From Trichodelitschia bisporula (taxonomy: Eukaryota): a DNA stretch of 64,000 nt. Positions 1-64,000 of this stretch are shown one piece after another (within the stretch, counting starts at the first letter, position 1; the number at the start of each line of letters is the position of its first letter). The notes below the pieces were generated by a model. It did no database searches. It was given only the letters and a program-made list of their open reading frames with translations, and was not told where the DNA came from. Position numbers and translations under genes: made by a program. The stretch covers positions 554,153 through 618,152 of the forward strand of contig ML996697.1 of NCBI GenBank assembly GCA_010356995.1, given 5' to 3'.

Positions 1-691
1 GTATGCTATTCATCGCCTGGCTATTGGAAGGATGAAGGACGAGGGATGAGGGACTGGGTCATGGTATTGGGGTCAGCTTGTCCCTTTCGATGGCGATCCC
101 CGCGCTTTCCCGACCCAAATTGGCAGTTCGTTTTCGTCGGCCGGGATGCGAAACCCAGACCCTTTCCCCTGGGTGTTGATTTGTTGGAGAAACGCGCAGC
201 GCGCGGCTGCGGGGTGTACTCCCGTGCTGGACGAGGGCCAAACAGCCGCGCAGGTCCTCCCCATCGTTTGGTACTGTGCCATGCTCGGCCTCCACAGCCG
301 CGGGTGGTACCCGCATGCCGTACCACGAGTGCAACGTGCCGACTCCATAGCCGGTGCAATATGTCCACGGCCAACGCCATTCGCCTTCCCACTTGATCTT
401 CTGTGATTCTGCGCCACCGCAAATACAACTCATCCAATGAACGACCCGCAGAAAGCGTTACGCATCCGCCCCCAGCCAAGCGGGTAGGCGCCGCAAACGC
501 CCAAGGAGGCGGTACGGGCCCGCCCCGTCTTCCCCCAAGCCTGCCGGGAGGCGGAGCCTATCACCATCTCTCCGAGCCTATCTTTGCTTCCTAGTTCTCA
601 CCCCCCAACGTCTTGTCTTCTTTTGCATTCTTTCTCTCCTTTATTTCCCTTCTCCTTCCAACATCCAAATCTTTTCGTCGTTAATGCCATC

Positions 692-2450
692 ATGAAGTCC
701 TGGCCTGCCGGCCCACGGCGCACCTTCCTCCTCCTCGCGGCCTGCGCCATCCCCCTCTTCCTGATCGTCGCTACCACATCCAAGCTCTTTGGCCGCCCCT
801 CCTCCTACTTTCCCGTCGCTCTCTACACCAAATCTTCACCGACCCAGGCTCCCATCGCCGAAGCCACAGAGTTCCATATCCTGCCTTGGAGTCCACCCGT
901 GAACGATGCGTCGCCCACGGCCTTGCCCTTCAACCCTCACCTCCCCCACGGCGGGCAAAATGACGCACCGGAGCCCGAACAGTGGACCTTCGACGCCGCC
1001 CGCGACGCCCGCGATTTCGGCCTCTCGGACGAGCAATGCGACGCCGCCTTCCCGGATTTCTACGAGGAGATCGACCGCGCCGTCGAGCTGCACCGGAGCC
1101 TAGGAAACATTACTATCGACGATCTGGACATGAGTTGGCGCAGGGATGAGATGCTACGTGCCATGATCTTCGACCGCCAGGTAACCCCTCATCCAACGCC
1201 CCACCTCTTTTGCCCAAGCTAACCCGTGCCAGCTCTACATCATCGACGCCAAATGGTCCCGCCACGGCTTCGACCTCCCCCGCGCCATCGCCCTCCTCCA
1301 GTCCATGTACCGCGCTATAATTGCCTACCCAGGCCCGCTGCCCAACATCGAATTCACCATCTGCCTGGGTGATGTAGCCGTCTTCGCGCCCCCGCCTTCC
1401 AACGCGCCCCGCCAGACTTCCAAGCACCCGACGTGGGTGCTGACGCGCCGCGCCGACGGCAGCGACGCTCAGAACTGGGTTATTCCCGACTTCGGATACT
1501 GGTCGTGGCCGCTGGATGTCGTGGGCGAGTATAGCCAGGTGCGGCGCGAGATCTCGTATGTCGAGGAGATGATCGGTGGGTGGGCGGGAAAGGTGCCGAA
1601 GGCAGTGTGGCGCGGGGCGGCTATTACGAATCCGCTGCGGAAGGAGCTGCTGCGGGTGGCGGAGGGGAAGGAATGGAGCGATGTGCGCGAGGTGACGTGG
1701 GATAGCATGACGGATATCAGCGAAGGGACGCGCAGGCAGAGTCTGACGATGCCGGAACATTGTCAGTATGAGTTTGTCGTACACACCGAAGGTGAGTTCT
1801 GCGTTCGCTATTGCCTGTCATGGGAAGACTTAACCTGGACAGGTCACTCCTACTCCGGCCGCGGCAAGTACCTGCTCAACTGCCACTCGGTATCCATCAT
1901 CCACGACCCAGAGTGGATCGAGCCGCATACGCATCTGCTCGTCCCCGAGGGCACGGACCAAAACTTCCTGCCCGTGGACCCCAACTTTACGAACCTGGAC
2001 AACTCGATCCGGTCGCTGCTGGCGCATCCCCACGACGCACAACGCATTGCCGACAACGCCGTCGCCACGTTCCGGGACCGCTACCTCACGCCTGCCGCGC
2101 AGGCGTGCTACTGGCGTCGTCTGTTCTGGGGCTGGAGTCAGGTTCAGGATTTCGTGCCGGAGTTTTATCGCACGGTGAAGGATCGGGAGACGGGCCGCGT
2201 GAGGCGCAAGGGGAGGGGCGAGCCGTTCGAGTCTTGGATTTCAAGAGGGTTGAGGCCGAAGGTGGAGCTGCCGGAGGAAAAACCGGCGGATAAGCCAGCA
2301 GACAAGGCGGAGGAGAAGCCGGTGGACAAGGCGGATGAGAAACCGGTGGAGAATGCCGAAGAGAAGACAGCAGAAAATCCTGAAGAGAAGGTGGCTGATA
2401 AGCCGGCCGAAGAACCAAAAACTCCCAAGGGCGAAAAAGAAGGGCGGTAG
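692..2450 (+). CDS. Glycosyltransferase family 90 (CAP10/KDELC-like) type II membrane protein; 3 exons
   Basis: N-terminal hydrophobic anchor. Introns 1181-1232 and 1792-1842. Motifs IPDFGYWSW, KAVWRG, EHCQYEFVVHTEG-HSYSGRGKYLLNC, QRIADNAVATFRDRYLTPAAQACYWR. Confidence 0.88.
2272..2420 (+). repeat. Coding minisatellite, ~24-bp (8-aa) EEKPADKA-like repeats in the GT90 C-terminal tail
   Basis: Translation EEKPADKPADKAEEKPVDKADEKPVENAEEKTAENPEEKVADKPAEEPK. Confidence 0.7.
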
Positions 2451-2919
2451 GCCTGAGATCCATCTCTCGCTTGTTGACATTATTTCACGGCCATGGTGGA
2501 GGGTTCTTTGGATGTTGCTCCTGCTTCCGAAGGAAGCGAGTTCTGGTTTATGCGTACCGGCAATGGTTTCTTAGATACCCGCGGTGTTGAATACTGGACT
2601 CTTGCGTTGGGAATCCAAGGCGTTTCAGTCGTTTATCTGGATGGAATGGGATCGGGGTCGAATTTGCATGGCATGTAGAATAGGGGCTGTATGGTATCAA
2701 GTGAACATAGACATAGGAAAAGCATTGATTCAATGGCTTCAAAGGTGGTTGATTACGTCTGTCTCTCGTCGCTTCTCCATATTTCGGCGGAGTCCCCATT
2801 GGGTTGCGTCATCATGACCGTGGGGTGCATCGCGCCTCGCTCTACCACAGCAGTCGTCTAACGCAGCAAACGCCTTAACCCAAGTTTTATCCTCACACAC
2901 ACACATGAACACTTGCACC

Positions 2920-4507
2920 TCACCAACTCACTCCTGGCAATCCCGCCAGAGTATCCCCGATCTGTTGAAGCTTTTCCTCCACGTCCTTCTTTTTTGCCCG
3001 TCTAGCCAACCACGGATTGCGCTTCCTCTTTTGATATGAAGTAGCGCGCATCATGCCCTCGAGCCGCTTGTTCCAGAACTTGTTGGCTGGGTCTTCCTTG
3101 ATGACCCCCTCCTCGACGAGGAACTCGTACAACTCGCCATTTTTGTAGGCTTCGTGCAGCCAGATCGGATCGCCCGCCACCTTTCCCGGCTGGTCATATA
3201 AACCCAGCGCGAGGTACTGGCGGTACGCGTCTGCGAGGTACCAGTCACACCGCGGATCATCACCCGGGCTCGGGAAGCCGTAAGCTCTCTCAGCGCCCAC
3301 ACAAAGGAGGGCAAAGTTGACGTCACTCGGCTAGTCGGTGAGGGTGCGAATGAGATGCCACACCGAAAAGTGGGAGATGAGATTGAACTTCTTACGCGCG
3401 GGTGCGAGATAGGCGAGCAAGTAAGGAATGCGTGAGGTTTCTTCCAGTAATCCGTGCTGGTGGAAGAGCATGCCGAGCATTCCCACATAGTGGGCCTTAC
3501 AGAACTCAGCGAACGTGCAACGCTTGATGAGCTTCAGGTAGAGCTTGCCGAGGTTTTCGGCTCGAGGCTCAGCGTACTCTCGCGTCAGAATGAAGCCGAG
3601 CGTCTGCCATGTGGGTGACAGCGAGCTTGGGGTGACGTGGTACGCCAACATCGCGTAAAAGAGGAGACAAGCGTGATCGTCTCAGGTCATCCCGCCCAAC
3701 TCATCCTGGAGCGTCTCGTAGCTGGTGAGGTCGACTTCCGGTTTGGCCATGCTGAACCCGGCATACACGATGTGCCGAGAGCTACCATCTGGAGAATCTT
3801 GCTGCACAACGCGCCAGTTCAGCTGAAACCATGGCCATATGCTAATTTTCTCGATGCCAGGAATCTTGGGGATTTCGTAGACGAGGCTGCGCTTTGACAA
3901 GACCTTCATCTTTTCAATGAAAGCGTCGCGTCCAAGCAAGTCGTAGATTTCCCGATAGAAGCGCACTAAGAATTCAATGTTGGCATCTTGTTATTGAGCG
4001 CGGTGAAAGCCAAAGTCAACGCGCGTCCAGACGTCCATGGGTGCTTCGTTCTTCTCAATCGCCTTGGCGAGAACCATTTCCCTACAGTGGTAGCTGTGCT
4101 CTTATTCGACGAAGTTGTCCACGCCCCAGACAGGCTCAGAGCTCACCGGCTTGAGGAATTTGGGATCGTACCCAGCCGGGGCTTTATAAAATTTACAGTA
4201 ATACTGGTGCTCCAGGATCCAGAGGGTCTCCGCGCACCGCCGACTAGAGTATTGCGTGTCATTGCAACGCTTACAAGTGAGTTTCGCGACATCGTCACAC
4301 ATCTCGCATGGAGCAGGAACTTTGTCAGCATATTTGCGGGTGCTTTAAGCCATTAGCAAAACTGTTGGATTATCAGGATGCCAGATAGCAAGAATGCCGA
4401 TCGGGCGGACGGGAAATGATACAACATTACGGCAGCTTAAAGGCTGATCTATGAGAAAGGGAGAGTACTTACGCGTAAGGCTTCTCACCGCTGGCCTTCG
4501 GCGCCAT
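2920..4507 (-). pseudogene. MYND-type zinc finger protein gene with four in-frame stop codons
   Basis: ATG at 4507 and an intron at 4343-4472 (GTAAGT...CTAAT...AAG). One reading frame then runs to 2920. It contains CEMC..CKRC..YSSRRC..H..C. Stops are TAA 4102-4104, TAA 3991-3993, TGA 3682-3684 and TAG 3331-3333. Confidence 0.75.
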
Positions 4508-5437
4508 GGCTCTTGCCGTCTTTCAAGTTTCACGCGTCGCGCTGAGGATGTTGGGCTGATGATGCGGGGAAGCTGGCGATAGAATAACGGAATGTGAAAA
4601 ACAGAAAGATGCCGCTGAACGGAAGCTCGCCGGATTCTGAAGCCTGCACCGAGAATGAATGGGAGCGTTTGCTCGGGGACTTTGGAGTTGACAGTCTTGC
4701 GTTTACACTTTACATGGGAAGTAGGAAGAGGAATGAAGGCAAGGGGTACAGTGCCAGGTTGACGGAGGTCTTTCGGTGGATAACGAAACGATTGTGAGTA
4801 AATCAAGCACCCCCCACCACTAGCTAGCCAATCAAGCCAACGCTTTTCTTACCGCCACGAATCCCTCCCCATGATTCCGACAAGAAATGCGGAAGGCAAG
4901 TTATTATCAATCTACTGAGAAGAGCTGAAAGCATACCATCTACTTAAAGTAGCTATCATTCCAAGTCCAACGACTCTACCAGATATCATCACATCACTAG
5001 CGTTGCTTGATCTTCCGCGGCTCTTGTCTGGCGTACGAGGTCCTCTTGCATTATCGAATCTAGAACTACTCTATTGAGCCACATTGCGGCATGTTTTTTT
5101 GGCTCCAGCCGACTTGGTGCAGTCAGATTCGAAAATAAGGTGTACCTTCTTCAAACGTCTTTAGTGGCGTCAAGCTAAGTGATAACCTATAGCACAAAGC
5201 GAGAGTTGAGGCTTAGAGACCGATCTTTCGGGGAAGTCATAAGAAGGCCGAGGATTCCCCTCTCATATCTTTCGTTTCTCGAAATGTGTTCTATGCGCGA
5301 CACTTCGCTGGGTATCTACCTCCCCTCTAAGCAACCACAAACACCTGACGGCAAAGCTAACTCACATTCCCCGTCACTCCCTGACACAGAGTAAGCTTTC
5401 ACGAAGGGACATGCAAAGGAAGGCACGTACATACAGC

Positions 5438-6034
5438 CTAAGAATTTCCTGTCTGTTCCGCAGTTCCGTTCTCCAAGGCCTTCAAAAAGCCTTTGCTGAA
5501 CCTCACCATCTGTTCGTATGCAACATCGAAGCCATCATTGCCTCCATAATAGGGGTCAATCACCACTTCCCCCGGTGAACCTCCCCAGTCGCCGAACAGC
5601 ATGAGACGAGCAAGCTTGGCCTCTTTGCCGTCCTTGCGCTTCCTCCGTAATGCCTTCTCGCGCATACTCTCCAGTTCTTCCAGGTTGTCACGATCCATCG
5701 CAAATATCCAGTCGAACTCCTCGAAATCTGGAATCACAGCTTGTCGGGCAGAGTGGCTATATTGTACGCCGTGTGTTTGTAGAGTACGCATTGTTCTGGG
5801 GTCTGGGGACGAGCCTGCATGCCATGCGCCAGTTCCGGCAGAGTCAACCTCGCCGACAAGGGGATGAGAGGGGGTGAGGTGGCGGAAGACGGCTTCAGCC
5901 ATAGGAGAGCGGCCTTAAATGTCAGCTATGAAGCGGAGACGAAGACGGAGGGAAGCTTGTTACGTACAAATGTTTCCCAGGCATACGAACAGAACAGACT
6001 GCGGCTTCGACGACGCCGCACTGGTTTCTGACAT
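5438..6034 (-). CDS. LTP1: Low-molecular-weight phosphotyrosine protein phosphatase
   Basis: Removing intron 5914-5967 restores the P-loop VCLGNICRSPMAE. Also DSAGT and DPYYG motifs. Confidence 0.93.
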
Positions 6035-6578
6035 GGTGACGGTGCTTGCAGTTAGAGAGTGGTATAGAAATATATGCCCACAGCCCGGTATATCGTCTGA
6101 TGGCCCTGTTGTTTTCTACCGTAGTATGCTCCGCATCTCTCTACGGAGGTAGTGTATCGCGAGCTACGCAAGTGGTTGCGAAAGTGCGGGGGATCTCTGA
6201 GCCAAGCTTGGGCCACCGCGATCCCGTCTGCCCGTCGCGCCACTCCCGGCGTTCAACCCTGACCAAACAGCGTCATACTGGCGCCCCCTCCAAGAGCTGC
6301 CCTCATTCACTCCATCTCGCCACAACCTCAGACGGTACCTTTCTCTTTAATTCCAAGAGACCAAGCCGCACTGTTACTGTACCACTTGCACGATATGTAG
6401 TCTGCCCAAATATGCGCTCTGCATTCTTCTACTCACGCCCCTATTGAATTTCACTTCAAACATCTGCATCCACAAATCGGTCTTGCCATTCGTCGTCCTT
6501 TGTTCTGATTGAACTACTACATATACACTGTCCCCAACCGCCGTCGCCGGTTTACCCGGAACTATTTCCACCACAAAC

Positions 6579-9500
6579 ATGACGATCACGCTGCAGGACC
6601 GCCTGCTGCGCCGGGAGCTTGGTGAACCTGCGCGATACTCCCGGATCAAGGGCATCTACGGAGACAAGCAGTTCATAAAAGATCTAGACATCGTGAACGA
6701 ACTCGGCGGACACGATGGCTGTGTGAACGCCCTATGGTATGCTACTACTTAAGCCGTCAGTTAGCGCGATCTTGCTAAGCATTCGCAGTTGGTCTCGTAC
6801 GGGAAGTCTTCTTGCATCGGGATCGGACGATACGCGTGTGAACATCTACTCCTACCTTCCCGAAAACGCCGATGATCAATTTCGCCTTGCCACCGTTATT
6901 GACACGGGACATTCAGGGAACATCTTCTCTGTCAAGTTCATGCCGTACTCCGGCGACCGTACCATCGTGACAGCCTCGCGCGATTCTCAAATTCGAGTCT
7001 TTGACATTGAGCGGGCCCCTGTCTTTGAAGGGTCGCAAACGCGGATAACATCCGGACCATCCAACACCAAGGTGTACAGATCGCACAACCGCGCGGCCAA
7101 ACGCATTGTCACCGAGGCCTCTCCGTTTTACTTTCTCAGCTGCTCTGAAGACGGCGAAGTTCGACAGTGGGATATTCGCCAGCCCGAGTCGGCGTATCCC
7201 CAATCCTCTTCGAGCTACCTTTATCGACAGCCGGGCCACAGGGACGCGGCACCTCCACCACTCATATCTTACAAAGACTACCACATTGATTTGTACACCA
7301 TCTCTTGCTCTGCCAGTCAGCCCCACTACATTGCCCTTGGCGGGACCCACCTACACTGCTTCCTGCACGACAGGCGGATGCTTGGCCGCGATAAGCTGCA
7401 TGAACGCGGCGGACTGCTACCGGCCGGTGCAGTATCTGATGATAAAACGCTTGGTGCTGCGACTCGCTGCGTACGCAAGCTTGCTCCCCACGGACAGTCG
7501 AAAATGGGACGCATGCAGGCGCAGCAAATCACGGCCTGTAAAATTAGCGACGCCAACCCCAACGAACTCATCGTGAGTTGGTCGGGCGACTTCATCTACA
7601 ACTTTGACATCATCCGAGAAGGAGAGCCTAAGGAGGTTCCGAAGCCGGCAACTAGAAACGGTCGTGTGAAGAAGCAGGTGGACCTCAAGCGGAAGAAAAC
7701 AGGACGTTCTCGTGACGTATCCCGAGAAGGCGATGCGAGGGCTGATTCTCGGCAGCGAACCGAGGGCACAGAGTTATGGTCTGTTGAACTTCGGACAAAT
7801 GACGGCAGGAGGTATGAAATACCTGGCGTGCGTGTTACTGCTCCGGCTTCGAGTGGGTCTCTCGGACCCCCACCCCCTGATAGTCCCCCCGACAATAGGA
7901 TTCTTGGGGCAGTCCAGGAGCTGCTCGATACAATCTTCGAATCTTCAGCGACTACCAGGGGTCACTATCGCAATCAGCTGACACACGTCCTCATTCTGGC
8001 CGGGAAGGCTTTCGAAGAGGTGGATCCTTCCGTCGTCAATTGGGTTTATCCCCTTACCGAGTCCACGAGCGAGATTGCTTTTCAGCAGAAGCAACGTCAT
8101 GATCGTTCCAAGGTATGGCGATTTGTTCAGGCCTGTGGGGTCATAGCTAGGGCAGGTTCGGCGAGGATCACTGCAAGAGTTCCGGAGAGATCACTTGAAT
8201 ATTTCGACATCATTCGCCCTGCGCCTCGAGAGTCCAGCCTGCCGCTCGATCGTCACGAGCATTTTACGTACGATTTTATCAAGGCCATTCTCCTGTGGGT
8301 GGACAGCGGCGCCGGGGCCGTTCTTCGAGAGTTCACTCTGGGCGATACTGCCGAAATGTCCTATTCGCGGCGGCGCCCTATTTCGACGGATGCTGGCATT
8401 GATGCCATTGACACGGAACTAATTCCGTACCTCCTCAACTTGGCTCGAGATCACGAGGTTGTCAAAAACCCGCATCACGACATGGGAGAGGAGCGCCAGG
8501 TTCTTTTCAGAACCGAGAAGGATGCTGTTAGAGCATTCGCAGCGGTGCTGAAGGTCCCGTTTACTGACCTGACTGGCGATGAAGCCGATGAAGCCGGCGG
8601 CGAAGTGACCAGAAGCCAAGAACGGGAAACAGTGAGGAAGTTCTGGGTTTATGACGTATGCCGCGCGATCCTCCATAACGCCGCACTGGATATTCACAGG
8701 TCCATGATCGATATTGCATTTGGAGACCACCGCAGGGTGACGCAACCTGAATCTCCCCCAGTCCCTGATGCACCAGGTTAGCTCATCTTGAATTCGCATA
8801 CGCAAACACGTGCTAATAGCTCAAGGCTCATACGAAGGCGCCGATCACGCCCATGACACCGAAGATGAAGAGGAAGACGATGATGATGCGGACTATGGCA
8901 GTGATGATGATGACTACACGGATATCTACGATGGCATGGCTAGCTTTTTTAACGAGCGCCCGAGAGTGAAGTCAAAGACAGCAGCTGAGAAGAATGTACC
9001 GTGTACTACTCACACGCGTACGTACCGGGGGCATTGCAACATTGAAACCACCAAAGATGTCAATTTCTTCGGCCTCCAGGATGAGTACGTTGTCAGCGGC
9101 AGCGATTGCGGAAATTTCTTCATCTGGGACCGCAAGACGAGCCGCCTCCTGAACATTCTCGAGGGCGATCAGGAGGTAGTGAATGTTGTGCAAGGTATGC
9201 TTCCGGCACTTGCTCGACGCCGTAAACTAACTCCCTACAGGCCACCCGTACGAGCCCATGCTGGCTGTATCCGGCATTGACCACACCATCAAGATATTCT
9301 CGCCTGACGCGCGCGATCGCCAAAACGCCGCGCTTGGCAAGGGCATGACCCACTTTGACTACAGCACCTTCTCTAGCATCTCTAGCATCGACCTGCGCGG
9401 CACACGTTTGTACCACCGATCGCCGAGGCACGTGGAGCGCGGGTGGTCTGAGTACGGTGAGGCCAGCATGTCGGCCGACGATGAGTCGGACAGCGATGAC

Positions 9501-9746
9501 CCGACCGTGGTGACTTCGTCGAACGGCCTGGCTAGCCGCAAACGGCTGCAGGATGAGTACGCGATTATCAGTGAGAATGACATGGAGCGGCGGAGCAGAG
9601 CGCGTGAGGGTCATGATGCGAACCATATCACGCGGGGCATGCTCGCTCTTCTGGCGAGTAGGTTCCGTGCTCAGATGAGTGATATGGGGATGGAAATTGG
9701 GGAGGATGGCGAGGAGCCGCCGGAGGACCACTGTGCTCTTATGTAA
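6579..9746 (+). CDS. WD40-repeat protein (DCAF6/DCAF8, S. pombe Iqw1-like); 4 exons
   Basis: Introns 6737-6788, 8777-8819, 9195-9240. Motifs GHDGCVNAL, LASGSDD, GHSGNIFSVKF, YRGHCNIETTKDVNFFG, VVSGSDCG, LAVSGIDHTIKIF. Confidence 0.85.
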
Positions 9747-10242
9747 GGGGTTCATGGGTGCTCTTTTGCTGGGAGCTATGAACCGATGTTGAAGTTGCAT
9801 GATATTTGGGGTTGGTGTTTATGGCCTATGGGATATGGGTTTGCACTGGGAATGGTTATCTGTACATTATGAATGTCACCCGAGGTATCATGTCTCGAGG
9901 TAGGCGGAGACCGTAACGATGGGTGAAGGGCCTAGTTTATGATGAAATCTGATATACCGCACTTTGGTGTCAAAAGGTCCTCAAAGGCCACTTGACGATG
10001 GATTTCTGCAAACCAATCACGTTCCCATCACAGCAGCACGGAGTTCAAGCATTGAAGATGTCAATAGAGTTCTTTTCCCTTCCTACGGCCGAGACTTCTA
10101 AAATACACCATGCAAATATCAAGCACGCTTCATTTCAAAGTCGCATTACCGTTTACCGTGTATTCATGACGACATTGAAAACCAACGCCATTCACGCCGT
10201 GACCCCGAAGCAGAGAACAGCCTAGGAAAAGGTGTCGACCAT

Positions 10243-12351
10243 TTAGTCGACCTCCTCCATGGCGCTCTCGCCGGCCTCGGCCACGGGAGCCGCATCAGCG
10301 GCCTGCTCGTCGGAAGTCTCGACGTCCTCGTCGATGTTCAGACCAAGCGAAACCAGCTTGTGGATACGCTCGGCGAACTGCACGGGCTCGTCGATGGTGA
10401 AGCCGGACACAAGCAGAGACGTCTCGTACAGGAGCTGCGTGATGGACTTGACAGTCTTGTTCTCCTCGCCGTCCTCCTCGACCTTCTTCTTGAGCTCCTT
10501 GATGATGGGGCTCCGAGGAGAGATCTCGAAGGTCTTCTTCGAGGACATGTAGCTGCTCATGGAGGTGTCGCGAAGAGCCTGGGCCTTCATGATGCGCTCC
10601 ATATTGGCGGACCAACCGAACTGGCCAGTGCGGATGGCGCAAGGCGAGCCGATCAGCTTGTAGGACACAACAACCTTCTCAACCTTGTCGCCGAGGACGT
10701 TCTTGAGCGCCTTGGCCAGACCCTCGTACTCCTTCTCCTCCTCTTCGCGCTTCTTCTTCTCCTCATCGGTCTCCTCGAGATCAAAGTCCTTGGTGATGTC
10801 AACCAGCTTCTTGCCCTCGAACTCCTTCAACTGAGTGAAGGCGTACTCGTCAATCGGGTCCACAAGGAAGAGAACTTCGAAGTTCTTCTCCTTGAGGGAA
10901 TCAAGGAAAGGCGACTTCTGCACGGCCTTGAGGGACTCGCCCGTGATGTAGTACATGTTCTTCTGGTGCTCGGGCATCCGCGTGATGTAGTCCGTGAGCG
11001 AAGTCAGCTCGTCGCCGGACTTGGTGGAGTTGAAGCGCAGGAGCTTGGCAAGGGCCGGGCGGTTCTGGGCATCCTCGTGGACACCGAGCTTAATGTTTTT
11101 GCTGAAGGCAGTGTAGAACTTGTCGAACTGCTCACGGTCCTCGGCGATCTCATTGAAGAGTTCCAGGGTCTTCTTGACGAGGTTCTTGCGGATGACCTTC
11201 ATGATCTTGTTCTGCTGCAGAGTCTCGCGAGACAGGTTGAGAGGCAGATCCTCGGAGTCGACAACACCCTTGACGAAGCTGAGCCACTCGGGGATGAGAT
11301 CGGTGGCATCGTCGGTGATGAAGACGCGGCGCACGTAGAGCTTGATGTTGTTCTTGGTCTTCTTAGTCTCGAAGAGGTCAAAGGGGGCGCGCTTCGGAAC
11401 GAAGAGAATGGCACGGAACTCAAGTTGACCCTCGACGGAGAAGTGCTTGACAGCCAGGTGGTCCTCCCAGTCGTTGGAAAGCGACTTGTAGAAGGAAGCG
11501 TATTCCTCCTGGGTGATGTCCTGGGGATTCCGAGTCCAGATGGGCTTGGTCTTGTTGAGCTCCTCCTCCTCGATCTTGGACTCCTTGACCTTCTTGGTCT
11601 TCTTGGCCTTTTTCTCCTCTTCCTCATCATCGACCTCCTCGACCTTTGGCTTCTTCTCCTCGTCTTCCTCCTTCACTTCCTCCTCATCCTCATCAGGCAC
11701 CTCGGTCTCGGTCTCCTTGACCACGTGCAGGTAGATGGGGTAGGAGATGAACTCAGAGTGCTTCTTGATGACCTCCTTGATGCGGCTCTCATTCAGATAG
11801 TCCATCTGCTCCTCCTTCAGGTGAAGGATGATCTTGGTGCCGCGACCGAGCTGCTCGCCCTCGGTATCCTGGGCAACGGTGAAGGTACCACCGGCGCTCG
11901 ACTCCCAGATGTACTGCTCGTCATCGTTGTTCTTGGAAATGACGGTAACGCGGTCGGCGACGAGGTACGCCGAGTAGAAACCGACACCGAATTGACCGAT
12001 CATGGACACATCAGCACCAGCGGAGAGAGCCTCCATGAACTGCTTGGTGCCAGAACGGGCAATGGTACCCAGGTTGTTGACAAGATCGGCCTTTGTCATA
12101 CCGATACCAGTGTCGCGGAGGGTCAGCGTCTTGGCCTCCTTGTCCGGGATGATATCGACGCGGAGGTCCTTGCAGGTGTCCAGCACGCTGGGATCCGCAA
12201 GGGACTGATAACGGATTTTGTCAAGCGCATCGGAGGCATTGGATACGAGTTCTCTCAGGAAGATCTCCTTGTTGGAGTAGACGGTGTTGATGATCAGCGA
12301 GAGCAGCTGAGAGATCTCAGCCTGGAACTCGAAGGATTCTCCGGCAGGCAT
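10243..12351 (-). CDS. HSP90: Cytosolic heat shock protein 90
   Basis: The ORF starts [34 protein letters not shown], contains [12 protein letters not shown] and ends MEEVD. Strong codon bias. The true ATG is at 12351, not the longer ORF start. Confidence 0.99.
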
Positions 12352-12378
12352 GGTGACGGTTCGACTTGAGGAGCTGAT

Positions 12379-12519
12379 CTGTACGAGGATACGTAAGTTG
12401 AGGAATAAATGCAGGCGAAGGTGCAGTAATTCAGGAAGGCAAACAAACTGACGGTAAAGCAAGTGCTGGGGAGGTGGGAGGGGGGAAGTTTCGAGGGGAG
12501 AGGAGGCGGGGCAACTTAC
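12379..12519 (-). other. Putative 5'-UTR intron of HSP90
   Basis: GTAAGT donor at 12519, CTTAC branch-like site, CAG acceptor 27 nt before the ATG. Confidence 0.65.
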
Positions 12520-12689
12520 GAAGGTTGAGCTGTGAGAGAAGTGGGTGATGCTTCGAGAGGCAGAGGGGTGAAGCTGCACAAAGAAATGGAGAGCGTGTTG
12601 GAGGAGATTGAGTGGGGGGTTCGAGGACGTGAGGTTGAGTGCAGTATGAAGTTTTGAAGCTGACGAAGAGTTGTTGTGGTGAAGAGGAA

Positions 12690-12750
12690 TTTATATGGAG
12701 ATTTTCCACACGAGGCTCCAGAAGCTTGTAGAAGTTCTCAGAAAGATCGA
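12690..12750 (-). promoter_or_regulatory. HSP90 TATA box plus imperfect heat-shock element
   Basis: ATATAAA on the minus strand at 12690-12696. GAA at 12721, 12731 and 12741 (10-bp period) with imperfect TTC half-sites between them. Confidence 0.65.
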
Positions 12751-15131
12751 ACTGTTTGGGGGACCGTGCGTGGAAATGCTGGGAAAGCGCCGCATTTTCT
12801 GCCTTGGCAACCGCCTGGCCGGCACCAGGCTATGGCCTGTGGGATCCATGGGTGGCTGTGCCTTCCCATTAGCTTCAACAACAAAATCCTTCGATTGATG
12901 CTGATCATCGGCCAGATGGACAGAATTTTGTATCCCGTCATCCGCTGCCTGTAAGGTCTTGTTGATTTCCCATATGCCCATTTTCACGGTCAACAGGCTG
13001 ATCAAGCTAGAACTAGAGATTTCACGTAAACTCTACATCCGTAATGCTAGAGCATCTTCTCCTCCATTCCCGCCGTGCCTTGGTCCGCTCAGTGCTCAAA
13101 ACTCCTTCCGTGCCACCTTCGGAAATGGTGATGGGTGTCGTGAGGTCTTCAGTCAGTGAAAGGCCCTCATGAGCAAGCTTGCTGAACAGCAGGTACCGGG
13201 CGGCTTCCGCGAAGCCAACTGGATGATGTGAAAAGCATCCATATGGTGCATGGCAAACCCCAATGCACTACTCCACAACATCTGACATACGGAAGGAACT
13301 CATCGCGAACCCATCCACTACCGCCTGAAGATTGCCTAAGTGAGGTCTATCAAATCCATCACGCACTTCCTCACGCTTGCGAACCATGCCTGGGCCATTT
13401 ATTCGATTCCGAGTTGTGGTGATAAACACTTCCCCAGTCTTAGTAAGATTTTGATACCAGTCTTTCGAGGTTTGAAGAGTATAACAGGTCGGGCCGTGGC
13501 ATCTTGTCTGTACCTTCCTGGATCCTGAAGAGAACCGTCAATTGTCGGAGCTCGACTTTTACGACACTAGTTCGACCATCGATGCGAGCGGGCGAAATCG
13601 CGAACTTGCTGGCATCCGAAAAAGGCCTTAGCTGTACACTTGATCATTTGTCCATCACTCGGCTCTCCGTTCGGTATGGCATATCGCTTTGCATCTGTGA
13701 CTGCTTCTGGCCTCAGTATCGTATGTCATTCGAGGGCATTCCATATTCGGCGATTCATGAGCAAAAGGAGCATTTGTTCGCAATGACGAACTGAAGCTTT
13801 GGGGAGGATATCTCGCATCTGGTGCAATTAGGAGAGGCACTGATGTCGTCGGCCCATCGGCGTTTTCATAGCGCCGGGCACACAGTACAGCATACCACAG
13901 TACCACAAGCGTCCGATGAGCTAAACCTAGCACATGGACGCGAATGCCCCATGTCTAAGAGTACATTCCGCTAAAAGTCGCTTTCGATATGTATATGGTG
14001 AGGCATTTTACACAGTACAGCGGAATCTCGACAGTGGCCTCGGACACTTGCTAGGACATGATTCGAGCCTAAATTACTTGGTTTTTTTTGACAGGAGATG
14101 ACTCTTTTGCGCATTCGACTGGAAGGTAGAGTAGGCGCAGGCAGACAGAGGAAATACCTTGTACCTTCAACTTGGGAATTGTTTGCCTTGTCTATTGCGC
14201 TGCGAAGGCGGAAATCCACATTCGTCCATGCTGAGCGATTTGGCGGGGTGAGTGGAGTCTGACGAGGCTGCCCCGCATTTCGATAACGGAGACACTTCCA
14301 ATCAAGCACCAGGCTACGGGGGCTTGCCGCTAGTAGCCGCCAATCAGTGCGTCTCCCGTCACTTGTGACTTGTAGCTTGTGACTGTTGCTTTCCCCGCCC
14401 AGGTTGTGAGCTGTCTGGTTGTGTGAGCTATCAGCGAAAGTGGCCGGCAAACATGAGCCCTATCACGATAGAGAGATAGGAGTATGTGGAAGGGAGAAGG
14501 AGAGTCGAAAGAACCGCAGGTTGATTCTCTTAAGTACTAGAACTACATTACGGAGTACTGCTACGGGCTCTACATATTAGAACTAGGACCCGATTCGGGC
14601 TGAGTGTGAGTCCTGTAACAGCGCATAGGCTGTACCCCGACCGGCTACACCCCACTTTCCACACACACCCATCGCTCTCTCCTCCCATTGCTATCCGCTT
14701 GCTTGCTCGTCTGGGGTCCGCTCCTTCTCCGTCTCCGTCTCTCCCGCTTTTATCTTTGCTGGTACTCTCTACCTCAGACAGGCAGCCATCACCACCACCA
14801 TCACCACCACCCCTCGCACCTTCTCTCAACATAAGTAACCATCCGTCATTCCCGTCGCGCCTTCCCCAAGATCCTACCCCTCAGTTGAAAAGAAGCTAGG
14901 CAGCAATCGAAATCGCTGCCTTGAAAGTCTTGGCAACTCTAAGCCCCCCCTACCCCTCTCCTCTCCTCCCTCAGGCTCTTGATCCTCGAACCTAAACCAT
15001 TTCATCTCACCACGACGGCCTCAAAACTCTCCCGTCCCTCCGTTGCAAAACTGGATACTATCTTATCCTCTGCTGCACGCGTAGCCTCTTTATGAAGGTG
15101 CCATTAGGTCTCGCCGCTCACTCACACTTTC

Positions 15132-17116
15132 ATGATGAATCCCGCCAGCCCTACTGACCAGCAAGGTATCGCCTTATTCCCCTCCCTCCTTGACACGTAC
15201 TTCAAGCCTGCCCCGCACTTCCGCCGGACGTGGGGAGACTTGAGGTTACGTACCTGCTCCATATCTAACTTTCTCCCAGCAGCCGACGCCGAACTTTGCC
15301 TTCAACTTGTTGAGGGCGAAGACTCCGTGCCTGTGCGTCGCGTACCGTTGTTCGTCGGTTCAACCATCCCGGTAGGCCGCGCTACAAGCAGTGGTACGAA
15401 ACAGGACAGCGTAGCAGCTCCTACCAACGTCCTTCTCAAGAATCCGGTCATTTCAAGGCGTCACGCACACTTCGTCTTCGAAGATTCGAACATGAATGTA
15501 AGTTCCGTTCTGTTCCCTCCATCTCCCCCACCCGTCTTTAATCTCCGAACCCAACCGTCATCCTTTATAAGTCAAGACTTCCGGACCCATGCTTACGGAG
15601 TGTCTACCAGGAGGCAGAACTCATTGTCCAGGACTTGGGCAGCTGCCACGGGACGTTCGTCAACGGAGTTCCTCTCCAGAACAAGAAGCATTACGTGAAG
15701 AGCGGCGACAAGATTCAGTTTGGGAACCGTGTGATCAGGGGGGACGGTGAGCATTCCACTTTCGATCCTGATGGTTCGTTGGCTAATAGAGTTGCAGAGG
15801 ACTTCCGACCGCCCGTTTTCTCAGCGCAGGTCAACAACCTCATAAGTGAGAGCTCCGTTTCCGAAGTCGACTCGAAAGCTCCACGAGGGGCGCAATACAC
15901 TTTAGCGTCTCACGAATCCGACGAGTCCGACTGTTCACTCGACCAGAGCGACGAAGACTCCGACTTCATACGCCCTTTCCCAAGCACCTCTCGTCGTACC
16001 ACGCCGAGCCATATGGTGCCTTCTTCCGTTGACAACGCCCCAGGGGCACACAAGTATGGGGGCCGCTTTAGCCTAACTATCGGCGACGGGAGAGGTACTC
16101 CTTTCATGCTGTCAAGCGAAATTGACGACGAGGATGACGTCTACTCTGAGCCAACGTTCATTCCGCAATCCGGACAGCATACCGAAGCATTGGAGCCGGA
16201 ATACTCCGATGGTGACCATAATGAGGAGCTTGATGAAGACTCAGATCAATCCGAAGGCGAGGATAATGATGAAAACTCCGAAGATGATGAAGCCGGCGTC
16301 ATGGCCGAAGAAGCTTTGGAACAGTCGGATGAGGAAGAAGAGAAACTCCCGTCCTACGACCCTGGCTTACCCAGAGCCTACGGCCACCCCCGTACGCAAG
16401 AGCGTGTTGACGAGCGGTTTAACATTTCCGTTGCTCCTCAGCTGTGGGCGCAGCTCGATCCTATGCTGGCTCTGCAAGCATTCCGTCCGTCCTCAACGAT
16501 GGGCAACCAGACGATGCCCTCTCCGCTACTTTCGGATTTTCACATCATGGAGAACACGCCGGGGCCAGATGCCTTCGCCTTCCCGACGACTTACGACCAT
16601 GTTCCGGAGTCCAGCCAGCCTATGGCGAAAGCCAATACGTTCCATGCTCCTCCTCCAGTCATCAGTGTACCCCTTGCGGACGAGCCTACCATTGTCCACG
16701 AAAAGCCCATGAGTAAAGGCCACATGTCTATTGACAGCCTGATCAACCCTCCAAGTGTTGAGCCCGATGTCTATGAGGCTGCGCCTGTCCTAAGCAAGAA
16801 GCGCAAGGCAGAAGAAATTTCGGACGATGAGGAAGTTGAGAAGATCACGCCTGAAGCGAGTGAGGAGTCCGTCGCCTCGACAGACTTGGCTCCGAAGCAG
16901 GTGACAGAGCAGGCTCCGGAGGATGTCACTTCCAACTCCGCAGTTGAGATCACTGCCGTATCGACGATCAGTGTTAGGCACCTCGATAGCGGCACCGAGC
17001 CTTCTCGGAAGCGGGCCAGACTCACCTTTGCTGCAGGTGCGCTTACTGGCACAGTTGCCGGTGGCTTCGGGATGCTGGCCATTTTGGCGAGCTTGCCAGC
17101 CGGTTTCTTCGCATGA
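15132..17116 (+). CDS. FHA-domain protein with acidic disordered middle and C-terminal transmembrane anchor; 4 exons
   Basis: Introns 15166-15279, 15498-15610, 15747-15797. FHA motifs VGRA, PVISRRHA, DLGSCHGTFVNG. Hydrophobic C-terminus. Confidence 0.8.
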
Positions 17117-17494
17117 ATTGACATCATTGAGGACATGTAATGACTTGCTAGTTCTAGATGCTAGGGATTATGGGATGGTGGGGGCAACTTGCTTTTATGA
17201 GGAGTTCTGGGATTATGACTTATGGCTCTCTTAGTGTCGGTAGTTGTGATGATGCATATGTAAGTGGGGTCGGTATCGATTCGTATTCAATGTCTTCGCT
17301 CCGTGAGCCCGCTCTGCAAAGCTAGCCACAGTATTCTGACTGTTTCAAATGTGCCTGGCGGCGGACTAGACAGTTTGTGGACCCAAAACATTGTTAATTT
17401 ATGTCGAGGACGTTCCATAGATCTATGCTATGATGCGCTTCACCGCCTCTTCGGTATGAGTGACAGCCAACGAAACCAGATGCAATGCAGCCAT

Positions 17495-19870
17495 TCACCC
17501 TTCTTTCCGCTCCACCTCACCATTGCTCTGTTCCCCGGATGATCCCATATTATCACTCCCCCCATTCTTCAGAACATGTCCGTTCTCACTCGCCTCCACA
17601 TCCGAAATATAATCGTCAAAGAACACACTACTCTGCCTCTCAATCTCATCCATCACGCTCCCTCTCCGGAGAAAGCTGCCGGATCGCTTGTATACGCTCT
17701 GCCTCGCCTCATCATGCAAGCTCTCTGACGCGGCATCTCCAGCCGGTGTCCGGGTGCCAGACCACCACCCAGAAAGGCTAAACTTGGACGAGGCATAAGG
17801 GCTCCCAGGCTGGCGGCGCAGTTCCTCCTCATCCGCCTCGGATCCAGCCACCGACGACGCCGTGCTAGAGTCAACCGAGCCATCGATGCCTCGCGCGTCC
17901 CTGAGCAACGCCGCGAGATCGTCCTCGCTGAGCACAGCAGCCAGGCCATTGTCCGGTGCCCAGGTCGGCCGGTTCGCGCGGCGGCCCTGCTCGATGAGCT
18001 GCTCGATACGCATGCGGTTGCTCGTAAACTTGAGCTTGGGCCACGCTGCCATCTGGCCGACGTGGATCATGCGGGCGAGGCGTATGGGAGTGGGGTCGCT
18101 GAGGATGTACCAGAAGTCGCTGGGCATGCATTTGGGCCAGATAGTGATGGTGCCGCTGAAGCGCTGCAGCCAGATCTCGCTCCAGTCTTGGCCGAGAGGG
18201 CGTGGGAGGAGCTCCAGGTGCCGCAGCACTTTGAGCCACTTGGTTAGGTCGAGCTTGAGGTATTGCTCTGTTGCACTGCCTAGGAAGCCGCCGCGCCAGC
18301 CGCGACCGCGGCGGTGAGTGACGGGGCGGCCGACGGTGCCGCGGGAGGAGAAGAAGAAGAGGTTGATGTGCGGGTTGACTTGAGAGACGACGGAGAAGTT
18401 GACGTTGAAGTGGAGGTTTAGCGACTTGATTGGGATGTCGGTGCGTAGGGAGCCGTCCTTCCATTTGTGACCGAAGCTGTACGGCTCCAGTTTGCCGGAT
18501 TTTGTCTTCTTCATGAGAACCACAGGATTCAGAATGCCCGGTACAGCGGCACTGGCGAGAACAGCGCTCCAGATGACGCAGTCTGGACTGGTCAGGTAGT
18601 TCGCCAGGATGGTTGGCGAGTGTGGGTCGGATGGCACGCAGGATACGTTCAGGATGCGCCCCGTACGCTCATAGGCTTCGCGGAAAGTCATACTGCCCCT
18701 AGTGAACCACGAACACCGACGCGCCCAATCCACATTGTCAAAGCGTGCGCCGGTTCTCCACCAGCGCCGTAGCCAGGTCAGCGTGCTTTCGTGGCAGGCC
18801 GTGATCCTGTTCGCCAGAGCAGGCACAAGCAGCCGTTTCAACTCCTCGTTTGTGCGTGTTCCAAGCAGAGCCGCAACCAGGGCACCACCAGAAGTCCCTG
18901 TGATGACATCCGGAAGGAGGTCAGCATCGATGAGCGCCTTTGCAATGCCAAAGTGGTAGTACGCAAAAGTCGCTCCTCCACTGAGGCAAAGTGCAGAACG
19001 ACCATAGTTTGTATGCAGGTGTTTGAATAGAGACCGTTTGTCCTCTGTACTGAGCTGCTGCGTCCGGTTGAGAAGTTGCAGAGAGGCCTCCACCTCTTCC
19101 ACAAACTTCTGCACCAGATCCTTTGTGCCGTAGTAGGTTTCGCTGTAGAGCCGAGGGTTCTCGAAGCCAGAAAAATTGTTCTTAACGCTGGCTTCCACTA
19201 AGCCACGAAGCTCATCAATGGCGCGCTGGCCTCCCGAGTCACCGTTGAGCGCCGGGTATGTTTCCTCCTCCTCTGCCTGCTTGCGGTATTTTGACATCTG
19301 CGACACAACCTTTCGAATCGTCTTGCTGTCATAGTAGGCGTACTCATCCTCTCTCTTCCACTTGTCGTTTCCCAAATAAATGTCCAATGCTTCCGCATGC
19401 CGAATCCACTCCTCATAGCTCTTGGAGGCCCGCAGATCGCCCCTCAGCCGGTTCCTCCGTCCCCGCCAGGTCCACCAGTGCTCGTACAGGAAAATGTAGA
19501 GTCGCGTGAATCCGTAGGATATTCCAAGGAACACGATCCATCCAAATATGCCCAGGAGTAACGGCCATTTGAGCAGACCATACACAAAACCTTCCCTGGT
19601 CTCATCTCTGCCTCTAGCTAGCGCCTTCTTGGTTCTCCGCCGCACTCGCTGGCGAACAGGGCGCCAGTCGTTCAGCGCAGTTATGAAAAGGGAGGAAGAT
19701 TGGCCAGGCCCTGGGGAGGTAAGGTCATCTTGCGAAGGCGACAGCTCGGGGACAGCGAGTGCTTCGGCGAAGGCGTCAAGAGCTTCCTCCTGAATGAAAT
19801 CGCAGTCATAGTCAGGTAAGAGGGTGAAGTCGAAGTCAGAAGACTTGTTGTGAGCATCGGCTTTGGCCAT
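17495..19870 (-). CDS. Patatin-like phospholipase / triacylglycerol lipase (TGL3/4/5-like)
   Basis: Single 791-aa ORF with LCLSGGATFAYYHFG, GTSGG, ASAAVPG, KWKDGS and an N-terminal TM segment. Confidence 0.93.
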   Translation of the reverse strand: MAKADAHNKSSDFDFTLLPDYDCDFIQEEALDAFAEALAVPELSPSQDDLTSPGPGQSSSLFITALNDWRPVRQRVRRRTKKALARGRDETREGFVYGLLKWPLLLGIFGWIVFLGISYGFTRLYIFLYEHWWTWRGRRNRLRGDLRASKSYEEWIRHAEALDIYLGNDKWKREDEYAYYDSKTIRKVVSQMSKYRKQAEEEETYPALNGDSGGQRAIDELRGLVEASVKNNFSGFENPRLYSETYYGTKDLVQKFVEEVEASLQLLNRTQQLSTEDKRSLFKHLHTNYGRSALCLSGGATFAYYHFGIAKALIDADLLPDVITGTSGGALVAALLGTRTNEELKRLLVPALANRITACHESTLTWLRRWWRTGARFDNVDWARRCSWFTRGSMTFREAYERTGRILNVSCVPSDPHSPTILANYLTSPDCVIWSAVLASAAVPGILNPVVLMKKTKSGKLEPYSFGHKWKDGSLRTDIPIKSLNLHFNVNFSVVSQVNPHINLFFFSSRGTVGRPVTHRRGRGWRGGFLGSATEQYLKLDLTKWLKVLRHLELLPRPLGQDWSEIWLQRFSGTITIWPKCMPSDFWYILSDPTPIRLARMIHVGQMAAWPKLKFTSNRMRIEQLIEQGRRANRPTWAPDNGLAAVLSEDDLAALLRDARGIDGSVDSSTASSVAGSEADEEELRRQPGSPYASSKFSLSGWWSGTRTPAGDAASESLHDEARQSVYKRSGSFLRRGSVMDEIERQSSVFFDDYISDVEASENGHVLKNGGSDNMGSSGEQSNGEVERKEG

Positions 19871-20191
19871 GGGTGTGAGGACGAAGTGGTGAAAGAGCCA
19901 TGGAAGTGCAAGACGGTTAAATGCGTGTGAATAGCCGCGAAGGCGACGACAGCTAGCTGGCCTTTAAAGTGACGTCGGTAGGTGGGCCAGAAAGGGCTTG
20001 GGGGGTTCCACACACAAGCACCTGAGCACACACCAAGCGCACCAAGTGCACACCAAGTGGGACTGGACCGTTGTGCCCCTCTTCTCTCCTCTTTGATCTC
20101 ACCACCGAGACTCTCCCCCATCGCCACCATCGCACTCCATCATTTCCTCTTCCGCTTCCTCTGATTTCTTTGCGGGGCATGATCTCGTCTC

Positions 20192-21688
20192 ATGATCTGT
20201 CTGATGACTCCTGCAGCTCATCATCCTTCCCCTGCAGCAATCGCACATCTGTCCCTTGCTTTTCGGGCCCAACACCGCAGTCTTAAGCCACGTCGGCTTT
20301 TCCCTCCGCCTTCGCATCAAAATCTACTTACCCTTGCTATTGAGACTTCTTGCGATGACACCGCCGTCGCGATCCTTGAAAAGTCCGGCGCTCGCGCCCG
20401 GCTTCATTTCAGTCACAAAATAAGCTCCAACAATGTTGCTTATCACGGCATTCATCCGGTTGTGGCCCTTGAGTCTCACCAGGAGAACTTGTCGTCGTTA
20501 GTCCAGAAGGCTTTGCATCATCTTCCTCACCACGATGGCGTCTCCCCTCAGAATGTCGTCGGGATATCCAGCGTTCAAGGCTCTATAGCATGGAAACAGA
20601 AGCCCGACTTTATCGCCGTAACTCGCGGACCCGGCATGCGCTCAAACCTCGCCAACGGCATTGACACTGCAAAGGGACTGGCCGTGGCATGGCAAATACC
20701 TCTCGTAGGAGTCCATCATATGCAAGCGCATGCTCTAACTCCTCGTCTTGTATCTGCACTAGAGCCACCCGCAAGCCTAGCGCACGTTGACGTCGTCGGC
20801 GACACTCAAGACCTGAGACCCATCTTCCCATTCATGTCACTTCTAGTCTCCGGCGGCCATACACTGCTGCTGCGGTGCCGTAGTATCACAGAGCACGAAA
20901 TTCTTGCTTCAACGGCAGATTGTGCGATTGGCGACTGTATAGACAAGGTCAGCCGTGCCATTTTACCGGACTCTGTTTTGTCTGAGGCCAAATCTGTAAT
21001 GTATGGACCATTACTGGAGCGCTTCGTCTTCAAGTCGCCAGACGACTACCACTACACTCCTCCTGCGAATCGGCGCGAGGAAGTTGAGCTTTGTCAGGCG
21101 CCTGGGCCGTTTGGATGGCCCTTCCCCACCCCTTTGACAATCTCTTCAGGCGGCAGGAAGTGGCGTGCCATGGAATTCAGTTTTACTGGTCTAGTAACCT
21201 ATACAAGCCGGCTAATAACAAACGGCTGGGACACAGAAAGAAACAAACCGAGTCAAACTCCCCGGACGGAACCCATATCCGAAGCTGAAGCCCGATGGAT
21301 AGCTCGGGAGTGCATGCGGTCTGCTTTTGAGCATCTTGCAAGCCGCGCCATCATGGCTCTAGAAGAAGAAGTTCAGTCGGGTTGTGCAACGTCGCAAACC
21401 CTCGTCTTGAGTGGAGGCGTTGCGGCCAATGGCTTTCTGCGCCATGTTATGCGGTCCTATCTGGATGCGCGTGGATTTTCCGGAGTGCAGCTGGCCTACC
21501 CTCCGGTGGCCCTCTGCACTGATAATGCAGCGATGATTGCTTGGGCTGGATGTGAAATGTTCGAAGCCGGTCATAGCGACTCGCTGCGGATACGCGCTCT
21601 CCGGAAGTGGAGCTTGGAAAATATTCTTCATCCTGAAAGGGAGGAGGGCCCTCGGGATCCGTCTACGGGACCGGTCGTAGCTGATTAA
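20192..21688 (+). CDS. QRI7: Mitochondrial tRNA N6-threonylcarbamoyltransferase (Kae1/TsaD family)
   Basis: Motifs AIETSCDDT, AVTRGPG, HHMQAH, LLVSGGHT, SGGVAAN, CTDNAAMIAW. The N-terminal extension suggests a presequence. The exact start is uncertain. Confidence 0.9.
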   Translation: MICLMTPAAHHPSPAAIAHLSLAFRAQHRSLKPRRLFPPPSHQNLLTLAIETSCDDTAVAILEKSGARARLHFSHKISSNNVAYHGIHPVVALESHQENLSSLVQKALHHLPHHDGVSPQNVVGISSVQGSIAWKQKPDFIAVTRGPGMRSNLANGIDTAKGLAVAWQIPLVGVHHMQAHALTPRLVSALEPPASLAHVDVVGDTQDLRPIFPFMSLLVSGGHTLLLRCRSITEHEILASTADCAIGDCIDKVSRAILPDSVLSEAKSVMYGPLLERFVFKSPDDYHYTPPANRREEVELCQAPGPFGWPFPTPLTISSGGRKWRAMEFSFTGLVTYTSRLITNGWDTERNKPSQTPRTEPISEAEARWIARECMRSAFEHLASRAIMALEEEVQSGCATSQTLVLSGGVAANGFLRHVMRSYLDARGFSGVQLAYPPVALCTDNAAMIAWAGCEMFEAGHSDSLRIRALRKWSLENILHPEREEGPRDPSTGPVVAD

Positions 21689-21780
21689 TGGAGACAATTA
21701 CTCCAAATCCAACGTCTCGTCACGCATTTCACCGTGATCATGAAGACTGAGATCGATGATGAACCCCTGTTGTATCAATT

Positions 21781-23220
21781 CTATGTCAACAAAGCCCTTC
21801 TCTCCGATTCCGTTCTGCATCTATCAGCCTTGTCCGCGTCTTCCACTCTGAATCGTCATACATGGGGATTACGGAACCATGTCTTGGCCGCTTCGGCAAC
21901 TGGTAATTTCGTGATGGAATCCAATTCCCTGAGGCGATGTCGGTGGACTCGAACGGCACATAGCCGCGCCCTGTCCCTGTACATCAATTGAGAGCTAGAG
22001 AAAGCGCCTTGAATGGTAGCTCACCACCAAACTCGTCAATAAACATGTGCCACTAACACTGGTTAGGATCGGCGGACACTTATCAAAAAGATCTCCTACC
22101 TTGTTGCGAACCGAGTTCGAAGCGAATACCAGAGGGCCTTCTCCCCGGGCTATGGGCCCCTTGCCTATCCCCACCTTCACTGTCCTCCAATTGCCCATGA
22201 GACTGTCGCTCGACTCCTGGAATATGAACTTCCCATTTGGTGTGGCAGCATTCTGCGCTCGTTCATCCTTGCTGAAGCGGTAGTACCTGGCAGACCTTTC
22301 GTCATAGACGATGGTAGTATCAATCACTGAGAATCCGGTGTCGATGTATGTCTCGGCTGGCGTAAACGTTTTGAAGTCCTTGGTAGTTGCGCGAAGGATA
22401 CGATGGTACGACGAGCTGCCGTGAGAAGGATCGTTTGCTGGATACAGCGTACTCGCCCAGAAGACTAGGTAATGCCCCCTTTGCGTGTCATAGATCGCTT
22501 CAGGCGCCCAGCTCCTTCGTGTTAGCCGCGTTCCTCCCCTGATAGTACGGGCACCTACGTGTTCCCCACTGTTGGAGGGGAGACCTGAACAAGTCTCGCA
22601 AATGTAAGCACTGATGCAATCGTTTGGGATAGCAGTTGGCTACCTCGGTCCGCTCCATTGCTTCAAATCACTCGACTCCCAGACTACAATATTCCGGCTT
22701 CCGTGTTTCGAGGCAGCTCCCCAGTCTCCCTTTCCATTCATCTTGAGGTCCTTAATCCCGGCATAGCATCAGAAGATCTCCTCAAGCACCAAGTAAGGCA
22801 AAGTGAGGGGCATACAGTAGCCAGGATCCAGAACTTGGATCCATCATGAGCTCGAATGATGGTCGGGTCGCGCACACCTCGTGTCCCAACCGTGGAAGCC
22901 AAATACGGTTTCCCGTTTTTCGTTTCCGTCCAGTTGAGGGGGTTGTTGCCATTGCTCACGGCGAAGTATATGCTCTCTCCATCCTGGTTGCGACTTTAGC
23001 TCCGCCACTTTGACCACGAGTTCCGGTGCCCGGCGGCTTACTGAGTATCCCTCTCCGGTGAACTTCGGTCATTCAGGGTCAGTTATTTCCATGCTCGGCA
23101 AAGGCTGGCGCTCACGTAGGCAAAGAGATAGCCTCCGAACTGCTTTCCACTCTGTGCCAACGATGCACTTGCGGGAAGCAAGGTTACAGCCAAAGTGAAG
23201 AGCACAGCAAGCCACTTCAT
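21781..23220 (-). CDS. Secreted glycoside hydrolase family 43-type protein (341 aa, 9 exons), largely missed by the ORF track
   Basis: Signal peptide MKWLAVLFTLAVTLLPASA. Exons 23116-23220, 23042-23062, 22816-22983, 22644-22750, 22559-22594, 22100-22511, 22025-22052, 21862-21976, 21781-21814 join in frame. Motifs GYLFAYFTGE, GVRDP, ATDL, GNTWAPE, VIDTT, EGP, RHGSVIPIT. Confidence 0.88.
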
Positions 23221-24452
23221 TATAAGATGAGAGCGGAGGCTCACAGGCTGATCTGGATGGCTAACCAGTAGGTCTAGGTCACAGCATCACAGAGAACTTT
23301 GTCAACGATGTCCAAGCAGCCATCTTGAGAGCCCTAGTGAGGTCAGTGGAGTCACTTAATGCGGAGTAATAAAGCGGCGACCCGCCATATTACCCAGCAT
23401 TGCTAATTGACCGACCACTCGGGCCGAAAGCGATTTCCCGGGCTGTGCTGCTTAGATCTTAGCCCCATGAATACGCATTGTGCTCTATTACGAGTAGTAT
23501 CGTGATAAATCAACTGAGACATGATGCCGAGCCCCGAAGTACCGTATGAGATGAGATGACTGAATCCGCGCGCCGCATCTCGGCTTCTCATGAAGTAAAG
23601 CCGCGAGCAGCACACACCTTTGAATCGCAACTGCGAACCCGGTCCAAATCTACATACGCGTTCCCCAGCAAGGCATTGCGCCCGGCTGTGGTCCGGGATT
23701 TAGCGATCCCCGCCATGCACGTCAGGCCAACCCCCGAACGCCTAGGAGGCTTGGTGAAGAGCGGTATCCCGCCGCCCTAGCATGCAGGCGCAGTAATCGC
23801 GATCGACTGTGGCGATGTTACACAGCACCGTAGATGACAAGTCGGCGGATCGGCACCAACCTTGCGCGACGAGTCGAAGCTCGCCAATGCGGAGCGCGCC
23901 TCGCTCGCGACGAGGCAGAATGCGCCTCGGATTCGGTAGCGTGGCCGGGAGGAGTCACCCCGTGAGGCCGCTGTGTTGTTCTTCGTGTCCTTACGAGGCT
24001 ACATACAGTGTGATGTTGGCAGTACGGTTGCCGGGGATCAGTCCTGCGAAATGAGTGTCGGTGTTGTTGTCGGTGGCCGGTTGGGTGATGGGGCGATGGC
24101 CGACGTGTTTTGGTGGGCGGAGCGTTGCTGGGGGTTAGGGTGAGGAGCGAATGTTGGGTCAGGCCTCACCACCACCCACACTCGTAAGCCGCCTACTGCG
24201 AACGGCCACGGTGATGCTCCCTGGCGGGTGAGATGGCGCGGGGGGCTCATTTTACCAGTTGGCTTGCTTTTCATAGACGGTGGTTGGGGCTTGCGAGAAC
24301 TAGTCTTAGGCGAGCTCGACCTTTCGCCAGATGGAGGCACGACATATATCAGTCGGACAGCCTCGCTTGGGTCCGGACTCTTTTTTGACCCTTTTATTCT
24401 CAGATCCTACTTGGAATATCCCAGTTCTTCTATCACAGCCAAATACATAGTC

Positions 24453-25064
24453 ATGGCTTCATTATCCTACGACCAGACCCGCTGTCCAGGATACGAGTCT
24501 TCACATACGCTCAAGATGCCCCGGAAACGAAGCCGCAGCTCCAAAATCGTCGACTTCGGGCTCCGATTCAAACACTTCGTCTCTGAACACGCCGCCTCAA
24601 ACCCCAAGGGCACCTCAACATCCCATGACTACCAAGCTATCCCACTCGACCCTCCTCCACCGTACACCCCGTCTCAACACCACACCCAGTTCGACCCTTC
24701 GCCTTTAAACGTGGAATCAGTACAATGCCCCCAGAGCTTTGATGCAGCGAGTACTGTTGAACGCCGGCAGGGGCAGGCCCTTTACGGAAGGCACCTTTCC
24801 GTCGCTCAAGCAACGAGCATACCTTCGACCCAATGGCATTCAACCACATCGTCATATTCCACTTCAAGACCACTCAGTTTCCCTGAATACAACCCCTATT
24901 CGCATTTGAGAGCGGTCTCGGACAGCTGTTTGGGCGAGTACAAGGCAGGAAGCGTGTGGGAAAGGATTGGAGAACGGAGAGCAAGACAGCAGGGCGAGTC
25001 TTGCGCTTCAACAGAGTTCTCAACTGGAGGCGGAGTGCAGAATGAATTTCGGAGTGACGAATAG
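24453..25064 (+). CDS. Hypothetical Ser/Pro-rich protein (~203 aa)
   Basis: Open frame from an ATG in good context. Contains PPPPY. No recognisable domain. Confidence 0.4.
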   Translation: MASLSYDQTRCPGYESSHTLKMPRKRSRSSKIVDFGLRFKHFVSEHAASNPKGTSTSHDYQAIPLDPPPPYTPSQHHTQFDPSPLNVESVQCPQSFDAASTVERRQGQALYGRHLSVAQATSIPSTQWHSTTSSYSTSRPLSFPEYNPYSHLRAVSDSCLGEYKAGSVWERIGERRARQQGESCASTEFSTGGGVQNEFRSDE

Positions 25065-25436
25065 AGGCAGGCTGCACACTGACACGGAGGGTCGAAGCTT
25101 GAAGATGTGGTCAGACAGCTTAGTGGAAGCGGAAAATGTACACTGAGGTCTTACAGGCCGACGCCGTGAAAAGCGATGCTCATGCATCCATTCACATATC
25201 CCAAGATATGAACGATCTGAGCTCGTAAACTCAATGCATCGAAATATCCTGTATGGCCATTCACGTTTGCAAAAACAAATGATTCCTCCTGTTGCCTCTG
25301 ACGGATGTCCCATGAATACCGAAGCATGCCCGTCAGCCCAGAGCACTGCAAAAGAAACACCATAACAAGATCACCTTGTACCCCCATTCCACCACCATGA
25401 TCTATGTTCCTCAGCCTCATTGCCAGTGAAACTCAC

Positions 25437-26946
25437 TCAAAACTCCGCCGGTGCCTCTAGTGATGACGGAAGAGCGTTGAACACTCGCTCGTTCAACCCA
25501 TAGTGCACCATGAAGCCACCCCCAAGAATCCGTTTGATTGCTTCATAGCGATGAAACTTCCACCATCTGTCGATCACGAAGCTGCCATCTTTCCCGAACT
25601 TGATGTTGAGGCGGTGGCCCAGATAACTGGTTAAGTCCTCATTAAGAGCCGTGGAGAATCTCGGACCCCGCCATGGGTGATCGACCGAGTGGGAGACATC
25701 AGAGAAGGCCTTGTGCAGGTCCTTGCGCTTGTCTTTACTGAGGTAGCGGGCGCTTGACCGTGAGAGCTCCAGGAGCTTTGATTTAAGAGAGAATTCGCCG
25801 TCACGATAGACATTGTAGCGTTGCGCCCAGTTGCCCCGCCGAAAAGCGCCTGACTCGTATCCATTCTCAGCAGAAGTATTGTTCTCGGGTTCTTCATCCT
25901 CTTCGAGCTGCGTGAAGCTCTGTTCGTAGAGCAGGGCAATGTTCTCTCCTGCCGCGACCTGGACGCTGAGGATGTTGCTGTCCAGTTGGCTTTCAAAGCA
26001 CTCCATTGGCTCCTGAGATTTGCCTTCCAGATCTTCGAACCGTGTGGCTAGAAACCCCCACTCCTGCAATGCCGCGGTGACGACGCTCCCACTGTCAGGC
26101 GCATTGACGAACTCCCCATCCGACAGGATGATCTGGAGGAAGAAATCCATGACGTCTTCCGTCTCTTGGATGTCAGCACCTGCGAAAAAGGTAGCCGCAC
26201 CGAGCGCGTGGATGGCCATAGCCTGAGCATTGCCGGAGCTTGTATCCTGGATACGGGATCTCAGTGGTTCACAGACCTCCTGGTACACTTCTTCTTCCGT
26301 CGACAAAATGGTTGCCGCAAGCGCTAAAGACGTAAGTAGCCATAAGAGAGTTAAGGAAATCCGGGCGAGTACCTTTGAGAGCGAATACCGCTTCGCGCTC
26401 ACTGCTGCCCGACTTGAAACACTTGACGAGTGCGGGAACCAGCTCGTCCACTCTCAGCTCCACCCCTTCGCCTGCATACTGCGAAGCCACAATGTTGGTG
26501 TAGATGGCAAGTGTCTCCTCACGGGCCTCGGTGGTATTTCGCTTGTTTCGCGAGCGCTCAATGATTTGCTCTATACACTCGGAGACCTCGTGCTGCCAAA
26601 CCTCGGGCGGAGCATTGTCGAAGTCCGCGAACCGGTTGAGATCCAGGGAAGCAACGCTTTTTGCGTCAGTGTAGTTTTTTGATAGGTGGGCTTGGAGGCA
26701 AACGTACCTTGACTGCATATCGTCGGAGAGATCATCCTCATCATCCGATCCGTGTCTACTGGGGTTTCTAGACGCGGCCCGCGATACGGCCGGCGAGGGC
26801 CTCGGTGAAGCGGCGGGAGAGTTCACTGCTGAACCCGGCGCAGAACCAGCTTGCGAACTGCGGGCTGAAAGGTGGCGCGCTTTGGCTTTGCGCGAAACGG
26901 TCTTCCCGCTCTCGAGAGCCTGGCGACGGAGGTCGCGTTCGTGCAT
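25437..26946 (-). CDS. Interferon-related developmental regulator (IFRD) domain protein; 3 exons
   Basis: Starts MHERDLRRQALESGKTVSRKAK. Introns 26657-26707 and 26324-26372. Motifs AALQEWGFL, VQVAAGENIALLYE, IDRWWK, GGF..HY..N. Confidence 0.88.
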
Positions 26947-28108
26947 CGTAACCAGTTTGTTGATCGCGGATAGTAAGTGGTTGGGTCGAAAGAGAACTTG
27001 GTACTGTTCAAAGAGAGAGATGCAGGGTACTAGGAGGGGCAAGTTAGCACATAGGTATTCTCGATGCGCTGATGGCGTGGTGTACCGGACAACACAGGGC
27101 CCGGCAGATTAACAAGGGCTTGCACAGCGCTAAAAAGGTACCTTTGACTAGGACTACAGGCTATTGGGGCGGTTGGCTACTTGAATGTGTATCGAATATG
27201 GATGTGGGGGGCAAATGTGAGGTATCGTGCATGACGGAGTGGTTGAAAGAGGCGGGAGATTGGGTGAAAGTTTGCCCAAGGAAGTGACAGTGGAGGGGAG
27301 TGCGGTTGTTGAAAGAAGTAGGAAAGGCGCTTCACAAGTGGTTCGAGATGAGATGAGGAGATATGAGGAGAGCGGAGAAGGAAGTGTGAGGTTATTATTG
27401 CAGGCCAAGTCCAGAAGCGTCGACTGGGCGTTTGTCGGGTGGAGGCCGCACTCTGGCCTAAAATTGATCAAGGGCTGTCACCTTGGAATGCTAGCTGGTA
27501 CCGTAGTGGGGGGTTGTAGGGGGGGGCACTGCGGCGGGGGGCGGGGTTGCGCCGCAAAAGGATATAAAAGGTACTGTATGACGACAGGTTGTATTCTGTT
27601 GTCAAGTGAGCTACAGCTTTACCGTGGTCCGTTGATATGTCTTTCTTATAGCCAGAACACTCAAAGGTGGACGGGGCCCTTGAAGGCAGGAATACGTCTT
27701 TTGAGACGGTACGACAGTACCAGTGACCCAAATTCATCCATGTGCTTTCGAAAGCAGCCTCGGTGGCTTGTCAGAGCGCCGAGCCATTTCCGCAGCACTG
27801 CCCATGACATCATAGGTTAAACTGGTAGTAACAACTTACATTGTACGGTATATTCAGCTACCCGCAAAAGTGGTCCTTCGTCTTACAGTACAATCTGTTT
27901 CCTATAACTTGCTTCTGAGAGAGCTCAAAGTGGGTATGGGATTTGATGCTGGGTTAGTTTCAATTCTCAGAAGCAATGCTGAGAAAGGTATAGCACTGGA
28001 AATGCACCTCGCGATGTATATCAACACTGAAGACAGCAAAATGTAAATAAGGCCACTCAATATACTAAATTCCGAGTCAAAGGTGCTCTCGGTTGAAGTT
28101 TCCAGTCC

Positions 28109-29882
28109 CTAATATATCTCTGAAAGCGACGACCTTTCTTGCTCCTTCAGCCGCTTAACATCAACTTCATCGAGCATGATCTCCTCTCCCTCGCCATCGT
28201 TCGCATCTCCAAGAGCATCAGCCCTTTTACCGGCCAACATGCCACTTTCTTCCTCCCACTCCTTCTCTTTCTTTGTCATGGATCCAGCACTTCCCGTTCG
28301 GCGAATTCTACTGCCGCTCTTCCCAGCACTTCCAGTGCGATTCCTTTCAGCACTCTTCCCACTGCTCCGCCTTTCACTCGAGCCTCCCCTCTCATCAATA
28401 TAAGCCAGTGCCGACCGCGATGCCTCGGAGCGTGACATGCGCGATGGCAGTTGATGAATGTTGGTGTCGAAGTAGTCGCTCTCATCTGAAACGTCGACCG
28501 TACCAGCGGTACCGTGCCGAATGCTCTCCCGGACACTCTGCAGAAGTCGGTTACGCACTACACCTTGCGGTGTACCCTTCGACTTTCCAGCTGGGAGGAA
28601 GAGACCTTTTTCCGTTTCTTCATCGGACGAAGTGGTATCCTCGCCTCCATCCCGCGCTGCTTCATCGCTGATGTTGGCGTTTCCTGACGCATCCTCGGCC
28701 TCCTTGAGCGGCCCAGAAAGCAGGTCATTGCTGGTCTTCTTAGTAACATGGGCAGATGAGCTGGACTTAGTAGGGCTCTTCTTCCAAGATGCCGAAGTGG
28801 CGCTGTTGGGATCGCCATGAGAGGCTGTCGGATGGTCTTCGTCCGCATTAGGCGTAGCAGCCGTCCGAGCCAGTTGTAAAAGGTCATGCGTATCCTGTCG
28901 CCGAACTCGGTGCGGAATGTCGAAGTGCGCATGGTTGCAACCCTGCGCACACCCTCCCCAACGGCGACTTGGGGGCGCAGCGTTCGGAAGACCTTTCCCC
29001 TGTGAGGCGAGAATGGCAGCTTCCTGACGTTTGTAGTTGGACCACGTCCGGAGTTCGTTCTGGAGCACGTATTTCCCATTGTCCAGGTTCTGCTTCATGA
29101 TGATAAACTCGCAATGGTTGATGTTGCGGAGATCCTCGAAGTACTCGACGCTCCAGTGGTACCTCGGTCCACTCAGCAAGTATATTCACTTCCAGAACCA
29201 CAACGTACCATTTCATTAAGAAGATTCTCGTCATAAGCCCATGGGTGACCAAAACGCACACGCTCGGAAAGTCAGGTTCGCTGAACTGCCTCCACAGACT
29301 CTCGTTGAAGCCACTGACGCGGTCATACGCATCAGCCGCGCTCTCACCGTCCGGGATACGATAGAAGAAATGGCCGTAATCAGCGCGTTCTTGCCACATC
29401 CGCTCCATGGCGGCCGAGCAGGGCTGGAAGTTGCCAAAATCCTGCTCTCGCAGCCGCGGTTCTTCGTACACCTTGACCTTGTGCACTGGAAACGGCGACG
29501 GGCCCTGCTCATCATCGTCAGATGTGAGGGTCTTCAAGATGCCCTCGGTGGTTTCGCGGGTACGCCGGTAGGGGGACGTGAAGAACTGGAGTGTGTCGTC
29601 TGGTCTGAGTAGAGCGCGCAGTCTGCGGCCCGCCTCCTCGGCCTTTGCTGCCGTCAGGATACTCTTTACTCGACGCATAGCTGGAAGATTAAAGCAGGCG
29701 GCGTACCTGTTGCCAGCCATCTGCGGTGAGCTTCACACGATGATCCGGAATGTACTGATGAATATCGCGGTTCTTGTTGCCCTCTGATTGGGCGTGCCTT
29801 ATGAGCAATATCATCTACATCGACTGTTAGTATAAAGACTAGCCATGTCGTGTGCACAAATACCAACCCTTGGTTTACCCAT
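28109..29882 (-). CDS. Histidine phosphatase / phosphoglycerate mutase family, DET1-like; 4 exons
   Basis: Introns 29815-29867, 29643-29706, 29163-29208. The spliced product reads MGKPRMILLIRHAQSEGN, SPYRRTRET, EEPRLREQDFGNFQ, GESAADAYDR, LVTHGL, MKWYHWSVEYFEDL. Confidence 0.9.
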
Positions 29883-30387
29883 GGTTAGTTACGTTGAAGA
29901 CTGTTAGACTCCAGCAGTAGATAGGGTACACGTGGAAGCGGTAGTTTCGGAAGGTCGTTGAAAGCCCTTCTGGAAAGCCGTTTGTTAGATGTCGTGATGT
30001 GAGTGGTGGCGGGGGGGCAAACATCACCCCGTGGGGTCACCCTACCGGTAAGGGGCCTTGGCTATGGCCTGCTGTCGCTCAGCCTTACCTGCGAATCGGG
30101 TGGCGCTTGCTGGATTGTGCATCCGCTAGCCCAATTTCGGCAAGGCGACTTTTGTTGCGCGACTCCCATCGACTTTGCGGCGCTTCTTCTCTTCACCACT
30201 TCAGATCGCAGCCGGCGTCCAAACATCAAGCCTCATCCTCACCTTCTCGGTCACCGTAATCTCCTTCTCCTTGACAACGACCATCACCAACCACCCGAGC
30301 ACTTTCGCACTTCGGCTCATCACTAGACACCTGTCCATCTGCACTTCCCCGCCCTCCACCCTCAGACGCGCGACAGCGCACCTCACA

Positions 30388-30990
30388 ATGTCTGAACCCA
30401 TCCCCGAATCCATCCCCACATCCGCCGACCCTCGATCGAAGCGGCCCACCAAAAAGCGCGCCCTAACCCCGCTTTCCCAACAAGCCTCCCAGATCGAAGC
30501 CCTCTTCGCCCACCCCGACCGCGAGATCCCCCTCCCCGCCGGGCCCGTCCAAAGGCTGCTTGCTGCGCCCCCCGAAATCGTCGCCAACGTCCAAGGCTCC
30601 TCCGCCGGCGCCGGGTCAGGCGAGTTTCATGTCTACAAGGCGAGCCGACGGCGCGAGTATGAACGCGTGCGCATGATGGAGGAGGAGGTGTCCAAAGAGC
30701 AGGCAGATAAGGAGTGGCAGGAGAAGATGGAGGAGGTCAGGCGTAGGGATGAGCAGAAGCGGAACAAAAACAAGGCACGGAGAGATAAGGCGAAGGCAAG
30801 GCAGGAAAAGAAGAAAGAAGGCACCGGAAAGGCGAACGGAGCGGCCGCCAGTGACTTCCAACCGGACCCGACTGCAAGGGCGCACCGGGACGACACTTCG
30901 TCTCATAACGTTGACGACTCAAGTCGGCCGCTTTCTGAATCGGTTGCAGCCATAGAAGAGGTTGGCATCATTATTCATGATGAGGACTGA
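30388..30990 (+). CDS. PRKR-interacting protein 1 homolog (DUF1168), splicing-associated
   Basis: Motif PPEIVANVQGSSAGAGSGEFHVYKASRRREYER followed by a basic coiled coil. Confidence 0.9.
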   Translation: MSEPIPESIPTSADPRSKRPTKKRALTPLSQQASQIEALFAHPDREIPLPAGPVQRLLAAPPEIVANVQGSSAGAGSGEFHVYKASRRREYERVRMMEEEVSKEQADKEWQEKMEEVRRRDEQKRNKNKARRDKAKARQEKKKEGTGKANGAAASDFQPDPTARAHRDDTSSHNVDDSSRPLSESVAAIEEVGIIIHDED

Positions 30991-31527
30991 ACGGAAAGGT
31001 TCAACAAAGGGACAGCAGTGTGTTGTTTGGAAGTTGAGGATTTCACTCGGGGCCTAACTTGGGGTCAGGTGAGTCAGACGTAACTTACTTGGAAGGGTTC
31101 CAAGGGGAAATGTATAACATTGAGACACACTCTTAGGCATGTGTGGGGTTGAGGGGACATGGGCTATTCAATCAGGTCATACAAAGGATCCAGGGGAAAG
31201 GCGCGTGGAGAACCCACAGGTCCCGCACGCAGCGTTTTCATCGTATAAGCGAATACAACTAGATACATCATTGGGGATGATCCCCAGTCATTTAAAACCC
31301 AGCGCGCCGTGTGCAGAAAAGCAAAGATGCTGTACCGACCAGGTACCCCTTTTATGCAAGCCGTCCGCAATGCAGATATCCCAGGCAATGAAACGCAAAT
31401 GGGAGAGACCCCGAGTAATCATACAAAGTGTTCACCTATCCCGCGCAACTGATGAACCCGAACAAGTAATCTATAGACAAGAGATTCTCGTCGAAGAGAA
31501 TTCTGCGCAAACACGATAGCCCAATGC

Positions 31528-34500
31528 TTAGAAGTCTACTTCGTGAACCACGTCTAGTTGCGGAACCAGACTCATGTTGGCAGCAGGGACTTCATCCGCA
31601 TCAAGCATAGATGAATCTCCACCGTAGTCGACTTCAAAAAGTAAGGTCGTAGAGTCCTGGAGTCTAGTCAGCGCCTGAATGGAGGGTATGCAGGGGAGCC
31701 ATACATCTATGAAAAGAGGACTCGGAGCACGGCACTCCCTTAGGCGCGACGGATGCTTGGGCTTGTACGTCTGGGAAGCCTTCTGCTGGAGGCGCATGGT
31801 GGCGGACTCCAGTGGTTGCGAGGATGACGTTGGTTGATGTGCCACTGGAGACTCCGTTTGAGACGTATATTGAGCTGCAGGCTCGAATCTGACCTGCGGA
31901 ACCTCAGGTTGGAGAGAGGGAAACTGCGGCTGGGCCGGGGACAGCTCATATCGCGCTGGGGGAGGAAGCTTCAGCGGAGAATGAGAGGGCGTTGACTCGT
32001 CTAGGGCTCTCGGCATCAGGCTAGGAGCGCCGGACGCGGCAAACAAGGCTGCCTTCTTAACAAAAGACTCCTCGGTTCTCATACGCTTCGCGCTTTGGGG
32101 CTGTTCAGGGCTTCCCACGTCGTTCGTCTTCCGCTTGTCGCCGACTGACGGGCTTGCCTCCTGGTCGGAGTCGGAGGAGTCCGATAGGTCGTCTGGAAGC
32201 GCAAATGTGCGGCCCGTTGTGCCCGCTCCTCCAAGGCCGATGTTGGTGATCGACTGCCCAAACATCTGCGGGTATTCGGTGTTGTCAAGATGTCGCTTGG
32301 TGGTCGCTTTCCCGGTGGGTTTTGCAAAAGCGCGGGTTCTTAACCGTTCCCGTTCCCGCTCCCAGTCCAGCATCCTATGGTAGTCTTCTTCAACCTTCTT
32401 GCGCATGCTCCGCTCTTCCAGATCCTCAGGAGGAAGCAAGCCAAAGGCACGCCGCTGTGTTTCGTCTTGAACGGCTGCGTAAGCCTCACGAATCCGGTGT
32501 TTCATGCGGGCTGTGAATGCTATGGGTCGGCGGTTGACCGAGGAGCCTGGTGTCGAATGGGGCGGGCTCCGAACGTGCGGGGCGTCAAACGTTTTCCCTA
32601 CCTGCGTGATGTTAGGAACAGTGATCGCATCCAAAGGGCGACGTTCGTAGCGTACATGGCCATTCACGCGGGGAGTGGCGCGTTTAGCTTCAGCCGGTTC
32701 ATGGCTCCTGTCAACCATTTCTGCATCCGCGACTGCATCATCTTTAGTTTGTGGAATTTGTGGGCCATCGCGAGGCGTTGCATCGCCATTCTGGCCCGCT
32801 GGGGCCATAGTTGCTTCCTCGTTCTGGTGATTTTGAACTGGCTGATGCGATGCGCGGCGTGATGCACGGCGAGACTCGCGACGCACTTTTTGCGCCTTTG
32901 CCGTTTCCTGGGCACTAGGAAAGTCACTGCCAGGCACCACCCCCGAGGCTCCAGACGCACTCAGGCCTTGGTGACGGCCGAAATCCAGTGCCGTTTTCTG
33001 AGCTCCAGATCTGGCAAACAACATAAATCTGGCATCCTCATCGTCCTCGTCATCATCAGAGTATGAATCAGAGGCATCGTGCGAAGATGGCGCAACAAAG
33101 GATTTAGACCCAAACAGGGGCTTCGGGGACTGCGGCACCTTTGCTTCGGTTGTCTCGACTCGACGATAGATGGCGCTCCTCTCGATATGTTGCACGGTTT
33201 CCTTTGTTCCGGAATTTAGCTGGCTTTGGACTTGGACCGTTTGCTCCTGGACCACAGATGTCTCCTCTGTCTTAGTCTCCAGATGAGTTTCGCTGACCCT
33301 AGAGGCGGCAAGCTCGGCTTGGGCCCGGGCTGCCTTCACAGCCTTTATGCGAGCCATTCCGCTCTGAAGTTCTCTCCGCTCGGCTATTTTCCTTGCCTGC
33401 TCCTCGAGGTAATGCAACCGCGAAAGCGGTGACATCTCACGTGTGGGGGAGGCGCGAGAGGAAGGTGCTTCGGAGGGAGGCGACTGCTGGTTTGAAGCAT
33501 TTGCGGGGGAAAAGTTGATGGGTGAACGAACAGGAGGTGCTCTGGTGGCTTCGACGGTTTCGATTTCCGTGGGATGTTCCGCCGTGATATCTGCGTCAAT
33601 CTCAATGCCGTTCAGGTCTTCATGCAGAACGGCACCTCCATAAGGATATACGCCATCTACTCGGTCGCTTGACGGTTCCTCGTCGCTCGATACTCCAGCA
33701 TCGTGCATGAATTCGTCTCCTTCGTTGGCTACTGCATCGTCGCAAGCAACAACTTCGTACGCGTCCGCGGGAACCTCCCAACCGCGATTCACAGTGGCAG
33801 GAGGGGGATTATCGTCCACTGGGGCTTCGGAACTGGACGAGCTGTCGAGTATTATCTCCACTTGTTCGGTTTGCGCTACAGAGGTGGCTTTGGGACTTCG
33901 TTCGGATTCAAAGAAATCTTCCTTGGCTGCATCATTATCGGAATCTGAATCGAGGCATATGGGCTCTTCGGTCCCGACCTCACGAGTGTCAAAGTCCGGC
34001 TCGGAAAATTGTCGAGAGGGGCTGTCCATGGCTGCATCGTCTTTGCTTTGAACGGAGGCTTCATCGTCGGATTGTGATGTGACAGAGATGCGCGATGTCC
34101 TGTCTTCGCCCACGCTATCTTCGGCCGCTTCCTCATCGTACGACTCCGCCAGGTCGGGATATGTGGACTGGTCATTGATGGCAATGAATCCGTACTCTTG
34201 CACTTCTTCCTTCACCGGAGACTGAAGATCCTCAAGCGGGTCTTCCTCGACGAGCGACAGATCGTGTGTGCTGTATGCATGCTCCTCGATCGGATCAAGC
34301 TCGCTTGGGTGAACGGGTTCCTGAGGTTCTGCGGGTTCCTCGGGTTCTTCGGAAGGCGTAGCAGTACGTTTGCGCGCTTTGCGTGCTGACCGACTTAGAG
34401 CTTCGGGATCGGGAAGGTTGAACAGTTCGGCGCCCGCAGGGCGGTGGTCTGGCAGATCTGCCGTACCAGAGCGTGACCGCGTTACGCGGGAAGGGGTGGA

Positions 34501-34596
34501 AGGGACCGCGCGAGAGGTCCGCCGCGGGTTTGAAGGTTTCGCGACGCGGTTCGGCGGACTTTTCGGCCTGGCGGTACTGCGCGTTGAACGCGTCAT
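31528..34596 (-). CDS. Large low-complexity, probably disordered hypothetical protein (~1022 aa)
   Basis: Single 3-kb ORF rich in S/P/E/R, with a basic N-terminus, many SP/TP sites and YKPKHPSRLRE near the C-terminus. Confidence 0.75.
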   Translation of the reverse strand: MTRSTRSTARPKSPPNRVAKPSNPRRTSRAVPSTPSRVTRSRSGTADLPDHRPAGAELFNLPDPEALSRSARKARKRTATPSEEPEEPAEPQEPVHPSELDPIEEHAYSTHDLSLVEEDPLEDLQSPVKEEVQEYGFIAINDQSTYPDLAESYDEEAAEDSVGEDRTSRISVTSQSDDEASVQSKDDAAMDSPSRQFSEPDFDTREVGTEEPICLDSDSDNDAAKEDFFESERSPKATSVAQTEQVEIILDSSSSSEAPVDDNPPPATVNRGWEVPADAYEVVACDDAVANEGDEFMHDAGVSSDEEPSSDRVDGVYPYGGAVLHEDLNGIEIDADITAEHPTEIETVEATRAPPVRSPINFSPANASNQQSPPSEAPSSRASPTREMSPLSRLHYLEEQARKIAERRELQSGMARIKAVKAARAQAELAASRVSETHLETKTEETSVVQEQTVQVQSQLNSGTKETVQHIERSAIYRRVETTEAKVPQSPKPLFGSKSFVAPSSHDASDSYSDDDEDDEDARFMLFARSGAQKTALDFGRHQGLSASGASGVVPGSDFPSAQETAKAQKVRRESRRASRRASHQPVQNHQNEEATMAPAGQNGDATPRDGPQIPQTKDDAVADAEMVDRSHEPAEAKRATPRVNGHVRYERRPLDAITVPNITQVGKTFDAPHVRSPPHSTPGSSVNRRPIAFTARMKHRIREAYAAVQDETQRRAFGLLPPEDLEERSMRKKVEEDYHRMLDWERERERLRTRAFAKPTGKATTKRHLDNTEYPQMFGQSITNIGLGGAGTTGRTFALPDDLSDSSDSDQEASPSVGDKRKTNDVGSPEQPQSAKRMRTEESFVKKAALFAASGAPSLMPRALDESTPSHSPLKLPPPARYELSPAQPQFPSLQPEVPQVRFEPAAQYTSQTESPVAHQPTSSSQPLESATMRLQQKASQTYKPKHPSRLRECRAPSPLFIDVWLPCIPSIQALTRLQDSTTLLFEVDYGGDSSMLDADEVPAANMSLVPQLDVVHEVDF

Positions 34597-35934
34597 CACG
34601 ACGGGTGATCAGCTGCAGCGGCTGGTGCCGGGTCGAGACGTATGCGCAGACAACTTCGGTGCCAATGTTGTTTGTAGTTTGGCGCAGAAGTTGCGGAAGT
34701 GCGGAAACGGCGGTGCACCACAGAGCTTTGTAATAATTGGATTGTCACAGGGATGTTGCGCAGAGTCGTCGAGCGTATGCGGCTTGCTAAGTGCGCCGAA
34801 GGCTGGATCAAAAGGGGGAGGCGGAGGAAGTGATCGCGATGGCAACGCAGACGGAGCGTGTTGTGAGTTGCGCGTGTTCGGATGATGTTGCGGCCATGGA
34901 GAGGGGGTTTGGTTTTTTGCGGCCAAGCGCGGAAGATGGAGACGGGTTTGAGAGCGGGCGGAAGGTGGTGAATGGCGACGTGGGAGGTGAAGATGGGGAT
35001 CTGGTGGGTGTTGTGTGGAGATGGTGTTGTGCAGTCGTGCAGTTGTTCGTGGATGGTGTAGATGCGGATGGAAGGTCGGCGGTGGGCTTGGGACGGGGAA
35101 GTCGCTCTTTGCTTTGGAGTTGTGCGCCGAAGCCGTCCAAGGGAACTTTTTGAGGTGGTGGCGCCAAGCCTGGAGGGAGTTGGACGGGTGCCACGTCCTG
35201 ACGTTGCTGAGGCGTGTGGGCAGGGAAAGAGCGGAGTGGAGGGCAGCAGAGGGGGGGGACCTTGGGGACCATGGGAAAGGTACGGAAGGGGATTGGGACG
35301 AAATGGTCGACATGCATCATACAGACATACAGAACAGGCATGGCTTCAAAAAGGCCGCATCGAGGCATTGCCAGCAACCCACACACAAAACTCATTCTTC
35401 TTCAAGTCTTTGCTTTTTTCTTTCTCTTCTATTGGCTACCATTCCCTACCATTGGTACCTTTTGCCAACTCATAGGTAAATGGTGAGAAAATATCCCTGT
35501 TCTCGCAGCGCATCATGGCAGATGACACCCGCTCACATCGTGCATTTTCTATTCGGTGTGCCCGCAGTACGGATGTACTCCTTATTAAGTACCCCAAGAT
35601 ACGCAAATCGTCTCTCTCTCTCTCCTCCGTCTACGCATGTCTTTGTGGGGAGAGAGTGTGTGGAAGCAAAGCCCGAAGAACACTGCCTGCTGCTATTCTA
35701 CTGTATGCGCAGGAGTACCACCCAGTTCGATTAGAACTAACCGATGGAAGCTGCTTCCTCTTGGTGGAAACTGCCGAAAGCCAGACGCCCTTGTCTAAAG
35801 TCAAGATCACTGTAACTGTAAAGACACATGCTGTCCACCCATATCTAGCGCCATTGCTCTCGAACTGGCGCAAAAGCCCTCCAATGTCAATACTTTGAAG
35901 CTGCTCGCATCTGAAGCAATTCTAGCCACACCGT

Positions 35935-37336
35935 CTAGTCATAGTGAAAGAGCACACTGATGCTCTCGCCGTGATGAACGCGGCGGATTGCCTGTCGAGG
36001 GTTAGAAAACATCTTTCAAGTAGCTGCTTTGTAGCCTACCTCGGCAAACACAGTGCCCACCTCGAGCACATCCAGCTTGTCCTTCAAAAGCCGCTTGTTC
36101 TCCGTCTGGTCCACGCTGTTGGTCACGACAACCTTGTCCAAGGCGCTTGCTTTGATGCGTTCGATAGCGTCTCCGCTGAGGATGCCGTGAGTAACGAGCG
36201 CGTACACCTTGGTCGCCCCCTCCTTTTTCAGCAACTTCGCAGCACGCGTGATCGTGTTGCACGTGTCAGCCAGATCATCGATTAGGATCGTGGTACGATC
36301 TGCGATGTCGCCGACGAGCATCATTGTGGCATTTTGCCGGTCACTAATCTGCGTCGGACGGCGCTCCTTGAATGGCATCAGTACGCGGAGTATTCACATA
36401 GCAACCCACAGAAGCACGAACCTTGTGTATAAGTGCAAAGGGCATACCGAGCGCATCGGCAATGGCTGTGGCACGCTTCGCGCCGCCAGCGTCGGGGCTG
36501 ACAATGACGGCCTGCTGGTAGTTGGGAATCTGGTACTGGATGTACTTGCGGAGCAGGTGCCGTCCGTACAGATTATCCACAGGAATATCAAAGAACCCCT
36601 GATACTGGGGATCGTGAAGATCCATGGTGATGACATGGTCAGCGCCGGCGCATGTTAGAAGATCCGCCACTAGTGTGCCAGCCTGCGCAACCCACTGCCG
36701 GTATCCGCGCTGAGGCTCGAACATCGGTGCCTTCGAGTGACCATCTCCGTTTACAGCCGCATTACTGCCGGCGAAGTAATCGGCCTTTCCAGGTTTCGCG
36801 AAGTCAATCTCACGAGGCCCCTCGGCAAAGCGGGCGTTCTTGGAGGTCGTTCCGTTCCCGTTTCCGTTGGAAGGCTCGCCCTCCGACACGTGCAGCCGCC
36901 CGGCCTTGTGCGGAGCGTCCGTGCCGTTGGGTCCGAGGTATGGAGTCTGCGGGCGGCTCTCAAATGTGTAAGCCCCGGTACGGCTGCCTTGACCCGAGCC
37001 CTTGGAGAGCGGCGCCCCGACCTTGTTGTAGGGGATATCACTTTGCCTCGAGTAGGGGAACAAAGGGAGAACAGCTATGACACGATGCGCCGATGCCGTC
37101 TTGCACGCCGAGATTGTAACCAGAAGTTCCATAAGGTGGTCGTTCACCTTGCCGCCCCCGGACTGGATGATGAATACGTCTTTGCCGCGCACCGACTCCT
37201 GTATCTCCACCCGCGTCTCTCCGTTCGCAAACTTTCCGCGGAGGACCTTAGCCATTGGGATCCCCAGTTGATTGCAGATTGTCTCCGTCAGCTCAGGGTG
37301 CGAGCTACCGCTCAGCACTACGATGTTGCGAACCAT
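35935..37336 (-). CDS. Ribose-phosphate pyrophosphokinase (PRPP synthetase) with a non-homologous insertion; 3 exons
   Basis: Motifs FANGETRVEI, PLFPYSRQ, ITMDLHDPQYQGFF, VSPDAGGAKRA, IDDLADT, VTHGILSG, AEAIRRVHHGESIS. Introns 36367-36421 and 35992-36039. Confidence 0.95.
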
Positions 37337-37770
37337 GTTTGCAGCGATAGCGAAGCAAGTTTGGCAGGTGGATGCGGTAGAGAAAGGTGTTGATTGAGGA
37401 GTCGTTGGAACTGCTAACGTGACAACGCCAACGCTGGGTCGCTGCGCAGGCCCTGTGAATTGATTTTGGCCTAGCGAAGGCTGGAGGAGTTTTTGTGGGG
37501 AGAGGCGCCTTGACGGGGGTTGGGCGACAGGAAGCTTCTCCAGTGGTGCGGACAGGCGCTCGAATTCGGGGGTCGGGGAATCGGAGGATGAAGGGAAGGG
37601 TGGGGTGGGGAGGGGGATGGGGGGGTTGTTGAAGGTAGAGGGGTAGGGAACGCCGAAAGAGGGAATTAGCGTTTACGCTTCCGAACTTTGGTGACCATGG
37701 ATGCTTGGGATCGTTCAGTCTTCATTGTGGGATCATGAGAAGAATACGCAGGATAGAATGAGTACGTTTC

Positions 37771-37788
37771 GGGGGGGGGGGGGGGGGG
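37771..37788. repeat. G18 homopolymer
   Basis: Direct reading. Confidence 0.9.
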
Positions 37789-38435
37789 AGGGGGTCTGGC
37801 GAGGGACGAGAGGGACAGGTCCCGCCGCTCGGCGTAACGAATTTTTCCGCCATAGCGCTGCAGCACTTGCGAGGTCGGGCGGCGAGGAACGGTTCGGTGA
37901 GCCAATGCCAAGGAGAGGCGACATTTTTTTTCTGTTTGAAGTCGCAGTGTACGAGTACGCCATATACCGCCCGTTTGCCTCCTTGCTCTCTGGGCTACGG
38001 CGTGTGTGTACGCGGTGCTGTAGTAAGCGTGTATGTGCCATACCATGAAAAAAGAGCACGATGTGCTCTCATCCCGCTCAATCAGAGAGAGAAAAAGGCT
38101 GGCACAGCCCATGCATTTATACTTGGAGCCCTGCAGCACAACAGTTGCACCGAGACCTCGGCGTGACCAAGGACATGCACGGCTTTTCGCGACGGGGCGA
38201 AAAGACTGGACTGTTGGTGCCTAAATTTCCATATCTCTCTCCCAATAAAATGCAGGCAGCATGTCATTGCCCGCGCTATATGCGCATACGTGGTACATTA
38301 GAACTAGGCTTTTAAACACGACCAAACGGTTGCGACGCCCGCTCAGCAGCCTAACTCTTGTCAAAGGTGAAAAACGCCAACAATCCACGGTGCATGAAGC
38401 GAGGTATCAAACGCCAGATAGTACATGTTTCCCAA

Positions 38436-39688
38436 TCAAAAGACGCTGATGTAGTTCCCGATCCTTTCCTTCTGGTTCTGTGCTATGCACTCCGCTATCC
38501 ACGTGATGTTGCGGATTTCCTAACGAACGGTCAGTGGATGCCTTTGATTGGGAGAAGGGGGCAACATGCCTGCTCGCGCAGCTTGACCCATGCGTACACG
38601 ACAGCATGCGTAAACTGCCGGGTGAAGGCCAGCTTTGAGATTTCCATCTCCTTCTGATAGAACAAATCTTCGAGGCTCTTGGTCTCGCCGCCTGCGCCGC
38701 CAGCCATGTTGCTGACCGCACCGCCGCTGCCCTGGCTAAGCCCGGTCTGGTCGAAGAAAGTCTTGTATTCAGAAACCCCATCGACCGCAAGCCGTACGCC
38801 CTCAACGTCGTCGGCGCGTGACAGAAGCAAAACACCCTCGGGATACAGCTTGCCGAAGTTGGGATACAGCTTCTTCCGGTCCTGCTTGGAGAGCTCGGTA
38901 CCGAACGAGTTAAGCGTGATGTTGATGCTCCGACGGTCTGCCTCGAATTCGAGAACCTCACTCATGACCTCCGCAGTTGGTGTCCCCTTCACATCGGGAT
39001 GCGTGTTGACCCATTGGTAAAAGTCTTCGAGATAGTTCTTGTACAGGGTATTGCGCACGATCTCAATGTTAAGCTCATCGAGATCGTGGTGACTCAACGA
39101 GCCCTTGAAATACGGTGCAAGAGGCGTCTCAATGAGCACCGAGTTGTAGAGCTCCTCGATGTTTGTGGCCACGCAAAGGACAGGCATTGTCTCAAACCAG
39201 CCCAACGGGTGGCAGCGTTCGAGCAGCTCACGCGTATCACGTTCGTGGAGCGTGCCTGTGATGAGAAGCGCAACATTATCGATCATGTAGCCGTAAGTCA
39301 GGTACTCCATGAACTTGGCCAGCGACCCGGTAGCGTTGGCCTGGAGATAGCGAAATTCGGCCACCAGCTTCTCCGTCGTCTTATCGGCGAGCGCGGAGGT
39401 GGAGGGGTTGGGTGGAAGCGAGGCAAGGAAATCGCCATACGCCGGCCCCAGCTGCAGCTTGACGTCTGGTAGCAGTGAGCATCAGCCTTTCCCAGATATA
39501 GGAGCAACCGTACCGTCTATCGTCTCGCATTGTGTGAGATTGTTGTAGTTCTGGCCGGTCAAGAGGGCGTTGCGGTATCCACGCACAACGCCTTCGATGT
39601 AGCTACGACGGTCAGCAGGCCTTTCCAGCAGCATAACAAGGTGGATGCACACGTACCCATTGGACACATTGTAGAACAGTCCCTCCAT
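38436..39688 (-). CDS. VMA6: V-type proton ATPase V0 subunit d; 4 exons, last intron GC-AG
   Basis: Starts MEGLFYNVSNGYIEGVVRGYR, contains CHPLGWF and FEADRRSINITLNSFGTEL, ends [29 protein letters not shown]. Introns 39603-39656, 39466-39513, 38520-38569. Confidence 0.97.
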
Positions 39689-40506
39689 GACAGGCAAAAG
39701 GGGTGGAAAGAGGGCGGTTTGGTGGAGGCTTTGTCTGGTTTGTCTTGCTTCGTCTGCTGTGACTTCGGTGCCTGGGCCGATGGGGGGGGTGGGCGGCGGA
39801 GAGCGGGAGCTTTGGCCAGGATGCGGTGGTAGTGACCCCTGCAGACCGACCTTTAACCGTTCCGCCAAGTCATGATGAGTGTGGCATGTGGCGCCTGTGG
39901 CACTTGTGGCGCTTGCGGTGTCAACGTACGGTGTGGCCGTGCAAGCCTTCTCAGGAAGGGGGAGATTGGCGGGGTTTTTTGGTGCCTTTGGGCGGGGGAG
40001 TACGTACCCGTCCACGTACCAAATACAAATACAACAACTGTGTCGTCCACTACGGTACCGTACCAACCATCAACCACTCTCATGATGTGCTAGACCTGCT
40101 CCAGATAAGATGTTCGCAGTTTGCTCTCGATGATTTTTGGTCTTGTCAAAACATATTTCGAAGCATTTGGTTGATCTGCAGGATAGAAACAGAGCCCAAG
40201 TTCTCGACTTTTGTATGGTGCCTGCCTCCACAACTCCGTGATATCTGCGAGGCGCAGTAATGGCTGTTTGGTGGAGGCTGGCACAACTGGTTCCCCAAGT
40301 CCTATGGTCCCAACTTCCTTCCCTTGAAGCTTGACTGACGTATCAAGCCTACGCGTGACACTCCATCATACGAGTAGGAGTAGGAGCAGGCAATAGCTCC
40401 CCACAACGTGTATAAAGTCGTCCTGCTCCCCTCACGTCCTCTTCCCTTTTCACCTCTCATCACACCGTAACTTTAAGCTCCCTGATTCGGACATCAACCA
40501 TCCGCC

Positions 40507-43444
40507 ATGCACGATCATATTTGCGGTTTCTACTACCTCATTGCTCCGGCACAACCCTACGGCTACGCACGCCGCTGCTACCTCCCCCAAGTCGGCGTGA
40601 AGGCACATGCCACGGTTCTGGCCAGCACCTCCCGCACCGTCCTTACCCAGACCTTTCAGACGCCCTCCACCAAAGGCGTCCGGCAGCTACGCTACACATT
40701 TCCGCTCTACGATGGTGTGTCTGTCGTCGGATTTACTTGTCATGTCAACGACCGCGTCATTACCGGCGAAGTGAAGCAAAAGGAAGTGGCCAAGGCTGAG
40801 TACCAGGCCGCCGTTGACCGCGGTGAGACGGCCGCCCTTTTGGAGCAGCTACCAGAAGCCTCGGACGTGTTCACGACGACCGTGGGGAATGTCCCACCCG
40901 GCGCTAGACTCCTCGTAAACATCACCTATCTCGGGGAGCTCAAGCATGACGCAGAAGTCGACGGCATCCGCTTCACCATTCCCACGAGCATCTCGCCGCG
41001 CTATGGGGATTATCCTGGCGAGCTTTGTAACACCGTGAGTTATGAGTCCGCTGGGAAAAGCTTCGAAGTGACGGTCGACACCACTCTGGCCAGCGGCTCT
41101 TCCATCCGGGAAATGCGCTCCCCAAGCCACCCCATTTCTGTTTCGCTTGGGACCATATCGACTGCCCCCGACGCCGATGCACAACTCTCCAGGGCGTCCG
41201 CCACCCTCAGCCTCGGCTCCGCAGAGCTCGACAAAGACTTCGTACTGCAAATCGTCGCAAAGGAGACCTCAGTACCGAAGGCGTTGCTGGAGATGCATCC
41301 CACAATGCCAGGACACCGCGCCCTGATGGCTACCCTCGTGCCCAAGTTCTCGCTTCCCCAGCAGCGACCGGAAATTGTCTTTGTCTGCGACCGAAGCGGC
41401 AGTATGCATGGCACTAGTATCACGATGCTTGTTAATGCGCTCAAGGTGTTCTTGAAGTCACTGCCTCTTGGTGTCAAGTTCAACATATGCTCCTTTGGCT
41501 CGAGATACAAATTCCTCTGGTCCAAGAGCAAGTCATATAGCAAGGATACCATGAACGAGGCTGTGCGTCATGTCGAAGGCTTCGATGCCGGCTTTGGCGG
41601 CACCGAGATACTGCAACCCCTCAAGGAAACCATCAGCCGCCGCTACCGCGACATGCCACTCGAGGTATTTCTGGTAACTGATGGCGAGATATGGCAGCAA
41701 CAGGAACTCTTTGACATGCTTAACAACAAGATAATCGAGGAAAAGGCCCCCATGCGTGTCTTTACTCTAGGTATCGGCTCTGACGTGTCGCACTCCCTCA
41801 TCGAAGGCGTTGCCCGGGCTGGCAATGGCTTTGCGCAGGCTGTAGGCGACAACGAGAAACTCGACGGCAAGGTTGTGCGTATGTTGAAGGCTGCTCTGTC
41901 TCCGCATGTCGGCGACTATACACTTGAGCTGAAGTATGGTGACGATGACTTTGAGGCTGTCCAACAGACTGCTAGCGAGGCTGTCAAAGAAGCGACTGAT
42001 GAGGCCCAAAAGGTATGTTTATCGCCCTGTCCTTGCGCTATTTCTCATGTCTTTTCAGCTATCAAGACGCAAGAGCCTCCAAATTCTGAAAGACATGGTG
42101 ATTTCTTATAATCTTTGCCTTGCCCATTCTAACTTGGTACAGGTAATGAAGCCAATCTCGCTCTTCGACACATCGGCCAAGCTGGACGACGATCCCAAGA
42201 AAGGAGACGAAAAATACTACCATCTGCCAGAGGTGCCCGCTCCGAGGATTATCCAAGCTCCACACCGCATTCCGCCGCTCTTCGCGTTCTCTCGCACGTC
42301 GATTTACCTGCTATTGTCGCCATCAACCTTGGACCGCACGCCGATCTCTGTTGTTCTTCGTGCCACCTCGTCATACGGCCCGTTGGAACTGGAGATTCCA
42401 GTGGACCAACTCGACCAGCCCGGCGAGACGATACATCAACTCGCCGCCAAAAAGGCCATTGCCGACCTGGAGGAAGGCCGCGGCTGGCTGACAGAGGCCA
42501 ATGGCGCCAGCGGCACGCTACTCAAGACCGAATATCCGGGGCAGTTTGAGGACCTCGTTGAACGCGAGGCTGTTCGGCTGGGCATCCAGTACCAAGTCGG
42601 CGGGAAGAACTGCTCATTTGTGGCTGTGCAGAAGCAATCTTCGAGCCAACCTGAGGCCGTGGACGCCGAGTACGACTTCATTGACGACATTGACGGCCTC
42701 ACACTCAGCGAAGGCGATGAGGGCGGCCCTGGCTCGGCGGGTTACACTGACATCAGGTGTACATCTCCACCGATGACCTCTCGTAGTCTTGGAAACGCGC
42801 GCCTTGGAGGCGCCGTCAAGAGCAAGAAGGCGAAAGGGGGGGCGTTCGGCAGCGTGCTCAGAGGCGGGTATTTTTCCGGGCTGCGTCCCACGTCGGCGGC
42901 TGCTCCGCCTTCCGCCTCTGCTCCGGTACCGTTTTCATTAACGGCCGCTACGAGAACACTTCGTGCTCGTGCCTCTTCGCCAGGATACGCCGCCCAGCTG
43001 AGTCAGCACAGTACTCCTGCACCAGGTGACGCTGATAAAGCGACTTCATACGCTCCTGTCAGTTATGGCTCCGAAAGTCACACCTCTGAGCTTCGCTCCC
43101 TGGAGCGTAAGGTCTCGGGAGAAGCAGAGCATGAAGTCGAGGGTGGTGGTTCCGCAATGCAGTCACTTGTGGACCTGCAGACCTTTGAAGGGTTCTGGGA
43201 GAGCAACCAACGCTTCTGGGCCATTGTTCACGTAGATGCCTGGGCATTGCTGAAAAAATACCCGCATTTTAAGCCTAACGTCCTGGCGACGGCTGTGGCG
43301 ATTCACTTTTTCCAAGCCAAGCTTGCAGGGGAAAAGGAGGGGTGGGAGCTGCTTGTGGACAAGGCACGGTCGTGGCTTGAAAGCACCATTGGGGGCGATA
43401 AGGTAGACGAAGTGACCGCGATTGCAGAGAAGGTCATTTCTTAG
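40507..43444 (+). CDS. VIT + von Willebrand factor A domain protein (VWA5A-like)
   Basis: VIT region YTFPLYDGVSVVGF and MIDAS motifs DRSGSM, GGTE, VTDGE, FTLGIG. Splicing is either one intron 42013-42142 or two introns (42013-42058, 42098-42142) around a 39-nt exon. Confidence 0.92.
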
Positions 43445-45387
43445 CTGGTTGATAGCTTACATACCATTCTGCGTACGATTGAATTTGACGAATGCTAGCA
43501 ATGACAACATTGTTACTACCACCATTACTGCAAATGCATGTTCAGTGCATTTGTCTCGAGCAGATGCACAAGTATGGAGGGAGTAATTCGTACCTTCTAA
43601 ATCATGCATATGATTTGGAATAATAAGACAAAAATGGCAAAAGAGTTTTCGCAGAACCGTGCCCTCCTTGTCCCCATTGCTCTGGAATGGAAGACATTTA
43701 GGGTGCCTTTCGCCTTCCGACCAGACCAGGCGGCGGCGAGAAAATCAAGATGAAAACACGATCGTTTCGCTGACAGTTTGTCGGGTCTCGATTTAGTTCC
43801 TGTCTCTGTTATCTCCCCGACACGATTCAACACTGGGGGTATCGATTGCAAAGTTTTAAAGCAAACGAGTTCTAGAGTAGCCCCCTAGAGGCGTCAAGAT
43901 TTCTTTGACTCCGCTTACCAGCCGCTGATGCGTCGCAGCCATATCACCGCCGTACCTGTCGAGACCCGTTTGATGCACCCGGGGAGCATCTGAGATACCC
44001 GCCTTACCTACGACCGTTTATTACTCGTAGTCCATTGTCACTAAGTGAAAGATGGGAGTCTCAGGTTTTTAAGTCAGCCAGGCCTTTCCGGATGGCCCGA
44101 GTAACGATTGAAATATGCCTAGACAAAATAAGAGCCACTCTAGATTGTCCATAGGGGCCTCGTCCCACTTCCATATCACATTTGAGAAATGATCAGCGGG
44201 AATGATTTACTTAGTGCTCCCCTTGGGATCACTTTTCTTTTCTTGTCCGGCCAAGTTTCACTATCAGCTAGCTCAACTGGATCGCTTTATGAGAGAAACG
44301 TCTGCCCATCGTTGTCGTCCGGTCAGCAAATGATAAACAAGATTTATGCAGCAAGTCCTGATAAAATGAGAGTATGGTAGATTGACAGACCGCGATAGTA
44401 ATACGGCCACAACGAGCGATATAAGTATATACGTAGCCAGTATATACACTTGAATGCTTTGGGTGCGTCTAATAAGCTGATCAAATTTTTAGGTATTATG
44501 ACCTGGCATACTTCGCTGGAGCTCATTATGTGTGAAACTGTGATTTCTACCTCGTGTAGGCTCGTATGGATTTTGGAGTGCGCGCCATAAGGGTTCCGAA
44601 AAGGCCTTGCAATCATCCTCTGGCCAGTGCGTTGAGCAAGCCGCAATAATAAAGTGGTTAACGATTAACATTATTATAGAGATGGCTGCCAGCCGCAATA
44701 TTAGCGGGTTACAAAAGAGCACAAAGACCTACCATAATTGTCCCAAAATCTCGTCTACAGTCTGTTATCAAGCCGGCAACCATTTGATTAGATGCAGCTC
44801 TCGAATTAAATTGATTAAAATACTCCCTGCTTAGGTAATTGGGAAAAAGGTGAGGCGCATATGTAATTGATCACAGCTTTGTTTTTAAGATACGTTCAAT
44901 GTTTGTGAAGCTTCTTCAGCTATCTCACTTGGTATGATGGATGTGTCTACTTTTCAACCCTGAGGCGTGTGTTTCTTTGAGCGCCAGTGGGCAAAAATAA
45001 CGTCAAGATTTTCCGCATTGGCTCACCACCGACCCGTGACAATTCACCGTGGCGCTGCATTGAATATACCCCACGCTCTTTTAAACACGCCTTCATAGCC
45101 TCCGACTCCCCTTGTCATATGCCAAACCTTAAAAGAATTCTAGTGCCAACTGGCGTCATGTACCACACGCAAAATGCGGCATAAATGCTTCGAGTTTCTC
45201 TTTCCTGAACCACCTCGAGGGACAGTAACTTGATACTCTTTACATTTTGCGCAACAGCAAGAAGAAAAGTTCTTCAGCTACAAACTTTGCAGTATCTATA
45301 GCATCTGCCGTTCTCGTCGCACGAATGCAAGTAAAAGTAAATACATAACTGAAGTTAAATCTTGAGTCGCAATGCACTGGTTCATTG

Positions 45388-45544
45388 TACTAAAAGCGTC
45401 CTCGCTGGAGTTTTCACAACGGGTGGACTAACTTGAGAGCAAAGTTTATTAGCACACTTCTATGGAAAGAAGTTCTGTGTAAATAAAATTTGCCGTTTAA
45501 TTGGTCCACCAGTTCTGAGAACCCCAACGAGGACGCCCGAAGTA
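45388..45544. mobile_element. Foldback/MITE subfamily B, copy 1 (outer termini eroded)
   Basis: Arm tactaaaagcgtcctcgctggagttttcacaacgggtggac pairs with gtccaccagttctgagaaccccaacgaggacgcccgaagta. Internal acttgagagcaaagtt is shared with the copy at 50.46 kb. Confidence 0.75.
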
Positions 45545-45740
45545 TTTTAACAACGGCATGGGTACAACCAGAGGCGAAGACGCAGAGTACGCACATTGCG
45601 TAATTCTGAAGAAACAGAAGACGGCGCGAGAACAGCTCATCACAAATGCCCAATACTAGACCCCTGTTTGGCATGCGGTGTAAACAATATTCCGCTTAAG
45701 GTAGGAGGTGACTCTTGTAGTAGCCCTGCTCCTTTGTATT

Positions 45741-45963
45741 TATCCCTTATACGGCCCAGGTACTAGACTGAGTACTTACCTAGGTACTTGCCCAGGTACA
45801 AATTGCAGTCATTGACCAGTCAAAGAGCTAGGATTTGTTACACAAACTGAAAATCTTTGACGGAACTTAACTCTAGCTCTTTGATTGGTTGGTGACTGCG
45901 ATTTGTACTAGGGCAAGTACCTGGGCAAGTACCCGGGCCAGTACCTAGCCCGTACATGGGATA
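45741..45963. mobile_element. Foldback/MITE subfamily A, complete copy (223 bp)
   Basis: Imperfect 91-bp inverted arms at 45741-45831 and 45873-45963. Termini TATCCC...GGGATA. Internal 12-bp units GGTACTTGCCCA. Confidence 0.85.
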
Positions 45964-47220
45964 GCCTCAGCCTTCCACGTTGTCCTTGCTCATGCTCGCT
46001 AGTACGCAGTACAACGAATAACACGGCAAAGTTTGAAATGATTAATGGTTTAATATTCGTCGTGTGGAAAAGATTCCTTCATAAGGCGATACACAATTCT
46101 CTACACCCGCAGAGAGGCACGCTCATAAGTTTGGCCCCATCGTCTGGCACCTCAAGCACTAATTCATTGCACTGCAGGCGTCATCCTGGGCCTCCTCGCA
46201 GCGGGCGGACGAATCAAAGAATAAATATTTTTAATAAATCGGTTCTTTAAAGAAGCATTGCTGTGTGATCGGCATTAACTACGAGGAATCAATTGAGGGC
46301 GCCCGCCGCAGAGGTGATATCACCCTTATAACATAAAATTTCGACACTTTGCCCAGCCCGGCGCACCTTAAGGGGAGAGCTTGTTATTCTACAAGTTTTG
46401 AGTGGCTTTGATCGAGTACCTAATTCTGATTTCTTGAACCCGTGGACTTCTAATCGGGTAGCTTTGGGGGAAGGGGGTCCCAGTAAGGTAAAACAGGGGA
46501 CAGATGTAGTGCCGCACACGAGCCCGCTTGTAGATCCCAGACCGACTGTCCCGCAACGACGACCCTCTACAAATCAGCACTAGATAAATGCAGAACCTCT
46601 GTCCGGGAATAAGGAAATGCTGGGGCTTCATCTTAGAAGTCTGTTAAATTTCTTTGCATTGTTGCTAGCTGATATTCCTTCCTAATCTCAGAGTGTCCCA
46701 CATTTCCTTTCCTCGCGTAGGCCTGTTTTGAATCCCTTGAACTGTTTTCCGAATGGTCCAGAGTCATTTTACTGGTCTGGGGTAATTCCGACATCTTTCG
46801 CCCTGCTCTCTACTGATGTCTTTGAGAATATTGCGCGTTTTTCCTAATAAAAGGAAAATCGGAAACAAACAAGCCGGGTGCCCTAGCGGCTGTGTAGTAG
46901 AAAACTGTGGCACACTGACATCACTCGGATTTATTGGCAACTTAGGTCACGCGCAGTCCATACGACGATCAGCTGCGTGATAACTCATACTTTGAAGACC
47001 AAGTGGGTAATTCACTAAGAGTGGGTGTTCAAGAGAAGCGGGGCATTTTTACCATCCGCACCGTGGAGGCTTGCGGTGCAGATTCGAGGGTTACAGCCTG
47101 CATGGCCAAAATCAAGCAATCGGTTATCAAGCGAACCCAGAACTGTTAACCGTGCACCAGCTCGAATGTATTTTGCGTAAGACGGCATAGTAAAACTGCA
47201 ATACATGAGGAAGAACGCTA

Positions 47221-47745
47221 TCAGCGCAACTTAGAGCGTGCCCCGTCAATAAAGTCCTCCGTAGTGGTAAACTGCGTCCGGTGAATCCAGAACTGAGCCG
47301 TGATGAGGTCGTAGTAGGACTTGCCATAACGATCCGCGAGAGCCACCCAAAGTTTCGCGCACATTGACTGGGTTTGACCGGAGTATATCATGTGTTGGGA
47401 TATCTCCAGAGTCGTGTTGTTAAGCAGCTATATTTTTATAGCACGGTTGAGACGCAAGCCGAGCTCAGTATCTGGAAGAACGAAGGTCTCGTTGACAACC
47501 TTCCAAAGATCAAACATGAGAAGGTGGCTACGTGCCAAGTCAGCCTATCGATCGTGGTTATCTGGACCATAGAGCTTCTCTGACAGGGCCGGCAGGGTCA
47601 GACAAGCTATAAGCAAGGTTTCAATCTCCCTGTCAAGCTTTTCATTGTCTACCACCAGGAGTTCGTTCATTGCGTGGTCACGGCAGGGTGATGAGCGTCG
47701 TGATGAGAACCGACCGTAGTCATCATGGGACTGGACATGCGGCAT
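47221..47745 (-). mobile_element. Degenerate Ty1/Copia-type gag fragment
   Basis: One frame reads KLYGPDNHDR*ADLARSHLLMFDLWKVV...AKLWVALADRYG...FTTTEDFI. This fits the Copia gag pattern L-G-NY-W...LW-VV...A-LW-L-RY, with stop codons. Confidence 0.6.
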
Positions 47746-49280
47746 TATTGAGTGCGTAGGCGCTGTTCTCGGTGTAAAACCCGTCTGAAATTTTGAGAAT
47801 TGGTTTGGAGGTCGTTTATCTTGCCAGCAAACAACTCTGAGCGAATAGCCTGATGGAATAGATTAGGATTGACTAACTGAACGTATGCTTTGTGAAGCTG
47901 ATACGTGTCGGATGCTCTCTGGGTGCAAGTCGCCGCCCTGCTTGCCAAGACGTTGTGCCGCGGCTGGTTGGTTTGTTCCTTTGTGCTGCCTTGGCATGCA
48001 AAAGGGCGACCACATTGATTGCAGCAAACTCCACTCTCCCTTCCCTGCTTGAACATTTTATCTAAACATAACCGTCCTTCCAAATCATGCCCCGTTGGTA
48101 ATGGGCACAGCTTTAGAAGCTTCTTATTCTATCTATTCTCGGGAATACGTTCCAAAGCGGTGTTTATGTGCTAACAAGTACTAGTTTAAGTGCGCGCTAC
48201 TGTACACAAATAGCACTGTTCGATGTGCGTCGGTTAAGAAGCAATGAAGTCTGCGTAGTACAAAGTAAGACGAAACTCTGAAAACATTTCTCCTTCCATT
48301 AATCATATCCTTACACCTCTGGTAAGCTGCAAATGCTCAACTGCTCCATCCGGTTGTTTCCAGACTTGTGAATTGGGCACCAGAGGATTTCATCATTTAT
48401 ATCAACCCTATCCATTTTTGCAATAATTGCTTTCAGGTGACTGGAGCGGATACGTATCTAGAACATTTTGGGATGCCTTCCTATCAACTCCCACAACGGC
48501 GGCTCAATCCTGTTGATGGTAATTAAGTCTAAAAAAGAGGATGGAAAGAAAGGAAACCGTACATAGAGTGAGAGGGGCAACACCACGTAGCCCGGCCACG
48601 TAAAGGATGGTAGGACGATGGCCTTATTGGCTCATCAGACATAGAGTACCTAAATCACTAAAGCTAGATTGCCGGAACTGCTAAGTGTCCCAAGTTTTGC
48701 TCCAGAGCAGCGGTGGCATATACAAGTCGTTCCGCAGGTTCGACTCTTTTCGCCCCAACTTCCACGGACTGGTATCCAAGGAGGAGCCACACATATCCTC
48801 GCCTGGGCTTGCCAGTTCAGCCTCCGACCATAAGTAGGTATTCAAAAATTAATAGCCGTCCGGTATCGCATTGCATAGCATGGCGAAAATGCGCAAAGAA
48901 TTAAAATTGAAATAGCTCGCATGCGATGGCCACGAAAAAGAAAATATTGTTGCAGAGACATCGTGAAGTTTCACATTATCTCCCGCAGTCCGGACATGTA
49001 CTTCATCTATCGCCTCTGGGTTAAATCCCTCAGAACCGGGGACCTGTTGGCGACACCCCCAAAAGCTAGATTACACGCCTTATTTGGACGTTCCCCGACC
49101 CAACTAATCTGAGAACTGGATATTGAGAAAGTCCTCATTACCTAAGCTAGCAACCTTGCACCACGTCCATTAGTATATGTGTGAATCGCTAGATATCTCC
49201 AATTCTTTCCTAGTCAGCCATGGGGTCATGTGCTCCCGGGAGCGAGCTGGGCAATGTTTGCTGCCCTTACCTACGGAACG

Positions 49281-49454
49281 TATCCTTCGTACTGCGGGCG
49301 TCCTGACTGGCGACCTCCTAGCTGACGGGCCAATCAGAGAGTGCAACTTGCTTTGCAGAACGTTTCTGCAAAACAAGCTTGCTCTCTGATTGGTCCACCA
49401 GTTAGGAGGTCCCCAGCTAGGATGCAAAAGTGGACGCTCACAGTACAAGGGATA
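49281..49454. mobile_element. Foldback/MITE subfamily B, complete near-palindromic copy (174 bp)
   Basis: Termini tatccttcgtactg...cagtacaagggata. Arms ccaatcagagag/ctctctgattgg. Centre ttgcagaa-cgt-ttctgcaa. Confidence 0.85.
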
Positions 49455-50311
49455 CGACAGCATCACTAAAAATGCGTCCTTCCAGATAATAAATTTGGGG
49501 GCGTAAGCAACGCGGATTTGGATTGTAGCCAGTTCACGTGAATTATTTTTTTACTTTAGATAGGGCTCCTCAAGGCCCATGCAGGCGGCTGGGCAACTAG
49601 CGAGTTAAACCACAGCATGAAGCTCCTCGAACCAGTTTATCGGTTAAAAACAACATAGGAAAAAGAACTATTTGCAACTACTCTGATCGTGTCAGAAGTG
49701 CTTCAGGCAGGGAGGTACAGATCTTTCGCATATTATGTGGAGCACCTGAAGGTGAGACTTTATGGCCGATATCAGCGCCAGCTTTCCCAGATTGAACGGT
49801 ATCGCGGCTTGCGCGAATCCCTATGGTACTTGCACAACCGTTTCCAGCATGTATGCTCAAGGCTCCCTAATCTACTGCAACCTGTATCAGGCCGTTGCTG
49901 ATGACCTCTTACATTTATGATCTTTGATCCATAGGATATTTTGGCTATGCAGCCTCAAGCCGTTGTTCATAGTGGACGGGACATCCTACAGCAGCTTTCA
50001 GAGCAGCATTGCTAAGCCCTAGGCAATAGCTCCCAGCAGCTCCCAACAGCTTTTCAACTCCCAACTTCCTTTTGACCAGTATTGGTCAACCACCTCCTGA
50101 TTAGTAGCATCAATCCACACATACCTCCAGCGCCTAGAGGGACTATTGAGGCATTTGCGCCAATCAATAAAGATCCTTACATCCGGCCTACGTTCGTTCC
50201 CCCCTAGAGTAATCAATTCTCCGCGGGTGTTTCAAGCGAGATGTAAGACAAAATGACTTGCGTCATCGACCCAATAAATGATGGCTAGGCTCGCCGCACG
50301 TGATAATATAT

Positions 50312-50419
50312 CTGGAGTTTTGTTCTGTAACGAAATTTCAGTTTCTGCAACACATCATCGCTTTTGATTGTAGGATAATTACGAGCACCTGGGCAAGTAC
50401 CTGGGCTGTAAAGGGGATA
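50312..50419. mobile_element. Foldback/MITE subfamily A, truncated copy inverted relative to the 45.7-kb copy
   Basis: The centre matches the reverse complement of about 45820-45876. The arm reads ctgggcaagtacctgggctgtaaaggggata. Confidence 0.7.
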
Positions 50420-50569
50420 CTGCTAGCGTCCTCGTTGGCTTTTTTGTAACTGGCCAATCAACTTGAGAGCAAAGTTCATTTGAATAACCGGTCTGTAAAA
50501 TAATATTACACTTGGATTGGTCCGCTAGTTACGAAAACGCCAGTGAGGATGTCCACGGTACAAGGGATA
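50418..50569. mobile_element. Foldback/MITE subfamily B copy abutting the subfamily A copy
   Basis: tactgctagcgtcctcgttggc...ccaatc pairs with gattggtccgctagttacgaaaacgccagtgaggatgtccacggta. Ends caagggata. Confidence 0.78.
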
Positions 50570-52282
50570 CCACAAACATACTAAGTGCCACGCGGCACAA
50601 GCAAGAAATGTGACACGTCACTCGCTTCCTTGCTTGCTCGCTGACAGGTCTGCGGCGTCAGCAGAACTACCGGGACAACTAGATAAATGCGTAAACTAAG
50701 TTTGCAGGCATAGTCAAATTCCAGAGCTGCATTGGACAGACCTGCTAGATCGCCTTGAATTCTTGGAAGCTCATATTCTTTTCCATGCCAATTCTCTGCC
50801 GCGCCATTTTTTCCACCGCTTGGGCGCAGAACCTCACCCTTTCGGCTTAAACGTATAACCCTATTAAAATTAGCCTTGATACAAGATTATTACCGTGGTA
50901 TGACTGAGTTGCGCTGAGAGAATATATAGGTTGATAAAAGTATATGGGCTGACGTGCAGATTACCGCTTGCTCTAAATACATTTATCCACCCGGAGGTAT
51001 TTTATCCGAGCGAAAAGACAGCTAGGTTCATACCTTTTTTTCACCTGGTTGGTACCAAGAACCCATTTGAATCCCGCAGAGGCCAGTTAGCGCCAACCGT
51101 AGGGAAGCCTTTCCAACCGTAAAATCGACTAGGGATGCTTTTCGTGCATGTATCACAATGGAATGAGTGCGAAATTGGTCGTGTTAGAGAGGCAGGTCTT
51201 GTAATACAGAAAACAAAGTCCCGAACATCCATGGCGCTCGATGGCATGCTGACTTTCGGTGTAAAGTTGAGCATATCAAAGGGTCCTGGGGCTAAGTAGG
51301 AGGGTCGTGGTATGCACACCAAGAATTTAGGATTGTGGGCCCAACGCTTCCCAGGAAAGATACCCACTCGAGATAACGCAAAATGATTTTTAGCACATTT
51401 CTCAGATAGTCCTAGCATCGAAAATGTACCCTCAAACCGGGGTTAGGCATTTACCTTTCACTTTTGTGGTCGTACCGTAGTGGCAAATTGTCAGTGAATG
51501 AGGACGGCAGCTTTTCTGGACCTTTGCCTTTCGCATGCGTACCAGTTACGTATGTTGCCGAACGCCCTCTTTAGGGCAATGCCCATGTACCTCTAAGGGC
51601 GACACTCATGCGCAGCCCCTTCATTCTAGCCAGACATGTCCGACCTGGGTGAGTTGGATGGTTCAGCCAGCTTAGCAATCAGGGTGTTGAGGCAGGCATT
51701 AGGGTGGTGGAGCAGTTATTATTATTGAGTTATGGCAGTTATCACTATTGCACGTGTCACGGTATGACACCTGGTTTTGCAGCTCCACGGGCTCGCACCA
51801 TAACCGGATTTATGTGGGGCTTGGCGCTGTGCCAAGCCGCCACACTCACACTCACACTCCAGGCCTACTTACCCGCAGTCCCTGACATCTTTGCTTCGTA
51901 GCTTTACAATCTACGTCTTACCCACATCTTGATCGTGCATGCGTGATTGTTGACGGTGACAACACGGCAGGGAGCACTGCTCTATAGCAGGCATAATTAG
52001 GTTATAGTAGCTGGCTCAGGTGAATTGTTTGCTTGTATGCCCCACTCAGGAAAAGACCACCGACGAGTGGGCTCTCCCGATTGGGACTAGCGCAGCAGTG
52101 CTCGCATCCTATAGGTAGCTTGCTTCCTCCCATATCTCTCACCAAGCATCATCTCTCTCTCATCCACTCACTCTCATGTTCGTGACGTTCATCACGTTCC
52201 GATAAGACACCCCCAGCCCCATTTTACTCTCAAACCCGTTTCAAGCTAGCCAGGCGAAGGTGGGAGCCTGATCCATCTCGTG

Positions 52283-52472
52283 TACTGCGGGAGTCCTCAC
52301 TGGCGTGCTCACGTGCGTTCTCGCGAGCGTTCTCGCGGGCGTCCTTATAGCTGGAGGACCAATTAGAGAACAAAATTAGTTTACATAAGAAAGTGTTAGA
52401 AACTTCCGCTTGCTAATTTGTCCGCTAGTTACGAAGACGCCGGCGAGGGCACCAGCGAAGACGCTCGCAGTA
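52283..52472. mobile_element. Foldback/MITE subfamily B copy with expanded 12-bp subterminal repeats
   Basis: tactgcggg...ctcgcagta. Tandem units gagtcctcactg/gcgtgctcacgt/gcgttctcgcga/gcgttctcgcgg. gtccgctagttacgaa is shared with the 50.5-kb copy. Confidence 0.78.
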
Positions 52473-55400
52473 TGTCAACCACGCCTTGCCTCCTTTTTTC
52501 AATTGCTCAGTCTCACCTCGCTCTGTGTTCCCCAACTCCTGAATGGCGGTCGCACGCCGTTATGGTTTCCCCAAGACATCTCGGCGTAATTTATCACCCA
52601 AGCACATGGCAAGCATCGCTGGGTGACTTACAAATAGAGCGGTATATTTAGGGTCTCGTATCATCATCATATATCAAGATGGATACCACTCACTCCCTCA
52701 GATGCAGCGTACCATGTAACGAAGTAGCGTCAGATGATGTTAGAAGCTTACCAAGCACCTTCGAGCACCGTGCGTACTATGGTAGCAAGCCAAATATATG
52801 GCGAATGTGTCTCCGGTGTGGCGTTAGTGTGAGCCAATCAAATAACCCATAATATGTCCTGCTAACTATAGAGAATATGGCTAAGCAGCGCCTCGAATGG
52901 ACCTACTCGCCGTATATTAGGCCTGCTACTGTATTAGCCCTAATACATGTTGAATCCTACCTATATGCTCTGCCTACTGACAAACACTCGTACGTCGCAG
53001 TCATTGCCCGAGGATGTGTTGCTAAATGGGGAGTAGGTGTGCGGGAAATATGACCCTTCCGCCTATGGAATGCATTCCATCTCAATAGATCCCCTTCATA
53101 CATTACCTCGACCTAAAGAACTGCCACGGAAGAATAATGCGGCATACGTATAAATGTATAAATTCTATTTAACGTCCAATACGGTTCCTGAAGGCCCATA
53201 CAGACGGATAGTTAACTGGCACGTAAAACTATATCAATGCTGCACATATGAAGCCTCCGGAGTTGATACAGCTTCACAGTCAATGCAGATGGTTGGTGCG
53301 GCAAGCAAGGCTCATGTTGGTCTTCGCAAAAAATTATGGATGGCGCTCTGCGAACGGGATTGGACAATTGGAGCCAAAGAGCTGATCAGGATGGCAACGT
53401 TACAAGCAGCTTCCGGAGGCTTCGGTACCTGTGGCTTTATATAGCGGAGGGTATCAGACAACCTTCGAAGTCTTCGCTTCTTTTATTCAACCACGCGAGG
53501 TGATTATACTGCGTTGCAAACTATATCTTATCTACTGGACCATGTTGTTGGACTGGAGAAGCTGAGAACAGATGAAACAAAGGTTTCTGTTGATTGACGT
53601 AGACTGAAATGTCGAGTGTAACATGTGGGCAACTCGTACTATATAGGAAATATGAAACAGGAATGACGTCGAGCCAAAGATACGACGAAACAAGACAACG
53701 GAGGTAAGCAATCCCGAGCGCTAACAGATACCGGCTACAAAGATACCGAGTGCGAAGTGATACAGGAACTTACAATATCAGAAGGCTGTAACACATGGGA
53801 ATCCGTCTAACACATACCCCTCGGACGGTGAGAGAGATCAGAATCGCCGATTCTGCTGGGAACTGGGCGCATGAAACCTCGAAAGCACACCGTCTTTCAA
53901 CCAACTGGACCAGGCAGTACCTGGTCTGTTAACTAGAATTCGAGTCTATAGTAATCTGGCAACTGGCCTCAACTGCGGGGGCTCCGGTAATCAGAGACGT
54001 GCACTGTACTCAGATTCTGAGCTTCCGACATACTGTAATATCATCATGCTGCGGTCTTTGAGCTTTGCCAACCTGGAGCACATGGAGGTACCTCAGCTCG
54101 CGTGGGTGGCCAACTCATTTCAATGAGGAGCTCCTGGGCCGAAGAAATTCACGTCCAGTAAAGGGGGATTCGTCAAAGTCGTTCTAAGCATCGGATGAAC
54201 AGGATGCAATCTCTTCTGGAGTGCGTGGAAATGCCTGCTCCGGATATACAAGCGTTCATGACTCTTGCCTGTCACTTCGTCATAGCGTACTGTGATTGCT
54301 GCTGGCTTCAGATGCTGCGGGCAGTTCAGGAACTTACCTTCATCTTACAGAATGGCAACATTGTGAATGTGATATGCCTTACCCGACGCTGGCCTTACCA
54401 TACCTATCAATCAAAGTCACCCTTGCGGCGAATGGACTCCTCGATTAAGCGGCGTCGGGTGGAACGGGAGCCAGCTATCAATGGTGCCCACGCGGGTAGG
54501 TGCGTGTGCACCCGATGGCGTGCAGTTTGGTGCATGCCCGGGATCAAGCCGAGCCAAAGAATCAGTCCTACCGAGTTGCGACTCGGGTGATTTGCGAACG
54601 CTATTTGTCTGACCTTAAGCTGGAGTTCTGTCATACTTAGGATCAGTAAGGGCTGCACAAGTTCTAGGCGGCTGTACGCAGCACTTGACCTGACCGGCGG
54701 AGAGATGAGTAGATGAAGAGTGGTGAGAACTGTACAATATAGCCTCATCTGTGCTGGCGTGGGGCATGAAGGGCTCATGGCTGACTGGTTCTCACTTATT
54801 TTCGTCCCCGCGTCGGGGGTTCGTTGCCCAGCGCCGTTTTCATGTACGACTCGACATGTGGTGCGACGGGAGTGTCCGGGCAGGTTTAAATATATTTGCC
54901 GGGTTATTTTGAAGAGACGAGATGAGTTGTCTCGTTGACTGAGTTCGTTCGTTTGCATAAAATGAGCGGTTTGACGTCTAGAAGTTTGAACTAGGCGCGG
55001 CTAGAGGGTCCTTGAGCACTTGGCGCGGCTAGCGATCGCTTGTTGGATCGATCTGCCTGGCCCCTGTTCATGTGGGGACGACATTTGACGTCGGATAGGT
55101 GAAGTGCACGAAAGAATTGGGCAACACCCACAAAGGTTGCACTGAATCCAAGTGATGATGCTGCTGCAAAGGGGCAGTTCGTTGTCTAGAGGGTGCGGGC
55201 TTATCCAATGACAGAACGGAAGCGTTGAAGCTGAGGCTGAAGCTGGCGGAGGAGGAGAAATTAGAGAGTGGCACTCTGACACAGTATAGCGAGGCGATCC
55301 TGTCCCATACTCCGCCTGACTGCACCGTGCTGCTGCTGCACCGCACAGGGTTCTGCACTGTCTGGCGCTGTACTGTTTCTAGGTAGCACAGCGTCCATCG

Positions 55401-55832
55401 ACGAGGCTAGGTGCCAGGCATCGTGGGAACTTTTCCCTCTGTCGTCCTTCTGTCAGTTAGCCGTCTACCATCACCGTACAGTGCAACCTCTTTGGAGCGT
55501 ACATATTGAGACCTGCAGAGTGAATGGATCGGGGTGCCTCTCTTTCCGTCTCAAGGCGTGAAGTTGTGGAGGTTGTAAAGTCGTGGAGGTTGTGGAGGTT
55601 GTAAAGTTTGCGGAGGTAGAACTAGTCAATGAGCCAAAAGACCTCAACTTCCCGAAAGCGCAAGAGCGATGCCCGCCTGCTCCCTCCCACGCCTTCCTCA
55701 ACACCCGCCACTATCTGCCTCATCGTCATCTTCCCCAATGCCCCGCACCACTGCTCTAGCCTCACCATTGCATTCGACCATCAGCACAAACTCTATACAT
55801 AGCTCCATTGAGAGCTCCCAACGCATGGAGAT

Positions 55833-57642
55833 ATGGCCGCCCTGGGGGCTAGAAATGGTACGCTCCCTGCTCCCCTGCTTCCTTCCCCCCCTCCGTGAAT
55901 TCCCCCGCGAACCCCTGCCTTGTGGGCCGCGGCGACGGCAAACGCACCTGGGTCTGTCTTTCTTTCTGCTCCGAGCATGGCCATGTACATACGTACCAAC
56001 TTATTTACTGCATCCCGCTGCCGTCGTTAACAATGTGCGCTAAACAGGCATTGTCTCTCTGCCTCAGCTTCAGGCGAGAGATACTACGGCCTGGCACATG
56101 CTCTCTCCGCACGAGCAGACCGTGCTCGAGGCGATTGAGCGCACCATGTCGGTCTTGTCCATTCTAGGGTTCCTCGCAATCTTCTCCACCTACATGATGT
56201 TCCGGAGCTTTCGCCGCAAGTTGTTCAACAAATTCATGTTCTGCGCCTCCTTTGGTAACGTGGGAACCAACCTTGGGACGATCATCGCCACTTCCGGTAT
56301 CAGAAAAGGAGCGGGAAGCCCGGGGTGTCGCATGCAGGCTTTCATGATCGATTGGTATGTGTTACAGCTCACGAGCCTTGTTCAGGAACTGCGTCTAACG
56401 CTCTCCGAGGCTGATGCCAGGCGACGCGCTCTGGGCGATGTGCATGGCCTTGACCATCTTCTTCCAGTTCCACACGTCCATTAATATTGAGAGTCCAAAG
56501 CTGGCTCTGACGTATGCTTTCGTGTGCTACTGCATCCCGCTGGTACCTGCTCTGACCTTTCTGATCATGGACGTTACCCGGGGCAAGGCGTACTACGGCG
56601 ATGCAACGGTAAGAACTTCTCCAGCAAGCAGTGCATGCTGACGGGATAGATATGGTGCTGGATTGGTCATAACCACAACTCTCTACGCATTAGCTCGTTC
56701 TACGGACCCGTCTGGTATGTAATCCTCTGCCATCACTTCTGCACTTGGCTGATCCCGCAGGGGCGTGATTATCATTACCATGTTCTTGTATGCCTACACA
56801 GCGTCCACCATCATGGGACGCTCTGGTAGGCGCCTGGATAAAACGGTCAAGCTCTCCGCCTTGCAGAAGCACACCCAAATTTCGCAGACTTCGGAGCCGC
56901 GTGACTCTGCGCTCGACGGTAGCAGCATTGCGAACGCGGACGGAAACGGCGGTATCCCGGCACCGGTTCCGAAGACGCCGTCCAACTGGTTCATGAAGCT
57001 TCTGAGCACCCAAAATACACTGCCGTGCCGCAAGATATGCGGAATTGCAACGCGCCCGGCGACGGTGACGACAGTGGTCAGCACGCCACCGACTGGAGTG
57101 CCGTATACCCAGCAGAAATCGCGCACCAACCATGGAGTTAGACGCTACGCCTTGGTCGCCTTCATGATCTTCATCGCGCTCCTAGTGGTTTGGGTTCGTC
57201 TCGCGCGATACAATTTCGACAACGCTAACAAAATTAGGTTCCGGCCACGGTCAACCGCGTTTGGGGCCTTGTTAGTCTAAACCACACAAATTTCGCCATC
57301 AACGCTGTTTCCGCCGCCGTGCTCCCGCTGCAAGGCTTTCTAAACGGCTGCGTCTACCTCTTTTTCTCGCGTGTGGAGCTCGCTGCGGAGTGGGCGCGCT
57401 GGCGTGAAAGCTGGACCGCCAGACCCAAATCCACGAACGCGCATGCCGAAGCGTCCAATAAGAACGTTAACGCTGAGGCGGTGCAGGCGCTGCGCTCCGC
57501 CCGCACGAGGAGCAGCGATGCAGAGGACGGTCTAACGGTGGAGGAAATGTTGGCAGATCTTGAGGCTGAAGAGGGTCGGGGGCGCCGTGAGCGGGGAGGC
57601 TGGGGCGAGCGGATTAGACACAGCTGGCATCGTCGTTTCTAG
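55833..57642 (+). CDS. cAMP-receptor-like (Dicty_CAR/CRL) G-protein-coupled receptor; 6 exons
   Basis: Introns 55858-56047, 56355-56409, 56609-56649, 56715-56760, 57194-57237. Multiple hydrophobic segments consistent with 7TM. Motifs CRMQAFMIDWLMPGDALW, YGDATIWCWI, FYGPVW, WVPATVNRV, LPLQGFLN. Confidence 0.88.
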
Positions 57643-57965
57643 TCCCCACAAAAACTGACATCGGTAGGAGTTGGGGTTGTGGCGTTGCTGGAAGGGTGAT
57701 TGCGGAGGTCTGGTTTTCGCGGCGTATTTACTGATGAACTCCGATCGGATGACGGCGTATCTGCGATTGGCATGGCGGGTTACTCTAGACTGATGTGGCG
57801 CAATGATATGTTCCAGCTCTGTGAGACCGTTCCGTATTGTTAGATCTCGATGGCCTGCTGTCGGTTGCGTGGTGCTTCACCCGTGATGGAGGAGAGATCA
57901 CGTGATGGTGGGCATAACTACAGAGCAGGCTTCCTTGTCTTGCCTTCCCTTCACCAACGCGACCA

Positions 57966-59194
57966 TCACTTTTGAACAACGCCTGAACCGCAATCGGGAG
58001 CTGGTACCGGCGGATCGACTGGCACAACAGGAGCAGGGCCCGGCGCGCGGTCGGCGCGCACTAATACCGCAATCACACCGCCCGTCTGAAGCGGAAACGG
58101 ACGGTGGCCAAGCGCGCGGAGCATCGCCGCAATAGACCCCGAGTGGCTTGATAGGGCCACAAACATGCCCGGCTCGGTAGCAAAAATGTTGCGGAGCAGA
58201 GCACGCAGCCGCTCCGTGTGATGGCTCGTCGATTCGCGCAGCTCTGGAACCCATAGCGGGTCTTGCTCTGGAAAGCCGGGCTCGAAGGTAACAGAGGGGT
58301 GCGCAGCCCTGATGGCACTGCGCGTCGAGCGCCGGTCGCATGTGTGCACGCCCAGGGCTTCGCGAAGGAGTTCCTTGACTATGGGACGGAAAGGGCACGA
58401 GTGGGGCAACGGCAGGTCAGCATACGTCAAGTTTGCGGTCGCGACGCAGCGGTCTAGCGGGCTGGTGTAGTATGCCTCGGGCGCGGGTATTTTAGCTTCG
58501 GACAGTGCGTGGCGCCAAAATGCGTTTGTGTTGAGGGCTTGCTTGATCCCAGTGGGCGTGAGATGCGCGTCCGACCAGGTTATGGTTCCGTTGCCGTCGA
58601 GTTTGGACCAGTAGCACTAAGAAGTGAGTTTGAGCTCGCGGACGAGGCGGGATACGTACATTCCAGGCGGGGGTACCGTAAAATGCCTCAGCAACGTTAT
58701 GGTAGCCCTCGCCGTGGCGGCCCACGAATAGCACCTTGTAGTGGACGCTGTTGCCGGGGTTGGCGTCAAGCTTGCGAACGAAATGCTCGAAGCGCTGCCA
58801 TTGCGTTTTGGTGCCGGTGGGATCGAAGAGCAGGTCCGAGGGGTAGGTACGGTTTATGAGGCCGAGATTGGAGCTTGCCTGAGAGAGGTGAGCTGCGGTG
58901 TATAGAGTAACCCCAGGGACGGGGTACATACGTAGTCGAAGCGATCTGGGTCGGTGGCATTGTCGTCTTGCTGGAAGAAGCCCGTCACTGTCGATAGTTG
59001 GAGGTGATACTCGGTGCTGGTGAAGGCATTGACGGGGAAAGGGCTGGAGATTGAGTTCATGAGGAACAATACACTAAGGATGGATATGACAGGACTACAG
59101 TTGGCGAAAGTTAGTCTCTTTGCAAGGCGGCGAGAATGATAACTAGAAAAGGAACCTACGCAATGAACCAAAAGCGGTGGCCACGACAGTTCAT
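57966..59194 (-). CDS. Secreted/membrane-targeted histidine phosphatase (PMU1-like phosphoglycerate mutase family); 4 exons
   Basis: Introns 59095-59159, 58879-58931, 58617-58659. Motifs GRHGEGYHN, DAHLTPTG, SPLDRC, ELLREALGVHTCDRRS, SSHSG. An alternative in-frame ATG lies at 59224. Confidence 0.88.
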
Positions 59195-62126
59195 GGAGCC
59201 AAACGGGTGTAGATACGCGTTCATAGGGTCAAACACTTCTGAATGTCCAAAGTACGCTGCACGCTGGGGGTATCATGATGGAGAATAGAAGACGTTCGAG
59301 GAGCGCATTGAGTGTGGAGTGTTGCTGAGGGGTTGAACGAAAAATTGTTTGCTACAAGACCAGGCGACGCGACGCGAACCGCCAATGATCTCATCGACTC
59401 CGGGCACGGGCATCCAGGGGACTTTCTCCATCGTCGTCATCCAAACATGGACATCTACGACGAGCAAGAAACCTCTGGCGCGTCATATCTGTACTATACA
59501 GAGAGTCGTTAGCCTCTACGCCAAGTCATCGCCATCATGTCAGCGTAATTCTACTTGGTACTTCGCTACCTTCCTCTTGGAGAGTCTGGGTTGGTGGTCA
59601 GATCATTAACCGGCCGTTCCTCGTATTATTGATTCTGACGACCAGTGTTAGAAAAGGTATTGCGTGTCTCCCCGGAAGAGTGCCGACTCAACCGATCCTT
59701 GAGTCGATACATCTACCCGCCGGCTCAATGTCTCGAAGATTCGAAAAGTGCAAATCCAGGAGTTGACGTAGCCTTCTGGCCCGCAGTTTCCCAAGCACAC
59801 GACGAAGCACCAGACCCTCGGCTTGCCGTTCACTTGTCTGCATGCCTAGGAACTCGGGCCTTAACGAGCGGCACTCAGCTCCATTTCGTGCCAGTTCCTT
59901 TTGCACATCTTAAGACATGGTACTGTTGAAAGCCAAAAAGCTTCCAGGTCATTGTTTGGGGGGATTTGCTTCCTTTGAACCTCTGGACCTCGATGACTAG
60001 ACCCTCGACGGGCAGAAAGTATCGCAGTAGGACGCTTGACTTGTACCTACTGTTGCCCGTTCAAGTAATGCGCCACAATCGACGGGCTAGAAATTCCCAC
60101 CAAGCTCCTGCAGCAACCGCGATGCTGGCCACCGGACTCCAAAAGCAGCCAAGCGTTGGATGGCAAGATTACTGGCGAGCCCGTCGTGGCGGAGATATTG
60201 GACTGCAGTTCCCATGTCTGCGGCTGTGGCGAACCGCGATCCTTTGGTAGCGATGCCACTCCCTAAGCATCAACAGACGGGCCTATGCTACGTAAGGCAA
60301 TTGCGCGATACCGAACCCTCAGGCATGTCAGGTACACCCGAGCTGCATGCCTCCCATGTTTCTGCTCTTGGATTTTCGGTTTCTCGTTCACATGTTGTCT
60401 CCCCACCTTCCACCACCCACAGGGAATCTCCGTATCTGCAACTGTCATTGCGAAGGGTAACACATGGCCAAGAGCACCAGATGGGATACCAAATGCCCAC
60501 GCGACCGACAACTGGCAGGCCCAGCGGTAGCCCACGCTTTAATATTGGCACCCAATTCTTGGCCGCGAAGAAGGCCCCAGTATGCAGAGATCTGGCAAAG
60601 GGCGAGAGCACATCCGGAGCTGGCACTGGAGATGAGGTACTCGCCGTGTGACCTGGTCAATAATGGGATATTGCAGACGAGAGGTCTCCATGGAGCCTGG
60701 CTCAGGCGTCAGGAACGCAGTCCTGTCTTCCTACCCAGGGCGAATCAAGGCCCAGCCCATGCGGTGCACGTATTCCGCGGAAGGTCGTCCAGCCCCACCG
60801 GCGATTTCCAGAAAAGCCGCCACCAGGCTGCATTCGCTCGGCCGGGCGTCACGCTCCGGCAGTCCCAAAGTGTTGCCGGGTAACCCACGAATTCTCTGAG
60901 ACCCATGGCCCCTTCAGTCTTTCGCTGGGCAACTACTCCAGGGCTCTCTAGGTGATCGCTTTCCATTTGGCTGCCCGAAGTGGCGTGCCGAAGGGCACGA
61001 CATACAAGCATAAAGGCAAGTACCTGGTGGCGGTCCGGATCTTCGGACGCACCCATGTTCGTGCTCGCAGCACACCAGGATCAGTTGGGCGGTTCGACGC
61101 GAAGCGTCCAAATCAACGTGTGCGGAGCTCGGGGGGGTGCGAGGGTTTCGTGATGAGGCTGCCAACGCTTGACGTGGTCGCACGTGCCGTGCACCAGGGC
61201 TTTCGGCGTACCGTCCAGCATCCCCCGGATCTCCCGAGACATGGGTTGGGCGTGCCGCTAGCACGCAACCGGTCAAATTCAATCGCGCCGAATCTCCAAG
61301 CTGTTCGCCAACTGTGCCGAATGTCAACACCAATGCCGTGCCGTCTCAATCACAACCGGCCACCCACAAAAGGCAACTCTTCGAGATCTGTATACAAGCT
61401 TGTTGATGTAAGAGCTTCGGAAGCTAGACCGGGCGAATTCTCGGGCTCCGTTGGCCCTAATTGGCTCCCGCAAAGGCAAGCCAGGGTGTTTCTCCATATT
61501 ACTCTATCCGGCGCGCTGTCGCGTGTCTAACCCAACCATTAAACGAAGCTAATCATATTGCGACCCCGAAGCCATCTCTCTCGACCTCTCGTTACCGCAG
61601 CTCAAGGTTCCATTCCCCATGGGGCCTTTGCCGTGGCCAACTACCCCCCCGACTCCATCAATTCAAGACCTGGGATGCCTTGCATCATGGCCTTGACGCC
61701 CGCATCCCGTCGGACCCTTTCTCGAGCCTCGCACGACTGTGAGATCAGCCGCCACATCGTTGCCACAGTAGCTTGTTATTTCTATGGCTCAGTGTACGCT
61801 ATCTGCTGGGACCATTATTTCCCCACTGCTGGACTTCTTCTCCCACGAGCTCCATCTATTATCCCCCGCACCCGGACATCAATTGTGTTACAGACTTGAG
61901 TCCGGCCATATTACTTGCGGCCCTGACATATTCAACTATCTCTCCGAGGGCTTTTTTTGTAGTGCAAATCACCTATCCGATCTCTGGTTCACGCTTCGCA
62001 CTCGCTTCCACTTGCAACTCTTTCTTGTGCGGACTTTTACCTTGTTCATCAGCCATCGTTGCCTCGAAGGAAGGGTAGCTGAGCACAGCGAGGAGCAAGC
62101 TCAGTCTTCCGTTTGGGCCTGGCGGA

Positions 62127-64000
62127 ATGGCGATTGACGACGACTTCTGTGACTCCAAGAAGGGGGCCCGAGTGACGACCAGCGAGCTCAGCGACATCTC
62201 CTCGTTCAGCCAGCGGCGACCAACCTCAGACTACGAGAGACCGCCAGCGCCCCCATTCTTCAAGTCGCCCAAGGCGTGGTTCAAGCACGAAAAGCTCAGC
62301 TGGCGGTTCTATGTGTCTATTTACTCCGGACTTGCGGCCGTCTGCCTCCTCATCAACGTCATCGCCATAGTTGTCATTGTTGCCGTGCACGGCACAGACA
62401 AGAATGGAAGAAGTACGATCTACGAAGGCAGTTGCGAAAAGGTCAAATGGCAGAGCCGCATCGCCCACGTTTTCATCAGCGGCCTGGGGACGTACATGCT
62501 CAGTGCCAGCGCTTACGTTATGGTAGGACTGAGTGACCTTGATTTGACAACATACTGATCTTACCAGTACTGTCTTTCTCCTCCGACACGAAGAGAGATC
62601 GACAAGGCGCATGCCGCGGGCCACTGGCTCGATATCGGTGTGATGAGCATGAAAAACCTCTTCGCCATCAATAGAAAACGACTCGTACTCTTCTTGCTGC
62701 TCGGCATAAGCTCTCCTATCCTTCAGCTCTTGTATGACTCCTACCCAATTGCTATGAATGTTACTGACAATTTAGCTACAATGCTGTCTTGTTCCAGACG
62801 AACTCGACGAACGCCTATACGGCATTTGTCGCTGGAGAATCATTCATGCAACAAAACATTACAGTTAATTTCTCCCACGAAGTCCATGAGGCCAAGCACC
62901 TTCTACAGACATACGGAAACCTCGCCTACCGCCTTCATCAGGAAGCTCTGGATGGGCGCTTGGAGAAGCTGAGCAATAAGGATTGCCTCAACGAATACGC
63001 AGTACCGCTCCAGTCCAAGCGTCGGAATGTGGTAGTCATTACAGAGGCGAATCATACTCACACGACGGATGTTTTCGACGTCTATCACGCCTGGATACCA
63101 ACGGAGCACCCGCAATCGCGCGAAGAACAATACTCCTGGATCTGCGAAGACATCAAGTCCAACGCCGACCGGTGCGTTTTCCACATGGAGAAGCTGAGGT
63201 CCAATGCCTCGGCATGGACGATCTCGGACGGTGCACGCGTTAAGTACTGCCTCAGCGAGAAGACGGAAGAGCACTGCAAGCTGCAATTCCACATCACGTT
63301 AGCAGTCATCGTCACGCTGGTGACACTGTTCAAGACAGCAGTCATGTTCACCGTTGCCATCTCTGGACATGAGTCTCCCCTGATGACAACGGGTGACGCC
63401 ATATCCTCCTTCCTCAGGAATCCAGACCGACACACGGCTGGGATGTGCATGGCATCGAAGAGAATGATTGAGCAGTACAGCTCCCATTGGCCATCTGAAC
63501 CATTCTACTTTTACTGGCAACGCAAGCGGTGGGGCTACGGAATTCGCACGCGGACAATGTCTTGTGCCTTGCTGTAAGTTCACTTTTCCACGGCTCATAC
63601 TCTTTGCTAACTGCTTCAGCATGGTTCTGTGGCTATGCATTGACGGGGCGCTCTACTGCACTATGAGCGAACCCCTCTCTTTCGTGAACCTAATCCGTCT
63701 CGGCCTTGGTGCCATCAATCGCAACTTTTTCATCGGCTGGCACAACAAAGAGACGAACGGGATGATCCGCAGCATCATCATCGCCAACCTCGGCCACGCC
63801 ATATTCGGCTGCCTCTACATCCTCTTCAACAACGTCTTCTACTGCATGATCTTCGCAGACGAGTGGGCGCGCTTCGCCATCCACCGCAAGGGCCTTCGTG
63901 TGTCAGAAGCCCCGCGCGGCGACCAGCGAACGGTCTACTTTTTCATGATGCCGCACAAGATGGCCATTCCCATCATGGCATTCTCCTGCGCCATCCACAG
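62127..64000 (+). CDS. Fungal multi-pass membrane protein (DUF6536-like), 3' end outside the window
   Basis: Introns 62523-62567, 62732-62775, 63574-63619. Motifs YCLSPPTRREIDKAHAAGHWLDIGVMSMKNL, PLMTTGDAISSFL..PD, RKGLRVS..RGDQRTVYF. Confidence 0.82.

Follow-up and report, generated by a model that had tools for sequence, protein, structure and literature searches.

The GAG and AAG acceptors in this 64,000-nucleotide stretch of the Trichodelitschia bisporula genome (the window) represent a familiar splicing habit that is locally clustered and not a sign of new splicing machinery, since GAG and AAG use across the genome is close to that of other fungi. The introns are probably the ordinary U2-type introns of a compact-intron filamentous ascomycete, with the window as a local cluster at the high end of RAG use. 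Splicing was read from Logan contigs of two runs (X1 and X2) of one sample, presumed to be RNA, in which GT..AG joints are visible and which were compared with positions 21901-41900. Among the 23 joints in that stretch, 15 were listed, corresponding to 14 distinct acceptors: three GAG (22512, 22595, 29163), four AAG (22751, 25098, 26657, 29643), two CAG and five TAG, so that RAG makes up 7/14. All three GAG sites within the RNA-covered stretch were confirmed by joints, and an AG end is compatible with all 15 listed joints (the gene finder permits AG ends only). An artefact, with the hand calls wrong and a nearby YAG truly used, was ruled out by the joints at seven sites. Since the contigs display a single path per site, minor alternative acceptors or retention may coexist. 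The introns show the features of U2-type spliceosomal introns (GT or GC donor, CTRAY-like branch, AG end, removal), and seven with RAG ends are spliced.

A non-exhaustive list of 40 introns in the window contained 17 CAG, 10 TAG, 9 AAG and 4 GAG ends, i.e., 13/40 RAG. The preliminary description had counted 11 of 42; the richness in RAG was found again in our own list, but two AAG sites (8825 and 25098) had been missed. The four GAG introns that it had located are all in the sequence at the coordinates given; each has a GT donor, and a branch-like motif precedes the final G by 10 nt in three of them and by 11 nt in the fourth. It had placed most RAG sites about 8-12 nt from the branch; 10 of the 13 are at 8-11 nt and three at 13, 16 and 18 nt. 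The 13 RAG introns are as follows.

4343..4472, minus strand: MYND-like gene intron, GTAAGT..AAG, branch CTAAT 10 nt before the intron end; from sequence and frame.
5914..5967, minus strand: LMW phosphatase (LTP1-like) intron, GTACGT..AAG, branch at 8 nt; CLGNICRSP requires AAG.
8777..8825, plus strand: WD40 gene intron, GTTAGC..AAG, branch at 9 nt; from gene finder and frame.
22512..22558, minus strand: GH43 intron ending AAG-GAG, GAG at 10 nt used; joint in both runs.
22595..22643, minus strand: GH43 intron, GTAGCC..GAG, branch CTTAC at 10 nt; joint in both runs.
22751..22815, minus strand: GH43 intron, GTATGC..AAG, branch CTGAT at 18 nt; joint in both runs.
23063..23115, minus strand: GH43 first intron, GTGAGC..AAG, branch CTGAC at 16 nt; from frame.
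25098..25154, minus strand: intron 3' of the IFRD stop, GTAAGA..AAG, branch at 13 nt; joint in X2.
26657..26707, minus strand: IFRD intron, GTACGT..AAG, branch at 9 nt; joint in X1.
29163..29208, minus strand: intron of the DET1-like gene (phosphoglycerate-mutase family), GTACGT..GAG, branch CTGAG at 10 nt; joint in both runs.
29643..29706, minus strand: DET1-like intron, GTACGC..AAG at 11 nt; joint in both runs.
36367..36421, minus strand: PRS intron, GTTCGT..AAG, branch at 11 nt; from gene finder and frame.
56355..56409, plus strand: GPCR-like intron, GTATGT..GAG, branch CTAAC at 11 nt; from full-protein frame.

The introns at 4343, 5914, 8777-8825 and 56355-56409 lie beyond the RNA-covered 21901-41900 and were called from sequence and frame, while those at 23063 and 36367 are absent from the 15 listed joints and were called by frame (36367 also by the gene finder); splicing preserves the reading frame in all six. 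Pfam LMWPc was found on the exon after the LTP1-like intron. In the WD40 intron, a TAG 3 nt from the branch is passed over. The GPCR-like GAG had been considered necessary for the frame, and the full-protein frame agrees, the following AG (CAG, +11) being out of frame.

At 22512-22558, the GAG regarded earlier as doubtful is the one used in RNA: the joint takes the distal GAG and skips an AAG that is also in frame but only 7 nt from the branch A. Two GH43 motifs are separated by 16 residues in 107/107 pattern-matching homologues (of 119 examined), a spacing consistent with GAG but not with AAG. The GAG sites proposed at 22595 and 29163 were likewise seen spliced, in both runs; public protein P0244 agrees with the former across 241 residues, and MKWYHWSVE, formed by splicing of the latter, is present in P0001. 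The AAG calls at 22751, 26657 and 29643 were also borne out by joints. At 29643, the RNA skips a CAG 6 nt from the branch A, as had been noticed, in favor of the AAG at 11 nt; this intron position ends in AAG in 8 of the 23 control loci having it.

Choice of the 3' site by distance from the branch, suggested earlier, gained support from RNA and prediction. In the RNA, AGs 6-7 nt from the branch are skipped and AAG or GAG at 10-11 nt is used. In predicted introns, the branch-to-AG spacing has a mode of 9 nt (83/239) and a median of 9 nt, with 88% within 8-12 nt; the controls have a median of 11 nt, with 66% in that range (p = 6e-16), and their modal spacing is longer by about 2 nt. In 186/187 predicted introns the AG used was the first one lying at least 8 nt from the branch, a figure partly built in, since the finder bars spacings below 7 nt and derives the spacing prior itself. 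Spacing forms an 8-12 nt band rather than one dominant distance, and the branch matrix is degenerate rather than near-invariant. The two GAGYAG cases, both predicted only, gave the distal YAG and not the proximal GAG: in locus L202, GAG would bring an in-frame stop, so TAG must win if the gene model is right, and in L123, the YAG is presumably chosen, going by a consensus sequence. Compensation by a stronger donor or branch, A-rich context or a +1 G was considered and rejected, since the predicted introns with RAG ends (26) and those with YAG ends (213) did not differ in these respects; neither was spacing shorter nor were donor and branch scores higher in the RAG introns.

These observations suggest that the branch point would be chosen first and the 3' AG then picked from a short window opening about 8 nt past the branch A. 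AGs nearer than this would be ignored irrespective of the base at -3, and splicing would use the first AG inside. The -3 base would then act as a graded preference (Y > A > G) deciding between neighbors, with no veto on a lone AAG or GAG, and the outcome genome-wide would be about 8-10% AAG and 1-2% GAG.

Genome-wide rates are predictions from two computational methods, not RNA. In an 800-kb sample outside the window (187 predicted introns), with a gene finder lacking a -3 base score, AAG ended 18/187 and GAG 3/187 introns, versus 16/140 and 5/140 in 53 loci of other fungi run through the same pipeline (140 predicted introns; without introns near DET1, AAG 7/75 and GAG 3/75). RAG did not differ between this genome and the control loci with this finder (21/187 vs. 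21/140, p = 0.32), and the AAG (8-10%) and GAG (~1-3%) calls showed no difference from those of the controls in any of 12 finder settings, contrary to the earlier proposal of a lineage-wide relaxation of -3 discrimination at the window's rate. Most GAG calls in the controls (1-3%) appeared doubtful by eye. Whole-genome motif counts at 9 nt spacing were 218 YAG, 18 AAG and 7 GAG (reversed-pattern controls 6, 2 and 5), and at 10-11 nt 189 YAG and 12 GAG (reversed-pattern controls 7 and 9), i.e., about 1-2 GAG per 100 YAG, or 5 to 9 credible GAG introns versus 407 YAG matches. Overall, the predicted GAG share is 0.6-2%. In its main setting, the gene finder recovered 7/14 RNA-listed acceptors and produced at least one false call there; both methods are biased to strong introns, and the A-free spacer underestimates AAG.

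Outside the window, one GAG intron (L009) joins contiguous Pfam positions (203|205). Pfam scans around the GAG candidates gave no family for 18/24 exon pieces, the junction being fixed by the SNAP pair only. The forkhead piece downstream of the L151 candidate had no useful PDB match, so that call depends on the forkhead consensus. Two approaches were discarded: a frame-consistency screen on strong motifs, which left just 30 and 15 introns to work with, and a first-AG count made without annotation, in which chance matches dominated both sets. A literature search, mostly without subscription papers, found no genome-wide GAG rate for Pezizomycotina and nothing on introns of T. bisporula.

RAG ends are more frequent in the window than in the genome sample (13/40 vs. 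21/187, Fisher p = 0.002). Without GH43 the excess is 9/34 (p = 0.03), and this, like the 7/14 RAG among RNA-listed acceptors, counts against the main explanation. At a rate of 11.5% and with 40 to 48 introns, 0.15 to 1 windows this rich in RAG are expected among about 400. The cluster may reflect chance and the selection of the window; a single GH43 gene accounts for 4 of the 13 RAG introns.

It is possible that GAG is few-fold to several-fold more frequent here than in other moulds or Fusarium core genes. A modest lineage effect would account for this: a branch-to-AG window moved inward by about 2 nt relative to related moulds would leave fewer competing AGs, and GAG would be tolerated five- to ten-fold more (1-2% vs. 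~0.2-0.5% in other filamentous ascomycetes) by geometry alone, with wild-type Prp8 Q1594, U2AF1 S34 and Prp18. We consider this rather doubtful. The shorter, tighter spacing speaks for it, as do the L009 intron, the 5 to 9 credible GAG introns set against 4/2022 in Fusarium, and the introns orthologous to the DET1-like 29163 intron (n = 16: 14 YAG, 2 AAG, 0 GAG). At a 0.2% rate, four GAG among 44 introns would be expected in <0.001 windows per genome, and Yarrowia combines fixed spacing with 3.1% GAG (PMC13309789). However, the same-pipeline controls also give 1-3% GAG calls, doubtful as most are, and RAG introns have neither shorter spacing nor stronger donor and branch scores than YAG introns. 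Moreover, the Fusarium figure comes from core genes, a subset with strong signals, in four non-independent species, and with approximately independent positions p is ~0.05.

Unlikely as well is a gene-specific cluster of putatively young introns with less optimized acceptors, for which the patchily distributed GH43 gene is the example, with 2 GAG and 2 AAG among its 6 listed introns and a few fungi (Ceratobasidium/Rhizoctonia, Venturiales, a chytrid) and many bacteria among its top 120 homologues. The remaining nine RAG introns belong to other genes, of which several are conserved (LTP1, PRS, IFRD, DET1-like), and the DET1 AAG intron position is common to 23 control loci.

The standard major-spliceosome core is present (Prp8, U6 with an intact ACAGAGA, U2AF1, Prp18, Slu7, Fyv6). 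With residue roles taken from PMC12707134, PMC7505975 and PMC10711555, the alterations of -3 factors envisaged earlier did not appear in the three factors compared: judged by sequence, the -3-reading residues of Prp8 and U2AF1, and the Prp18 loop, are unchanged. No change was found at Prp8 Q1594, W1575, E1576 and W1609, the alpha-finger around the Q1594 equivalent being identical to three solved orthologues; at U2AF1 H29, C33 and S34 (CSRKH in 111/120 homologues, position 36 being K, also in 111/120); or in the conserved Prp18 loop, which is like that of yeast. Leucine at the U2AF1 Q157 equivalent was discarded as a lineage change since 99/120 homologues share it. Sixteen other U2AF1 differences from the homologue consensus all lie outside the -3 pocket; A159 is common to only 4/120 homologues. 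A spliceosome without -3 discrimination, with about a quarter of introns RAG and a tenth GAG, would suit the 13/40 and 7/14 counts but is highly improbable given the upper 95% limits of the sample (GAG 4.6%, RAG 16.7%), the 7/243 GAG matches at 9 nt before background subtraction and the intact Prp8, U2AF1 and Prp18 residues.

As found, the result has limited weight; what it contributes is a set of GAG acceptors with RNA support from a Dothideomycete. Gene models and motif searches restricted to YAG or HAG would miss about 1 in 10 introns (RAG) or 1-2 in 100 (GAG). If the spacing effect were true, this fungus would be an intron-rich natural test of spacing against -3 chemistry as the setter of GAG use across fungi. 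Were the link to hold across fungi, it would be of help in telling the ruler role of second-step factors apart from the Prp8 -3 pocket, a question now approached chiefly through yeast mutants.

Returning to the ordinary U2-type reading, the introns share with the short introns of Fusarium and Hypoxylon their GT donors, CTRAY branches, few post-branch pyrimidine tracts, short branch-to-acceptor distance and AAG as a regular minority acceptor. Fusarium core genes have GAG in 4/2022 introns (0.2%), AAG in 115 entries/2022 and 5.7% RAG (PMC5677156, which also quotes the Y89 value of Kupfer et al. 2004). The Hypoxylon paper gives the filamentous-fungal acceptor as HAG and calls GAG rare, with no figure (PMC9024468). 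Unlike in Fusarium core genes, GAG here looks several-fold commoner (1-2%, predicted), and 1-2 GAG per 100 YAG against 4/2022 counts against the main explanation. Published GAG rates range up to 3.1% in Yarrowia lipolytica RNA-seq introns (AAG 6.3%, fixed spacing; PMC13309789); constrained branch-AG spacing is described there and in other hemiascomycetes (PMC2483917, PMC13309789). As in Yarrowia, the acceptor here is positioned by distance from the branch point, whereas the degenerate branch motif and the 8-12 nt band differ from its single fixed length. GAG and AAG use is raised by yeast Prp8 Q1594A (PMC12707134) and prp18 deletion (PMC10711555), and U2AF1 S34F/Y admits A and C, G still being rejected (PMC7505975); the matching residues here are wild-type. 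In addition, prp18 deletion activates branch-proximal AGs, whereas here such AGs are skipped, and the predicted GAG-TAG case goes to TAG, as with wild-type Prp8.

The window carries frequent RAG acceptors (GAG or AAG), as confirmed by the sequence and by splice joints in contigs from two presumed RNA runs. These are minority acceptors in standard U2 introns, clustered locally. A protein encoded in the window matches a public Trichodelitschia bisporula record at 100% identity, followed by matches in Venturiales and other Dothideomycetes. The four GAG introns named in the preliminary description are present:

22512-22558 (minus strand), GH43 gene
22595-22643 (minus strand), GH43 gene
29163-29208, DET1-like gene
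56355-56409, GPCR-like gene

Two contig sets from one sample were placed on 21901-41900, and the 15 joints listed, beyond which 8 more exist, use 14 distinct acceptors (GAG 3, AAG 4, CAG 2, TAG 5); minor isoforms and intron retention are not visible in such contigs. All three GAG sites within this stretch are used. At 22512, the GAG 10 nt from the branch A is taken and an in-frame AAG at 7 nt is skipped, and the spacing of GH43 homologues fits this GAG in 107/107 matched proteins (119 examined). The intron at 29643 uses an AAG at 11 nt and passes over a CAG at 6 nt. Six further RAG introns in the window are predicted from the reading frame. The window list of 40 introns, probably short of some YAG (CAG or TAG) introns, holds 9 AAG and 4 GAG, with 4 of these 13 in the GH43 gene.

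Other features of the window were observed as follows:

2900-4507 (minus strand), MYND-like gene with in-frame stops past the first intron
21950-23220 (minus strand), GH43 gene whose homologues are patchily distributed, in Ceratobasidium/Rhizoctonia, Venturiales and a chytrid, followed by numerous bacteria
23335 and 30545, points at which contigs from both runs continue into unrelated sequence
25098-25154 (minus strand), IFRD intron 3' of the stop codon, seen in contigs
27030-27141 (minus strand), IFRD donors 27085 and 27141 sharing one acceptor in contigs
38520-38569 (minus strand), GC-AG intron with RNA joints in both runs, in a gene that we take, from our own reading, to be V-ATPase d subunit-like
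44000-54000, roughly 10 kb with reduced GC (0.45-0.48), apparent degenerate repeats and no ORF >133 codons

The IFRD gene has the highest contig depth within 21901-41900, and its donors and post-stop intron are possibly regulated isoforms. The continuations at 23335 and 30545 are either an assembly chimera or a long-range joint, and the MYND-like stops reflect either more weak introns or a decayed gene. The GH43 gene may be of lateral origin with introns gained later, while 44000-54000 is possibly decayed transposon DNA.

Acceptor rates were estimated in the genome (25.8 Mb, 44 contigs) on 80 stretches of 10 kb, one picked for Prp8 and the others by position. For controls, 80 loci surrounding the DET1-like gene were taken from metagenomes and collapsed to 53 distinct loci totalling 594 kb. 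A self-trained gene finder, with the -3 base unscored, was run separately on each set; of its 12 calls in the RNA-covered stretch, 7 were listed joints, 4 were unlisted but plausible and one was contradicted by a continuous contig. Filtered calls gave CAG 102, TAG 64, AAG 18 and GAG 3 in this genome (n = 187) and CAG 70, TAG 49, AAG 16 and GAG 5 in controls (n = 140), with no difference in RAG share (p = 0.32), nor was any found between genome and controls under twelve threshold settings. Controls without introns near DET1 (n = 75) held 7 AAG and 3 GAG. Since few GAG calls were credible by eye (2-3/9 here among 313 introns, 0-2/7 in controls among 241), the finder test cannot separate 0.2% from 2% GAG.

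A whole-genome motif search (strong donor, strong branch site, A-free spacer) gave YAG 218, AAG 18 and GAG 7 in the 9-nt class (reversed controls 6, 2 and 5), and YAG 189 and GAG 12 in the 10-11-nt class, searched for these two (reversed controls 7 and 9). The 19 GAG matches represent 18 introns, of which 5 were judged to have good reading-frame support and another 4 to be possible. These counts, independent of the finder, correspond to 1.2-2.2 GAG per 100 YAG. Together with the upper 95% limits of the genome sample (RAG 16.7%, GAG 4.6%), they show that the 26-33% RAG and 10% GAG of the window are not a genome-wide rate. The RAG excess of the window over the sample has p = 0.002 (p = 0.03 without GH43); among about 400 windows, 0.15-1 would be expected to be this rich.

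Of the 23 control loci that share the intron at 29643, 8 have AAG at its end; the 16 orthologues of the intron at 29163 comprise 14 with YAG, 2 with AAG and none with GAG. Thus, AAG is common in these fungi, and the GAG at 29163 looks local from this comparison.

The proposal that acceptors are chosen by distance from the branch point held in part. Predicted branch-A-to-G distances are shorter and tighter here (median 9 nt, 88% within 8-12) than in controls (median 11 nt, 66%; p = 6e-16), although the finder learns its spacing prior and forbids distances <7 nt, so the lower edge rests on two RNA cases. Near AGs are skipped in RNA. Median intron length is 48 nt versus 57 nt in controls. No difference was seen between RAG and YAG introns in spacing, the strength of their signals, base composition or a G at +1. 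Against pure distance choice, a candidate intron elsewhere in the genome (L202) has GAG at 10 nt followed by TAG, and GAG use would give an in-frame stop; so the -3 preference appears to persist in this fungus.

Lost -3 discrimination is accordingly unsupported, with rates like those of controls and L202 resolving to TAG by frame, and so are the altered factors suggested earlier, judging by the residues compared in Prp8, U2AF1 and Prp18. Around its alpha-finger, Prp8 has the same sequence as three solved orthologues, with Q1594, W1575, E1576 and W1609 on unchanged residues in an ungapped yeast alignment; the Prp18 loop matches yeast; and U2AF1 keeps H29, C33 and S34. Slu7 and Fyv6 genes are present, and U6 carries ACAGAGA. 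The single predicted intron of Prp18 (L004, minus strand) has a GC donor and interrupts the gene where the conserved loop begins. Human U2AF1 Q157 is a cancer hot spot adjoining the -1/+1 bases. Its equivalent here (gene at L169:1403-2154, plus strand) reads L and sits in a second zinc finger that has been remodelled (CCRLNSG), as in 99/120 homologues; Q occurs in 19/120, more distant matches whose named members are yeasts and Taphrinomycotina. Judged from these homologues, this is a clade-wide change, to which no splice-site trait is linked here. A DUF1168 protein, presumably of the PRKRIP1 family, is encoded at 30388-30990 (plus strand). PRKRIP1 is listed among second-step factors believed metazoan-specific in PMC12707134, and the roles of Q1594, Prp18 and S34 are described in PMC12707134, PMC10711555 and PMC7505975.

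A several-fold GAG excess in this fungus, tied to unusually short spacing, is rather unlikely. No genome-wide GAG figure for Pezizomycotina was found in the literature, and supplements or subscription papers may hold one. Fusarium core-gene introns (n = 2022) have 5.69% RAG, with 4 GAG and 115 AAG entries in supplement S4, and 83% of pyrimidine tracts precede the branch site (PMC5677156); elsewhere, the acceptor is given as HAG, GAG is termed rare and branch-to-acceptor spacers are 6-7 nt (PMC9024468). Constrained spacing evolved repeatedly in yeasts (PMC2483917). Yarrowia, with CAG 79.5, TAG 11.1, AAG 6.3 and GAG 3.1% and a fixed 1-nt spacer (PMC13309789), is a published precedent for GAG excess with unusual spacing.
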